Below, in pieces: positions 1 to 64,000 of a stretch of DNA of 64,000 nucleotides. The notes beneath the pieces are model-generated. The model saw only the letters and a list, made by a program, of their open reading frames with translations, had not been told where the DNA came from and did not search any database. Each line of letters begins with the position of its first letter. Position 1 is the stretch's first letter. This DNA comes from Monocercomonoides exilis PA203. Lineage: Eukaryota; Protista; Preaxostyla. The position numbers and the translations under genes are program-made. The stretch covers positions 372,001 through 436,000 of the forward strand of contig LSRY02000045.1 of assembly GCA_001643675.2 (NCBI GenBank). Reading direction: 5' to 3'.

Positions 1-3000
1 AATTTCACTCCTTTCACCCTCAATGTTCCTCCGCTTCCAACTGATATCATCATCCCTCCCCCTTTCATTCCACTTCCACCTGTGCATCTTGATGAAAAAT
101 TGCTTTCTTCAATTTTCACATTCCCATTATCCCCCATCCCAACATTCAAACATCCCCCTCCTCCATTTCCACCTGCAACTTCCACCTCCACTCCACTCAC
201 TCTGCTGTTCTTCAATTCCAATTGAACTCCACTTGTCATCGTTATTGGAGATTTCCCATTCGTCTTCAATGAACTTTCCATCACAAATCCATCAACAATC
301 AGATTCCCTCCTGCCATGCCAATGATGCTGTATCCGATCTTTCCATTGGTCAATGCCCCACTCTCAAATGAGACTGAACAGTTCGTCATACTGAGTGTTG
401 ATGTTGAATGGATGAATGCACTTCTCCTTGATTTCAACTGACCTTTCACAACAAATGAAAGTCGGCTCATTGTCACTGAACTCGAACATCCAACAAGCCA
501 ATCTTGTGTGGCTGATCCTCCATCACTCACATTCACCCCCATCCTCTCTCCATCGGATAACGCTATTCTGCCTGAAATTATCACACCAAATGATGATGGT
601 CCTGTTATTTCCTTGGCAATTGAAGAAGATGAGACAATTTCAATTTCATTCACAGTGCTGCTCATTCTTGAGTTCGCACAATAATCAACTGTCAAACACC
701 TGAATCCATCAAATCCACAATGACTGTGGTCCTTCCCATTTCCTCCACTCCCATCAACAAGCACTTTTGACCCCATTGTGCACAAATACACAAACAGTGG
801 AATCACACCATTTTCTTCCCCATTTTCGCATCCACTCAATTTCAACACATCTGATGGAATGGTGCTTGCGTCAAAAAATGCAAATGAGCTGGCATTCACT
901 TTTGAATCCAAAAACACTCCACTCCCACAACGAACAAACACATCCTTTCCATATGTTGCAACATTCCCATTCACTTTCGAAAACTTCACATCCTGCCCAA
1001 TTGTCAATCCACATCCTCCACTCTCCATCAACACAAACATCCCTCCTCCTCTCCCTCCATTCCCTCCATTATTCTCTGCCTTATTCCCATCAATCACACT
1101 CGTTCCACTCACAACCACTTTTCCGCTTCCCTTCAATCCAACATAGATTCCTCCTCCTTTTCCACCACCACAACTGCACCCATTCACATTGCATCCTTCA
1201 ACTGTCAACGTTCCACTCGACCCAACTGTTCCTTTCATCCATCCTCCATCTCCCTCATTCCTTTTGATTCCGCTGATATTGCATCCTGAACATATCACAC
1301 TCGTCATTCCTTCAGAAAATTCAATCGCTGAATGAGCTCCAAACACAAGTGCTCCACCAATCACAAATCGTTCCATTTTCAGACTCCCACCCTGCGCATT
1401 CACAATGCTGTATCCAAAGGCCACACTCGATGTGCTCTCTGATATATGAGCAACTGAGCAGTCTGTGAGTGTGAGTGATGAGCTTGTCAAAACAATGAGC
1501 GATGTTGCACTTGACAACAGAAATGGAATTTGGAATGCAATGTTCTTTATTGAGCTTGCACTCTGAACATTTATCAAACACGAAGATGTCATTCCACTCG
1601 GCACCCTCACATTCACATTTGTCTTGTTAATCCCACAATACACCTCCCATTCATATGACCCGGCCATCGACACAACCTCTCCCAGCTCAAACCCTGAATC
1701 CAACACAATGTTCTTCTTTGACGAACTGAATCTGTTCTGTGAAGCAAACGCGATCGTTTTGCATGGAAAATACCCAAACCCACAAAACCACGAGTCATAT
1801 CCTCCATACCCATTCACCTTATTCCCCACATGTGCTGCTCCTGAAAATGTGTCAAAAAACACATTCAATGGGAATATTCCCATCCCTCCCTCATTCCGAT
1901 CATATCCCATCAACTCATCATAAATAGATCCATTGTGTCCAACATTCAGCTTTGTGGTTGTTATTGTCCCACTCACCAGCCTGCTCCCATTCACAAACAC
2001 ATCTTTCCCTCCCAATGTTGCACTGCAACCAATAAAACTCACTGATGTTATTGTAAAATCGAATGAGCTATCTGCCAGCCATAGCATCACCCCTCCTCCA
2101 TATCCACTGCACTTCGTTTTGTTGAATTTTGTTGTTCCTCCGCTGTGCGATGCTGATGATCCAATTCTAACTTGACTTGAAGAAGACGCCAACTCAACCT
2201 TTATCCCTCCTCCATTCCCATTCACACACTCACATCCTTCTATTGTTGTATTCCACACCACAAATGTCTCCCCACCCTTCACGCTTTTTGCCATCACCAC
2301 TCCATCCCCTGTTGTCCGATTCACATTCCGAATTGTAACATTACCCAGCAAACTCTCTCCTGATGATGATCCGGCTGATGATGGTTCAGCGAAAAGAGGC
2401 TGACTCATTTTTATATTTTTGATCTCAATATCAATCATCTTCAGCTGATTCAGCGCAACATCTAACACAGATGCTGATATAACACTTCCTCCAGTTGTAC
2501 CTGAGATCACCACATCCTCCAGTGAAAGAGTCCCGCTCCCCAGTGACACCACAAACACACTCGGCGATGGGCTTCTTGTCGCGTTGTGGTCGATCCCCAC
2601 ATGCCCCACCTCCAGTTGACCAGATGATATGCTAAACAACGTTGTCGAAGAGGTCGAAAGCGCACTCGTCCCAATCACACTCACTGTCTTCCCTCTCCCA
2701 ACAACAGAAATCTCCTTTTCCCCAACATTGATCGTCGCCCCTTCGCTCACATGCCTTCCACTCAGCACTGTGATTGTCGAGCTCAACTGCGCCATGCTCG
2801 AACTCACTGCATGCCCCACTGTCTTGCACGGTGTTGCCTCACTCATCCCACACAGATTGTTTGCGTCGTTCCCACCCACTCCAACAAATCTATCCTTCAT
2901 CCCTTCCTTCAACCATTCCTTTTTTTCTGTATGCTGATAACCATTATAATAATAGCACACTCTCTTATCATTGCTATTCGTTGTATACGATTCATAGAAC

Positions 3001-4583
3001 GGGTTGTATGACGAAAAGAGATTGTTAGCATCTCGAAAATACACATCGTGCCCATATGGAGTGGAATTACTGCAACTGCAATCATGGAAGAAGAAGAAAT
3101 AGCAATAAAGGTTGTTGCTTGGAGGTGTTGACTGATATGGCCTGAAATCCAATCCTCCGCCATATGACACTGCTGAACACGAAATGAACTGGAGGCTCCT
3201 CATTTTGAATGCAGCTGGAACATATGAGCAATACATCCCTCCGCCACTTGAACCTGTAAGAGAACACGAAGTGAATGAGCACTCAAACACACAAGCACTC
3301 TCTCCATTGCCGTTTTCTGTTCCAATACAATTGGATCCAGAAACATTAAAAGATACAAGATAAAGTCCTCCTCCATAACCACTTACTTTGCATTTCTGGA
3401 ACTCGCACCCACTGATCCTGACACATGACGAAATTGATAGAGCATATATCCCTCCTCCATAATTATTTTTTGCAGTACAAGCATTGAATGAGTTGTTCTC
3501 AATCTTGATGGAATTAATTGTATGACACATAATTCCTCCTCCTCGACTGTATGCAGTACAGTCGTTGAACGAACAAAATTTCACTGAAAGTGTTCCCGAT
3601 GCCTTGTTGTACATGTTAATAGCACCTCCACTCGATATTCCATCTGAATAAGAACTACTTGTTCCAGTTGTATTTGAGCCATTCCATACACACCAAGTGA
3701 ACGAATTCGTTAAATCTGTAGAAATTTGCTGTCTCACTGGTTTCGATGGATTCCCTTCACTCCCGCTGACTGCAACATTCTGAGACCGATAGCACCTGAC
3801 AAATGAGGTGTTCGAGGCAGCCAAGGATGATGAGGGGCTGTTCAGCGAGGGGACAATGCCCCCATCATACACATCCCACACTGACACAAATTCACATCCA
3901 CTCATCAGAAATGATGTTTGGCCCAGCCCTTCACCCAGATGTGTTGTTTTCGATGGATTTGTGGAGATGTTGAAGAAGGTCAGCTGGGTGAGAGATACAA
4001 GGCGTGTCAATGGAGGTGCCAGAAACGGGGCTGAAGACACACAAAAAGATGAGAAATCTGACTCACTCACCAATACACTCCCTCCTCCTTCACTTTCTTC
4101 TTCGCTTTCTTCTTCTCTTCCTTCTCCACCTCTTCTTCCTTCACCACCTCCTCGTTGTTCTCCTCTCTCTCCTACTTCATCTCTTCCGCTTCCTCTTCCC
4201 CATCCTCCTCCTCCTCTTCCCCCACCTTCTCTCTCACTCCTCGTCTGCCCCATCCTCCCCTCTCCTCCAAACAGCCTTCCAGAGTATATTTCTCCCCCTC
4301 TTCTCCACCCTTTCAATGTGATGTTTGTCAACACCCCAATGCTCCCACTCAGATCAAATGCCCCTGCACCATCATCCTTCCCCATCCCCACAACACACCC
4401 CCTCACCACAACCACGCTCCCTTTCCTTCCACACACCAAACAACAATTATCATCATTCTCCAATGATATTTGATTTAACTCAACTGATGCATTTTTAACC
4501 ACTAAACTCCCTTTAAACACACTCACATCACTTACTGCTTTAACACATGACGCGATTCCCACAATAAACAACAAACTCAACAT
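1..4583 (-). CDS. Large secreted/surface right-handed beta-helix (Pmp/pectin-lyase-fold-like) protein, copy A; 3' end beyond window
   Basis: ATG at 4583 reads MLSLLFIVGIASCVKA (signal-peptide-like). The frame is absent from the ORF track, consistent with no stop before the window edge (>1520 aa). Manual translation of ~4100-2350 gives repeated GG[AG][ILM]Y..F..C units and CGMSEATPCKT, colinear with ORFs 37938-39707 and 45296-47524. Confidence 0.88.
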   Translation of the reverse strand, partial: MLSLLFIVGIASCVKAVSDVSVFKGSLVVKNASVELNQISLENDDNCCLVCGRKGSVVVVRGCVVGMGKDDGAGAFDLSGSIGVLTNITLKGWRRGGEIYSGRLFGGEGRMGQTRSEREGGGRGGGGWGRGSGRDEVGERGEQRGGGEGRRGGEGREEESEEESEGGGSVLVSESDFSSFCVSSAPFLAPPLTRLVSLTQLTFFNISTNPSKTTHLGEGLGQTSFLMSGCEFVSVWDVYDGGIVPSLNSPSSSLAASNTSFVRCYRSQNVAVSGSEGNPSKPVRQQISTDLTNSFTWCVWNGSNTTGTSSSYSDGISSGGAINMYNKASGTLSVKFCSFNDCTAYSRGGGIMCHTINSIKIENNSFNACTAKNNYGGGIYALSISSCVRISGCEFQKCKVSGYGGGLYLVSFNVSGSNCIGTENGNGESACVFECSFTSCSLTGSSGGGMYCSYVPAAFKMRSLQFISCSAVSYGGGLDFRPYQSTPPSNNLYCYFFFFHDCSCSNSTPYGHDVYFRDANNLFSSYNPFYESYTTNSNDKRVCYYYNGYQHTEKKEWLKEGMKDRFVGVGGNDANNLCGMSEATPCKTVGHAVSSSMAQLSSTITVLSGRHVSEGATINVGEKEISVVGRGKTVSVIGTSALSTSSTTLFSISSGQLEVGHVGIDHNATRSPSPSVFVVSLGSGTLSLEDVVISGTTGGSVISASVLDVALNQLKMIDIEIKNIKMSQPLFAEPSSAGSSSGESLLGNVTIRNVNRTTGDGVVMAKSVKGGETFVVWNTTIEGCECVNGNGGGIKVELASSSSQVRIGSSASHSGGTTKFNKTKCSGYGGGVMLWLADSSFDFTITSVSFIGCSATLGGKDVFVNGSRLVSGTITTTKLNVGHNGSIYDELMGYDRNEGGMGIFPLNVFFDTFSGAAHVGNKVNGYGGYDSWFCGFGYFPCKTIAFASQNRFSSSKKNIVLDSGFELGEVVSMAGSYEWEVYCGINKTNVNVRVPSGMTSSCLINVQSASSIKNIAFQIPFLLSSATSLIVLTSSSLTLTDCSVAHISESTSSVAFGYSIVNAQGGSLKMERFVIGGALVFGAHSAIEFSEGMTSVICSGCNISGIKRNEGDGGWMKGTVGSSGTLTVEGCNVNGCSCGGGKGGGIYVGLKGSGKVVVSGTSVIDGNKAENNGGNGGRGGGMFVLMESGGCGLTIGQDVKFSKVNGNVATYGKDVFVRCGSGVFLDSKVNASSFAFFDASTIPSDVLKLSGCENGEENGVIPLFVYLCTMGSKVLVDGSGGNGKDHSHCGFDGFRCLTVDYCANSRMSSTVNEIEIVSSSSIAKEITGPSSFGVIISGRIALSDGERMGVNVSDGGSATQDWLVGCSSSVTMSRLSFVVKGQLKSRRSAFIHSTSTLSMTNCSVSFESGALTNGKIGYSIIGMAGGNLIVDGFVMESSLKTNGKSPITMTSGVQLELKNSRVSGVEVEVAGGNGGGGCLNVGMGDNGNVKIEESNFSSRCTGGSGMKGGGMMISVGSGGTLRVKGVK

Positions 4584-4869
4584 CTCGTCAAATTTGTGTC
4601 AACCTCGCCAAATAAATATCTTTATAATATAATTGATCATTTTTGATCAATTTTACCATCGATTTATTTCTATTTTTCCTTTCATTAACTTATCTTTTAT
4701 ATTTAAATTTCATTTTATTTTTCATTTTCCTTTAAAAATTACTTCCATACTTAAGTATGAAATTGCTGGATTTATACCCCGTGCCACCTGCCAATCCAAC
4801 ACAAAGAGAACAGTGGAAGGTAATTTTCAACCACCTTCCCCCCCCAATGTTCCCCCCCCATGAGAAATT

Positions 4870-6287
4870 GGTTTCACACTTAAATATTATCTTTTAATAT
4901 TTCTCATTTTTCATAAATTAATAAAATCATTTTCGAAATACAAATTATATAGATCACATTATTTGATCTTCACATAAAAAAACATTTCACTCAAAATTAT
5001 AATATCAAAATAATTTTATCATAATAACGTTAACAATAATTTATAACCTGAAACAAAAATTTCAATTTAATGTTAAAATAAATAAAAAAACATTCAAATT
5101 TCAATAAATTTACAATTATAAACTAATTACCCTAATAATCATTCAACTCATTCACTTTTTAATACACTCTCTCAAATAAAATTAACACAACAAAAATTCA
5201 TATCTTTCATACACATAATCAAATCAACTTTTAAACATTCAATAATTTCCTCATCCTTTAACATATATCAATTTCTCTTTATAATCAATATTAATCCTTT
5301 TTTAATCTTCCATACCTATTAATAATCAACATTTAATTTATATTAATTTCTTTCTTCCTCATTTTATACCACTTTAATCATCCTTTTCTTCAATTTCAAA
5401 CATTTCTAATTACTCATCACACTTATTATTAATCACCTTTTCTTCAAATAAATATCTTCATTTCTTATCAAAACTTCTCATCTTCTCATCATTACTATCA
5501 TTCCCCTTTTCATTCTTATCAAATTCTCTTTCTAAATCAAATATTTATCATCCATCCCAAAACATAATTATTATCATGTTTCTATTATGGATTTGAAATG
5601 TGTTTAAAACTCATCCCACTTTCTCATTTCTGTTCTTTTCATATTTCTTTCCTTTCACTTCTTCTTCTAATATCATCATCTTTCCAATATTATCTTAATG
5701 TCTTCATCTTTTAATTTAATATCTTCATCCCCTTTTCCATCTTCCATTCGTCATATTCTCCATATTTCTTTTCCCACAAATAATATATCATCAATAATAC
5801 ATTTAAAATGTCAAATTTTAATAACATTTTCAAACATACCTTTAATTATCATTCAAACTTCTTCACTTCATTCCAATCTTTATGTAAATTCATTAACTTT
5901 CTTTTTCTTCAACACTTCATATTTCATTCCTATTTAACTTTCTTCATATCATCACTTTTATTTCTATACACAAATTTAAATTAAACAATAAAAAATACAT
6001 CATCAATATATTTATTTCGTTTTCCTTTAAAAATTTTAAAAAAATTAACAAACCTCCTTTATATACTAATATTACATTAATTCATCATTCAAATATCAAC
6101 CTACTCACGCTCTTTAAAACTTTATATTTCAAAATATACAAAATATTCATCCATTACAATAATCGCTTCCAATGCTGCTAAAAATAAACAAATAATAATA
6201 AATCATTATCAAAACACATAAAATACATCATCATACTTTTATTTAACTCAACTTTATTTCATATTCAACAAAATCTCAAATCACAAT
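4870..6287. other. Strand-asymmetric G-depleted tract (C-depleted on minus strand), non-repetitive
   Basis: No G at all on + strand from 5073 to 5577 although C is abundant; mostly 0-3 G per 60 nt over the rest. Confidence 0.9.
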
Positions 6288-6466
6288 TGGGGTGAAATTT
6301 TTGCAATTGTGAAAAAAACTGAGATTAGTTCCAAACTTTTTCTGCATTCTTTTCATAATTATTTAAACATTTTCATTGGGAAAAAAAGTTCAAATATTAT
6401 CCAGCTTGGAAAAATCTTTGAAAGCTTGAATGTAACAAAATTCATAAAGCAAAAAATTTCGTCCCA
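6288..6466 (-). mobile_element. ~180-bp MITE (TGGG...CCCA family 1)
   Basis: Imperfect TIR TGGGGTGAAATTTTTGC / GCAAAAAATTTCGTCCCA; reverse-complement homolog at 27326-27506; flanked by AT/AT. Confidence 0.75.
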
Positions 6467-6822
6467 ATTCATCTTTGCCAATATTAATTTTCAAATAATG
6501 GATTTCATATTTCTTCTTAAATTTTTCTTTTTTTCCAAACTTAATCTCTCAATCAACACATTTTTTCCTTTTCATTAACTTTTTGCACATTTATTTTTTG
6601 AACCTAACAACGAACCCTCCAAATGACAATGGCTCAAAAAGCATCTTTGTTCCGATATTTCTTCATTTTCACTAATACCTCCATCTGAACATTGTTTTTC
6701 ATAGAATTTCACAACTCTATAACTTTTTTAATAAAAACATTCAAATCATCATCTCCCTTTCTTTCTCTTTTCTTCCATTTCTTTTGCTTTCTCTCCCCTT
6801 CAAACCCTTCGCACTCTTTCTC

Positions 6823-9800
6823 CTATTCTTCTTGTATTATATCGCCATTATACTTCCATCCAATATTTGGAACTTCCATTATTCCCTTAATTGCACTTTG
6901 CTCTTCTTTTTCTATTTCTCCTTTCAGCACGCTCTTTTCTCCTTTAACTCTTTTATCGATTTCTTTATCTCCTTTTGTTTGAAGACTGCTTTTGTTCTTC
7001 ATGACGAAACTCTCTGTTGAAGATGCTGTTTCATCTCCAAATAAAATAGACACAGATATTTCTGTTTCTTCTTCGTCCCATTCAGATAATGACAGGTCAA
7101 TTTCGTAACAAATTTCAGTCTCGTTGATATAATCCTCTTTGCTAAACTCCTTCAAAACTTCTTTTTCATCTCCTCTTTTGAATATTATTTACATCGACAG
7201 ATTGCAAGGCATCAAAAGTTGTCCCAAGCATGTTATTTTCATCACATTTCCCTCTTTCGTTGTCTTCACTTCTTCAATAATGGGGATAAAGAAAGGAGAT
7301 GATACTTCAGAAATAATTCCTTTTAAGAGCGCAACCTTCGCTCAACATCCAAAATGAGGCGTTATCCTTCATTCCATCTCCTCCTTTCACGCTCTTCACA
7401 TTCAACGTGCTTCCATCTGAACACAAAATGTTGCGTCGAAGAGAAGGATAGCCGGAAACAAATGGATTGTTGTTCTGAAACATCCCCAGTTCTATCGTAA
7501 CAGTCGAGTTAGACAGAGAAATCGCTCCTTGGGAGAAGTTCTCAAATAAAGTGTTGCTTATATTCACTGTGCTTTCTACAAAGTTGATTGAAGAGCTGCT
7601 CCATTCCCACACAAAACCAGTTTCTTCGCCAGTTTCTTCGTTTTCATTCACTTTTGAATGAATATTCCGTCCATTTTGGCTTCTCGTTTCTGCAACACCA
7701 CAAAATGAGCTCTTTTCTATTGAAACACTTCCACACGAGGTCAAATCCAAATAGCTTCCTCTTTCGCGCTGCCCGCTGATGTTGCTGAACACACACGAGT
7801 CAATCAGAATGCGGCTGTTCCAACTGGCTGCCTTCACAGCTGCTCCTTCCGAATGCTTCAGCTGCACATCCCTCACTTCACACAGAACCAACTCAAACGG
7901 CGTATCGCCACTTTCATCGGCTGCCTTGTAAAATTCAGAATTTAACTCAAAATTATCCGATTCTTCATTGAAAAGAGAAGAAAGAGAAGAAGAAGAAGAA
8001 AGAGGAGGAGGCAGAAGAGCAAACAAGCATCCTTCTTCCACAGTCACTTGGCTGATAGAAACTTCTCTCAGCACAAAAGATGCTGCCATTTCGGCGGCAA
8101 AGGCAGACGAGTGCGAAGAGAGCGAAGAGACGTTGCACCGCTTCACTTCCACTTTGCACCCGCTTTCTGCAGACAGCACACCGCAGCACTCGAAAACATG
8201 CTCTATGCAAATGTCTGCCAGCACAGCCACGCTGCCGCCAGACACAGAAATGAGAGAGTTCGCAGATGACTCGAAGGAATTGGGAGATTGAGAAGAAGAA
8301 GAAGATGATGATGAAGATGAAGATGATGAAGAATCGGAAGATGTTATGAAAGAAACAGAACAATCTTCTATTCTCAGTCCGCTGGCTGTCAGAGACGACG
8401 ACTCGCACTTGATGACATGAGCCGACTGCGAGGCATCGCCCGACACGACAAATAAAGATAGCTCTTTGAAGCAGACACCAATCAACTCCACAGCAGCACC
8501 AAAGCAGGCCTCAATGAACGAATTCCCTGCTTCTGGCTCAAATGAAGACAACGAAGAAGAAGAAGAAGAAGAAGAAGACTGAGCAAATTGCTTTGCTCCA
8601 AATGTTTCTGCTGATGGCTGCTGCCTCGATGCCTGCAAGCGGATGGCCGAGAACGAAACATTGCTCAAACACAAACAATGACTCTCAACACAAATTACAG
8701 TATTTGCCAGCTGCGCCGGCTCTTCTGACGTGATTGTGCAGTCGCCCAGCGTCAGATTTCCGCTCCTCACGCCAAAGACAGAGCGATGCGCAGAAGCGAA
8801 GCTGGGGCCGAAGACGATGTCCATCCCCAAAATGCTGCACTCCTCAGACGAAGACACCACACAATCCGCACTTCCATCCGTCCGAGCGATTTCGGAGTTG
8901 AACTCAAAAACAGCTGGGCTGCCTCCGACTGTCTGCACTGTCGCTGATGAAATGGCTGTCTCTGCTGAAACAGCTGCCTTCTTCACCACCAGCACGTTCT
9001 GGTACGGCTCGTCGTTCAGATGCCGCACAGCCTCGCTGAGTGTCTCACACGGGTCTTCCCTTCGCCCACAGTCCTTCTCGTTCTTCCCTTTCTCTCCCGA
9101 CACAAATATCCGCTCTGACTTGTAGAACACAATAAATGGCACCAAATCAATCGGCTCCTTCTTCACTTTGTCCATCCCGAAGATCGCATTTTCTCTGTCA
9201 AAGGCCAACTCGCTGAAGTCCATCACAAACAGCGCCTCATTGATCTGCTCAGCAATCGATCGGCAGACAATGTAAAGATCCTTCGCCACACTCGCTCTGT
9301 TCAAAGAAAACCGAATCAGCCGAAATTTGATTGGCAGCGCCTTCGCTTTCTCCGAAGACTGTGCATCTGAATCTTCTGGATCGTCCAGGCAGCTCAATGC
9401 AATTGCGCCTCCTCTGCCTTCACTCGTTGAGCACGCACATGTCACAAAAGACGACAGATTCGCCAGCACACTGCCTTCATTTGCCCAGCTGTCAGCCAGC
9501 CCGCCCGCCTTCTCCTTCATCCACACACAAAACGCCCCTCCCAGCTGAGACTCGCTGTTGCAGTCGCTGAATGTCGAGTTGTCCATCGTCAGCGCCACAG
9601 ACAGTGCACTCTCATAAGAAATGATCGATGCCTTCGCACTTGTGCTGCGGATGAGATGCCACTGAAGATTCCCCAGTCTGATTTCGCTCGCTTCTTTGCC
9701 CGCTTTCGTTTCTTTGCCATTCCCTGATAAGACTGATTCCTCATCCCCCTTCTCTTCTGCATCGCCCACAGAAATAAACGATCCTTCTGCAAAATTCAGA

Positions 9801-12170
9801 ACATCAACAGAAAACGCACTTGCCACAAAATGTGCAGCCGGCGCAGCAAGTCGGATGGCCGATGTCGCAAAGGAGAGCTCGGCCATTTTGGATTCTTCAA
9901 TCGAAAGTTTCCCAGACGAAACATGGAAAAGCACAAAAGCAACACCTTCTTCTGCTGTCTGCATCGCAAAGGAGCATTTGCTAAGCGTGGCTGTTCCTGT
10001 CTCAGTGAAAAGAAGTTCCTTTTGCGATGTTTCGAAAGACGAAGGCAGGCAGAAGTTGATGGAGGTGAATGCGAGCACAAGCTTGTTTGTGAGCACAGCC
10101 TCAGAAGGCTCAGAAAGAGATTGAATAGCTTTTCCCACATTGATTGTGCATTCATCTGACGAAGGCTCATCAGAAGAAGAGGAGGAAGAAGAATAGCCAG
10201 GAGAAGAAGGAACAGCTGGGCTTATTGAGCTGTTTGAAAGGTCCCACTCGTCTGAAATGGCAGCACTTGTGTTGATTTTGATTTCTCTGAACTGAGTTCC
10301 TTCTCTGAAATGCCTCATCCCTTCCCAAAACGACAGACAAGGCTCCTTTTCTGACCCGCACCCATGGATGTCTCTTCCACTCGACGACACAACAACAGAA
10401 GTGTCTGTGTGCTCAAACAGCAGCTTGTCCAAAGATATGCCTTCTGTAAAGTTCACTTTGTCTGCCCCAAAGAAAGCATTTGTGTTTTTCCATTCAGTCC
10501 AATCAAACATCAACCTTCCAATGACAACTGAAGAATTCAAATCGGAGCTCAATATGAACACGTTTCTTCCAACAAATGCTTCATTCTCAGAAAACACCAA
10601 ATCAGACAAAGAAAATCCATCGATCGAGTTGCAGCAGCTCAGATACAAAAACCCTCCTTTTCCGACAAAAGTCGAGCAAGTGCAATGGCAAACAGAACTG
10701 AACTGCTCAGAATTTTCTCCCTTCAGACAGAAGCTTCCTTCTGTTCCAAGTTCAATTTTCATTCCTCCACCTTCCTCACTCAACGCAGATGTCAATTCAT
10801 CCAAAGAGCAGTTCACAATTGACAGATGCGTCTCAAGCTGAACAGACCCAAACGAAGGCTGCTCGTCATACTCACTCACATGGAGAGAAGTGAATTCACA
10901 GTTCTTGAAGCTTATTTCAGATGGCTGAGATTCTTGATTGGCCGAAGAGGAATAATCATCTTTTGTATCTGTTGTTGAATGAATCAGATCGAAAAGTGAG
11001 CAAGCTGAAAATGATAAATGTGTAAAGTGAACTCCCTCAAATGAAGCTTGGGCTGCTTGCGAAATCACAAAAGGCGTGACAGAAAATGAGGCAGAATCAG
11101 CATGGCACAGAGAAAGCTGCACAACTGCACCCAAAACGCTGATCAAATGCACGCAACTTGAAAAATCTTGCGATTCTGAAGAAGTGAGAACGAAAGAACA
11201 CGATGAAAATTGGATGTTTCCTGTTTCTGTCGAAGAGGAAAACAACGAAGCACCTTCAGGTGTCTCAACAGCAAAAACAGAAGGAATATGAAAATCGATC
11301 GAAGAAAACGAAAGAGCGGCTGTGGATGAAACAACACTCCCAGATGCAAACTGAACATTGGTGCTGATGTTAATACCGCTGTTTTCTTTGCTAAATGACA
11401 CAACATTGACTGAGTTGAGTGAAATGTCATTTTCGATCGAGCCATTCGATTTCACAGTGATTACTCGAAGTGGCACATCAGCACTGCTCTCTGTAAGTCG
11501 ATTGACAGAATAGTCAAGCGATTGGCACGGAACATATTTGTTCCCACAAAACACCTCGTTCTGCCCTGCTGGCGCCTCAACCAGAACAGACGCACTCACA
11601 AAACCTTCCACAAAAATCATCAGATCAACCGCCTCGCTGAAATAGCTCCTATCAAACCCAACCAGCGCATTCGTTTTGTCCTCAAATTGTGTTGCAAATG
11701 CAAACAACTCAGAATTCACTCCCTTCCTCAGGTCATTCGCCACAACAAACATGTCTCTTCCCTGGTGTGCCTTGTTTCCTCCAACACTTATCTCTGAAAA
11801 TGAATATCGGTCATTGTTGTCTGTTGCACATGTCAAATAGATTCCTCTCCCGCATCCTACATGACTGCCACAGATGCTGTTCGTTTCAACCACATTTACG
11901 TCTTCAACTGCTATTTCTCCAATTTCAGCTCAAAAAACATCGCTCCATCCTTTTTAATCCTTCTGATTTTATTATTTGGAAAGAGCATACAACAACTTCT
12001 ATTTCGTAGCTGTTCTGAAGAGGATACATCTATCTACACATATTTAATCATTCTTTGATGAACCTTTTGAATGAAGAGGAGTTCAACAGAAGAACAGCTG
12101 ATGATGAGTCTTCTCCTTCTTTCCCTCCTTCTTCTTTTTCTCCTTCATTTTTTTCCATTTCAACTTCTCA
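6823..12170 (-). pseudogene. Beta-helix surface receptor family member, 5'-decayed, frameshifted near 7320; 1528-aa open core at 7307-11893
   Basis: Repeated CGx4PC, GGx(I/L)YL, FxxNxA units and family motif NNNP..GYPSLRRNILC...VKGGDG..NASFW. Homology to the 17692-19335 protein continues in another frame (LLMPCNLS, VSILFG) with a stop. Region 11893-12170 is coding-like but contains stops; no signal peptide. Confidence 0.75.
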
Positions 12171-12182
12171 CAGGTCTTTTAA

Positions 12183-15100
12183 AATGATTTTGCAATTAAA
12201 TATTCTTCCTCCCCATGTGTGCTAATAACAGACAAATCGACTGTAACAATGGATTCCTGCATTTCCCACCAAAAATCGGAATCTCCGTTTCTTTTGCAAA
12301 GTGGGGCAATCTGTTTCACAAATATGAGTTTGATCCCCCAAAAGAATCTTTGCCCTTCCAGCCTCATTTTTTCATCTGATGATTCAAATTCTATTATTTT
12401 GAGAAATTCCATCGTTGCAGATCTGGCTGTTTCGTCATCAGACTATTTCTTGTTGTCTGGAAAGAACAAAATGGAACAGATTGATAATTGTGCTTTCAGG
12501 AACATGTCAGTGAAATATGACAAGGATAGTGATTACCAAATGGAGCATTCATGCTGCTTGAGTTCAATGGAGAACAGCCTCATTTATTTATGTGTGAATG
12601 CATTTGAAGGAGGGATTTCGAGAGGATCGTATTCTTCACAAGAATTTGTCTGCAAAAACACAACAATAAACTTCGGGAAAAGAGAAACGAATGCTCTTGA
12701 GAAAAAAGAAAAACTGAACACAACAGAAAGTCAATCCTTTTCGTTGTGTGAATGGGAAGATTGCACATCCCTCCATGGAGGCGCTATTTATGTTTATAAC
12801 AATGCAAGTGCAATTCTCACAGTTGAGAATTCTTCATTCACAAGATGCAGTGCTTCTTCGACAAATGGTGGAGGAATATATGCTCAAAGAATAGCTGAAT
12901 GCATTGTGCTCCATACCATATTTGTCCAATGTTCTGCGGAAGCAACAAATAATCATGGGGGAGGCGGAATCATGATCGAAAACATCTGTGTTCAACCAAT
13001 GGTTGACGATTGCTATTTTCAAAACTGTTCATCTGGTAATGATGGAGGGGCAGTTGATCTCCGTCAAACAAATTCTCAAAGGGAAAAGAGATGCATTATC
13101 GATTCATTATTTGTCTCTTGCAATGCAAATCATTCAACCTCATCCGATGGAGGTGCAATTCAACATTGGACTTCCATTGACAAAGCAATCATTTCAAATT
13201 GTTTGTTCCGTAATTGTCATTCCATGTGTGGAGGAGGCGCTGTTGGCATATTAATTATTAGCAACAATATGCAACATTGTTTTATTTCTGCTTTTTCCAC
13301 AACAATACATGCAAAAAAGGTGGGAATGATATTGTTCTTTTTGAATCAACATCAAACAACATTGATTCCTCGTGCTTTTCAACAAGGAATACAACAAATA
13401 GAGTTAGCATAGATGTATATGTAGTGATTGATCAAAGTGTATGGCTTCGAAACGATTTTAGAATAATGAGATTTGTTTCATCTACCGAAACACAACCTTA
13501 TGCAACTGATACAATTAGCTTGTGGACTGAATGAAATTCATCCTTGTGGGACTATCAGGCATTGCTTGACTCAGCTTATTCCTGATATTTTCACAGATAT
13601 TGAGATACTCACAGGAACGATCACAAAAACCAAGAAAGTGGATTGTGGAATTAACACTTTTACTGTTTATGGCCAAAGTGATATGAGCACAGCAATCCAA
13701 ACCGAATTTGAAGCATCTGGGCTGTCTCTTTTTTTCTGTCTCAGCAGGCTCATTAACTGTAATTGTCCTTTCACTTGTGCATGATCCAACACACTCAAAT
13801 AATCGTGGGTCAAGGCTGTTTGAGATAAGTGGAGCAGGAGAAATACATATTAGCAGATTGAACATATCCACAGGAAGCACACAATCAACAGAGACAGCAT
13901 TTTTCACAGAACTGATAAATATTCAGAATGGTGTGCTACAGATGGAAAATGTGAACTGGGCAAAGACGATTTCCACAAATTCATTGTTTTCGATTTTTTC
14001 AACAAATGAAATTTCATTGATTCTTTCCGAGTGTGCCTTTGATGGGATTGAGAGAACAACAAGCCGAGCAGCTGTGATCTCGTTTTCTAATGAAAATGGA
14101 AACATTGATCTGAATTCGAGCACTTTTGAAGGATGTGGAAGCAGAACATCGGCTGATGGGGGATCGATGATGCTGTGTGTTGGGTATGGAAATGAAGTGA
14201 AAGTGAAATGTGGATCTTTTGATGGGTGCTATTGCTCTGCAACATATGGATTTGGGGGAGGAATCTTTCTTCAATTATTGAATGAAAACCCCAATTTCCT
14301 GATCTCTTCTTCCTTTGGGACAAATACAGCCAAGCGGGGAAAAGATATTTTTGTCATTTCACCCAATTTGGAAGTGATCGCAAAGTCACAAAAAATCACA
14401 AGCGTGATAGCCTCTTTGGATTCTTTTGATAAGGTGCAAGGATATAACAATGTAAACAACAGTGTGGCTATTCCTCTGTGCATCTATCTCCTTCACACAC
14501 CGGAAGAAATATATGTGAGTAATACTTAAGCATCCAATCACTCACTCTGTGGAATTGTCCAATTTCCTTGTTTAACAATAAAGTACTCACTCTCACGATT
14601 AGCAAGAGAAAAGAAAATTATTGTGAATGGAATGATTATGATGAGTGATGAATTGGCATTTGCTGAACAGAAACTTGAAATCCGAGGAATCAATGATCAG
14701 AGTGGTTGGACAATCTCCGACGAAAGTGAAACATCCAATTCATCGATGATAACAGCAAATGTTGAAACGATTCTATCAAAACTCATCTTCTCTCTTCCAT
14801 CTTCCCTTCCTCTTCACTCCACTTTCATTTCGTCTTCTTCATCATCAATGACTTTATCTCATTGTTCTCTTTCTCTTCAAAATCCTTTATCTGAATTGGT
14901 ATTTCTGTTTTTATCCGTTGAGTCTGGAACCTTGTATATTGATTCGTTTTCTGCTTCATCGATTGATTTGAGTGGATATCCATTGATCTCGTTGCCTGGA
15001 AGTGGAACAAATACAGAGTTTATGAATACTCCCTGGCTGAACATGACAAACAGCAATTTCACAGAAATCAAAAGAACAGCTGGAAGTGGAGGCTGCGTGA

Positions 15101-18100
15101 GCATTGACAACAGCCATGATGAAAATTCAAATGCAGAAATAAACATTGAAGAATGTGATTTTGATGGATGCTCTGTTTTTGCTGATGGAAGCAGAGGAGG
15201 GGACATTAATGCTCAGCTGAAATGGAATATCCAATTGAATATTATTTCATGCACATTCACAGGATGCACAGCGCCAGCTGGAGAAGATAAGAATGGGTTT
15301 GGGGGAGGGCTGGGGCTGAAGCTGATTGATGAGTATTCTTCGTTTGTGATCTCGTCCCCTGTATTTGACACAAAAAAGCCAAATGTTGCAACATATGGAA
15401 ATGATCTATTTGTTGAGTCATCCAACTTGACGAAGAGCATCACAAACACCTCACTTCCATTTGTATCAGAGCATCTTGCTGATTTTTCCTTGGATTCGAT
15501 GAGAGGTTTCGATGGAAGTGACACAACGAATGCTATTCCTTTGGTGTATTTCTGGCGAACATTTAGTTCGGAAATTTTTATTGGAGGTGAAGGTTGTGAT
15601 GTGTGTGTCTGTGGGCTTTCTGATTATCCTTGCCAATCATTCGATTATTCTCTGGATCGACTGCCTGAAGGAAATAAAAAGAATATTAACATCATTGGAA
15701 AAGGAGTTCTCCAAAAAGGTGTTGTTGTGAGTGGAGTTTCAGTGAAATCGGATGAGAGCATCACGTGCTCATTGGAATGTGTCTCATCGCTTGAAGGAGA
15801 TGAAGGAGTAGCAATGAAGATTTCTGGAATTACCACTTTCGAACTGATAAACTTTGTAGTTCCATCATCATTTGTAAATGGAGTCAATGTTTTGTTGTAC
15901 GTTGGCTCAAGCGAGGGATTGCTGACTGTGAAAGACTGCTCATTCACCAAGAAAGGAGATGACAGAGAAGAAGTGACTCATTATGGGCTGATCATAGCAG
16001 ATGGAGGTTCAGTTGTGTTGGACTTTGTGACAATGCAATCACTTTGCTTTTCACAGGATGTTATTTCTGTGTTGTCAATAACAGCGTTGAATTTGAAAAA
16101 TCTGACAATGAAGAATATTGATCTGGATGGGGAAAGTGGATTGAACATTTCAAAGTGTTAAAGAAGAGAAAACAATGAATTTGAACAAAATATTGTTATT
16201 GAGTGGAGTGTATTCGAAGAAGTCACCCAGAACACAACTGATGATATTCCCATCATTCGGAACAAAAATGATGAAGAGCCATTGAAAATGGTTATTAGAA
16301 ACACAACAATGAAGAGGTGCGGCGGATCGAAATGTGAAAAGGGAGGAGGGATGTTTTCTGTGTTGAATGAGGAAGGAAAGTTTGACTGCTCATTTTGCGA
16401 GATTTCTGAGTGCTTCTGCTCAACCACTGGAAGAGGTGGCTGGCTGTTTCTGGAGTGCACCTCGGTGGCTGAGCAGCCTCTGAATTTTGTGTTGTCGAGT
16501 ATTACATTCAAAGACAACTCTGCGTTCAGGGGAAAAGATGTGTATATGAGATGCCACTCAATTGAAACACAGATTGTTGAAGAGCTATTCTTGCTGGATT
16601 TCAGAGTGCCGTTTGTGAAAGAGCTGGCGATATGAGGATGCACAACAGACTCTTTTGTGGAGGAAGAAGATCTTCTGCTGAGAGTGGTGAAATATCTGAG
16701 CGAGACGATATTTGTGTCTTCAGTTTCTGAAAATCACAAAGATAGCAAGCAATGTGGAGAGTTCAACATGCCTTGTGAGTTATTGAGCTTTGGAGTGAAT
16801 CACATCATTCCTTCATCGTATTCGCAGCTGTTGATCTCGAAGGAGACGGTTATTGTTGGGGAATGTGATGTGCATGATGTAATTATCCGCTCATTGCAAC
16901 CTCAGTCAGCTGCTTTTGTGTATCTGAACTCAACAATTGCTGGAAATGAAGAAAATCTGATCACAATCTCAGAGAAAGTTCGGATAGAAAGTGTGAAATT
17001 CAATTTTGGCCAGTCGTTTTCATATTCAGGCAGTTCTATTATCCATGAAACAAATGGCCAATTATCTCTTTCTTTTGTTGATTTTTCTTCGATTGGCCAA
17101 TCAGAAAGCATTGAATCTATTGTTCTCAATTCAACATAGTTGAACATCGAAAATGGATTTCTTCATGTTGATAACTGCTCAATATCAATGATTTCGTTCA
17201 AGAAACCATTCTTTCAGTTTTGTGGGGATGAGATTTCGATGACAAACATGAAGCTGGAACAGATTGAATCAACAAGAAATGTTGTTGAGATTGGGCAATG
17301 TGGAAGTGTTGTGCTGAATGGAATTGATGCAGATGGAGTGAAATTGTCTGATGGCTGTATCTTTTCTATAAATGATTCAACTTTAGGAACAATTTCCATT
17401 GGAAGCTCCTTATTCATAAATTGCTCGAGGAGCTCAAAAAGAGCTTCTGTTTTCTCTGCTTCTTCATCATCCTCTCAAATAGCTCTTTCCAATTGCTCTT
17501 GCTCAAACTGTAATTCTCTGACAGACAAAGAAAGTGTGATGGAGATTGGAAACGCGAAGAATGTTTCGATGCATATGTGTAAAATTGAAAAAATTCTCAC
17601 AAAAGAAAGCGAAAGAGAAAGAAATAAAGATTTTTAAGAAATATGTGAATGGGGTGGATCGCTTGTCCATTCAACTAATTCTTCAATCGTAATGAAAGAT
17701 GTGGCAATATTGAATTCTTCGAAAGGCGGGTTATCAGTGTTTGCCAGCAATGTGATAATTGAGAAAGGAGAGTTTTTGAATAACAATCCATCGATTGAAG
17801 GATATCCATCAATGAGAAGAAACATCATTTGTTTAAATTTAGGAACATTGAATATGAAAAGTTTGAAAGGAGGAGATGGAGTTTTGCCAAATTCATCACT
17901 TTGGATGTTGAATGAAGGGTGCAATTTTGAAGGGATTGCTTCAGAGAGGGATTCATCATTCTTCATTTTTGTTCTGGAAAGTGTGGAAGCAAAAGAAGAA
18001 GCAAACAGAATGAAGCTGACATTCAAAGGAATGCTTCTTATTCCATGCAATTTGTCATTCTCTGTTGTGAAGAGGAAAGGAGAAGAGAAAGAGATTGAAA

Positions 18101-19663
18101 AATATGATTTTGATTCAAATGGATTCTTATCGGAAAGAGAAGTCGAAGGAAGTGCTGCAAAAGATCTCGCCAGCAGTTGTGGAGATGAAATCGAGGTGAG
18201 TGTGCATATTTTATTTGGTAATGCAGAATCTCCTTCGTCAACAAATTCATTCATTCTGAAGAATGCAAATGAAACAAAAACAAATAAGAATGAAAGGATT
18301 GTTGAAGGAGGAAAAGAAGGGAAATCGATATGGCTGTTGGTTGTTATAGTGCAAGTTGTGACATTGTTTATTGTTCTGATTGGATTTATAATGTTTGTTG
18401 TTCGACGGAGAAAGCAAAAGAGAAGAACAGAAGAACTGGAAGAGATTGTGAATGAATCAGTGAAGAAGGATCCGAAGGCCTTTGAGATGGTGACGATGGT
18501 GATGTCTCCTGAGGAGCAGTGGAGGAGAGCGGAGAGAGAAGCGGAGAAGAAGAACGAAGAGAGGATTAAGAAGAGGGTGTATGATACGAATATGCAACAT
18601 TCAGAGTCATCAGAGCATCTTCTGTCTGAGAGTGGTTCCACTGAATATATTCTGGGGAGAGATTCGGACAAGATTCCTGAATGGATGTTGGAAAAAGTTG
18701 AAGAAAAAGAGGAGGAAGAGACAAGAAAGAGAACACCTTCTCCATCCATTTCATCCACCTCAACAACAGGCACTTCAGACTCAGATTCAACTTTTGTCCG
18801 AGGAGAGGATCTTTGTCCAACCACCTCGTCAATGTCGAATCTTGTCGATGCAATGGCCTGCTCATCGCCTCACGAGAAGCTGATTGTGGATCTGAGGGAT
18901 TCATTGTTCATGCTGCTGCATGGAAGGAATGAGAAGAAAGAGATGGCGATTGGCGCTCTTCAGCAAAGAGAGCAAACAGCTGCCCAGATCCTGTTCTGGG
19001 TGGCGAATCTCTCACTCCACTCGTTAGATGAAATGGAAGTTCCACTTTCCTCTCTTTCCAATCTGAGTCCACACATTGTTCTCTTCTCAGAACACATGGT
19101 GATCTGCATTGTCATGCACTCAGACTGTTCATCAGACTCGGATTCTTCGTCCATCTCCTCATCAACAGTTGTGACTTCTACAAGCGACGACGACGATGAT
19201 GATGACAGAGACTCTCTGCCCTCATCAGCGTTTGAGGATGAAGACAGCTTCAAAAAAGAGTGCTTGAGGTGGAAGGCGCCAGAACAGCTGATCAACAAGA
19301 AGATTGGAGCGAAACTTAATTCCAGATTTATTTGATGATGCTGTGGGAGTGCCTGACACTGGATATCCCATTTAAAGAATATGAGGCAGTTATAGCTGGG
19401 CAGAAGATTGTGAATGTGGAGAGGCCAGACATGAAGGGGGTTTCAGGGAACACATTTGAGGTAGTTGTGAAGAGCTGATTGTTGGAGAGAGGATGCGAGC
19501 GTGGGAGCTGAATGTGCTGAAGAGAGAGTTCATCCAACACTTTCTTTCAGGCATGGTGATGGTAACGATTTCAGATGCGATTGGATACAACGAGATGTCA
19601 GAGGAAGATGGATTGAGTGTGTCAGCAGAAAAAAGAAAGCTGATTGAAAGCATGAACAAATGA
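12183..19663 (+). pseudogene. Beta-helix ectodomain - TM - tyrosine-kinase-like (pseudo)kinase receptor pseudogene
   Basis: Colinear ORF fragments 12219-13412, 13277-13534, 13473-13784, 13708-14529, 14623-16161, 16282-16635, 16657-17139, 17140-17637, 17692-19335. There are 3 frameshifts, then 5 in-frame stops, then a further break near 19320. TM IWLLVVIVQVVTLFIVLIGFIMFVV-RRRK; kinase subdomain VIII-IX remnants CLRWKAPE and MLWECLTLDIPF; no HRD/DFG recognisable. Confidence 0.88.
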
Positions 19664-19911
19664 TGGGAATGAGGAGGAATTTGAAAATTAATGTTGAACG
19701 AGAAGTTTTTTTTATCTGTGAATGAAATGAGTGTTATTTTTTTCTCGATAATGCATCATTTGTTGTTTTCTGTTTGTGGCGTGCTTGCTACGACTTCAAT
19801 TGGCTTTTTGATGCAATTTCTTGTTTATAGAATTGTTTTTTTGAGGATGTGAATGCGAACTTTTTTTTTATAAATGGTAAATTATTTTTGAAAAGTTCAT
19901 TTTGTTCAATA

Positions 19912-21902
19912 GGGTCATCTTTTTATTGGCACTTTTTTCTTTATTTGCACCAAAATATTTTGAAATGAAAAAAAGTTAAAAACACATCAAAAAAATACAA
20001 AACTCGAATCAATTACTCTTTTCACTTTTCTTTTTCCATTTTCACGTTCAAAGGGGTCAAATTCATCACTTGTTTCATCGTCATCATTCTTTATTTTTCT
20101 GAATTGTTCTTTCACTTTTTTTTTTAAAGGCAATTCTTCTTCTTCAATTTCCTTTTCTTTTTCTTCAATTTATTCAATTTACATCTTGTGTTTTTCATTA
20201 TATTCATCCCATTCATCAAAAAGCTTTTATTTTGTTCTTTCTTTTCCGCAGAAGTCGAAACAATGTGAATGAGAAGGAATGAAGTATTGAGAAGACTGAG
20301 GAAGCTTCATCAACACAGATCCAGATCCATCGCTGAGGACTCCGCTGTTGATGAAAGCTTTGTTGATCACCGATGGGATGAATGCTGTGTGAAGGGCTTG
20401 TGGAAACACATCTGCAACAGTTGTTCTTTTTGAAGATGAGGAGGTGGATGATGGGGAGCTGTAATTGTTTGAAAGCTCCGACTTCAATACTGCTGATACA
20501 CCACCGTACAGCGGCTGCGATTTGTGCGCAGTATGTGGAACGAAGGTGACGACGTCTATTTCGGCTTCCTTGAACTGTCTCCATATCGCTGGATCTGCCC
20601 GTGATGAGCGCTAGTCCAGGAATAGAAGGTAACGATGAGTTTCTTTAAAAATTCGCTTTTTTCTGTCAATGATAGCTGGCAGCAGAACTGTTAAAGAGTA
20701 TTTTTTGAATAATTCTCAATCCTTCGAGCATTTTTGTTTGGCGAAATATCAAGAGAAGGCGTTAACAATGTTGTCAGTTCTTTTGGAAGTGTTACGCTCG
20801 GCCACAGCACGATCGAAGGAAGCGAGAAACCATCAGCAGCTTTTCTAGTAACGACAATTGCATTCTGCATCCGTTCGGCAGTCTTTTTGAATCCAGCTTG
20901 TTCATCCTGCAGAATGAACAACAAAGCCACGTGTAGAAGTTGGAATTCGAAGCGAAGATTCATCTATATTGAAGATTAATTCTTCTGGATATTTGTTTTC
21001 ATCGTGTAATGATTGAAATTCTGTATACCACGGCTTTAGGATTTTCTGACAAGATGCTGCAAATCTGTTGATATCAACTTTCTTTGGGAGCGAAGACTTC
21101 AGTTCCGGATGTCTCTGCATGAAAGCGTAAACTGTTTTCAAAGTGACTGTCTTTTTCTTCTTTTCTTCATTTTCTCCTCTTCTTCACTGTCGTTATATAT
21201 ATTTTCCATCGAAATACAAATTCATATACAATTCAAATGTCAATAACAAACCAGATCGCGCGCTTTTCGTAATGAGTGGCTTGTCCCAGATCGGGATTCA
21301 ATTGTGACTTCTTCCAAGAATTGCTTTTCTTTTTCACCAATGATAATTGGTGGGTGCCCAACTTTTTCAATTGGCCTGGTAATTTTTATTGCTTCAACAG
21401 CGTGCTCCAAAGTTTTTTTTTTTGATTCCACCGTATTAATCCCCGTCGACCAGCCTGACAACATTGTCATTTACAATGTGTGCAATCCTTTCTAATCTTG
21501 AACTATATTTTCTGTAATGCAATGGAGACATTGCTTCCTTCAGCCTCTTCTGTGCCGCTTCAGCTTTCTTTTTCACTAGTAATTTCATATATGTTTAATG
21601 TGTAATGATCATTAATATATTTTTTTTATTTGTAAATTCTCATTAAAGAATTTTAAATTGATATTTAAATTTTTGAATGAATTAGAAATATTTTCAAACC
21701 TTTGAACAGTCCAATTTCTCATGAAAGCTCAACGGAATGACTTGAACCTTTCCATTTCCCCACATGGGAAATTGGATTTCTTTCAAAATTCAAATATCGG
21801 AATAGATCACATTTGTATATATACTAAAAATATATATTAATATATCATTTGTGGGTCAGATTGATTTTTATTTAAAAAAAAAGTGCCAATAAAAAGATGA
21901 CC
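19912..21902 (-). mobile_element. pogo/Fot1-like (Tc1/mariner superfamily) DNA transposon, defective
   Basis: TIR GGTCATCTTTTTATTGGCACTTTTTT at both ends; TA flanks (19910-11, 21903-04); internal DDE_1-type transposase remnants. Confidence 0.85.
20050..21588 (-). pseudogene. Degenerate pogo-type DDE transposase
   Basis: ATG 21588 MKLLVKKKAE; HTH-like GHPPII..EKEKQF; FMQRHPEL; LIFNIDES (first catalytic D, NxDET-like); ERMQNAIVV..AADG..LP; frameshifts and stops. Confidence 0.8.
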
Positions 21903-21904
21903 TA

Positions 21905-21965
21905 AATTTCTGAAAAAGTTTGGAACAAATCTTTGTTTTTTCACAAAACAAGAAATTTCATCCCA
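21905..21965 (+). mobile_element. Right-hand fragment of 180-bp MITE family 1 abutting the pogo element
   Basis: AGTTTGGAACAAATCTTTGTTTTTT...AAATTTCATCCCA matches 27457-27506. Confidence 0.55.
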
Positions 21966-22094
21966 TACACAAACGAAATATCCACAAAAAAGATGTTCAA
22001 TTTTAATGTTGATTTTTCAATGAAAGATAACACTGCTCTTGTTAATCGCAGAACAACAAAAATTAATCAACATCTAAATAGAAGTTATTCAATA

Positions 22095-23056
22095 TGGTCA
22101 ATTTTTTTATGGGACTTTTTTCCTTATTGGCTTTTTTTTGTTTTTGATCGCCAACTTTCAACAAACGTTGATTGGCTTTTTTCACTTTTATACAACGTTT
22201 TAACAAGTTTTAAACAATCCAGTACTTGTTTGTTTTATTATTTTTGTTTGTTTCTCACTGAGTTATCCCGTTTTTTTGTATTTTAAAAGGTCACTTTTCT
22301 CAGCGAACCAGGCAACTCACAAGTTATTGACGAGTTGTTTTGAATAGCATAAACTATAATCAAACTATTTTTGAAATTCTTCTTTTTCACATTTCATTTT
22401 TTTTGACAACATGCAAGGACAAAACTGATTATTTCTTTGTAAATATGATGAAATGATAAAAAATAATAAATTTGTAATGAAAATCAAATATCCTTATTAT
22501 GAAGTGTTGTTAAAATAAAACATTGATTTTTTCTATTTGTCTTTAAAGGGCTATTGGCTCCAACTTAAAACGATCAACGATCAAATTTTTGTTGCAAAAA
22601 TAAAAAAATCTTGACAAATAGAAAAAATTGGAGTTTGTTTTAACTACACTTCATTATTTAAGTGTTAGCGTTTCATATCAAATTTTAATTTTTATCATTT
22701 CATCATATTTACAAAGAAATAATCAGTTTTGTCCATGCATGTTGTTAAAAAAAATGAAATGTGAAAAAAAAGAATTTCAAAATAGTTAGATTATAGTTTA
22801 TGCTATTCAAAACAACTCATCAATTTCTTGTGAGTTGCCTGGTTTGCTGAGAAAAGTGACTTTTAAAAATACAAAAAAACGCGATATCTCAGTGAGAAAC
22901 AAACAAAAATAATAAAACAAACAAGTACTGAATTGTTTAAAACTTGTTAAAACGTTGTATAAAAGTGAAAAAAGCCAATCAATGTTTGTTGAAAGTTGGC
23001 GATCAAAAACAAAAAAAGTGCCAATAAGTCAAAAAGTCCCATAAAAAAATTGACCC
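22095..23056. mobile_element. Non-autonomous foldback element with ~370-bp TIRs, pogo-type ends
   Basis: 22095-22463 is the near-perfect reverse complement of 22689-23056; ends (T/G)GGTCA...TGACCC, TA flanks; contains the TTATTGGCACTTTTTT motif of the neighbouring pogo TIR. Confidence 0.9.
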
Positions 23057-23128
23057 TATAGAATTTTTATAGAGAGAAAAATAAGGAATATATTCAAAAA
23101 CAAATGTTAATAATTTTAAATATATATA

Positions 23129-23398
23129 TGGGGGAAAATACTATCTTTCAAGCTTTTTTTGCACAAAGCACGAAAAAATTGCTTCACTTATAACATTGTT
23201 TCTCCCACTCAGATTTCAAAATAAATTTGATTTTCAAATGCTTTAATAGGCATTGCAGAAATTAAAATAAAAAGTTTTCCGATATTTCGTGTTTGTCAAA
23301 AAATGAACACATTTTTATAATGTTTTTTGATAAAAAAAAGTCAATGAAAAGTGCATAAGTTTTCAATGAAAATGCCTGAAGTTAAATATTTTTCCCCA
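23129..23398 (+). mobile_element. ~270-bp MITE (TGGG...CCCA family 2)
   Basis: TIR TGGGGGAAAATA / TATTTTTCCCCA, TA flanks; inverted homolog at 37097-37362. Confidence 0.8.
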
Positions 23399-23845
23399 TA
23401 TAACATTAAAATGTTTTTCTTTTATTTTTTTACAACTGTTATCTTTGATTATGACTGATGTTCATTGATCCTTTTATCATTTGGAAAATTGAATTCGATT
23501 TTCTATCGTTAAAAAACCCATGGATCTTTTAAACCCGGATTTCAAGAAAAAATGGAAAACAATTATCTCTTCCAATAACATTTTCTTCAATAAATTTATT
23601 TTCCGTTAAGTGTAGACATTTATTTGCCATCCAAACAAAAATCAAATATCATTTAAATTCAATTTTCAATGTTGAAAGAATCAAATTAATATAATTCTCA
23701 TTCTTCATAAAGAAATAAAATAAAATTAATACCAGCAATTCAGTGAATAACTTTAATTGCTCAATGAATTCTGCAATGTTACATTTCATGTTACACAAAT
23801 AGTAAATCAAAATTGATTTTCACATTTTTTCATTTATGATGAAAT

Positions 23846-24051
23846 GGCTGATCCTTTTTGAAATCAGACTTTCGTTCGAGTTTTGATCAAATTTTTTTTA
23901 TCAATGGGATTTTGAAAAATTGAACAAAAACTGTGAATACATATAGTTCATTATGTTATTATTATAAAAACAAAATTATTTCCAAAAACTTATTGAGATG
24001 GAAATTTCGATCAAAACTCGAACGAAAGTATGATTTCATAAAGGATCAGCC
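23846..24051. mobile_element. ~205-bp MITE with ~55-bp TIRs and 4-bp AAAT direct flanks
   Basis: GGCTGATCCTTTTTGAAATCAGACTTTCGTTCGAGTTTTGATC vs GATCAAAACTCGAACGAAAGTATGATTTCATAAAGGATCAGCC; AAAT on both sides. Confidence 0.8.
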
Positions 24052-25610
24052 AAATAACAAAATCATATAAATATCAGTGTCAAAAACGTTATCATTGCCT
24101 TTATTAAAAAATGAATAAGCCACATCTGAAATTTAATTACGAAACTCAATTTTTCAAAAAAATATTCGAACTTTGAAAAGTTTATTTTTCAACGAAGAAT
24201 GTTTTTGTCGATTCTGGAACAATTTTTTACTGCTCGTGGAACTGAATAATAGCTGCAGAGAAGTGGAAAAGGCCTGCGGCAGTGATCAGAAGACTACAAA
24301 GAATTCCACAAGATTTATTATAAAAAATTGATAAACAAGTTATAGTTCATTTTTAAAAGGGAAGCAAATAAAGTGAAAAATGTTAACAGAATGGTGTCTG
24401 AAATTAATTAATAAAAAACAAATCTTTATTTTGACATTTTCAGATTGTGAAATATATCGAGTAATTTTTGCACAACGAAGAAGAAAAAATAATATCAGGT
24501 TTATTTCAGTGAATTTCGCGATTCAAAAAAGCAGTGTTTTGAAACTAGGGCTTTCAAAACCTTTGGACCCAGCGAAAATATCTTCACAATTATCTTATGC
24601 TGTCCTAAAATGTTACGAATAACTTAATCAGATGGTGAACAACAATGAAATTGGTGCATCATGAATATTAAATATCGACGAAACTTTTCTTTATTTTGGG
24701 ACGATTCTTGCAAACGAGTTGTTTATTTACAAAATCAGAAACACTCTTCAACACTGTTTTCAAAAAAAAACTTAATCTCTTTGTGCATGTGCAGACCGAT
24801 CTTGCAAACATTATTGTCTTCTTTAGCCAGCAAAAAAGAAACGTACACAAAATTTCTCTCGTCATCTTCATTAAACTTTAACGAAATATTTGCTTCATCG
24901 AAATGGATAACAACGAAAATCTTCGAAAAAATAATGTGCGAAAAATTGTTAATTTTAATTGGATAAAAAATGAAAAATGATGAATAAAATTGAATATTTT
25001 CACTATGGACAACCATTCATCATATTCCAGTGAAGCCTTTGAAACGCTTGTTTAAAGAAAAAGCATCATAATCAAAAAATTTCTAATAGACTTGACTCAT
25101 CTTCTTCAACCGTGCGATAACTTCATTTTTTGTAAAGGTTCTAAAAAAAATCTCAATAATAACTTCAAAATTTTATCTGATCGATCTTTTTCAACATTTC
25201 TCTCTACTGTCTTTGACATTCTCCCAGAAGCTCTTTCTGCAGCTTTTACTTCTTCAAATATAAAACATTGATTCAAACAAACAGGTGGTTTGCTGGACAA
25301 AGTTGCTCTGAAGTGAGAAAAAATAATCGTGAAATTAAAAAAACCAATCATGATGTGTTGAAAAAACAAAGAACAATTGTATGGACTGTTTTTTCCAACG
25401 AAAAAGAAACATGAAGAAAAAGCTATAGGGAACTTGAAAACTGTAAAGAAAAGAGCAAAATAATTGAGAATGGAGAAGATAAAGAAAGAAAAAGGACTTC
25501 AGCAATTTGAAGATTGTCAGTTTTGATAAAGAAGAAAAAGTAAAAAACAAGTAATGATTTTTCGAAATTGATGAGAAATGAAGATAAGGATGAGATTTCT
25601 GAGATGAATA

Positions 25611-25869
25611 TGGGTGATTATTTATGAAATCATAACATTTTTCGGGGTGTCGATTTTTCAAACGTTGTTTGTAATTGTGAAAAGACTTTGTGTTTAAATT
25701 GTCAAATTATCACAACTGCAATCAAAACAAATGTTCAAGCTAAAATAGAGATAAAGATATTTTTTAACAAGCTTTTTCACTTTTCAGTATTCTTTGGTTT
25801 ATTTTCAAAAGATATTTTCGAACCGAATTCTTTGCATTGGAAAAATATGATATCAAAAATAATCATCCA
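25611..25869 (+). mobile_element. ~260-bp MITE (TGGG...CCCA family 3), copy 1
   Basis: TIR TGGGTGATTATTTATGA / TCAAAAATAATCATCCA, TA flanks; homologous to 26853-27108 and 48391-48650. Confidence 0.8.
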
Positions 25870-26378
25870 TATATATAAAAAGAAAATAGAAATAGAAACG
25901 AAAAGAAATTTTAGAAAAAAAAATGTATGATGATTGAGTCCAATGACGAAACAAGTGATGATGAAAATACAAAGAAGAATTGAAGAATTATCTTATGATG
26001 ATATCGCTTTTTTTCGTAAAATTTGTTTTTTGAAGTTTGATAAATCCAAAAAATATGCATTTTATCTTTTTGAAATTAAAAAGGATTGATTCTTTTGTTT
26101 TAATTCCATTAATTTTATCATCTCATCAGATGCAATTTATCATAAGAACATTTTCACAATCAATGGCTCTTGTGGAAAAAGGAAAATGAAAATAGAAACA
26201 AACGTTAACAATTGTTGATGGTAATCTGTCAAAATTGAGATGGATGAAACAAGTTTATCGTTAGGGAAAAAACCCGCACAGAAGACGAAACTTGTGCACA
26301 TGGGCTCATATTTTTTTTTCACCGTAACCATCATCGAAATTACAATTGGACTGTTTTATTCATTTTCCATTTGGCATG

Positions 26379-26620
26379 TGTCTAAATATTTTTGATAAGT
26401 TCATTTTGTTTTATTTTCAAATAGAATATAAATTTTATTATTCGATCAATTTTCTGTTCCCACTCACCAAATATCGCTGTCAAGAAAATAATAACATTGC
26501 AATGATTTTGCTTTCATGACAGCGAAATTTGGTGAGTGGGAACAGTAAATTGATCGAATTATAAAATTTATATTCTATTTGAAAATAAAACAAAAGGAAC
26601 TTATCTAAAAAAATTAGCCA
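26379..26620. mobile_element. Palindromic MITE/hairpin, ~105-110-bp arms
   Basis: GATAAGTTCATTTTGTTTTATTTTCAAATAGAATATAAATTTTAT...CTGTTCCCACTCACCAAAT..CGCTGTCA mirrored by TGACAGCG..ATTTGGTGAGTGGGAACAG...ATAAAATTTATATTCTATTTGAAAATAAAACAAAAGGAACTTATC. Confidence 0.85.
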
Positions 26621-26852
26621 AGAATATTAATAATTCTTCTTCATGTCCATTTTTCAAAAAAAAAAAAATAAAAATAAATTAGTGTATTTATTTCCTTATA
26701 ATGTAAATTCGAAGAGTATCAAATCAAAAAATTAATGGATGTTAAAACTATCGTTTTCATAATTGTTAATTGAAAGATTGAAACATGATCATCACATATG
26801 AAATTGTGTCTTCTTTTTTTACAGAAATTATGTGAAATTGAATTTAATAATA

Positions 26853-27108
26853 TGAGTGGTTATTTTTGAAATCATAACTTTTTTCGGAGTATTTGTTTTT
26901 CGAAGGTTGGTTGTCATTGGAAAAAGATTTTATGTTCAAATAAATATTTATTTCAACTGTTTTCAAAATAAATGTGATTGTTAAAATAAAGATGAGGATG
27001 GTTTTAACAAGCCTTTTCATTTTTCAGTGTTCATTTGTTGATTCTCAAGGAAAATTTTCGAACCGAAATTTTTGAAAAGAAAAATATTTCATCAAAAATA
27101 ATAACCCA
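26853..27108 (+). mobile_element. MITE family 3, copy 2
   Basis: Diverged direct repeat of 25611-25869; TA flanks. Confidence 0.78.
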
Positions 27109-27325
27109 TATAATAACGAAGTGTTAAACAAGGCCTTTAAGACAAGCCGACTGATAAAAATGGCTTCGACAAGTCGACCGACAGGAAATTCATTTTTTTA
27201 TTGATAAGATATTTTTTTTCATTCACAATTTATAAATAATTTTTCTTTTATTTGTTGTATTTTGTTTCTAATATTTTGTTAAGAATTATTCATATTTATT
27301 TTTATTTAAAATATTAATAATGATG

Positions 27326-27506
27326 TGGGACAAAATTTTTTGCATTAAGAATTTAGTTCCATTCTTCTCTAACAAATATTTTTCTCAGTTTAAGAATTTT
27401 TCAGTATTTTTTTGACATAGGAATGCAAGATTTCTCAAAAAAAGGTTGTGGAAATAGTTTGGAACAAATCGTTGTTTTTTTTCATAATTGCAAAAATTTT
27501 GCCCCA
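27326..27506 (+). mobile_element. MITE family 1 nested in hAT 5' end
   Basis: TIR TGGGACAAAATTTTTTGCA / TGCAAAAATTTTGCCCCA; TG/TG flanks; homolog of 6288-6466. Confidence 0.78.
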
Positions 27507-27615
27507 TGTATTTAATGGGTTTTCGACAGATCAATTCGACAAAGATCTGTTCAGATCTGTCTGGATCATTCGGATCTCAAAATCTGTCGTGTTGTGTCGA
27601 TAATAAATGTCCGAA

Positions 27616-30600
27616 ATGGATGATGGTTTCATTTTTGAATTACCAGCTGAATTAAGAAGCTGCTTATCTATTCCACAAATAGTTTGTTAAACATTGATCA
27701 TCTTTTGAATTCTTAAAAATTTTTAATATTCATGTATTCATGCAATGCAAAAAGCGTTTCCAGATAAAATTTCTGAATTAAAAGAAAAAGGATGTTCATT
27801 TGTCACTTTTTTATGTGCAATATTAACAAATAACGGAAAATGTTTGTTTTTTTAATTTTATTCTGGATCTTAAATACAATGATAAAATATGCATAATTTT
27901 TAAAATTATCTTCACCTCAACAACACAAAAGAAGAAATTGATAAAACACATTTTGAAGTCAACAACAATACCCTCTGGATTGCGTACACGCCAGTTTTGC
28001 CTGATGGATCATTGAAAAAAGATGGACATATTTTCCATCTGTGTCCAAATAGTGAACACGGAAGTTACTGTTGATTTTCTGGAAGAAAAAACACTGATCG
28101 TGTAAGAAGTCATTCACACTTTTTAACAAAAGGATTTCCAATGTTATCTTTTCTAAGTCCTCAGTCTTCTGTTAAAATTTAATCAAAATCCAAAAAAAGT
28201 CCAAAAGATTTTCAATTCCGATTTTTGCATTCTTATTAAACAATTCCTTTATCTTATAAACCATTGCAATATTGCTTTTTTATCTGCTTATTCTTCTGAA
28301 TAAAACACATTCATTTCAACGTTAATTCGACTTTCTCAACAAAACCCTTCTTTATCTTCAGAAACAATTTATCCATCTTTAACCAGAAGGAAACTTTCGC
28401 TGCTCATTAAAGACGAAAACTTGAGAAAAGCTAAAGAACGAAATGAAGCTATCAACAACACAATGGCCTGTTCCATGATGGACGGAGGAGTTATTGCTGG
28501 AAAAAGTTAACAATTGTGACGGTTGTTCACTTGAATGAAAATGGAAAGCCAGTTTTTTGGAGCCTGAACAATGCATGTTTTACAGTTGCAGATTACACAA
28601 AATTTGATCACACAATCATGAAAGAAGTGTCATATGCGAATGGGGAGGTTCGTTGTTTTTGTCCAGATGGATTGAAATCACAAATGCAAGCGTTACAAAA
28701 TCTCACAAATGATGCGACTGTTTGTGAAACTCTGCTAAATGAATTACAAACTCCACCATTTTTTATTTACTGCACAAATCATTTAGTCAATCTGATTATT
28801 TCCCATTTATTATCCGAAAACAAATTCTTGAGACAGCTAAAAGAGACCATTATAACGATATCCAAAGACTACAGGAAAACATCAACGAAAAAACCAACAA
28901 ATCCCAAATGCTCTTTCTTTGTCAAAACAAGGTTGCTCTGTTTATATTGCATTTGTTATTTTTTTTTTTTTTTGTTTTTTTGTTTTTTTTTTTTAATGTT
29001 AAATACAAACATCCATCAATTTCTGAGTTTTTTGGAAATATTTCTATTTTTGATGTGATCAGATGTGGAATATTACTGTTTCCTTTAAGAGAACTGCAAC
29101 TATTGCTCGAGAACGATGCCACAAAACTGGGATCTGTTTTTCCTCTAATACTTAAAGCGTTTGCTTATTATTTTTGTTTGATTTATCTTGATTATTTTTC
29201 TGATGAGAATCGGCAAGTTTGTATTTGCCATTCGATGATTTTATTACATAATTATTTCCTTGCTGGAGAACGAGGTGACAAATTCGCGTTGGCTTTTTCT
29301 TTAACACCAATGGGAGTGAGACTTTTCCATAAAAGTTCATTTGTGATCTCCTTTTCATCAAAGCAAAATTCTCTTAAAGATGAATTCACACAATTCATCA
29401 AATCATCAGAAAAATTTTTATCTTTTTCATCAACACATACTGCTGTCAATACTCTTCAGACACATTCACGAATAACGCTCAAATCATTTCTCAACTTTTC
29501 TTCTTTAACATCATCGATAATACCTGTAACAATTTCAACTATTTCTTATGTTCAACAAGAGAATATGGAAATTCCTTCGAGTCAAAATACTGCAAAGGAT
29601 TATTGTGCAAACAGTATTCTTGTATCCAATCAACAATCACAGAATTTTTCGATATTTTTAAAACCAGAATTTTTTTCCATTACAACAGATAAATTTTGGG
29701 TTTCCTTTTTTTGTGAATGCATTTCATTATTCGCTTCAACAACTTGAAACGAAAATAGAAAAAAAGGAAAAAGAATCTGCATCTGTTTCATCTGCACAAA
29801 CACAGGTGCTGGATAATGCACAGTCATTTTTTTTCATCTTCAAGAACTTTAGAGAACAACGATATAATTTTCAAATTGATCAAGCATTTAATAAATTATT
29901 TATCAATAAAATGATTCAAGCGATGAGATAAATGATAATTTACAGGTACAGCTAATTTTTGAAACATTAGAGCCCACTCATTACAATATTGAAAATGGAG
30001 ATGATGAGTTTAATGAAGATCCAGAATTAACAACCATTCAAAAAGAACAGTATGTTCATAACACAAGAAACTCTTGTGGATCTCTTGAAAGCCAACAATC
30101 TTCCGATTGCGATGCATCAAACGAAGAAAATTCAAGTGTTTTCAATCATTCTCACAATGAAAATAGCGTTGACGAACTGTTTTAACTTGGATCAAGCAGA
30201 CAACTTCCAACAAATGATTTTGAAAATTCAGATGAAAGGACAAAAGTTTTATCAACAATTCTCGAAGCAATTTCAAGTGATTGGTTGCCTCGAATCAAAA
30301 GCGGATTCTGCGATTACGCAAATTCTGTTCTTTCCAACATGAACTCAGAAAAAAGAGAGCAGATAATTTTTTTGCATTCTTCAAATTTTATATGTTATAA
30401 TCGAACTGTTTTTCAAAACAAATGGGTGGTTTATTACTAGGAAATTGCAGAGTATGGATGTTGACTCAACATTAATGCCAATTTGTCATATGCATTGATC
30501 ACATTGCCTTACAGTGAGGCATCTTGCGAGCTCCTTTTTTCAACGCAAAAATGAATTTGTGGTGATCGAAGACATTCTTTTTCTTTGGAATCGTTAATTT

Positions 30601-30617
30601 CTCTTCTTTTGTTATAA
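27616..30617 (+). pseudogene. Degenerate hAT transposase
   Basis: MMDGG (first D), FCPDG (second D), YCTNHLVNL (CxxH motif), C-terminal PYSEASCELLFS..ICGDRRHSFS dimerisation/catalytic-E region; multiple stops and frameshifts. Confidence 0.82.
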
Positions 30618-31519
30618 GCAATTAACTGATTATTTTCAATGAAGATCATGCATTGTATCTGAACTGGTTTGGAATGATTTATAATTTTCTATATATATCT
30701 GTTTTATTTATTCTTTGTTTTGTGTGAGATTTGCTAAGGATTTGTTGTGACTTAAAAATTTTGTTAATTTCACATTTTTCAACTTTTCATAAATTTCCTT
30801 GAAATGTGGTGAAGACAAACAAGTGCACAAGATTGATAAAAAAAACAAACATCAATAATTGTTATTTATCAATATTTAATTAATATATTTATCAAATTTT
30901 TATTCTTTCATGAATATTTAGAGGTTCCATGAACGATTCATCTTTGAATTATTATTCTTTTGACACAGAATAAATTGAAAGAACATGGGTATAGCAAATT
31001 TGTTATTGTTTTGATATATGCGGTGATTAATTTCAGTTATTTCATGAAAGACAAAAACAAATCAAGTTCATTCTTCACATATTTCTTTTCGCAATTATTG
31101 GAAATAACAATATTTTGCATTAAAACATTCATAATCAGCATTAACGTTAACAAATCAGTTGCATACGCTTATCTGTTTCACTTATTCGTGTTTTTGTTGA
31201 TTTTCTAATAAATTTTTTCAATTTTCATCCATCATTCCGTTTTCTTATGAAGTTTTTTAAAACAGTTGTTTCAACAAGTGACATTATTCACATTGATTAA
31301 AGTTAATGTTTTTTTTAAAGAAAATGTCAACCTTGTCGTTCATTTTCCATTTCAAAATCTTTAGATTGTTTGAATATAAAAAAGTTATTCCAAATATTTT
31401 TGAGAATTTCATGTTCATTTATTAAAATGAATTCGTTATCATTTTTTCCTGCATTATTTTACTCAACGACTATTCATTCCAATCTTCTGCCCTTCGAATG
31501 CCACTCTTTTATCATTTCA

Positions 31520-32616
31520 CATTACTCCTGCCGAATATTTCCTCTTGATCGAAACACATGTCTTAATTGTCTTTTCCAACTTGCTTCTCTCCACCATTTT
31601 TCTTCCTCTGCACCTTCTCCACTCTGCCAGTCAACATCTGCTTCGATATCTTCTTCATCATCTTTTTCTCCACTTCCTTTATCATCGTCTTTTGAAAACA
31701 ATTGTTGGTTGAACTCATCTTCTGAATCTTCCTTCACGTACCATCGCTCCTCCATTTTGTTAGCTCCATTTTCTATCCGTTTCTGCGAATTAGTTGACTT
31801 ATACATCAGGCGCAAATATAAAAAATAATTGATATTGTTTTCCCACGTGTTCATTAACTCACACTTCATCTTCCTTGATATCTTGTATGTTGTCAACTTC
31901 TTCTCCTTCTTCTCCTTCATCGTCATCGTCATTGTCATCATCATCATCATCTTCTTCTTCTTCTTCTTCTTATTCTTATTCTTCATATTCCTCTTCATAT
32001 ATGATCTCGAATTCGAGTAGATGTGATTGTGATTGCAATTGTTTATCAGCCAGCTAGCCATCTGCATTGCAGTTGTTTCTGTCTGGTAGCACACAGTTTG
32101 AGAGTGTCTCCCGCACGCCGATGCTGTCGAAGATTCCCTTTGGAAGTGCTTGTGAAGGATCTGATTGCTCTTGTGTGCAGATGCCTTCTCCGCCTCCACA
32201 TCCTTCAGACACGCTGCCTTTTCCTCCTCTTCCACCTCTTCCATCAACCCTCCATCAACCTCCTCCACCACCTGCAATGAATTCATGCATGATGAGGCAT
32301 CCACTCAGAGGAACAGATTGTTCTGAGACACGTCAATTTTCTTCTTCTTCTTCCGCAACAATTAAATCTGCAGATTGTTCTGCTATTTCGAGAGAGAATT
32401 CGCTTTCTTCACCAAATACACACCACGCAAACATCCCTTCATTCGCTGTTTCATCTTCATCTGTCACAATCCTTCCACCATCTGCCGGAACTTCCTCGTC
32501 TCCTCAATCTGAAAAATCTTCTTCTCTCTCACCTTCTTCGCATTCTTCTTCTTCGTTGCGTTCACCTCCACCTCCTTTTCCTTCTCCTCCTCCTCCAACT
32601 CCTTCTTCTTCTTCTT

Positions 32617-32647
<31 letters not shown>

Positions 32648-33030
32648 TTTTTATTCTTCTTCAACAAAAAGCCTGAATGAGTTCCAGATACATCCGTAGC
32701 GTATGTCCCCTCGCCACATTCACCGTTGCTCCTCTTCTGTAAACTTATCCAATCATTCTCCTCTCCTCAGCTCTGAATCATATCTCTCTCATTCTTCCAC
32801 TTCAGTAACTCCATTAATGCCATCTTCTTCTTTTTCTTCTTCTTCCTCTTCCTCTTCTTCTTCTTCTTCTCCTCCTCCTCCTCCTCCTCCTCCTCTTCCT
32901 CTTCTCCAAACTCAAACACACTTCTCTCTACACCTTCACCTTCTTCTTCTTCCACTCTTTTTCTTTTTCTTTTTCTTCTTCCTCTTCCCCCTCTTCCTTT
33001 TCCTCTTCTTCTTCTTCTTCTTCTCCTGTT
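31520..33030 (-). pseudogene. Acidic low-complexity host gene fragment (cargo), product unknown
   Basis: Broken Glu/Asp-rich reading frames (31522-32304, 32767-32955) with GAA/GAT repeats. Confidence 0.4.
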
Positions 33031-33559
33031 GATGTTCTATCATTCTCTCAGATTCCAATGTTTTCATCAATTCCTTTATCAATCAACCATTCTTCTTCTT
33101 CTTCCTCTTCCTCTTATTCCTAAACAGAAGATACCTCAACACAACAGCCACACACTTATTCGCCCACATAGCATTCATTTTTTTTCCTTCTCTTCTCTCC
33201 CCAGCCAACCAACAGCTCGAAAATGCAGCTGCTTTTTGACTAGAGGCTTTCTCTCCATCCATCTGGTAGTTGCCGCTTGGCATTTGGATGTGATCTCCAC
33301 ACTCACCAATGTGTCTGATATAAAAGCAGAGTTGAATTCAAACAAGGAAAAAGTGTCAGTTTCTTCTAATTCATCTTATCATCATCTTCTTCGTAATCTT
33401 CATTTTTTTTTAACTTCTTTTAATGAATCAGCTGAGATTTGTCTATAAGAGTCATAGAATTCACCTAATGTAGATAAAATGCTTTCACTCTGGTGTTTAC
33501 AAAATTACAAACAGTATGCAAATAAATGGAAACGATGAATGTGGAGAATAGACCACGAA

Positions 33560-34900
33560 GCTGAATTGCATGAAAACCAGAGGAATATGCATGGTTGTTC
33601 CATTTTCCAACTGACTAATTGATCGCATTCAACAAATAAAAATCCTCCAATCGAAAAACCAAGATTTGAGCAGCTCGAAATAGAGATACTCTTTTTTGCT
33701 GCAGAAGAAAGCAATGAAAAATGGAAAGGGAGAAGTTGAAGTATTTTGAGTTTTTTAGCGATAAATCAGATTGACAGGATGTTGGACTTTGCGTTCATGC
33801 CAGATGTGGAGAAAATCATGTTATTTGATCTTGTATCACTTCAGGAAGCTTCAAATGGAGACAATAAAGATAGAGAAGGTGAAAGTGAACATGAAAGAAC
33901 ATTCTTTGTATGGTCCAATTCAGCACAATATTCACCTCCACCTGTTTCCTTTCCATCTTCATCTCCAATTCACCTCAAGTTTTCTTCTTCCAACTCCTCT
34001 GCATCAACAAAACTCAACTTCTTCCTCTATTGAACTCTCCGCTGAGCATTTTGGCACAAAGATCCTTTTGTTCTTTGACAAGTTGCCACAGTGGTTCAAT
34101 CATCGAAGAAGACACTTTCTACAAACAAAAACCAAATACAGTGTGGACTGATCTCGTTGGATCGGATATGTTAGCCATTTCATTGTGTGTGAAGCACAAT
34201 GTGATGAAGACCTCACAAAAAAAGGAGAGCGATATTATCTTAAACCGTCAGAAGACCTTTGGAGGAATCCACAGATGACTGATCATGCTATGCGACCAGA
34301 ATGCTGATGCGATCGTACTGAACGTATGTGCACACTTGAATTCTTTCTACTGTAAGCCGTTGCATGATAGCATTGTCCATAGGTGGAAAGAACAGATGCT
34401 GCGGCCATTCATGATGAGAAACATTGCTATGCTGATTGCCACTGATATTGCAGAGTGAAAAATTGATGTTCTGCAAGTGGGTCTGATTATTGAAACGAAT
34501 GCACAGATTGTCACTCAGAATAACTTGCAACGTTCGGGAAGAACAGAGATGTGTGGACAAGAATATGCATTCATTGCGCTGAACAAACTGATTGAAGAGT
34601 TTCACATGGTGATGGTGGAACTGAAGAGAGCGGTTTGGTTCGAACACATTTCGGAGCATTCGATCACACGGCTGATGAGAGCTGAGTGAAAAGCTGCAAC
34701 AGAGCAGATAGAAGCTGTTTCTGGATCGGTGGTGACGTTCTTCAAGTCTGTTGGGCTGTTGCTGGTGAAGAACTTTGAGGAGGCGATGCAGGATGTGTGA
34801 ACTGTGCAGAGTGAATGCGAGAAATTGATTGAAGATGAAAAAATGAAGAAACAGAAGAATGATAAGATCAAAAGAAAAGTTAAAGTACAGGAAAGAAGAG
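33560..34900 (+). pseudogene. DEAD-box RNA helicase pseudogene fragment (cargo)
   Basis: SFLAINQIDRMLDFAFMPDVEKI (decayed motif II, LVLDEADRMLDMGF-like) at 33746; LIATDIAE*KIDV (motif V) ~34430; LQRSGRT (motif VI) ~34525; in-frame stops. Confidence 0.8.
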
Positions 34901-35300
34901 GAGTGGTAAATATTTGCATTAATCAAAAAATCAAACATTTGAAAATGTAGCTTTGAAAAATTGATTCAACGACAAATAGACATAATTAATTAATGTTTTT
35001 TTATATGTTAATTTCATATTTTTCATCCAGAATCAGAAATATAGATAAAAAAAAATTTCAATAATAACAGGAGCAAACATAGAAAATAAATAAGGTGAAG
35101 TGCATAAAAAACATATATAAATCAATACAAAAGTTCAGATCAACTAAATTTTTATTTTAAATATATTATTAAAATAGATGAAACATATGTAAAATATGAG
35201 AACAAAAATGAGTAACTTCAAAAATAAGAGAAACAATGATAAGAAATGAAAAACATGGAATGTTGAAATGTTTGTCATGAAATATAAAAAAAAACAAAAT

Positions 35301-36010
35301 TCACAAACGAATATTTTCTAAAAACAAAAAAATATCTTCTATTAAGAACTTTATCCACAACATCCCAATTGAGAATACTTCCGATTCCTTTGACTCCCCC
35401 ATATTCTTGTTGATCAGCAGCGCGGGCGCCTTCCACCTCAGGCATTCTTTTTTGTAATAATCTTCATCTTCAAAGGCAGAAGAAGGCAGAGAATCATCAT
35501 CGTCGTCGTCGCTTGTAGAAGTCACAACTGTTGATGATGAGATGGATAATGATGAATCATCAGACAAGAAGTCTGAATGCATGACAACGCAGATCACCAT
35601 GTGCTCAGAGAACAACACAATATGAGGACTCAGATTGGCAAGAGATTGAAGAGGATTTTCCATTTCATCAAATGAGTAGAAAGCTCCATTTGCCACACAG
35701 AACAGGATATGAGCTGCTGTCTGCTCCCTCTCCTGCAGAGTGCAAATTGCCATCTCTTTCTTCTCGTTCATCCCATGTTGCAGCATGAACAACGAATCCT
35801 TTGAGTAAGCAATCAGTTTTTCATGAGGAGACGAGCAATCCTTTGTATATACAAAGATCGAAATGGATGAGAAAGAGGGTACAAATCTTCTTCTTTACAA
35901 AAGTTGTTTCTGTGTCAGCCGAGAAAATTGAAGGTGATAGTGTTTGCTTTCTTGTCTCTTCTTCCTCAACTTCCTCCAATGCCCATTCAGCGACTTTGTG
36001 TGGATATTTT
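35301..36010 (-). pseudogene. Cytoplasmic pseudokinase fragment of the beta-helix receptor family (cargo)
   Basis: NLSPHIVLFSEHMVIC..DDDSLPSSAFEDED..KKECLRWKAP, closely similar to 18900-19300. Confidence 0.88.
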
Positions 36011-36347
36011 CTCTAAATGTGTATTGTCGATCACTCTCTAATTACAAACATTCCACGAATCCAAAAAAAACATCTTTTTTCTTCAAAATTTTGTTGTTAT
36101 CTTTTCTTCAAATTTCCTTTTCTGCTTTTTCACTATTCTCCTTCACTGCTCATTTTGTGACATCGATATAAGTTTTCATTTCATTTTATTCCTAAACAGT
36201 CACTTCTTTTTCTCATTTATCTGTTGTTCTTTGTTTGCATAAAGCAATCTCAAACTATAAAGAAAACTGATTGGCGTTCAAAATAAAACATTCTAAATGA
36301 AGATTAACAAACTGTAAATGATTTAATTCACGACTTTTTATATATCG

Positions 36348-36384
<37 letters not shown>

Positions 36385-36404
36385 AAAAAAAAAAAAAAAA
36401 AAAA
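36348..36404 (+). repeat. Poly(A) tract (~57 nt)
   Basis: Direct reading; one T interruption. Confidence 0.9.
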
Positions 36405-37096
36405 CAGAAAACACAGTTGTTGGAACCGAAAACAACCATCTTTTGTGTGATTAATATATGTATATATTAGTTTTTCATCTTATTCATTCAAAAAGAAGAT
36501 TGACTGAATTTGTATTTGCTTGAAAAAACAACAAAACATCCAGAAAAAATTTGATCAATCCCATTTAAATTTTTAAATTCAAAAAGAAATATGGGAATTT
36601 TTTTTAAAAAATATTTATTTTTATTCCTGAATACACAAAATATAAAGTGAAGTTTGTTAATTTGAAATTTTTCAGAAGAAAATATTTATTTGAAAAAATT
36701 TTAACTCATAAATTGATTCCGACACAAGTCGACTTAAACGACAGACACAAACGAAAAATTTTTCTGTGTCACAAAGGCCTATGTTAAACAATGAAAAATA
36801 AACAAAAAATACATAAAAAAGATAAGTTTAATAGCAACAACAATACTTAGAACACTCAAAACAAAAAGCTCGGTGAAATATGAGCAAGTTTTTGATCTTT
36901 AAAACAAAACGAAAAAACTCAGGATTTGTCTTCAAAAATGAATAAATAAAAAAATATTTCCTGGAACAGTATACAATAATATTTTGAAGGTTTTCTATTA
37001 TTTAATTTTTTTTTTTCAAAAATACTCTTGAGAATCAGAAAATTTAGGTCCCGTTTTAAAAAAGGGGGGGGAAATGATAAATAACTCATCCTGACT

Positions 37097-37362
37097 TGGG
37101 GAAGAATATTTTCCTTCAGGCATTTTCATTGAAATATTATGCACTTTTCATTAACTTTTTGAGAACAAAAAACACAATAAAAACACGTCGATTTATTGAA
37201 ATTCGTAAAATGACACAACAATTTTTGATTTGATTTCAACGATGCCTGTTTAAGGATATGAAAATCAAATTTATTTTGAAATCTGAGAATGCCAAAGTTA
37301 TTAGTGAAACAATTTTTTTGTGCTTTGTGCATAAAAAGCTTGAAAGTCCGTATTTTGCCCCA
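37097..37362 (-). mobile_element. MITE family 2, inverted copy
   Basis: Reverse complement of 23129-23398 (shared TTCAGGCATTTTCATTGAAA, AAAATCAAATTTATTTTGAAATCTGAG, TGCTTTGTGC); CT/CT flanks. Confidence 0.8.
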
Positions 37363-37937
37363 CTAAAAAAATATTTTGCAATTATAAGCTTCTTTTTCGA
37401 TTTCGAATTAAAAATTTTCAACTTAGAATTAAAGTATTGATGCATTTTAAAAATATAGAAATAGTTGAAAATAAAAATGTATTACCAAAAGTCGATTGAC
37501 ACATGAGATAAATGCAAGTTATCTCAAATTCGATTTTTAAAAAAATTAGTTAAATAAAAACAAAAATCACCAAATGATTCACTTTTCTGTTTCTGCAGAA
37601 CAAAGCAGAATGTGAAGCAAGCAGCACACCAATAAAGTGAAAAAAATAAAATAAATAGGAGCGGGATACGCTAAACAGCTGCCCCCAGATAACAGACAAT
37701 TCAGCGATGGCAAAACGCCGAGGTTCGTTGCCCAGACCATTGAAGGGCATCTGCCAAAGCTCGTCACATGTTTTCTCTGCCTCCTCCTCTCTTTGTTATT
37801 CTCTCTTGGCGATGATGCTGGGGAAAAATGAAATGAATCAATATTTTTTTTTTTTTTTTAAAGAGCAGTCGACGAAGATCCTCTGTGTTTTTATGCGATG
37901 CAAAATATTAAGTTGAGAAAGTTCCATTTGTTTTTTT

Positions 37938-39707
37938 TTAAAAAAAAAGAAGTGACGTTGGCAAATCGAACTGCTTATTTGGGTTGAAGGAAAAAAAGTT
38001 GGCTGATTTGTTCTTTATTCTCTTCTCAGCAAAATTTCCCAAAAATAATAATACCTGAAAATATTTGCCTTTCATTTGCATCTCCACCTTCTTTTTCTCA
38101 TTTTCCTCAATTATCATCATCTTCTTTTCCCCAACACTGATTGTTGAATTTTCGCTCACATGCCTCCCACTCAGCACTGTGATTGTCGAGCTCAGCTGCG
38201 CAATGCTCGACCCCACTGCATGCCCCACTGTCTTGCACGGTGCTGCCTCACTCATCCCACACAGATTGCTCGAATCATTCCCACTCACCCCAACATACCG
38301 ATCCTTCATCCCTTCCTTCAGCCAATCCTTCTTTTCTGTATGCTGATATGCTCCATTTACCCAATAGCACACTCTCGTATCATCACTATTCGTTGTGTAC
38401 GATTCATAGAACGGGTTATTCGAAGAAAAGTGATTGTAATAATCTTCAAAATACACATCGTGGCCATACGGAGTGGAAGTTGTTGTACATCTGCAATCAT
38501 GGAAGAAGAAGAAATAGCAATAAAGCTTGTTGCTTGGAGGTGTTGATTGAGATGGCCTGAAATCCAATCCTCCGCCAACTGACACCGCTGTGCACGAAAT
38601 GAACTGGAGGCTCCTCATTTTGAAAGCAGATGGGACACCATAACAATACATCCCTCCGCCATATTGACTTGTTAGAGAACACGAGGTGAAGAAACATTCA
38701 AACACACAAGCACTCTCTCCTTTGCCGCTTTCTGTTCCAATACAGGAAGATCCAGAAACATTAAAAGTATGAAGATAAAGCCCTCCTCCATAATTAACTG
38801 CTTTGCATTTTTGAAATTCGCAACCACTGATCCTGACACATGTTGAAATGGAATAGGCATACATTCCTCCTCCAGCACTATTTTTTGCAGTACATGCATT
38901 GAACGAATTGTTCTCAATCTTGATGGAATTTATTGAAACGCAAAAAATTCCTCCACCATAAGCATATGCATAGCAGTCATTGAACGAACAAAATTTCACT
39001 GAAAGTGTCCCAGCTGCCAGATTATACATATTAATTGCACCTCCATTCGAAGCCCTATCAGCCGTAGAAGATGACGTTCCAGTTGTATTTGATCCATTCC
39101 ACACACACCAAGTGAACGAATTCGTCCCATTGTCTGTAATCTGCTGTCTCGCTGGTTTCGATGGATTCCCCTCGCTCCCGCTGACTGCAACATTCTGAGA
39201 GCGATAGCACCTGACAAAAGAGGCGTTCGAGGCATCCAGGGAAGATGAAGGGCTGTTCAGCGAGGGGACAATGCCCCCATCATACACATCCCACACCGAT
39301 GAAAATGAGCACCCACTCATCAGAAATGATGTTTGGCTCGGCCCTTCACCCAGATGTGTTGTTTTCGATGGATTTGTGGAGATGTTGAAGAAGGTCAGTT
39401 TGGAAAGAGATACAAGGGGTGCCAGGGGAGGTGCCAGAAACGGGGCTGATGAAACACAAAAAGATGAGAAACCAGACTCACTCACCAGAACACTCCCTCC
39501 TCCTTCGCTTTCTTCTTCTCTTTTTTCTTCTCTTCTTTCACTTCCTCTTCCTCCACCTCTCTTTCCTCCGCTCTCTCCTCCTTCATCTCTTCCTCTTCCT
39601 CCTCCACCTTCTCTCTCGCTCCTCATCTGCTCCATCCCTCTCAATAAAATATTTCTCAAAACCCCAAAAATCATGCAACCCCTTTCCCTCCTCTTTCTGC
39701 TGCTCAT
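37938..39707 (-). CDS. Truncated open-frame paralog of copy A (copy B): variable beta-helix head only
   Basis: 589-aa ORF highly similar to A and C. No signal peptide; homology ends abruptly at ~38119 (TISVGEKK). Confidence 0.8.
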   Translation of the reverse strand: MSSRKRRERGCMIFGVLRNILLRGMEQMRSEREGGGGRGRDEGGESGGKRGGGRGSERREEKREEESEGGGSVLVSESGFSSFCVSSAPFLAPPLAPLVSLSKLTFFNISTNPSKTTHLGEGPSQTSFLMSGCSFSSVWDVYDGGIVPSLNSPSSSLDASNASFVRCYRSQNVAVSGSEGNPSKPARQQITDNGTNSFTWCVWNGSNTTGTSSSTADRASNGGAINMYNLAAGTLSVKFCSFNDCYAYAYGGGIFCVSINSIKIENNSFNACTAKNSAGGGMYAYSISTCVRISGCEFQKCKAVNYGGGLYLHTFNVSGSSCIGTESGKGESACVFECFFTSCSLTSQYGGGMYCYGVPSAFKMRSLQFISCTAVSVGGGLDFRPSQSTPPSNKLYCYFFFFHDCRCTTTSTPYGHDVYFEDYYNHFSSNNPFYESYTTNSDDTRVCYWVNGAYQHTEKKDWLKEGMKDRYVGVSGNDSSNLCGMSEAAPCKTVGHAVGSSIAQLSSTITVLSGRHVSENSTISVGEKKMMIIEENEKKKVEMQMKGKYFQVLLFLGNFAEKRIKNKSANFFSFNPNKQFDLPTSLLFF

Positions 39708-40697
39708 AAAAGGAATCTTATAAATGATGTAAAAGAACCTTCGCTGTCAATGTCTTTTTATAATGATGATCCTATAAAGCTCTTTCCCAAGTTGAATCCG
39801 CTCATTGTCCTTCACTTTCTATCGTCTGATGTTATTCTGCATTCCTTCGTTATTTTTGGAAGACAGTCTCAAAAATATTTTTGTCCAAGCAGGTGAAAAG
39901 AAAAAATCAATAAATCATGCCAAAAAATCGGTCAAATAATATAATTAATAAAAATATCATACCTTTTTTATCCTTCAATCTCGCCAACTTTTGTCAAAGA
40001 ATCGCTGCATTCCTCGTTTACTCGTCCCTTCCGTTATCTCCGGCAAAAGCAAACCCTTCTGAAACAGACGCAGAGCGTGACCTCTATCTTCAATCCATTT
40101 ATGCTGATTAATATTCCGAGGTATATTTCCATCTCCTTTTTTGAATTTTTCTTAAATTTTTGAGTCATTCGCTCTTTAAAGCCAATCACCTCAATTTTTC
40201 ACCAAAGTCCCTTTTCTCTTTCTTCTTCTTCATGCCCTCCCTCATTTCATATTACCATTTCATTTCCTTCTTTTGGCTCTTCTTCGAATGTTCCAAAAAA
40301 TTCATTCTTCTAATTCCTCTTCTTTCCTTTCTTCTTTTCTTATTTCCCTTTTATCATTCATTTTCAATCACTTTTCTTTTAAATATCTTCTTTTTCTTCT
40401 AAGTTTTTTGTCAATTTTTTTCTTCTGCCGCATCATCAACATTTGTTTCCCTCGTTTTTGCTTCTAACATGATTCACCAGATACGCCTTCCAAAACCATC
40501 AAAGACCTCCTCCTCTATTCGCTTCAATTTTTGCTCCTTCCCATTCCACCAAACACTCTCCAATTATTATCTCCAGGTTTCTTAAAGGCTCCAAATATGC
40601 ACTCTTTCCATATTCCTTGTTCATTCATCGACATCGAACACTCGTTAAAAAAAATCCTTGTTTCATTAAAAAAAATTATATAATAATATACAGTGAT

Positions 40698-40786
40698 AAA
40701 AAAGCAAACCTATGACTTTTATACGAATAATCTTTGCAAACTTTCTTCTCCTCCAAATATCGTTCCTTTCTACCAACAAAACCCAT
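40698..40786 (-). repeat. ~90-bp block upstream of copy B, inverted homolog at 44769-44864
   Basis: GCAAACCTAT..CTTTTAT...CTCCTCCAAATATCGT.CCTTTCT.CCAA.AAAACCCAT shared in reverse complement. Confidence 0.8.
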
Positions 40787-43700
40787 CTGTCCCTTCTTCG
40801 TTTCCTTTCTGCCCCCAAAAATCGTTCATTTCCAATCCTCGGTACTGCTTCCACTCAAATAACTCAGCCAGCTCCATTCAATAAAAAAACTAGCAATGAA
40901 GAAGATTCCATCTGAAGAGCCCCTTTCCATCCCTTTCTTCTGCATCACCTTCTTCTTCTCTCCATTTCCCCTCAAAGCAACATCAACACCCCTCCACCAC
41001 ATATCCTCCATCTCCTCCACTTCATTCCTCATCATCCTTTTCCCAATCAAAAATATAAATGACTCCAATATTTTGCCTCTCTTTGGTGCAAAACACCCCC
41101 TCATGGTCAGCCCCTCACCTCGCTCCATCCCTGTCGCGAATCCATCCCCACACCCCCACTGCAAAGTGCTGCGCCTGACGTTCCTTCTTCCTGTCTTCCT
41201 CCGCCTCAGATTCCATCCCTTGCCCTGCAAATGTGAGGCGCGTCCAAACAGTTCACAAAATAAATTATATAAAAATATGAAAACTTTTCTTTCATTTTTC
41301 TTCTTCTTCAACCCCACTTCCCTCTCTTATCAAACGATCATCCACAAATACTCTTCCTCTTGCTCTGCCTCATGTGCCTCCTCCTTCTCTCGATACATAA
41401 AAAAAAATAATCCCTTTTCCATCTTCTCCCTATATCTCTTCAACTCTCATCTAACTCTTGTCCTCCCTTCCAATAAGCATATTCCATTCACTCCACCCTT
41501 CTTATCTTCCCTCTCACCCCACCTCCTCCACATCAAATTCCATTTCTCCAGCAATAAACACGACATCCACGCCTTCCCAATGACAAAAATCGAAAAAACA
41601 ATCTCTCAGCGCTTCATCCCAATCTATCCCCCACACATCCATTTTGCCTCTTAAACCTCACAAAAATACCTCTTTCTCCCCCAAAAAACATCCTTTTGTC
41701 GTTCCTTTCCCCCTCCAAAACCCTGTTTATTCTCAATTGAACAAATCCATCACCCCGTACCACAAATCCATTCTTTTGTAATCGCGTTGTCTTCATATGC
41801 CCATTCAGCAACGACACATCGAGTTGTGCCCCTTTTCTTGTGTGACTCTTATTCGTTATGGAACATGATCAAGCAAATCTCAAATGCTCAAGAAATATCT
41901 ACAGAATGAAAATTTCATGTGACCAAAAATGCAGCTGGGCTAAATGAAATATTTCTAGTGATGAAAAAGCAGCAGCAACAACAACTCTTTTTTTATTGAT
42001 GGAAGATGAATTTGTTCATATTGATTGATGGAATGCTGTGGAGCAACAACATTTTCGATGTGAATGTGAAATTTTTAATGTATGTATTTTATATTGTTCT
42101 GTTGATTGTGAAGATATTTCCATCCGTATCCTCTCCAAAGTCGTGATTCAGGCAAATTATTTATAATTGACAATTTATTCTTTGCAGAGGAGAACAGCGA
42201 GGAAGGGAGCCAAATGTTATCTTACAAATATATCATTGGAGCCTGAATATATTTTATCATAAATATTTATGTGACTTATTATAAACTCAACATGCGCGAT
42301 GGATAGAAATTCGATGAAGAATAAATTTTGATGGAGCAGAAATCAAGGGGGTTGAAAGACTTCCAAGGCCAAAAGGAAGAACAGCCAAATTCAATGAAAA
42401 GGGAACGTTTTTTAATGAGGATGGGATATTTTCAGAAAATTTTTTGTTGGAAAGATTGGAGCAAATGACTGAAACAGGAGATTAGCAGCAGTTGGGACAG
42501 AACAAGGCGCCTTTCTTTGGAGAAGAAGGGCAAGACATTGATTTTATGGAACGAGGAGAGGGGTTGAATGGCATTTGATTGCTTGGGTTGAGAGCCAAAA
42601 ATGCGAGAAAATCAGAAAGTTTTGCGTTATACAGGTTGCTTGGAGTGGATAACAGGAAAAATTGACTTGGATCATTTGATCTTTGTCTTCAGCCTTGTGT
42701 CATCGAAGGATTTGCAGCTGGAGCAGAGAACGAGGTTGTTATGTTGAGGATATCTTCCAACAGAAAGTACTGACGATTGAACTCAACATTATCTTCATTG
42801 TCTTCTTCTTCTTCTTCTTCTTATTCATTGACTTCTTCTTTGTTTCCGTCTTCACCACCGAGAAATACGAAATTATTTTTCCCCCTGATTTTTGTTCATC
42901 ATTTTCTTCACCTTCTTCGCCATGTTCGGTCTTGTCTTCTTCACCCACTTCTATCTCATTTTTTCCATCATCATCTTCATCTTCTAATTCTTCTTCACCC
43001 AACACCTTCACCAACACCACCACATCCTTCTCCTTCTCCTTCTCCTTTGGCGAGCTGACTGAGCGACATGTTCATCTGAATGAGGGTGTCAGTTCTGGGA
43101 GTGTTTGCAGGGCTGGTTCACAGGCAGTTGATTTGGGGTTGAATGTGGAGCATGTTTCATTTGGTGTCAGCAGCCGTTCACAGCCGCTTTTTGGGGAAGA
43201 GGGGAAGAGAATGTTGGAGGGAAAAGGCAAGAGATCGATTGCATTCACATCGTCGCTCTCCTTTTTGCCAGCTGTTCAACCATCTTCATCGTCATCGTCA
43301 TCTTCTTCTTTTGCTTCTGCTTGCAGCCTGTGGGCAATGAGGCATTTTTGAGGAATGGAGATGAAAGAGGTGGGCAATGCAGGGCATTGGTGGAGCGAGA
43401 GATGGAAATGGCAGTTTGTGTTGCTTGGAGCAGAGAGCGAGATGAATGAGAGAGAAGAGAAGAAAGAGAAGGAAGAGAAGAAAAAGAAGAGGAAGAAGCA
43501 AAGGGGAAAGAAGTGATGTTCATTTCTGTCTTCTCTTTTCCGATGAGGTCAGCCACCCGCTGTGCAGCATCTGCCTTCTTCGTTCAGCATTGAGCACTCA
43601 GCAAACCGGGTGAAGATACACATCATCTCTTCCCTTCTCCTCTGTCACACCGACGCCACACCGACACCACTGCAACGCTGCAGTCACATCCATCGGGTGG

Positions 43701-44768
43701 TGTCTGAAGAACACGGGGGGTTCCCCTTTTGCCAAGCGATGGCAGCACAGCAGCAACAACAGCGGCAGATTGTGCATGGGGTAGCTGTGGAGCGGTTTCC
43801 GCAGGAGCGACTGGCCAAGCATCTCCGGCACGATGTTCGCCTCCTCTGCCGCGTTATCTCTTGTCAGGATGGCCTCGCGCAGCTGGTCATTGCCCTTTAT
43901 CTTGCCGGGGGATGGAACATCGGGCTGTGTGCTGGCAGCACAGCCACTTTGTTTGATGTGTCATGAAAGGGCGAGAGGACTTTTAGGAGAAGACTGCTGC
44001 GATGGGAGAAGCCGTTCACCAGAGAAATAATTTACAAGAGGAGTGAAGAGGACGAGCTGTGTGGAGGATGAGAAGGGAAAGAGGAGGGGAAGGAATTTTT
44101 TGGAAGAGGGTGAGAAAGATGAATAAAAGGAGAGGGGTGTTGTTTTCGGAGAATATTGTGAGGTGGATGGAGGAGGAGAATAACAAAGACAAGAAACTGA
44201 GAGCAGCCATCGCTCTGGAATTGTGAGGGGAAAGGGGAGGGCAATGGCGAAGAAAAGGCAGAGGAATGAGCAGTGGATGGCCGGGCGTGGTGATTTGGAT
44301 GGAAGGATCAGGCACAACATTTGGGAATGAGATTTTGTGAAGAGTTTGAAGTAAGCAGTGGAAATGGGATGTTTTGGGGGGATATTCAAGATCTTATGAA
44401 ATATGATTGAATTGCGAAAAGAATTGTTTGTCACACCATTTATTCGCCTTCTTCAATTTGAATTACCTTTTCTTCTTCATTTTCTTCTTCATCTTCATTA
44501 TCTCCATTATCACCATCATGTTTTCGTTTGCACCATCTCAACAAATGAAGGTGTTTTTATGTGAAATCTTGATTATTGTCATTTTCGCCTTCATAGCCTT
44601 CGACAAGTCTGAGCTTTCCCTAATTTGACTGCTTCTTCATTTTCATCTTCACCTTCGATATTTTTAAGAAAAGGGTTTGTAGAGATTATTTGAGAAGAAG
44701 CAACAAGAAGTTGGACTTTGGCTGTTTATTTTTTTTGAAAAATTAGATGCGAAATGAAAATGGTGCAA

Positions 44769-44864
44769 ATGGGTTTTATTGGCAGAAAGGGACGATATTT
44801 GGAGGAGGAGAAGGAAGTTTGAGAAGAATGATCATCATAAAAGATATAGGTTTGCCACTTTTTT
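44769..44864 (+). repeat. ~95-bp block upstream of copy C, homolog of 40698-40786
   Basis: ATGGGTTTTATTGGCAGAAAGGGACGATATTTGGAGGAG...ATAAAAGATATAGGTTTGC. Confidence 0.8.
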
Positions 44865-45295
44865 CAATGTTCTTTTTCATGGATTATTATTTTTGTTGAA
44901 ATTAGAATATTTTTTCAGGTATATTTACTGCGAATATATGCCTATAGAATATGGAAAAAGAGGATATAAAATGCATTAAAGAAATCAGGAAATAATAATT
45001 GAAGGGGCGCATATGGAAATGAGCAGGTGCAAAATATAAATGAAATGAAAAGAAGATTTTTTTTTTTTAGGCTTTGGAATACATATAGGACGAATCATGT
45101 TAAAAGCCGAAAATGAGATCAAGGAATTGATGATGTGGCAAAAGAAGAAATTTAGCAAATAATTGAGAAGAAGATATTTTTGTGGAAGTTCGATTGAAAG
45201 AGAAAATTTGAATAAGGCGAAGAAAGAATGGAAGGGGAAAATCATAGATATGATTTTTTAGAGACATTTGAAGAAAAGTTGGAAAAAGGAAGAAG

Positions 45296-47524
45296 ATGAG
45301 ATATTTTTTTGTGAGGGAGTCATTGAACCCGTCGGTTGAGTTAAATCAAATTTTATTGGAGAATTATGATAATTGTTGTTCAGTGTGTGGAATGAGGGGG
45401 AGTGTGGTTGTGGTGAGGGGATGTGGTGTGGAGATGGGGAGAGGCAAGGAGGCAGGGGTGTTTGAGCTGGGCGGGTGCAGAGGGGTGTTTTGGAACATCA
45501 CGCTGAGAGGGGTTGGAAGTGGAGGAAATGTGTGTGGGAGACTGTTTGGGGGAGAGGGGAGGATGGGGCAGAAGATGAGTGAGAGAGAAGGTGGGGGAGG
45601 AAGAGGAAGAGTCGGATGGGGAAGAGGAGGAGGTAGAGGTAAAGGAGGAGAGAGAGGAGGACAAGGAGGAGGCGGAGGAAGAAGAGGTGGAGAAGGAAGA
45701 GAAGAAGGAAGAGAAGAAGAAAGCGGAGGAGGAGGGAGTGTATTGGTGAGTGGGTCGGATTTCTCATCTTTTTGTGTGTCTTCAGCCCCGTTTCTGGCGC
45801 CTCCCCTGACACGCCTTGTATCTCTTTCCAAACTGACCTTCTTCAACATCTCCACAAATCCATCGAAAACAACACATCTGGGTGAAGGGCCGAGCCAAAC
45901 ATCATTTCTGATGAGTGGGTGCTCATTTTCATCGGTGTGGGATGTGTATGATGGGGGCATTGTACCCTCACTGAACAGCCCCTCATCATCCTTGTCTGCC
46001 TCAAATACCTCATTTACCAGGTGCTATCGCTCTCAGAATGTTGAAGTCAATGGGAGTGAGGGGAATCCATCGAAACCAGCGAGACAGCAGATAACAGACA
46101 ATGGGGCAAATTCGTTCACCTGGTGTGTGTGGAATGGCTCAAATACAACTGGAACGTCATCTTCTACGGCTGATAGGGCTTCGAATGGAGGTGCAATTAA
46201 TATGTATAATCTGGCAGCTGGGACACTTTCAGTGAAATTTTGTTCGTTCAATGACTGCTATGCATATGCTTATGGTGGAGGAATTTTTTGCGTTTCAATA
46301 AATTCCATCAAGATTGAGAACAATTCGTTCAATGCATGTACCGCAAAAAATGATTACGGAGGAGGAATGTATGCCAGATCTATTTCGTCATGTGTCAGGA
46401 TTAGCGGTTGCGAGTTCCAGAAATGCAAAGCAAGTGGTGCTGGAGGAGGGCTTTATCTTTATACTTTTAATGTTTCTGAAACTGCCTGTATTGGAACAGA
46501 AAATGGGAAAGGCGAGAGCGCTTGTGTGTTTGAGTGCTCATTCACTTCGTGTTCTCTAACAAGTCAATATGGCGGAGGGATGTTTTGTCAAAATGTTCCA
46601 GCTGCATTCAAAATGAGGAGTCTCCAATTTATTTCGTGCTCAGCAGTGTCAGTTGGTGGAGGATTGGATTTCAGGCCATATCAATCAACAGCTCCAGGCA
46701 ACAACATTTATTGCTATTTCTTCTTCTTCCATGATTGTAGATGCACAACAACTTCCACTCCATATGGCCACGATGTGTATTTTGAAGATCGATACAATCT
46801 CTTTTCATCGAACAACCCATTCTATGAATCGTACACAACGAACAGCAATGATAAGAGAGTGTACTACCAATATTATAACGGAAACAATTGGGTGTATCAG
46901 GAAACACAAAAGAAGGGCTGGCTGAAGGAGGGGATGAAAGATAGATATGTTGGGGTGAGTGGAAATGATGCGAGCAATCTGTGTGGGATGAGTGAGGCAG
47001 CACCGTGCAAGACAGTGGGGCATGCAGTGGGGTCGAGCATGGCACAGCTGAGCTCGACAATCACTTTGCTGGGTGGGAGGCATGTGAGCGAAGAGAAGAC
47101 GATCAGTGTTGGGGAAAAGAAGATTTCTGTTTTGGGGAGAGGGAAGGCAGTGAGTGTGATTGGAACAAGTGCGCTTTCGACCTCTTCGACAACGCTGTTC
47201 AGCATATCATCTGGCCAACTGGAGGTGGGGCATGTGGGGATCGATCACAACGCGACAAGAAGCCCATCGCCGAGTGTGTTTGTGGTGTCACTGGGGAGCG
47301 GGATTCTTTTGCTGGAGGATGTTTTGATCGACTCTTCGAAATCAGGAGGGAGTGTTATATCAGCATCTGTGTTTGAAGTGGCACCGAGGCAGCTGAAGAC
47401 GATTGATGTGGAGATAAAAAATATGAAAGTGAGCCAACTTCTGATAATCGAGCCATCATCAGCAGGACAACATTGGGAGAATATTATTTGTTGTTTATTT
47501 TATTTTGAGTTCATGGCACACTGA
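45296..47524 (+). CDS. Truncated open-frame paralog of copy A (copy C)
   Basis: 742-aa ORF; homology to A starts at SVELNQI (after A's signal peptide) and ends abruptly at ~47467 (EPSSAG). Confidence 0.82.
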   Translation: MRYFFVRESLNPSVELNQILLENYDNCCSVCGMRGSVVVVRGCGVEMGRGKEAGVFELGGCRGVFWNITLRGVGSGGNVCGRLFGGEGRMGQKMSEREGGGGRGRVGWGRGGGRGKGGERGGQGGGGGRRGGEGREEGREEESGGGGSVLVSGSDFSSFCVSSAPFLAPPLTRLVSLSKLTFFNISTNPSKTTHLGEGPSQTSFLMSGCSFSSVWDVYDGGIVPSLNSPSSSLSASNTSFTRCYRSQNVEVNGSEGNPSKPARQQITDNGANSFTWCVWNGSNTTGTSSSTADRASNGGAINMYNLAAGTLSVKFCSFNDCYAYAYGGGIFCVSINSIKIENNSFNACTAKNDYGGGMYARSISSCVRISGCEFQKCKASGAGGGLYLYTFNVSETACIGTENGKGESACVFECSFTSCSLTSQYGGGMFCQNVPAAFKMRSLQFISCSAVSVGGGLDFRPYQSTAPGNNIYCYFFFFHDCRCTTTSTPYGHDVYFEDRYNLFSSNNPFYESYTTNSNDKRVYYQYYNGNNWVYQETQKKGWLKEGMKDRYVGVSGNDASNLCGMSEAAPCKTVGHAVGSSMAQLSSTITLLGGRHVSEEKTISVGEKKISVLGRGKAVSVIGTSALSTSSTTLFSISSGQLEVGHVGIDHNATRSPSPSVFVVSLGSGILLLEDVLIDSSKSGGSVISASVFEVAPRQLKTIDVEIKNMKVSQLLIIEPSSAGQHWENIICCLFYFEFMAH

Positions 47525-48390
47525 CTGAAGAGAAAGAGAAAATAGAAATTCTGAGATTAACTTTTTATTATTTTTTTTTGTTGAAATGAAATATGATGAA
47601 GTGTTATTTTTTTTTATTGAGAGTGCATTCTCTTTACGGAAACGGTTTATTTTTTTATGAAAATGATTTGTAGCTAAATATTTTGTGGATGCATGAAAAG
47701 ATGAAATAAATGAAAAAACCACCAAAAACAACGGCAAAATTGTTAATTATGAGTAAATACAAATATATGTTTTTTTTGAAGAAAATTTACCAAAAATATT
47801 TTTTTCGAGCCTTATGCTCAAAATTATTCTAAGTTTTTGAAAATAGCAAATAAAATATAAAAAAAAAAAAAAAAAAAAACGCTTATTATATAGAAAATTG
47901 ATTTTGTCAACAATGAATATTTATTGGTCAATTTGGATTATAAATGGTTTGTTGTATTTCTTGTAACTGATCTATTATGAAATCATTCTTTCGTTCAAGC
48001 GAAAATCAAAATATAAATTTCAATGGGATTTTTGAAGCAAATATGTTTCCATTTAGGGCATCTTGATAAGACTTGTGTATTTTCTGATGCACTTCATTAT
48101 TTCAAAATCCCATTGCAATTGAAAGAAAAATCACAATCAAACGAAATCTTGATTTCAAAATGATTATTCATATAAAAAATTTTTTGAGGTCTTGATTTTC
48201 AAAGTGAATGAAGTTTTCAACTGGATAAATTTTTGTGAATGCAAGATTCTTAATGGTTGTATAAAAGGATGATATTTTGCATTAGCTGATTTCAAAAAAT
48301 CTTAAAAATTGGACTGAAGCTCGTCAGTGTTAATTCTTTGTTTTAAAGGCATTTTGTCAATTCAAATTTTTTAGAAAAAAAAATAATAAA

Positions 48391-48650
48391 TGTGTTATTA
48401 ATATTGAAACCATATTTTCTGCGCAAAAAATTCTGTTTGAATATTTCGTTTTGAGTTATTGTTTATGAACACAGAAAAGTGACATCTCCAATTTTTGAAA
48501 ATCTCAACTAAATTTTTTTTCTACTATTTGATTTGAAAACGATCGATAAGCATTAAATGTTTGATTGTTAATTATTTGGCATATGACATTGAATTTCCAT
48601 ATTAATCAACACCCCGAAAAAAAGATATGATTTCAAAAAATAATCACCCA
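48391..48650 (-). mobile_element. MITE family 3, inverted diverged copy
   Basis: ACCCCGAAAA..TATGATTTCAAAAAATAATCACCCA is the reverse complement of the 25611 end; same ~260-bp length. Confidence 0.65.
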
Positions 48651-48652
48651 TA

Positions 48653-49029
48653 CAGATATCGCACAAAATACCGGACAAGATCTATATCTCAATAACCACA
48701 AAAAGAAAAATTCTGTTAATTTTCCACAAAATATATCTCATCAATGCAAACTCATTTGACATACAAGACTTTTTTAATAGCTTCATTTGTGCTCAGAAAA
48801 AATTATTTTTGTAATTTCGGGGAAATAGGATTTTGAGTTTCTCCGAGATTTTTTAAATTATTTTCTCAGGGCACAAATGAGGCTATTTTGAAAGTCTTGT
48901 TTATCAATTGAGTTTGTATCAATGAGATTTTTTCTGAGGAAAATTAACAGAAAATTTCTTCTTGTGGTTATTGAGATATATATCTTGTCCGGTATTTTGT
49001 GCGATGTCCGGTATTTTATACGATATCTG
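48653..49029. mobile_element. Palindromic Tc1/mariner-type MITE (CAG ends, TA TSD)
   Basis: TA|CAGATATCG...CGATATCTG|TA; ~170-bp imperfect arms; short tandem duplication GTCCGGTATTTT in right arm. Confidence 0.85.
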
Positions 49030-50049
49030 TATATCGAAATATTTTTTTGACACATAGATAAGTTTATGTCAGTTATTTTGTCATTATTGCAAAATACTTT
49101 TATCACGTCACAGAGGAATAATGTCAATACTCACATAGTTTCTTATATTTATTTTTAAATGAATGGTCGTAGCTAGGCCTGGTTGACGGATTGAAAAATA
49201 GAAGGTTACATCATTCAACAGAATTTTTTCAAGTCAATTGGTTTTTTTCTCTATCTCTTAATTTTTGAGGCTATAAACATGTATTTTTTTGAAAAAATTG
49301 AATGGCTATTTTCAACAATGATTAGTAATGAATTTCATTTTTCCATTAAAGAAAGAACACTTAACCATAATTCTTGTAACGCTCAATATGAGAAAAATAA
49401 TTTTGCAATTTCACGCTTGTAATATATGAAGGCTGATTGGTTTGCATAGAATTGTATTTGCCGATTATCAATAAATGTTTTTCTTTTTGTGAATCAGTGG
49501 AAATTTTCTAAAATAAACAAATAGTGGAATATCTTATTATCCTTGATGAATATCGAGTTTGTTCAACGAATTCATAAAGAAAGTCCACAGGAAGAAGAGA
49601 CGTTAAAGTGAAAATGGAGAATCAGATGATGAAACATTCGAAAACAGAAGGAATAATGAATTTTTATTGGAGGGAAACAGTTGCCAACGGAATATAAAGC
49701 AGAAAATTGCTTATAAAAATGTTTAGAAGGTTTGTTGTTGTTGTTTATCTTGAAGTGATTAATTTTTTCCCCTTCAGGCTGTTGAAAGAGCTCGGGATTT
49801 GATGGCTTTGAAGAAGAAGAAGAAAAGTTTTGAAGAAAAAATTGGACAGACAGATGAAATGCGAGATATTACGAAGATGCCTGGAGTTGGGCTTTGATGA
49901 TGAATAATTTTTGAGGAAAGAAGATTTTTTGTGAAAGAAGGAGAAGCGAAAAAAGGAGAGATTGAATGAAAAAGGGATTCACATTTGTTTCCTATTTTTT
50001 GTTGGCGAGGGGGGATAATTGAGCTGAAAGTGAAAAAGATTCAGAGGTG

Positions 50050-52000
50050 TCTCCTCAACAGAAGACAAAATCCTGAAGAGGAGAATTACAACGAATTTCT
50101 CCGTTGATGATAATTGAAACTTTTGTTCTCAACTTTCAACCTTCAATCAACTCATTCATTCAACACCTTCAAAATCTTCATCAAATTATCACAACATTTC
50201 ACACGCTTCTTCTTCTTCTTTTTCTTCTTCTTCATTCACATCATCTGAATGAATTTCTTCATATTTGATATCTGCATCAGAGGTCATGAATGAAATGAAG
50301 AAGAAACGGAGAAATTATTCATCCAAAGGAAGTTTTCATAAATTTTAATTAGAATAAGAAGAATGAAAGACGAGGCGAAAGAGAAAGAGAAAGAGAATGA
50401 AGAGCGTGTTTTGAGAGGAGAACTGGAAAGGAAATAGAATAGAGAAAATGTGAGAGGGTTTTTTGAATGAAAGGAAGAAGATGATAATGAATACGAAGAT
50501 GAAGAAGAACATGAAGCTGGTTGAGAGCCAGCCACCAACTGCGAAAGGTACTTAACAGAGCAAAAAGAAGAGCAATGCTGCCAGGGAAACTCAAACGAGA
50601 TAGGAGGAGCTAAGTCCATGCCACATTACTCAGAAAACCGCTTTGCATCACTTTCAACTACCTTCTGTCTTCGGCAGCTTATTGTTTCAACATGGAACAA
50701 TGAATGACTTTTATGCTTATTTGAGTTTGTGTCTGCTTCATTGGAACATGTGCAATCTTCACAATCCTTTTAATTGGCAAATGAATGTTCGACCTCTTCT
50801 TCTCTTTCTCTATCTCTTTCCCTCTCTGCATCGTCCATTCCAGCTTCTCCTTTTTCGCCTCTATTTCTCCATTCTTCATTCACTCTCTCAGCTGAATGTG
50901 CTCAAACGGATTAAAACCACAACAGAAGACAAGTGCAAAAAGGTTAAAAAGCAACAGGAAAGTGACAAACTGAAGAATTGTGTGGAGAAAACAACAAATA
51001 CGAAGAAGAATACGAAGAGGAAGGAGAAGAAGATGTGGAGGAGCTGGCTGTTTGTGGGAAAGCATCAGGAAAGAGATGGGAATGAGCACAAGGCGATCCA
51101 ACAACCGACGAATAAGATGAAGAAGCCAATGGAGATATGGAATTATAATTGGAGAGAGAAGGCGACAGATCTGAAATAGCAGAAGAAGAGAAAGAAAAAG
51201 ACATGCAAAAGGGTGAAGAGGCAGAGAAAAGAGGATAAGATTCATCAGAATTCCTGTTTTGAACAATCTCATCAATTGGAGTGGAAGCATTGAAGAAGAG
51301 AGAAGAGCCAAGGCTTGACAGATCAGAGCTGCATTTTGCGAGTGTGTCGCGGCCGATCCAAAAGGCAGCTGAAACGCACCGCTTTGGAATTCGACTGATG
51401 AACTGAGAAGAAACGAAACGGAAGAGGAAAAAGATAAAGAAGAAGACAATGATAATGATGGCGATGACAATTTATCACTTGAGTCATTCTGCTTTTTCAT
51501 TTCTTCTTTTTCTCCAACACTTCCTTCTTCATCTGTTGTCGTGCTTTCATCCGTTCCATTGGGAATGATGTCTGACATGATGAGTGCTGCCTCCAAAAGC
51601 GACAGGTCGTCTTTGCCGAGAGAGAAGCAGTAGTCGATGGTGAACAGCACGGCATCTCTTAGCTGATCGCATGAAATGAGATGGATGACTAGCTGTGGGA
51701 TGAGGGGAAACGTAGCAACGATCGGTTGAGTGGATGTGTGAAAGGACAATAGCTCCGTTGGGGAAGAAGAAAGTTAAAAAGAAGAAGATGGCGAAGAAGG
51801 AAAAGATGCTGAAATAGAATAGGAAATATCTGTGAAGCGTTAAAATAAAATTGAAAAATCAGCAAGCAAGAATGGAATTCAGAAGGCATAGAGATGTGCG
51901 CAAAGCCGTGGAGAAGACAGAATGCAAGGCAAACAGGATATGTTGGAAGTTATGACAACGTTTCGAACGTTTTCACACAACAGAAGTGAGATTAGAGTGA
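50050..52000 (-). pseudogene. Captured host gene fragment(s), product unknown
   Basis: Protein-like ORF 50880-51749 (QLVIHLISCDQLRDAVLFTIDYCF...) with frame changes; GC higher than flanks. Confidence 0.45.
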
Positions 52001-52261
52001 AAGAGAAAGAAAATCAATTCATTTTTTTTTTCTCGTTAACGTTCATAATGAATATTGCATTCAGTTTCCTCATTCAGATGTTCTTCTTTTTATTTGCTCA
52101 TTGATATTAACGCTTCACAAGAACGATTTTAAATATGCAGTATATTCATGAAAATGTTGATTGATATTTTTATGAAAATCAAAAAAGAAAATTGATGATT
52201 TATTGTTTTTTTAAAGAATTTATTGAAAGTCTTGTGAAATGAAAATACTTTTGTGAAAATG

Positions 52262-52900
52262 CTAAATAGTCAAAAGAGCATTTAAAGCTTTTAATGATAG
52301 GGAATGCCTTCTGTCACCAGAGATCCTTTTCATTCTTGAAAAAATACGTTCGCAGCTTGCTTCGCTGCATGGAGACGAAACTAATGAAAAACAGATGTTT
52401 GAGAAAATTGTTTGAATAAGTTCTTTCTTCGTGATCTCTGCGTAGAATTTTTGTGTGTCGTCTTCAAATATTAAGCTTGGTGCTTCATTCAAAAAATCCA
52501 GAAACAGTTTGAAACATAAATCCCTGATCTCTTTTGATTGATTTGATTATACTGTTGCAAAGTGTCTTTCAAATCTTTGTCTAATTCGTGTTTCTTAGTA
52601 AAATCATATGGAACATACCACTTAATTACAAACTTCTTTCTCTTTTCTGGTTCCAGACGGGAAATCAAACTAATCTTCTGGTTTGAAAACAGCACCTCCA
52701 CATCATCTGTGCCATATTCTATTTCATCTGTTCCGTCTTCCATTGAATCTTCAAGTGAGTCATGAGAATTATCAAAGAAAAATGTGATGTGAGAATATGT
52801 CAAACATTTCGAAGAAAAACAATCAAAAGAAGAAGAGCAGGAGGAAGTTGTTGAAGGAAACGAAAAAGACTCATGAATGCTTTCATCTTTTTTCTTTTCT
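52262..52900 (-). pseudogene. hAT transposase C-terminal fragment
   Basis: PCSEASCERIFSRMKRISGDRRHSLS = hAT dimerisation domain motif; similar to 30500-30617. Confidence 0.88.
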
Positions 52901-53547
52901 CTTTATTTTGTTAATCCGGTCATTTGAAGATACACTTTAAAGTGTGTTTTAGCTATTCAAAGTGAATAAATCAATCAAAAAACGATGCATTTAATACGTT
53001 TATCCATAAAGGCATTCTGAAATACACTCAAATGATTATAACATTCAATTATGTTGGGTGTTAACACAAAAATTTGACAAAGTCAAAAAATGATCGACCA
53101 GTCTGTGACTTAGGCAATTTCAAAAAGAATTGATCCGGTCAAAACCCATTAACATGTTCTTCATTTCAAAAAAAAGTGTTGATTATTTTATGTTCTATTT
53201 AAATTTTTCATTTTCCTTTGATTTTATTAAGTGTGTGAACGATAAACTGTTAAACTTTAGAATAATTTGGATGAGATATATATGTTTTTTGACTTCAAGA
53301 ATTTTTAAAGTCAGTCAAAAGCAGATTTCCTAAAGACAAAAGTCTTAAGTCACCCAGGCTTAGTCGTAGCTAGAGCATGTTGAAAAAATTATGCTGTAAA
53401 TAAAAAAATAACAACCAACAAAATTTTTATATTTTCAGAAAAAAATACTAATTGACAAATGTTAATCAGTTTTTCATTATATTTTTTCCTTTCAAGTAAT
53501 ACGATTTTGTACAAAAAACTCGAATTTTTTTGTTAAGACTCAAAAAG

Positions 53548-54543
53548 ATGGTTAAAGTTTTTTTTGGAATTTCTCCGTCAAAACTTTTATAATGGGATGC
53601 TTTTTGATTGAATTTTTTTCTTTATCATGTCTTTAAATCAGCTTCGTGTTCTTGTTGTCTATTTCACAAGAACAGCCAATACCAAAAAAGTTTGTTGTTA
53701 AATTTTGTTTGTATGAATTTAAAAAGAGAATTTTTGTTTTCAGGTGTGCGATTTGGTGCAGGGAGAATTTTTGAAACTTGGAATAACTGTTTGAAATTTT
53801 TATAAATATGAAGTTGTATATTCCAGATTTTAATATTTAGCCAATAATAGAATCAGTGAATTACAAAGATTCGAAGCCTGGAGCTTGGCAATATATAAAA
53901 CATGTTGTGAAAGCTGGAGTTGGTTCAAAATACACTCTTGATGCTCAACCAACAAATGACGCCTCACAATTTGATATTGTCATTTTCGGTGCTCCTGTTT
54001 GGGATTGGAGCTTTGCTCCTCCAATTTTGGTACAAAAATTTTTTTTGAAATCATTTATTAAAATCTGCATTTTTTAAAAAGGAATGGATGAAAATGTCAA
54101 AATTCAATCGTGATCGAACTTCATTTGGGTTATTCATTCAAAGTTTGTTTTTCGTCAATTTTATTTACAATAGAATACCTTTTTTTTAGTGGGGGGAAGC
54201 GGATTTGAAAAATGTGTCAAGCGTATGAAAAAATTCCTAATAATATTTATTCATTCAATTTTTGGGGGGAAAATCTTCTTTTGTTTTAGAAACAGAAAGT
54301 GAATTGAAGACAAAAGTGACATCATTTATTGCAACGAAAGATGCAGAATTACGAAATTCTGAAGAATTGACAAAGAAAGTGAGTAATTTTGTCAATGAAA
54401 TGCTAAGACTTCACGAACAAAGGCAATCATCTTCCGTTGTTTCACCTGATGAGGAAAAAAAATCTGCAACAGTTGAAAAAATTGAGAGCAAGCCTGAAAA
54501 GATAAATGATGAAGCAAAGGAGGATGAAGGAAAAAGCAATTGA
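53548..54543 (+). CDS. Flavodoxin-like protein, multi-intron gene
   Basis: Spliced reading MVK|LRVLVVYFTRTANTKK|VCDLV...|...FDIVIFGAPVWDWSFAPPIL|EW...GLFIQ|MGGSG; FMN-binding loop (YFSxTGNT-like), GxPVW and GGSG motifs. The 3' exon boundaries are approximate. Confidence 0.8.
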
Positions 54544-55369
54544 ATGAAAATTTTAAAGAAGTTTAGGGGAATTTGAAAGCAAAAGAATGAAAACAAGATT
54601 TTTATAAATATACATTATTAACTTTATTTAGATTATTTTGATGCGTTTTCTATTCTATTTTCTTTCTTTCTTTCTTTCTTTCTTTCTTTTTATTAATTTT
54701 CGTTAGTTTTATTTCACTTTTTATTTTTGTAGATAAATGTGGTATTTTTTTTTTTTTTATTTTTTTGAAAGTTGATCAATGGTTATCATTAGAAGTGAAG
54801 AATTATCGAATTTTTTTAAATGAAAAGTGGTCTGATACAAATTTTATTTGAAATCTAATAATTCCAAGGAAAATGAAAGCTTCCAGTATATGGCATACAG
54901 AATATGACAAATATTTGTAGATTACCAAATTGATTCAATTTTTGAATGACAAACAAAAAATATCTTTGCTTGTAAAAAATGACTCAAAAGATTCTCCATT
55001 TGCATTAGAAAAGAAAGAAATAAAAACACAAGGAAATAGCACATCATCATAAATTACTGTTATAATCATGCAAAAAAAAAGTTTAATTATTAAACTATAA
55101 TTTATAAAATATTTATATATATAAGAATATACATCAAACAAGAAAACGCAAGAAATCATGAATGAAGGTATCCAATTTAGAATTAAAAATTTGAATAGTC
55201 CAACTTGTCCAATTTTGCTTGAAAATTCGTCTAAGTTTCATAAAAACATAATATTTACTTGTGAAAATGGAACAATATTCAAAAATAAAAATAAAAATAA
55301 ATGAAAAAATTCAAACATTGAATAAATATTTTATCATATTCCTTTTTGAATAACATGGAATCTGTTCAA

Positions 55370-56401
55370 TCACTTTGTGCTCCTAATCATAAGCAACAAC
55401 TGCGTTTCATTAAAATCAATAAAAAAAAATGTGATAGCTTTTTATTTTTTGAAAAATTAATTTGATAATACCTGAATTCCGCTAATGATTATTAAGAACA
55501 ATAAAACAAGTACAACAACTGGCAGATAAACATTAATTGCCATTGAACAGCTGATTTTTGCGTGGATTAAATTTGAATCCATCATTTTCATATCATTATT
55601 ACAGACATAATGATCATGAAATAAAAATTAGAAAAAAAATCACATTGTTATCCTTCAATGAATCAAAATTGCAAACCTTGGGTAGCTTCCTTTTTTTATT
55701 AATGTCCAACAAAGCCTCTTGGGCGTAAATTTTTTAGGCAAATCTGGCTTGTATATATTGAGGCATTCACAGACATGGTGCCAGCTATTGCATTTTGTCC
55801 ATGATAGTTTTCTGTGAAGAAATGTCTGACTCGCGGATTCAATTGCCTTATCCCATTGCCCAGGAATAGAATGACTTTCGTAGATTAAATTTTCCTGTTG
55901 TTCAATGTCATCCATCTCATTTTCTTTTGGTTCTTTTGATTCTTTTGGCTTTTCATAAAACCTCCAAACTCTTTTTCATTAAAAATTATCATAAAAATAA
56001 AATAAAGCAAAAATATCAAAAAAAAAAATGTTAAACGGCAGCTAAAAATTTGCTCAAACTTTAGTACTCTTCCATATTTCATTCGATGGATCTGAATTTA
56101 TAAAAATACAGCTTCAAAAAATTTTCTTGTTCAATAAAAAATCTAACAAAACTCCAATTTTGTTTGTCTCTTGAAAATCCCAAATCCTTCCAACACTATC
56201 GCAAATTCCAACATGTCCCAAAAAAGGCAAAATCCAAGATAAAAATGGTACTGCGTTCCAAACAACAGCAAATGGAAATCTATCTTTATCCATATCTTCG
56301 TTCATCAAAAACTCTTTCAGAGTTTCTGGTTCGCGGAGAGGATCTTCCTGCGTCGCTTCGACCTTTTGCTCTTGTGGTGTTTCTTCCTCAATTGAAGTCA
56401 T
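55370..56401 (-). CDS. TMEM222/RTE1-like (DUF778) membrane protein, multi-exon
   Basis: RFPFAVVWNAVPFLSWILPFLGHVGICDSVGRIWDF and WDKAI...CNSWHHVCECLN match the family pattern; C-terminal TM exon VYLPVVVLVLLFLIIISG; stop at 55370-72. Confidence 0.8.
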
Positions 56402-56556
56402 AATACTTATTACGGGTTTGATGAATAATACTATAATTAAATTATTTTGAATTTTTGTATTTTTAAATGCGAATTTTCACATGTATACTAATGTTTGCAT
56501 TATGAACTATAAAAGCAACAAATTGAATCAATTATTATTGATTTGAATTTGAAGAC

Positions 56557-56886
56557 ATGTTTGCGCTTCATATTTTGTGTAAAATTCTTATATCTTTTTT
56601 CATTATTCGAATTTTAATTAACAGGCAAAGTAATCAAGAATGCAAGGATGGAGTTTGCAAAAAGAGAGAGTGCAAAGAAGGAGAATGCCACGAAAAAGAA
56701 TGTTCAAAAAGCGAAAATCAAACGTCTTCGTGCCCTGAATGCCAAAAAATGCATTCGACCTGTCCAGAATGCAAAGATAAAAAGAGTTCATGTCCAGAAT
56801 GCCAAAAGTCCAAATCATCTTGCCCCGAATGTGAAGCAAAGAAGCATATGACACATCCTGAGAGATGTGGAGTTGGCAGAAGCTAA
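56557..56886 (+). CDS. Small Cys/Lys/Glu-rich metallothionein-like protein with four CPEC repeats
   Basis: Predicted spliced product of 87 aa, 14 Cys, no aromatic residues; 10-aa repeat (SSCPECQKxx) x4; probable intron 56559-56624. Confidence 0.7.
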   Translation: MFALHILCKILISFFIIRILINRQSNQECKDGVCKKRECKEGECHEKECSKSENQTSSCPECQKMHSTCPECKDKKSSCPECQKSKSSCPECEAKKHMTHPERCGVGRS

Positions 56887-57578
56887 ACTTATCACAGTCT
56901 TATTTAGTAACACTTGCTGATAAATATTTTCCATTTGTTTATATTGAATTGAATAATTGTTCAATATATAAATATTTAGTATTCAATAATTAACATTTTT
57001 AACCTGAAAAGTATATTTATATTTTTTTTTTTATGAAATGAAAATTAATCTTAAAAAATGTTTGATGGACTTAAAAAGCGAAAAAAACTTTTGCAATTTG
57101 AAATTTGAAATCACAAAACTAAACATAAACCTTCATTAAGGTGAAGGTACCATTTTTATTTCACATATAAATTGAAAATTTAGAATAAAAAGGATTTAAC
57201 CTTTTTTTTTTCCAATTCATTCAGTTTCTGAAAGCGAATCAAAAGAAGAAAACCAATATGTTATAAAACAAAAGGGAAGAAAAAAACTTTTTTGAAGATA
57301 AATAGCTTTTTATGCAAAAAATTGTCACATTCGAGAATTTCTTATTGAAAAAATGATTCTTTTTTTTAATTGAATTTTTATTCAAAAAAAAAAAATAATC
57401 TTTGTTAATAAGAAAAACAAATCCAAAGAGAAAATTGTATAGTTTTTTTTAAAATCAACAAAAAAAAAAAAAAAAACGATGATTTGATTTTTAGGTTAAA
57501 ACTATTCTCTTTCCAAATAAAAACTTCAGAATTAACAAAAAGGAAAAAAAAAAAAAGATAACTATGATCAACAAATTT

Positions 57579-59963
57579 CTAAGTATTTCTTGAAGTGTAC
57601 AGCGGGTAGTTCGGCTCTGAAGGCTGAGACGGGTGCGGGCGGCGGGCAGATGTGCGGGCAGACGAAGCAGAGAAAGAGAGCGAGTTTCTGGCAGTCGCAG
57701 AGCCCTGTGCAGAGCGAGGTGTTGCCGGCACGAAGGCCGGAGAAATGCGAAATTCGGAGAAATAAGAAGAGGAGAGAGGGAGGGCGGAAGGGCGGGGGAA
57801 AGGGGTGGAAGGAGAGGAGCAGGGAGAGAGGAGGGCAGAAGAAGGAGGGAGGCGAGCGCTCATTGGAGAAGAGGAGCGAGAGGAAGGAGAGGAAGAAGAA
57901 GGAGAAGGTGAAGATGAACTGGAAGAGGAGGAGGAGGAAGAGGAAGAAAAAGAAGAAAAAGGTAAAGTAGAAGATAAAGGAATTGTCGTTGTTGTTGAAG
58001 AAGAAGAAGAAGAAGAAGAAGAATCGACAGAATTAGGATGAAATGGGGTGCGGGTGTTGCGAGTGGTGAGGGGAGGAAGCTGAGAACGGCGGTTGGGGGA
58101 AGGACGAGCAGAAATTGGGTGTGTTGGTTGAGAAGAAGGAGAAGAGGAAAAAGAAGAAGAGGAAGAGGAAGAGGAAGAAGAAGAAGAATTAATTGGAGAA
58201 GAAGAAGGAGGAGAAGAAGAAGATGATGATGATGAAGCATCGCCATAAGAAGAAGTTTTCAGATGAAGAAGAGGAATCGAGGGATTACTTGTTCGGCTGG
58301 AAGAAGAGGAAGAGGAAGAAGAAGAAGAAGAAGAAGAAGAAGAAGAAGAAGAATTTTTCATTTCAGATGGAGTAAGCTTATTTGAGTTTTGTTGCTTGCT
58401 GAAACGAGAAGAAGCGAATGAAGATGGATTCTTCTCAAACACATTCAAAAACCCTTCTTTTTCTCCTTCTTCTTCCTTCTCTTTCTCTTCCTTCTCTTTC
58501 TCTCCTTCTTCTTTCTCTTTCTCCTCCTTCTCCTTCCTCTCCTCCTTCTCCCTCTCCCTCCTCCTCATCTCCTCCATCTCCCTCCTCCACACCTCCTCCA
58601 CTTCTCTGTGCCGCTCCCTCTCCCTCTCCCTCTCCCTCTCTGCTTTCTCCACCTCTGCCTTCATCCTCTCGATCTCCACCATCGCTTCTCTATTCCTCTC
58701 CTCCATCTCCACCTCCAGCGCCCCGCACCTGTCCCCCATCACCCGGCTCTGCTCCACCATTTTCGCCAGCTTTTCTTTCTCTCCCTTCTCCACCCTCAGC
58801 AAAACAGCATTCGTTTGCTCCCTCGCCGCTGTTAATGCCATCTTCAACCTTTTGATCTCCATCAAAAGCTTCGAATTCTCAAAGGAAAGCATCGAAATCT
58901 GCGCATCTTTGTTCATCTTGTCCCTTCTCCGCTCGCTCGCCAGATTTGACATGCATGTCAAATCGGAGTTTTCGGCCCTTAACCGAATGGCTTCTTCTTT
59001 CAACTTCGCTATTTCTCCGTGGAGAATTACGATTTCATCGTCTTTCTCATCCAAAAGCCTCAAAAGCTCAAATTTGTCCTTTTTCATGTCTCTTTTCTTT
59101 CTTTCTCTCTCTTCTTTCCTCTCTTTCTTCTTCTCCTCCCTCTTTCTTGCCAGTTCTTCTTTCTTCGCCTTCATTTGTCTTATTTCTTCTTTTCTTTCTT
59201 TTTGTCTTTCTTTGCTCTTCATCTTTTGCTTCTCAAAATCAAATCCATTTTTCATTCCTTTCTTCCCTTTCTTATTCTTCCCTTTCTCTTTCTCCTTCCC
59301 TGTCTCTTTCTCTTTCTCCCCTTCTTCTCCTTCTCCTTCTTCTTCTCTTTCTTCTTCTTCTCTCTCTTTCTCCTTCTCCTTCTCTTCCTCCTCCTCAGCC
59401 AGCCTCACTTTCTCCTCGAGTTCTGCCTCCAACTCCCAGTCTTCCACTTCTTCGTCGATTCCCTCCTCTTTCATCCTCTCCCTCATCATCATCATCACAC
59501 TTTCCTTTTGCCTTAGCTGTGAATGCGCTGCGTTGAGAAGAGAAGGAGAAAGAAGGAAGGGGAAAGAAGAGGAAGAGGAAGAAGAAGAAGGAAGAGAAGA
59601 AGAAGAAGAATGAGAAGAAGAAGAAGAAGGGTAGAGAGAAGGAGGAGAAGGAGGGGTGGATGAATGAGAGGAAGAAGGTTTAGAAGAAAGGGTGATGTCT
59701 ATGAGAAGGGAATAAATAGGAAAAGTGAGTGTGTGTGGGTGGATGAGAGCGAATAATAAAAGAAGGAGAAGGAGAAGAAGAGAAGAGGGAAGAAAAAAGG
59801 TCAAAAAAAAAAAGAAAAGAAAGAAAGAAATAATAAATAGACAGATGAACAGACAAATAAATAAAGAAAAGAAAAGAAACATTGCAACATAAATTAAAAT
59901 TACATTATTTTGAATTCAAAAATTAAAAATTAAAATTTTTCCTCTTTCGTTTTCTTTTTCTCA

Positions 59964-60026
<63 letters not shown>

Positions 60027-60933
60027 CATCCATTCCATTCTAAACTGTTAACACACCAAATGGATCCTTCATCATAGGCAATGGAATTAACTCACTTATT
60101 TCATCCGAAGAAGAAGAAGAAGAAGAAGAGTTTTTATTCCCTTCTCCCAAATACAAAGGCAACGAATAATTTCTGTCATGTTTCGTGTGTTTCTGTGGTT
60201 GCGAATAAAAAGCCAGCATTTTTCTTTCTCTCTCTTCTTTCTTCCTCCTCCTCTCCTCTTCTTCTCGTCTCTGCCTCTCCATCTCAAAATACATTCCTTT
60301 CGATGCGATTCTTTCTTTTCTTTCTCTCTCTTCCTCTTCTTTCGCCTTCTCCATCAAATATATCGCATTCATCCTCTTCTTCTCCCTCTCTTTGCTTTCT
60401 TTCTCCCTCTTCTCCCTCAACTCCCTCATCTTCTTCTCCTTCTCTTTCTCTTTCTCTTTCCTCTTCCTCTCTTCATCTTCTTCTCCTTCTCCTTCTCCTC
60501 TTCCTCCTCTTTCTTCTTCTCTTTCTCTCTCTCTCTCTCTTCTCAACCTCCCCTCACTAAATGACCTTCCAAATATGTTTCTTTTCTTTCCTTCTCCTCT
60601 TCCTCCTCTTTCTGTTTCAAATCCTTTTATTCCTCTTCCTCCTTCTCTTCCTCTTCCTCTTCCTCTCTCACTCATTATTTCTCTTTCTCTTTCTCTCTCT
60701 TCTTTCCCTTCTTTCTCCTTCTCCTTCTCCTCTTTCTTCTTCTCCTTCCTCTTCTCCTTCATCCCAATCGCAATCAGATCCTGCTGAGTGAGGGAGGAAG
60801 AGAGAAGAAGCTGAAAAGACGCTGAAGGAATGGCTGAAGGGGCAGCGGTGCCTGAGTGGTGGATGAGCAAAGAGGGAGTGGAGAAGGAGAAGGGACGGTG
60901 TGTGGAGATCTGGAGAGAGAGTGAGTGAGTGAA

Positions 60934-60975
<42 letters not shown>

Positions 60976-61255
60976 TGAGAGTGAGAGTGAGTGAGTGAGT
61001 GAGTGAGTGAGTGAGTGAGTGAGTGAGTGAGTGAGTGAGTGAGTGAGTGAGTGAGTGAGTGAGTGAGTGAGTGAGTGAGTGAGTGAGTGAGTGAGTGAGT
61101 GAGAGTGAGTGAGTGAGTGAGTGAGTGAGTGAGTGAGTGAGTGAGTGAGTGAGTGAGTGAGTGAGTGAGTGAGTGAGTGAGTGAGTGAGTGAGTGAGTGA
61201 GTGAGTGAGTGAGTGAGTGAGTGAGTGAGTGAGTGAGTGAGTGAGTGAGTGAAAG

Positions 61256-61286
<31 letters not shown>

Positions 61287-62109
61287 GAAAGAGAGAGAGA
61301 CAGAGAGAGTGAGTGAGTGAGTGAGTGAGAGTGAGAGAGAGAGACAGAGAAGGAGAAAGGGAGAGAGAGAAAGAGAAACAGAGAAATAAATTAAAATAAA
61401 AAAAAAAGAAGAGAGAAAGAAAGAAAGAAATTTAATGATTATAACGCATTTCGTTATTTCAAAAAAATTATTAAAATATTAAAGAGGAAAAAAAAAATCC
61501 CATAAAAAAAAATATAAAAAAAAAGACAATTAAATTTTCAAAAATAGCCCATTCAAACAATAACATAATAAAAATTTAATAAATAAATAAAAATAAAAAT
61601 AAAAATAAAATAAAATAAAATTTAACTAATTAATTAATTTTTATCATTGTCCAAACCTGTTGTTTAATCATCTGGTTCAAATTGATGATGGCAAAGCCTT
61701 GTAACAGCAACGTTCCTTTCACTCTCTCATAATTCTGATGATATACTGAAATATCTTCTTTATTCTGTTTATATTCTTCACCTTCTCCTTCTTCTTCCTC
61801 TTCTCCCCTTCCTCTTCTTCTTTTCTCCTCAATTTGCCCAATAGAAATCGGTTTTTCTATCATATTTTGTTGCATTTCTTCAATTTTTTGTGATTTAAAT
61901 GGATTTAATTTGGAAGAAGAAGAGAAAAACTCAATGACAACTGCACAGTCAGCCATTCGACACAACATCTGAAGAGAAATATGAGAAAAAGAGTGAAAGA
62001 AAAGAAGAAAGAAGAGAAAGACAAATCACAATGCACATATGAAAATAAATAAATAAATAAATTTGAAAATTCGCAATCTTTATGAAACAATTCCCAAAAA
62101 TATTCGATT

Positions 62110-62164
<55 letters not shown>

Positions 62165-63340
62165 CTGTTTCTTTCTTTCTCTTTCTTCTTTTCTTCTCTT
62201 CCTCTTCATCTTCATCTACATACCGGAGACAGCATCGAAGCATTTGTAAGAGTCCATCCGTGTCTGTTGTGAGTGATGGCAGAGAGAGAAGAGAGAGGGG
62301 CAGGCGGAGGGAGAGGGTGGAGAACACACAGAAGATCAGAGAGAAGAAGAGGGGAGAAGAAGAGAGAGGGGGAGGGAGAGGAAGAAGGAGAAGGAAAAGA
62401 AGAGGAAGAAGAAGAGGAAGAGGAAGAAGAGGAGGAAGAGGAAGAAGAAGAAAATGATGATGTTGATTGAAATGAACAAGGCGAATAAAGAGGAAGCCAA
62501 ATGAATGAAGAATTAATGTTTGAAATGGTTTTGATGTTGTTTTCTTCTTCTTCTTCTTTCTCTTCCGTTTTCTTTGGTTTTCTAAAGCCAAACAAAACAT
62601 TTTCATCATCATCATCTTCTTCTTCTTCTTCCTCCTCCTCCTCCTCTCTTTCTTCTCTTTCTTCTTCTCTTTCTCTTTCTCTCTCTTTCTCGATTTCTTT
62701 TCTTATTCTTTCTCCTTCTTCTTCCTCTCCCCCTCCTTCACAGATACTTCCTCTTGGTGTTTTCAATGGGTCTATATGAACAACAACTTTATCTTCTTCT
62801 TCTCTTCTTTCTCTTCCTTCTCTTCCTCCTCCTTCTTTTCCTCTTCTTTTTCCTTTTCTTCCTCCTTTTCCAACTTCTATTTCTTCTAACATATTCTTCT
62901 TCTTCTTCTTCTTTCCTTCTCTTTCTCTTTCTCTTTCCTTCTCCTTCCTCTTCTTCTCTTTCTCCTTCTCCTCCCTTTCTCCTCTTTCTCTCTCCCCCCA
63001 TTCTCTCCACCCTCTCCTCACCACCCCCACCCCTGTCTGATGCAGAACCTCCACACATTTCACCCCAATCGACTCCGAATCAAATCCAACCATGTTTTCC
63101 TTCCCCTTCCCGATTATCCTTCTTGTGACAGCAGCGTCCAAAGAAAGAAGAAGAGCACGGGAATGGTAGGCAAGATGGTTGGGCACCACACGGATGGAGA
63201 GGAGGTGCGGGAGGAAGGAGGAGAAGGAGGAGGAAGAAGAAGAGGAAGAGGAAGAAGATGAGGAAGAGGGAGAGGAGAAAGAGAAAGAAGGGCGACGAGA
63301 AGAAGAGGAGGAGGAGGAAGAAGAAGAGGAAGAAGAAGAA

Positions 63341-63374
<34 letters not shown>

Positions 63375-63573
63375 GTGTGTATGTGGAGGAGAGGGAAGAA
63401 GAATAAGTTGGATGTGGGTCAGAGAAAGAAGGGCGACGAGAAGAAGGAGAAGAAGAGGAGGATGAAGAGGAAGAAGAGGAAGAAGACAAAGGATTTATTG
63501 AAAGATCATTAGCTTTCATAATGTCTTCGTCTTCGTCTTCTTCTGAATCAAGATCTTCTTCTGAGGAAGACAT

Positions 63574-63606
<33 letters not shown>

Positions 63607-63961
63607 TTCCTCTTCTTCCTCTTCTTCTTCCTCTTCACTTTCTTCTTTCTCTTTTTCTTTTCTCCTTCTCTTTTCTCCTCCTCCTCCTTCTTCTTTTATT
63701 TTTTCTTTCATTTTTTCTTTCTCTTTCTCTTTCTCTTTCTCTTTCTCTTTCTCTTTCTCTTTCTCATTTCCCTCTTTCTCCTTCTTCTTCATCTGCAACA
63801 TCAACTCCATCAAAATCTTCTTCTTCAAAATTCTTTCTGTTTCTTTTTCCATTTTCTTTTCTTCTCTTCTTCTTTCTCTTTCTCTTTCTTCTTCATTTCT
63901 TCCTCCTCCTTCTCCTTCTTCCTTCTCTTCTTCTCTTTCTTCCTCTTCTCCTTCTCCCTCT

Positions 63962-63993
<32 letters not shown>

Positions 63994-64000
63994 CACTTCA
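57579..64000 (-). CDS. Large low-complexity (Glu/Lys/Arg coiled-coil, poly-Ser) protein, multi-exon, 5' end beyond window
   Basis: Co-oriented ORFs 62212-63996, 61630-61968, 60040-60870, 57579-59882 separated by intron-like AT-rich/microsatellite gaps; heptad-like coiled-coil segment. Joining them into one gene is inferred. Confidence 0.6.
59967..60018 (+). repeat. (CT)n microsatellite (intronic)
   Basis: Direct reading. Confidence 0.9.
60913..61385 (+). repeat. Compound (GA)n/(GAGT)n/(GAAA)n microsatellite (intronic)
   Basis: ~265-nt nearly perfect (GAGT)n core at ~60987-61251. Confidence 0.95.

What the first reader, a model, noticed from the sequence alone, without database searches (positions are those of the whole stretch)
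1..47524. Candidate cassette-type diversification system: one complete surface beta-helix gene plus two leaderless, anchorless but open-frame copies of its variable head
Seen: copy A (4583 leftwards) has a signal peptide and >1500 aa. Copies B (37938-39707, -) and C (45296-47524, +) lack the signal peptide and stop abruptly shortly after the head domain. Both nonetheless have no stop or frameshift across it, while other family members nearby (6.8-19.7 kb, 35.3 kb) are decayed. Knowledge: the layout of a complete expression gene plus truncated donors is how Borrelia vlsE/vls, Neisseria pilE/pilS, trypanosome VSG pseudogenes and chicken Ig pseudo-V genes work. Inference: B and C may be silent donors for segmental gene conversion into full-length beta-helix surface proteins/receptors of this protist.
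Basis: partly seen in the sequence, partly recalled or inferred. Interest (0 to 1): 0.88.

Follow-up and report, generated by a model that had tools for sequence, protein, structure and literature searches.

The report
Mosaic archive of truncated receptor heads
In the gut protist Monocercomonoides exilis, B and C are two of about fifty cut-down but still readable copies of the outer "head" of a family of giant receptor-like surface proteins. These copies trade short DNA patches with each other and with full-length genes, as parasite antigen-gene archives do, but nothing yet shows that the cell does this on purpose.

Summary
A, B and C are paralogs (77-80% amino-acid identity), and B and C are truncated, leaderless and fully open. 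The "one gene plus two donors" picture is too local. The window is M. exilis contig C42. The family encodes beta-helix receptor proteins of about 4,400 aa with a kinase-like tail. Of the 91 best head matches genome-wide, about 50 are head-only open frames, mostly in palindromes on C42, and about 40 are long genes.

Head-only copies are not decaying. 84 of the 91 heads have no stop, against 1-4% expected for a neutrally evolving copy, and dN/dS is about 0.28. Segmental gene conversion is pervasive:
- B and C share an exact 203-bp tract.
- A's head is a chain of exact 94-161-bp tracts matching five different head-only copies.
- A and two tandem long copies have bodies identical over at least 9.3 kb (A and copy2 over about 11 kb) but heads only 79-94% identical, switching at aa ~630, where B-type heads end.

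Exchange runs both ways, because head-only copies also receive patches. There are many long genes. A shares no notable tract with B or C. Silence is unproven, since RNA runs hold about a quarter of the words of C's stretch.

Verdict: a VSG/var-like mosaic family; programmed cassette switching is not shown. The scan found this family before on other DNA (s1-463746, s1-471060, s1-466207).

The parts
1..4583 (-). Copy A: the first 1527 codons of a giant receptor-like gene. In the contig it continues to about C42:363500, for roughly 4,400 aa in all, with a transmembrane helix and a cytoplasmic tail.
   Evidence: Sister copy2 gives a kinase C-lobe hit (PF07714) in the tail.
4470..4625 (-). A's signal-peptide segment plus a short 5' leader. 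It is a foreign piece, 95-96% identical to three loci on contig C53 and absent from all other C42-type heads.
   Evidence: One search shows that none of the 40 best head matches reaches the leader-coding segment; one runs about 30 bp past the usual homology end at aa ~33.
2695..4490 (-). A's variable head (aa ~33-630). It is only 79-94% identical to the heads of copy2 and copy3.
3085..3686 (-). Chain of abutting exact tracts in A's hypervariable core. 3526-3686 equals the head-only copy at C42:20.7 kb (161 bp). 3334-3427 equals the copy at 130.6 kb (94 bp). 3229-3335 equals copies at C42:514214 and 519848 (107 and 101 bp). 3085-3222 equals the copy at 442.8 kb (138 bp).
1..2694 (-). A's body. 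It is identical to copy2 and copy3 except for one patch, a 4-bp change at 888-891, one substitution at 1032 and homopolymer length differences. The identity runs on outside the window, at least 9.3 kb with copy3 and about 11 kb with copy2.
1899..2061 (-). A 163-bp patch in A's body with 25 differences from copy2 and copy3, yet 99% identical to a paralog on another contig (C80:1925363-1925543). This is an ectopic conversion tract.
37938..39707 (-). Copy B, a head-only open frame of 589 aa. Homology to A spans 38119-39627. The 60-codon tail (37938-38118) is unrelated to A but is shared by at least 7 other B-type copies on C42 and C71, several of them inverted pairs.
45296..47524 (+). Copy C, a head-only open frame of 742 aa (A aa 31-738) with a short hydrophobic tail. 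Its 5' end, tail and 3' flank are shared by at least 10 other C-type copies.
38890..39092 (-). B's side of the exact 203-bp tract shared with C. It spans 118 consecutive polymorphic sites against an 11% divergent background.
46139..46341 (+). C's side of the exact 203-bp tract shared with B.
42787..45295 (+). C's 5' flank, 88% identical to the 5' flank of the full-length copy2 (C42:309742-312344). The leaderless start (MRYFFV...) is therefore shared by a long gene.
40264..40804 (.). B's 5' flank, 67% identical in inverted orientation to C's 5' flank (44751-45291). B and C are the arms of an old, eroded palindrome.
6952..11893 (-). Headless body plus membrane-proximal part of a divergent family member.
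12219..19335 (+). Divergent long paralog with head, body, transmembrane part and cytoplasmic tail, split over at least 4 frames.
35385..35879 (-). Isolated fragment of the cytoplasmic tail (59% aa identity to A's).

Best explanation
B and C are non-autonomous gene fragments, not a private pair of donors for A. They belong to an M. exilis-specific family of giant type-I receptor-like proteins of about 4,400 aa. Each has a signal peptide, an N-domain, a Gly/Glu/Arg-rich linker, a hypervariable right-handed beta-helix head (aa ~170-630), a long beta-helix stalk, a transmembrane helix and a kinase-like tail.

One subfamily, concentrated on contig C42, holds about 40-50 head-only copies. These arose when already truncated units were copied by segmental duplication, often palindromic. 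Three or more truncation classes are shared by descent: B-type at aa ~628, a second class at aa ~660, and C-type at aa ~746.

All heads, truncated or attached to a body, exchange patches of 40-500 bp by ectopic homologous recombination (gene conversion). The conserved blocks flanking the hypervariable core serve as homology anchors. This exchange makes every head a mosaic. It also keeps truncated copies free of stops, because imported tracts come from a pool that selection on the long genes keeps in frame. It lets identical bodies carry unrelated heads.

Shown here: the truncation classes, the palindromes, the mosaic tracts, the open frames, the dN/dS values and the head/body switch point.

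Inferred: the mechanism is homologous recombination; the fragments act as a passive reservoir of head variants on an evolutionary time scale; and A's leader came from a C53-type gene by recombination.
For: Identity and family:
- The best 120 listed protein hits (of 132 with E<=0.001) are all M. exilis.
- The window is C42:372001-436000.
- The fold is a beta-helix.
- The tail has a transmembrane helix and a kinase C-lobe.
- Open frames in relatives reach 4,494 aa.

Fragments by descent:
- B's non-homologous tail and C's ends recur in many copies, often as inverted pairs.
- Large palindromes have spacers of 156-187 bp.

Not decaying:
- 14 of 14 head-only copies in the sequence I read have no stop or frameshift.
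- 84 of 91 heads genome-wide have no stop, against 1-4% expected for a neutral copy.
- dN/dS is about 0.28 with dS 0.27-0.5.

Conversion:
- 41 of 105 pairs have significantly long identical runs.
- 63% of A's polymorphic sites lie in runs identical to a single other copy, against 1% when site order is shuffled.
- Exact tracts match head-only copies.
- A's 163-bp body patch matches a C80 paralog at 99%.
- Palindrome twins differ only in discrete patches.

Modular joints:
- Bodies are identical over at least 9.3 kb while heads are 79-94% identical, with the last difference at window 2695, 15 bp from B's homology end.
- Three different 5' flanks join the head at aa ~31-33.
Against: - Direction of transfer is unresolved. 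One case (copy2 and the 179k/185k twins) suggests fragment to long gene. Another (A and the 130k copy versus its twin at 126k) suggests the reverse, or a third donor.
- The very sharp contrast between identical bodies and fully mosaic heads could mean a much higher, perhaps targeted, conversion rate in heads.
- Transcription of B and C is unknown. RNA runs hold 20-26% of the words of C's stretch.
- Only 325 kb of C42 could be read.
- The assembly is Nanopore-based with reads of N50 8.9 kb (PMC8767320), so '100% identical' bodies may really be about 99%.
Confidence: 0.6

Rival explanations
1. A true cassette system. Head-only copies are silent, dedicated donors, and recombination at the conserved head borders copies segments or whole heads into a few expressed long genes. 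This happens at high frequency during the life of a clone and gives phenotypic variation of the receptor head.
For: - There is a large excess of promoter-less, leaderless, anchor-less but open head copies on C42.
- A hypervariable core is flanked by conserved blocks.
- A's head is a chain of exact, hence very recent, tracts matching five different head-only copies.
- Identical bodies carry unrelated heads, and the switch lies at the place where B-type donors end.
- One A tract is shared by two head-only copies at 100% and by a copy on C37 at 98%. That is most simply explained if A was the recipient.
- A is the only C42-type head seen with a leader.
Against: - Head-only copies are themselves patched after palindrome formation.
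- About 40 long genes exist.
- No head anywhere is more than 90% identical overall to A's or copy2's.
- A shares nothing notable with B or C.
- No within-culture variation was examined, and no recombination-initiating element was found.
Confidence: 0.12
2. B, C and their kin are genuine stand-alone genes encoding short head-only proteins. Protein-level selection, not exchange, keeps them open.
For: - dN/dS is about 0.28 and frames are open.
- Both are called as genes in the protein collection (P0001, P0014).
- C-type copies share a conserved short hydrophobic tail and 3' flank.
- At least one head-only model in a divergent subfamily carries a leader (P0036).
- RNA runs hold part of C's stretch.
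Against: - There is no signal peptide on a Cys-rich domain full of N-glycosylation sequons.
- C's ATG is not conserved in the 142k copy.
- Gene models simply start at the first available Met, which is A aa 67, 111, 227 or 324.
- No leader-like exon was found between B and C.
- 5' ends differ between truncation classes.
Confidence: 0.15
3. Assembly or polishing artefact. The exact tracts and identical bodies come from consensus bleeding between paralogs in a Nanopore/Pilon assembly.
For: The assembly's authors state that multi-copy parts may be poorly polished (PMC8767320). All differences among the three bodies beyond window 880 are homopolymer length changes. DNA runs hold only 44-64% of the words of the stretch.
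Against: Heads differ by 11-16%, which is enough for reads to be placed correctly. Tracts of 500 bp and more exceed a single 300-nt Illumina read. Tracts respect the frame and recur in twins. Three distinct heads must each be physically joined to a body.
Confidence: 0.07
4. Ordinary birth-and-death. B and C are dead pseudogene fragments drifting neutrally.
For: They are truncated at both ends, lack a leader, and sit in repeat-rich DNA next to transposon-like sequence.
Against: Under neutrality 3-4 stops per copy are expected and about 90% of copies have none. dN/dS is 0.28. Recent exact tracts are present.
Confidence: 0.03

Closest known systems
Trypanosoma brucei VSG archive and mosaic VSGs (PMC3708902)
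   Same: A large genomic store made mostly of incomplete copies. Genes are assembled as mosaics of segments from several donors by gene conversion, with conserved borders as homology anchors.
   Different: Here the fragments carry no in-frame stops. No telomeric expression site, 70-bp-type repeat or monoallelic expression was seen. There are many long genes, and the mosaics are seen in the germline assembly, not during an infection.
Borrelia vlsE/vls and Neisseria pilE/pilS cassette systems (PMC9159922 for vls)
   Same: Truncated, promoter-less copies of the variable part of a surface protein lie near complete genes, and segmental conversion tracts are tens to hundreds of bp long.
   Different: Those systems have one expression locus, strictly one-way transfer and unchanged donors. 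Here donors are also recipients and there are dozens of long genes.
Babesia bovis ves1 segmental gene conversion (PMC7485966) and Plasmodium var ectopic recombination (own knowledge)
   Same: All-against-all exchange of short tracts within a large family of giant surface proteins produces chimeric genes.
   Different: The protein fold differs. The palindromic head-only arrays are not a feature of those families, and the host is a commensal oxymonad.
Anaplasma msp2 'functional pseudogenes' and Mycoplasma synoviae vlhA (own knowledge)
   Same: Donors are truncated at both ends yet keep an open hypervariable core flanked by conserved sequence.
   Different: Those are bacterial, with a single expression site. 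Donor-to-expression-site flow has been shown experimentally there and not here.
Right-handed beta-helix proteins: Pfam Beta_helix PF13229, Chlam_PMP PF02415, DUF1565 PF07602; PL6 lyases, phage tailspikes, antigen 43
   Same: The predicted fold is the same, with repeated GGG-containing rungs. One family member has a precomputed PF13229 hit.
   Different: A, B and C reach no Pfam threshold. TM-scores to solved structures are low (0.15-0.2). There is no sign of an autotransporter or of enzymatic residues.
M. exilis tyrosine-kinase-like receptor expansion (PMC6759080, PMC8767320)
   Same: The cytoplasmic tail of the long copies hits the kinase C-lobe. The papers report more than 300 TKL kinases overlapping 'unclassified repeats'.
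   Different: Neither paper turned up the head-only copies, the palindromes or gene conversion in my term searches.

Membership tests
Dedicated cassette system (vls / pilS / msp2 type) | One or very few complete expression loci | tested here: not met
   About 40 of the 91 best heads sit in open frames of 1,068-4,494 aa on many contigs. Three long copies lie within 80 kb. A is, however, the only C42-type head seen with a leader.
Dedicated cassette system (vls / pilS / msp2 type) | Truncated, leaderless, open copies of the variable region | tested here: met
   B, C and 12 more in the 325 kb read, and about 50 genome-wide, about 90% of them without stops.
Dedicated cassette system (vls / pilS / msp2 type) | One-way transfer from donors that stay unchanged | tested here: not met
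   Palindrome twins of head-only copies differ in discrete imported patches. The direction of the A tracts is ambiguous.
Dedicated cassette system (vls / pilS / msp2 type) | Frequent switching within a clone | not testable with these tools
No subclone data are available.
Dedicated cassette system (vls / pilS / msp2 type) | Donors transcriptionally silent | tested here: inconclusive
   Four RNA runs of one study hold 20-26% of the words of window 43000-48500. Which part they hold is unknown.
Multigene surface family evolving by ectopic segmental gene conversion (var / ves / VSG-array type) | Statistically supported mosaic tracts among paralogs | tested here: met
   41 of 105 pairs have p<=0.01. 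Tiling is 16-71% against 1-5% when shuffled. Exact tracts reach 528 bp.
Multigene surface family evolving by ectopic segmental gene conversion (var / ves / VSG-array type) | Exchange between different loci or contigs and between fragments and full genes | tested here: met
   A's body patch matches C80 at 99%. A's head tracts match head-only copies 60-350 kb away.
Right-handed beta-helix fold | All-beta solenoid model matching solved beta-helix proteins | tested here: met
   The model has pLDDT 80-96 over residues 110-400. The best Foldseek hits are PL6 lyases, tailspikes and Ag43, with probability up to 0.99 but low TM-scores. Atlas neighbours carry PF13229, PF02415 or PF07602.
Pfam Chlam_PMP / Beta_helix families | Score above the Pfam gathering threshold | tested here: not met
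   A, B and C have no family at E<=0.1 apart from a chance zinc-finger match.
Receptor kinase | Signal peptide, ectodomain, one transmembrane helix and a cytoplasmic kinase domain | tested here: inconclusive
   The transmembrane helix and a kinase C-lobe (PF07714 positions 160-257 of 258, 29.8 bits against a cut-off of 23.1) are present in copy2. No N-lobe was detected. The leader is judged by eye only.

The most novel reading that the evidence does not exclude
M. exilis runs a real archive-based diversification of its giant receptor heads. Palindromic arrays of open, leaderless head cassettes on contig C42 feed segments, bounded by conserved joints at aa ~33 and ~630, into a small set of leader-bearing long genes such as A, often enough to vary within a clone. 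That would be the first cassette-type variation system in a metamonad, in a commensal, and acting on a receptor-kinase-like protein.
Probability: 0.15. Interest if true: 0.85.

Novelty: new variant of a known kind. Interest (0 to 1): 0.6.

Why it matters
The family is absent from the two M. exilis genome papers, where it is probably hidden among "hypothetical proteins" and "unclassified repeats". It shows the genomic hallmarks of antigen-gene archives in a commensal oxymonad that is not known to need immune evasion:
- many truncated but open copies
- a hypervariable core between conserved anchors
- mosaic genes
- identical bodies carrying different heads

If the exchange is merely evolutionary, it is a clear new example of how gene fragments can stay "alive" through conversion and serve as a reservoir for receptor diversity. 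If it is frequent within clones, it would extend cassette-based variation to a new eukaryotic supergroup and to receptor-type proteins. The palindrome twins and the triplicated body give built-in clocks for dating events, which makes the system unusually tractable.

Tried and rejected
- **Read laying:** No read-level check of expression, splicing, assembly or heterogeneity was therefore possible.
- **The look-up of encoding contigs:** gave nothing, because records of this genome are left out.
- **Pfam on A, B and C:** nothing.
- **Whole-head donor:** rejected. No head is more than 90% identical overall to A's or copy2's.
- **Introns as the cause of A's frame changes:** rejected. They are 1-nt homopolymer differences, at different sites in each sister copy.
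- **Splice donors at the truncated 3' ends, or a leader exon upstream of B or C:** none convincing.
- **'Heads outnumber bodies genome-wide':** dropped. The membrane-proximal module has even more first-look candidates (1047), and about 40 long genes carry related heads. The excess of head-only copies is specific to the C42-type subfamily.
- **Directionality from flank-versus-tract distances:** ambiguous.

Full report
**What and where.** The window is Monocercomonoides exilis contig C42, bases 372001-436000. A search with C found 132 proteins at E<=0.001, and the best 120 listed are all uncharacterised M. exilis proteins. Pfam finds nothing in A, B or C. An AlphaFold model of C's head, built on 37 family members, is confident over residues 110-400 (pLDDT 80-96) and is all-beta. 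Its best structural matches are right-handed beta-helix proteins: PL6 lyases, phage tailspikes and antigen 43. Foldseek probabilities reach 0.99 but TM-scores are low. Language-model neighbours carry Beta_helix, Chlam_PMP or DUF1565.

**The observation.** A, B and C are as described.
- Protein identity is 77% for A/B and 80% for A/C.
- DNA identity is 85% for A/B, 84% for A/C and 89% for B/C.
- Homology to A ends at 38119 in B and at 47480 in C, with nothing A-like beyond.
- The reading frame has no stops, while the other two sense frames have 20-34, so the openness is not due to composition.

**What A really is.** A's open frame is 1882 aa. Four more long frames follow on the same strand. They end in a transmembrane helix and a cytoplasmic tail. 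The joints are single-base shifts, not introns.

Two sister copies lie in tandem at C42:296132-308036 (copy3) and at 312381 to beyond 326000 (copy2). Beyond window 880, every difference between them and A is a one-base homopolymer length change, at different sites in different copies. Where A is shifted, copy2 is open (a 3164-aa frame), and the reverse also holds.

The assembly paper reports Nanopore reads of N50 8.9 kb, polishing with Nanopolish and Pilon, and suspected poor polishing of multi-copy regions (PMC8767320). The gene is therefore probably one frame of about 4,400 aa. Relatives with frames of 4,317-4,494 aa fit this. Copy2's tail hits the C-lobe of the protein kinase fold (PF07714). 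These are giant receptor-kinase-like proteins.

**B and C are members of classes, not singletons.**
- B's 60-codon tail, which is unrelated to A, recurs in at least 7 other copies on C42 and C71.
- C's start, short hydrophobic tail and 3' flank recur in at least 10 copies.
- Many copies are inverted pairs. The part of C42 I could read contains palindromes with arms of 3.9-14 kb and spacers of 156-187 bp, and one 15-kb self-palindrome.
- B and C themselves are arms of an old palindrome, with 5' flanks 67% identical in inverted orientation.
- In 325 kb of C42 there are 14 head-only copies and 3 long ones.
- Among the 91 best head matches genome-wide, about 50 lie in frames of 428-849 aa, mostly on C42. 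About 40 lie in frames of 1,068-4,494 aa on many contigs.
- Annotated models show the same pattern. Head ends cluster at A aa 621-638, 658-695 and 721-731, even in subfamilies only 52-58% identical to A. The length filter of that search favours such ends, though.

**The fragments are not decaying.**
- All 14 local copies are free of stops and frameshifts.
- 84 of 91 heads genome-wide have no stop.
- Random substitution at 0.06-0.08 per site would leave only 1-4% of copies open, with 3-4 stops each.
- dN/dS is about 0.28 at dS 0.27-0.5 for all pairs. This includes pairs that share a truncation joint and so diverged after truncation.

**Gene conversion is pervasive.** In a Sawyer-type test, 41 of 105 pairs have runs of identical polymorphic sites that are reached in at most 3 of 300 shuffles of site order.
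- B and C share an exact 203-bp tract (B 38890-39092, C 46139-46341), spanning 118 polymorphic sites in an 11% divergent background.
- In A's head, 63% of polymorphic sites lie in runs identical to a single other copy. The figure is 1% when site order is shuffled.
- A's hypervariable core is a chain of abutting exact tracts:
  - 3526-3686 equals the copy at C42:20.7 kb.
  - 3334-3427 equals the copy at 130.6 kb.
  - 3229-3335 equals copies at 514 kb and 519 kb.
  - 3085-3222 equals the copy at 442.8 kb.
- Window 2700-2924 is 98% identical to a copy at 239 kb.
- All these partners are head-only copies whose overall identity to A is 85-87%.
- In A's body, a 163-bp patch is 14% diverged from the sister copies and 99% identical to a paralog on contig C80.
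- Palindrome twins give a clock. The 179k/185k pair differs at 8 sites, all within aa 281-299. The 142k/148k pair differs at 76 sites in two patches. Head-only copies are therefore recipients as well.

**Modular joints.** A, copy2 and copy3 are identical from window 2694 leftwards, over at least 9.3 kb for all three and about 11 kb for A and copy2. The only exceptions are the 163-bp patch, a 4-bp change at 888-891, one substitution at 1032 and homopolymer noise. Their heads are only 79-94% identical, with dS about 0.4. The last head difference is at window 2695 (aa ~630), 15 bp from the end of B's homology (2710).

At the 5' side, three unrelated flanks join the head at aa ~31-33.
- A's leader segment (4470-4625) is 95-96% identical to three loci on contig C53 and occurs next to no other C42-type head.
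- Copy2 shares C's leaderless start and 2.5 kb of 5' flank.

Heads and bodies have thus been recombined at conserved joints. Either the bodies were recently homogenised or duplicated, or the heads were recently overwritten. The exactness of A's tracts favours recent overwriting of A's head, but direction could not be proven.

**Reading.** Several specifics are not:
- B and C as donors for A
- one expression gene
- one-way flow
- silence of B and C

Transcription remains open. Four RNA runs of one study hold 20-26% of the sampled words of window 43000-48500.

The term searches I ran in the two genome papers, and a library search pairing Monocercomonoides with the variation terms, turned up no description of this family. 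Earlier agents of this scan reached a similar reading on other DNA of this genome. New here are the identical-body/different-head trio, the chimeric leader of A, and the exact tracts that link a long gene to head-only copies.

Noticed in passing
window 4630-6300, especially 5073-5577: The sense strand upstream of A is almost free of C (2-4% C) and has a 505-nt run with no C at all, which is G-free on the + strand. The family's coding strands are also C-poor (12-17%).
   Followed up: partly
C42:167-18155; 124682-132534; 138135-153325; 168396-196739 (loci L010-L029): Large palindromes with arms of 3.9-14 kb at 96-98% identity and spacers of 156-187 bp or about 5 kb. Each carries head-only copies.
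   Followed up: partly
window -8853 to 1100 (A) compared with L004/L007/L008: Beyond window 880, all differences among the three identical bodies are 1-nt homopolymer length changes, at different sites per copy. Each copy therefore looks 'frameshifted' in a different place. This is probably residual Nanopore error.
   Followed up: yes
L003:7300-8800 (C42:364300-365800): The membrane-proximal and transmembrane module has 1047 first-look candidates and at least 40 matches at 81-88% identity on more than 20 contigs. It is shared far beyond the C42-type subfamily.
   Followed up: no
L007:8300-9658: The cytoplasmic tail of copy2 matches only the C-lobe of the protein kinase fold (PF07714 positions 160-257). 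It may be a pseudokinase or have a very divergent N-lobe.
   Followed up: partly
window 6952-11893 (-) and 12219-19335 (+): A headless body copy and a divergent long paralog lie back to back, so 5'-truncated copies exist as well as 3'-truncated ones.
   Followed up: partly
window 39963-40031 (-): B's 5' flank encodes a 23-aa stretch 61% identical to the annotated first exon of MONOS_15443 (P0009), a head-only model with a predicted intron. This hints at a shared upstream transcription unit in B-type and 179k-type copies.
   Followed up: no
window 43000-48500: Four metatranscriptomic runs of one 2024 study hold 20-26% of the sampled words, so some part of C's neighbourhood is probably transcribed. 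DNA runs hold only 44-64%.
   Followed up: no
window 37096-37362: A short repeat, 77-79% identical to four other places on C42 (291.3, 294.0, 395.2 and 442.0 kb), lies about 0.6 kb downstream of B's stop. Its nature is unknown.
   Followed up: no

What the first reader, a model, noticed from the sequence alone, without database searches (positions are those of the whole stretch)
2920..3760. Antibody/VLR-like pattern: fixed framework with Tyr-rich hypervariable patches on each beta-helix rung
Seen, aligning A/B/C: DC[TAYSR/YAYAY/YAYAY]GGGI[MCHT/FCVS/FCVS]INS; KN[NY/SA/DY]GGG.YA[L/Y/R]SIS; KCK[VSGY/AVNY/ASGA]GGGLYL[VS/HT/YT]FNV; SLT[GSS/SQY/SQY]GGGM[YCSY/YCYG/FCQN]VP; VYF[RDAN/EDYY/EDRY]N. Intervening strands (INSIKIENNSFNACTAKN, CVRISGCEFQKCK, FKMRSLQFISC, YCYFFFFHDC) are invariant. 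Variation sits at the same register just before and after every GGG turn and is rich in Tyr/Ser/Gly. Inference: these positions stack on one face to form a diversifying ligand-binding surface.
Basis: partly seen in the sequence, partly recalled or inferred. Interest (0 to 1): 0.8.

Follow-up and report, generated by a model that had tools for sequence, protein, structure and literature searches.

The report
Tyrosine-rich variable ridge on receptor heads
The outermost beta-helix domain of a giant surface-receptor family of the gut protist Monocercomonoides exilis varies at the same few tyrosine-rich positions beside every glycine turn. This looks like an inherited, recombining repertoire of binding sites, but selection for change is suggested rather than proven.

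Summary
Window 2920-3760 lies on the minus strand in the N-terminal "head" of a giant gene (ORF 3-4583, 1882 aa) of Monocercomonoides exilis. All quoted A/B/C strings are present. Variation is locked to registers -3..-1 and +4, +6, +7 around each GGG (p = 2e-4).

These positions are 24% Tyr, 17% Ser and 14% Asn, against about 5% Tyr elsewhere and under neutrality. The head is a right-handed beta-helix (AF2; Z 21), and its nearest structural neighbours carry Pmp repeats.

dN/dS at the patches is about 0.8-1.1 by independent pairs, against 0.25 for the framework. Site models give w about 1.8-2.2 for 3-5% of sites, but recombination weakens that test. I had no coordinates, so "one face" rests on register only.

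Head diversity is old: dS is 0.47 in the head versus 0.05 in the stalk. It is reshuffled in 75-150-nt conversion tracts, mostly shared with truncated head copies such as B and C. I found no sign of somatic or targeted mutation.

This scan has reported the same ridge and the truncated-head archives before, on other DNA of this genome. Published papers list the family only as "tyrosine kinases".

The parts
3..4583 (-). Gene A: the part of the giant receptor-like ORF that lies in the window (1882 aa in all; the stop lies beyond the window start at C42:370935)
   Evidence: Six-frame translation and ORF list. Family hits named Monocercomonoides exilis, 2000-3100 aa, many with a C-terminal PF07714 match.
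4536..4583 (-). Predicted signal peptide of gene A (first 16 residues or so: a hydrophobic stretch followed by a small-residue cleavage-like site)
   Evidence: Read from the translation. Inference only; no signal-peptide predictor was run.
4089..4301 (-). Gly/Arg/Glu-rich low-complexity linker (A residues about 95-165). Its antisense strand gives the spurious 221-aa ORF at 3808-4473(+).
2901..3800 (-). Head core (A residues 262-561 = head numbering 1-300): six beta-helix rungs plus a C-terminal cap. This is the unit compared across 90 paralogs.
   Evidence: AF2 pLDDT 85-96 over most of the rung region, lower at the insertion loop (model residues about 160-390).
3153..3629 (-). The six Gly turns: GGA at 3621-3629, GGG at 3534-3542, 3450-3458, 3366-3374, 3237-3245 and 3153-3161. 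The hypervariable codons sit at -3..-1 and +4, +6, +7 of each.
   Evidence: Motif positions. Entropy and dN/dS by register.
3024..3035 (-). Residues 256 and 258 are among the fastest sites.
38109..39491 (-). Copy B: a head copy truncated at both ends (homologous to A residues about 116-636). It sits in a 602-aa open frame with no signal peptide.
45758..47467 (+). Copy C: a truncated head copy (homology to A ends near residue 738-746). It sits in a 750-aa open frame, inverted relative to B. It shares a tract of about 200 nt identical to B.

Best explanation
The stretch encodes the membrane-distal beta-helix 'head' of a giant single-pass surface receptor of Monocercomonoides exilis. The layout of complete family members is: signal peptide, head, chain of beta-helix modules, one membrane span, kinase-remnant tail. 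Each 28-residue rung follows a Pmp-like grammar, GG[AG][ILVM]-x14-18-F-x-x-C. The inward-pointing residues are fixed. The exposed residues just before the Gly turn (end of loop T3) and just after it (start of strand PB1 and turn T1) are free to differ. Stacked over six rungs plus the cap, these residues form a Tyr/Ser/Asn-rich stripe that most likely is the ligand-binding surface, and each of the 131 or more heads carries its own version. The diversity is inherited, not made in the cell. It is old, and it is maintained against the gene conversion that homogenises the stalk. It is recombined in tracts of roughly one rung, exchanged among full-length genes and many truncated head-only copies such as B and C. 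Shown: the register-locked variation, the composition, the fold class, neutral-or-faster amino-acid change on a constrained framework, and the mosaic structure. Inferred: that the stripe binds ligands (bacterial or host surface molecules are the obvious candidates for a bacterivorous gut flagellate) and that selection favours difference.
For: Family and architecture: M. exilis proteins of 2000-3100 aa; signal peptide, one TM segment at about 1860-2690, C-terminal PF07714 match. Fold: AF2 mean pLDDT 75 overall and 85-96 across most of the rung region; Z 19-21 to right-handed beta-helix proteins; the nearest Atlas models after its own Preaxostyla cluster mostly carry PF02415. Register-locked variability in 90 heads. 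There are 42-75 distinct six-residue patch versions per rung, and 85 of 86 rung combinations are unique. Composition: Y 24, S 17, N 14% against a neutral expectation of Y 5, L 13, I 7.5%. Rates: framework w 0.25; patches 0.83-1.03 by 28 independent sister pairs. pS at registers -1 and +6 is 0.24-0.26 against 0.315 overall, so there is no mutational hot spot. Site models: M1a vs M2a LRT 268 (5% of sites at w 2.2), still 48 with eight segment trees (3% at w 1.8; sites 149, 184, 192 and 256 among them). The head is the least conserved part within a 2300-aa subfamily. For A versus its close paralog L015, dS is 0.47-0.50 in the head and 0.05-0.07 in the stalk. Mosaicism. By the published Pmp map, GGA ends T3 and starts PB1, and most variability lies in T3 and T1 (PMC11166332).
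Against: The recombination-robust estimate of dN/dS at the patches does not exceed 1; the confidence intervals span 1. The site-model signal shrinks five-fold once recombination is partly absorbed, and it rests on fixed FastTree trees and a grid approximation. Variable T3/T1 loops are generic in Pmp-type beta-helices. No coordinates were available, so surface clustering and exposure were not measured. No expression data could be obtained, and no ligand is known. Gene A's own link to a membrane span and tail is only suggested by homology 4-7 kb downstream.
Confidence: 0.55

Rival explanations
1. Relaxed constraint only. The residues beside each Gly turn are loop positions that the fold does not care about. 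They drift at the neutral rate and carry no paralog-specific function. Tyr/Ser/Asn richness reflects general needs of an exposed beta-helix edge, such as aromatic or Asn stacking, solubility or glycosylation.
For: Patch dN/dS is 0.8-1.1, indistinguishable from 1. Pmp proteins also vary mainly in T3 and T1 (PMC11166332). The site-model LRT drops from 268 to 48 with segment trees.
Against: Truly unconstrained sites should approach the neutral composition (Leu 13, Ile 7.5, Arg 6.7, Tyr 5%). The observed values are Tyr 24, Leu 1.5 and Ile 1.5%. Many changes are therefore rejected, yet the overall rate still equals the silent rate. A class with w of about 1.8 survives segment trees. The head keeps old divergence while the stalk is homogenised, and nearly every head carries a unique combination.
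Confidence: 0.25
2. Antigenic variation rather than ligand recognition. The head is the exposed tip seen by host antibodies. The patches vary to escape them, and the truncated start-less copies serve as a silent donor archive, as in VSG, vlsE or MSG systems.
For: About 70 of the 131 scored heads lie in open frames under 1000 aa, many of them in inverted pairs. Breakpoints recur at A residues 628, 636, 661, 721 and 746. The truncated copies stay open and show framework w of about 0.3-0.4. Gene A is a patchwork of 0-difference tracts that match different truncated copies.
Against: There are at least about sixty long genes, and representative complete members each have their own membrane span and conserved tail. 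That fits a parallel receptor repertoire better than one-at-a-time expression. Four recently duplicated arm pairs show zero patch changes. No expression or switching data exist. The organism is a lumen commensal grown in xenic culture (PMC12308965).
Confidence: 0.1
3. Assembly or polishing artefact. Mosaic tracts and patch differences arise from mis-polishing of a highly repeated family in a nanopore assembly.
For: The assembly is ONT-based, and the family overlaps 'unclassified repeats' (PMC8767320).
Against: Errors would not respect codon structure. The framework shows w 0.25, frames of 430-4400 aa are intact, and variation is locked to the rung register. Independent protein records from the earlier 454-based annotation show the same family.
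Confidence: 0.03

Closest known systems
Chlamydial polymorphic membrane protein (Pmp) repeat beta-helices (PF02415) and the Pmp-like adhesin-type proteins of bacteria and archaea
   Same: Both are right-handed beta-helices whose rungs begin with GGA/GGG plus a hydrophobic residue, followed 14-18 residues later by a conserved Phe motif. Conserved residues point inward, and variability is concentrated in the T3 and T1 turns (PMC11166332). The nearest predicted structures in the ESM Atlas mostly carry PF02415, with TM 0.5-0.6.
   Different: No HMM match: 1 of 76 heads at E = 0.064, none for A. The Phe motif is F-x-x-C, not FxxN: 0 strict Pmp patterns and 6 with Cys. It is a eukaryotic type I membrane protein with a kinase-remnant tail, not an autotransporter. 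It is amplified to hundreds of paralogs that recombine.
Plant LRR receptor-like proteins/kinases and NLRs (e.g. Cf-9/Cf-4, Xa21, RPP8 clusters)
   Same: Both are germline multigene families. A solenoid scaffold carries hypervariable solvent-exposed positions at a fixed repeat register. Diversity is maintained and reshuffled by unequal exchange and gene conversion among clustered paralogs, including truncated ones. (My own knowledge; RPP8 gene conversion in PMC6771003, listed but not read.)
   Different: The scaffold is a beta-helix, not an LRR. The tail is only the C-lobe of a kinase. dN/dS above 1 is well documented in plants and only suggestive here.
Lamprey variable lymphocyte receptors and antibody CDRs
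   Same: Fixed framework plus short variable patches rich in Tyr/Ser/Asn. Many donor-like partial copies lie in both orientations near complete genes.
   Different: The fold is neither LRR nor Ig. The variation is inherited and old. No evidence of somatic assembly, a dedicated deaminase or RAG-type machinery, or clonal expression; not testable here.
The published 'protein tyrosine kinase' family of M. exilis (332 genes, the largest family in the genome)
   Same: It is the same gene family: hits are annotated MONOS_ proteins carrying PF07714/PF00069. It is described as the largest family and as overlapping unclassified repeats (PMC6759080; PMC8767320).
   Different: The text searches of those two papers turned up only the counting of the kinase-like tail, and nothing on the ectodomain, the head, its variable ridge or the truncated copies. 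A further search found no paper pairing Monocercomonoides with beta-helix or hypervariable terms among the 12 top-ranked of 987 hits.

Membership tests
Right-handed parallel beta-helix (pectate-lyase-like) fold | Stacked rungs of about 22-30 residues forming parallel sheets; structural match to solved members | tested here: met
   AF2 pLDDT 85-96 over most of the rung region with periodic strands. VIA-align Z 19-21, 250-290 residues aligned at rmsd 3-4 A to AlgG, tailspikes, PL6 lyases and PfbA. Foldseek hits are weak, but all are beta-helices.
Chlamydia_PMP repeat family (PF02415) | Significant match to the family HMM | tested here: not met
   No hit for A at E <= 0.1. Only 1 of 76 heads hits, at E = 0.064, far below the curated cut-off.
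Chlamydia_PMP repeat family (PF02415) | Alternating GGA(I,L,V) and FxxN tetrapeptides spaced 14-18 residues apart (PMC11166332) | tested here: not met
   The strict pattern occurs 0 times in A. The variant GG[AG][ILVM]-x14-18-F-x-x-C occurs 6 times, 4 of them in the head. The rung grammar is therefore alike, but the defining Asn is replaced by Cys.
Variable lymphocyte receptor (VLR) | Leucine-rich-repeat solenoid | tested here: not met
   The fold is a beta-helix and there is no LRR Pfam hit.
Variable lymphocyte receptor (VLR) / Ig gene conversion systems | Somatic assembly or conversion of one expressed gene from flanking cassettes | not testable with these tools
The genome shows only germline mosaics.
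Receptor protein kinase (TKL/TK group) | Complete catalytic domain (Gly loop, VAIK Lys, HRD, DFG) | tested here: not met
   In family members P0009, P0023 and P0053 the Pfam match covers profile positions 159-257 of 258 only. The P0009 tail has none of GxGxxG, VAIK, HRD or DFG; only APE is present. Gene A's own tail was not examined beyond tblastn homology.
Type I single-pass surface receptor | N-terminal signal peptide, one membrane span, cytoplasmic tail | tested here: met
   For full-length members P0009, P0023, P0053, P0006 and P0008: one hydrophobic segment at about 1850-2725 and a hydrophobic N-terminus. For gene A: a signal-peptide-like start. A tail-like sequence lies downstream, but its continuity with A is unproven.
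Sites under diversifying selection | dN/dS significantly above 1 at the variable sites | tested here: inconclusive
   Pairs: 0.83-1.03 with confidence intervals spanning 1. By register: -1 gives 1.39/1.07 and +6 gives 1.38/0.99. Site models: LRT 268, falling to 48 with segment trees, w2 1.8-2.2 for 3-5% of sites. FEL-like test: 24 sites at p < 0.05.

The most novel reading that the evidence does not exclude
The heads are a combinatorial, paratope-like recognition repertoire built on a beta-helix. The hundreds of open but start-less head copies are a working donor archive, from which rung-sized patches are copied into complete receptor genes often enough (possibly within a culture's lifetime) to act as an anticipatory diversification system. 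That would be a third scaffold, after Ig and LRR, for such a system, and it would be in a unicellular eukaryote.
Probability: 0.08. Interest if true: 0.9.

Novelty: new variant of a known kind. Interest (0 to 1): 0.6.

Why it matters
M. exilis is the model eukaryote without mitochondria, and its largest gene family has been described only as 'tyrosine kinases'. The family's outer tip turns out to carry a register-locked, tyrosine-rich variable stripe on a beta-helix, with old diversity kept apart from the homogenised stalk and reshuffled rung by rung. That gives a concrete, testable idea of what these hundreds of genes do: recognise many different surface molecules, for example of gut bacteria. 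It also adds a new scaffold to the short list of solenoid proteins used for large inherited recognition repertoires. The exact residues to mutate or swap in binding experiments are now identified.

Tried and rejected
1. Bacterial ORF reading. The ORF listing missed the gene because it runs off the window. A six-frame translation with the standard code resolved this, and no alternative genetic code is needed.

2. Pfam on A, B, C and 76 heads, and a PDB sequence-profile search, gave nothing useful.

3. Foldseek against PDB gave only weak hits. VIA-align and the Atlas were needed.

4. A PHI test for recombination on all 86 unique heads was not significant (p = 0.13). The likely reason is that multi-state sites are saturated. 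Run-length tests and window painting showed clear mosaics.

5. Mutual information between rung patch versions was uninformative, because almost every version is unique.

6. Mutational hot spot or DGR-like adenine mutagenesis: rejected. The synonymous rate at the patches is not raised. Lys, Glu and Gln are among the commonest residues at several hot positions (e.g. 140, 149, 256), which codons ending in a pyrimidine cannot encode. Identical palindrome arms show no patch changes.

8. Model coordinates are not exposed by the tools, so solvent exposure and spatial clustering could not be computed.

9. The large representative-protein search was not run. No claim here rests on the absence of relatives.
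Full report
**What is at the coordinates**

The window is eukaryotic DNA, with short ORFs, strong composition swings and the standard genetic code. Window 2920-3760 is coding on the minus strand. It lies in a frame that is open from 4598 to the window start.

With 2 kb more sequence from the same contig (G000:C42), the ORF is 1882 aa. It starts at window 4583 with a signal-peptide-like sequence. A Gly/Arg/Glu-rich linker follows, and then the region in question.

A word search with residues 170-640 returned 129 proteins. All but one of the 120 listed are named records of Monocercomonoides exilis and are mostly 2000-3100 aa; the exception is a weak Streblomastix strix hit. Many carry PF07714/PF00069 at the C-terminus. 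The genome size (82.3 Mb, 101 contigs) matches the published ONT assembly (PMC8767320).

Representative full-length members have a hydrophobic N-terminus and one membrane span at about residue 1850-2725. Their C-terminal match covers only the C-lobe of the kinase profile (positions 159-257 of 258). The P0009 tail has no Gly loop, VAIK, HRD or DFG. The family is therefore a set of giant single-pass surface proteins with a kinase-remnant tail. The finding lies in their membrane-distal first domain, which I call the head.

Gene A's ORF stops at C42:370935. A cluster representative for this locus continues past that stop in another frame, and a span-plus-tail-like segment lies 4-7 kb further on. 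I did not establish whether A is continuous with that segment.

**Check of the observation**

The three copies are A (2400-4583, minus), B (37941-39746, minus) and C (45272-47521, plus), 85-90% identical in DNA.

- Among A/B/C, 24 of the 29 bracketed positions vary, against 42 of the 252 other positions in the span (p = 9e-13).
- The own-genome search scored 131 heads at 63-86% identity out of 1891 candidates. I aligned 90 of them.
- Entropy by register around the six Gly turns (head residues 58, 87, 115, 143, 186, 214) peaks at -3, -2, -1, +4, +6 and +7. It is near zero at the glycines and low at +3, +5 and +8.
- This register lock is beaten by only 1 in 5000 random rung shifts.
- At those registers Tyr is 24%, Ser 17% and Asn 14%. 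Tyr is 4.7% elsewhere and 5.1% expected from base composition. Leu and Ile, common under neutrality, are 1.5% each. Gly is not enriched.

**Fold and rung anatomy**

An AF2 model built on 76 aligned heads has mean pLDDT 75. Block means are 85-96 over most of model residues about 160-390, dipping to 72-81 at the insertion loop, and the strand pattern has a regular period.

VIA-align gives Z 19-21 over 250-290 residues to right-handed parallel beta-helix proteins such as AlgG, phage tailspikes, PL6 lyases and the adhesin PfbA. In the ESM Atlas the nearest models, after the protein's own Preaxostyla cluster, mostly carry the Chlamydia_PMP repeat (TM 0.5-0.6). A feature search points the same way.

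By sequence the head is an orphan. There is no Pfam hit in any of the 76 heads and no PDB profile hit.

The rung grammar is GG[AG][ILVM]-x14-18-F-x-x-C. It occurs six times in A, while the strict Pmp form with Asn occurs zero times. In Pmps, the GGA motif ends turn T3 and starts strand PB1, the Phe motif marks PB3 to T3, the conserved side chains point inward, and most variability is in T3 and T1 (PMC11166332).

By that map, the variable positions here are the end of T3 (-3..-1) and the outward residues of PB1/T1 (+4, +6, +7), on either side of one corner. In stacked rungs they necessarily line up along the axis.

I could not obtain coordinates, so exposure and contiguity are inferred, not measured. 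From my own knowledge, the PB1 face flanked by T3 and T1 is where many beta-helix enzymes and tailspikes hold their ligands.

**Selection**

| Test | Result |
|---|---|
| By register (28 pairs) | peaks at -1 (1.39 against its own pS, 1.07 against global pS) and +6 (1.38 / 0.99); -2 and +7 about 0.9 |
| Silent divergence at -1 and +6 | 0.24-0.26 vs 0.315 overall, so no mutational hot spot |
| Pairs split by age | 0.75-1.1 throughout, confidence intervals spanning 1 |
| Grid codon model, single tree, M1a vs M2a | LRT 268; 5% of sites at w 2.2 |
| Three-class version | 16% of sites at w 1.5; LRT 119 |
| Eight segment trees | lnL improves by about 6600 units; LRT falls to 48 (3% at w 1.8; sites 11, 67, 149, 157, 184, 192, 256) |

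The heads recombine (next section), so the single-tree results are suspect. The drop in LRT with segment trees shows this.

My reading is that the patch positions change at the silent rate or somewhat faster, on a framework held at w 0.1-0.25. The composition shows that many replacements are not tolerated. A neutral-like overall rate therefore suggests that the tolerated changes are favoured. That step is an inference, not a demonstration of w above 1.

**How the diversity is made and kept**

Within a 2300-aa subfamily the head is the least conserved part: 0.54-0.72 pairwise identity, against 0.67-0.89 in the stalk and 0.77-0.91 across the conserved part of the tail.

Between A and its close paralog L015, dS is 0.47-0.50 in the head and 0.05-0.07 in the stalk. 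The head is therefore an old divergence island inside a recently homogenised gene.

The heads are mosaics:

- 55 of 3654 pairs share significantly long identical runs of polymorphic sites.
- Painting A in 75-nt windows gives successive 0-difference tracts of 75-150 nt matching different copies: L016, L014/L026, L002, L020/L052 and L015, with a 1-difference tract matching L048. Where the match is to a single copy (L016), the next-best copy differs at 7-9 sites; in some other tracts a second copy is nearly as close.
- B and C share a 200-nt identical tract.
- In young pairs, silent and replacement differences are clustered together in tracts.
- The four identical palindrome-arm pairs show no patch change.

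New heads therefore arise mainly by importing old rung-sized pieces, not by targeted mutation.

Each rung has 42-75 distinct six-residue patch versions among the 86 unique heads, and 85 of the 86 combinations are unique.

**The partners B and C**

About 70 of the 131 scored heads lie in open frames under 1000 aa. Many are on contig C42 and in inverted pairs. Their homology to A ends at recurrent points (A residues 628, 636, 661, 721, 746). They are interspersed with full-length genes in the head tree.

They remain open, and short-short sister pairs show whole-head dN/dS of about 0.3-0.4. They are not decaying debris. Either they are translated, or exchange with working genes keeps them in shape. 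B and C are of this kind, and neither has a signal peptide.

**Comparison with what is known**

The family is published only as the largest 'protein tyrosine kinase' family of M. exilis and as overlapping unclassified repeats (PMC6759080; PMC8767320). Term searches within those two papers, and a further literature search, turned up no paper describing the ectodomain, the head or its variable stripe.

- In rung grammar and shape the head is closest to Pmp-type beta-helices, but it fails the HMM test and the FxxN test.
- In logic it is closest to plant LRR receptor and NLR clusters: a germline repertoire, hypervariable exposed repeat positions, and exchange among clustered and truncated paralogs.
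- The antibody/VLR comparison holds for composition and layout only.

**Earlier notes of this scan**

After my own analysis was well advanced, I found that this scan has reported related findings on other DNA of this genome:

- the same ridge (s1-464089);
- the truncated-head archives (s1-466201, s1-471060, s1-468324);
- the old variable patch in homogenised genes (s1-468397, s1-471119);
- the dead half-kinase tail (s1-464117).

My results agree with them. The half-kinase note made me check the tail and drop the term 'receptor kinase'.

**Limits**

- No coordinates, no expression data and no ligand.
- The codon models are home-built approximations on FastTree trees.
- Only 90 of at least 131 heads were analysed, all at or above 63% identity to A.

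**Verdict**

This is a real and statistically robust feature. It is a new variant of a known kind of system, a diversified germline receptor repertoire, built on an unusual scaffold. The binding-surface reading is the best one (confidence 0.55), and diversifying selection is suggested but not proven.

Noticed in passing
window 3808-4473 (+): A 221-aa Pro/Ser/Leu-rich ORF on the plus strand is the antisense shadow of gene A's Gly/Arg/Glu-rich linker. It is almost certainly not a gene.
   Followed up: partly
L091:935-1200 and L092:3245-9999 (G000:C42:363245-371200): Gene A's ORF stops at C42:370935. A cluster representative (P0001, 3123 aa) continues 100% identical in another frame from about L091:953. 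A membrane-span plus kinase-remnant-like segment (74% and 57% identical to the P0009 tail) lies at L092:6218-3245. This could be an intron, a frameshift, or separate pieces of one receptor gene.
   Followed up: partly
window 7310-11929 (-) and 12183-19332 (+): Further giant open frames (up to 1540 aa) are 21-28% identical to the stalk modules of the same family. The window therefore holds other family members besides A, B and C.
   Followed up: no
window 1-8000: GC skew is strongly negative on the plus strand (-0.23 to -0.71). The sense strand of gene A and its upstream region is therefore G-rich and C-poor. Another reader flagged a G-free stretch at 4870-6287.
   Followed up: no
G000:C42, about 3.6-605 kb (also C80 1.79-1.96 Mb, C71, C53): Truncated head copies come in inverted pairs with identical scores, for example C42:483010(+)/487882(-) and 589543(+)/593479(-). 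Four such pairs are identical over the whole head.
   Followed up: partly
window 60823-61300: A long array with an 8-nt period (49 overlapping copies reported) encodes Ser/Leu-rich low-complexity frames.
   Followed up: no
head residues 142, 113, 222 (window 3375-3377, 3462-3464, 3135-3137): At the hottest positions the alternatives to Tyr are mostly Asn, Asp, Ser, His, Cys and Phe, the single-step neighbours of the Tyr codon. This suggests Tyr is the recurrent ground state.
   Followed up: no
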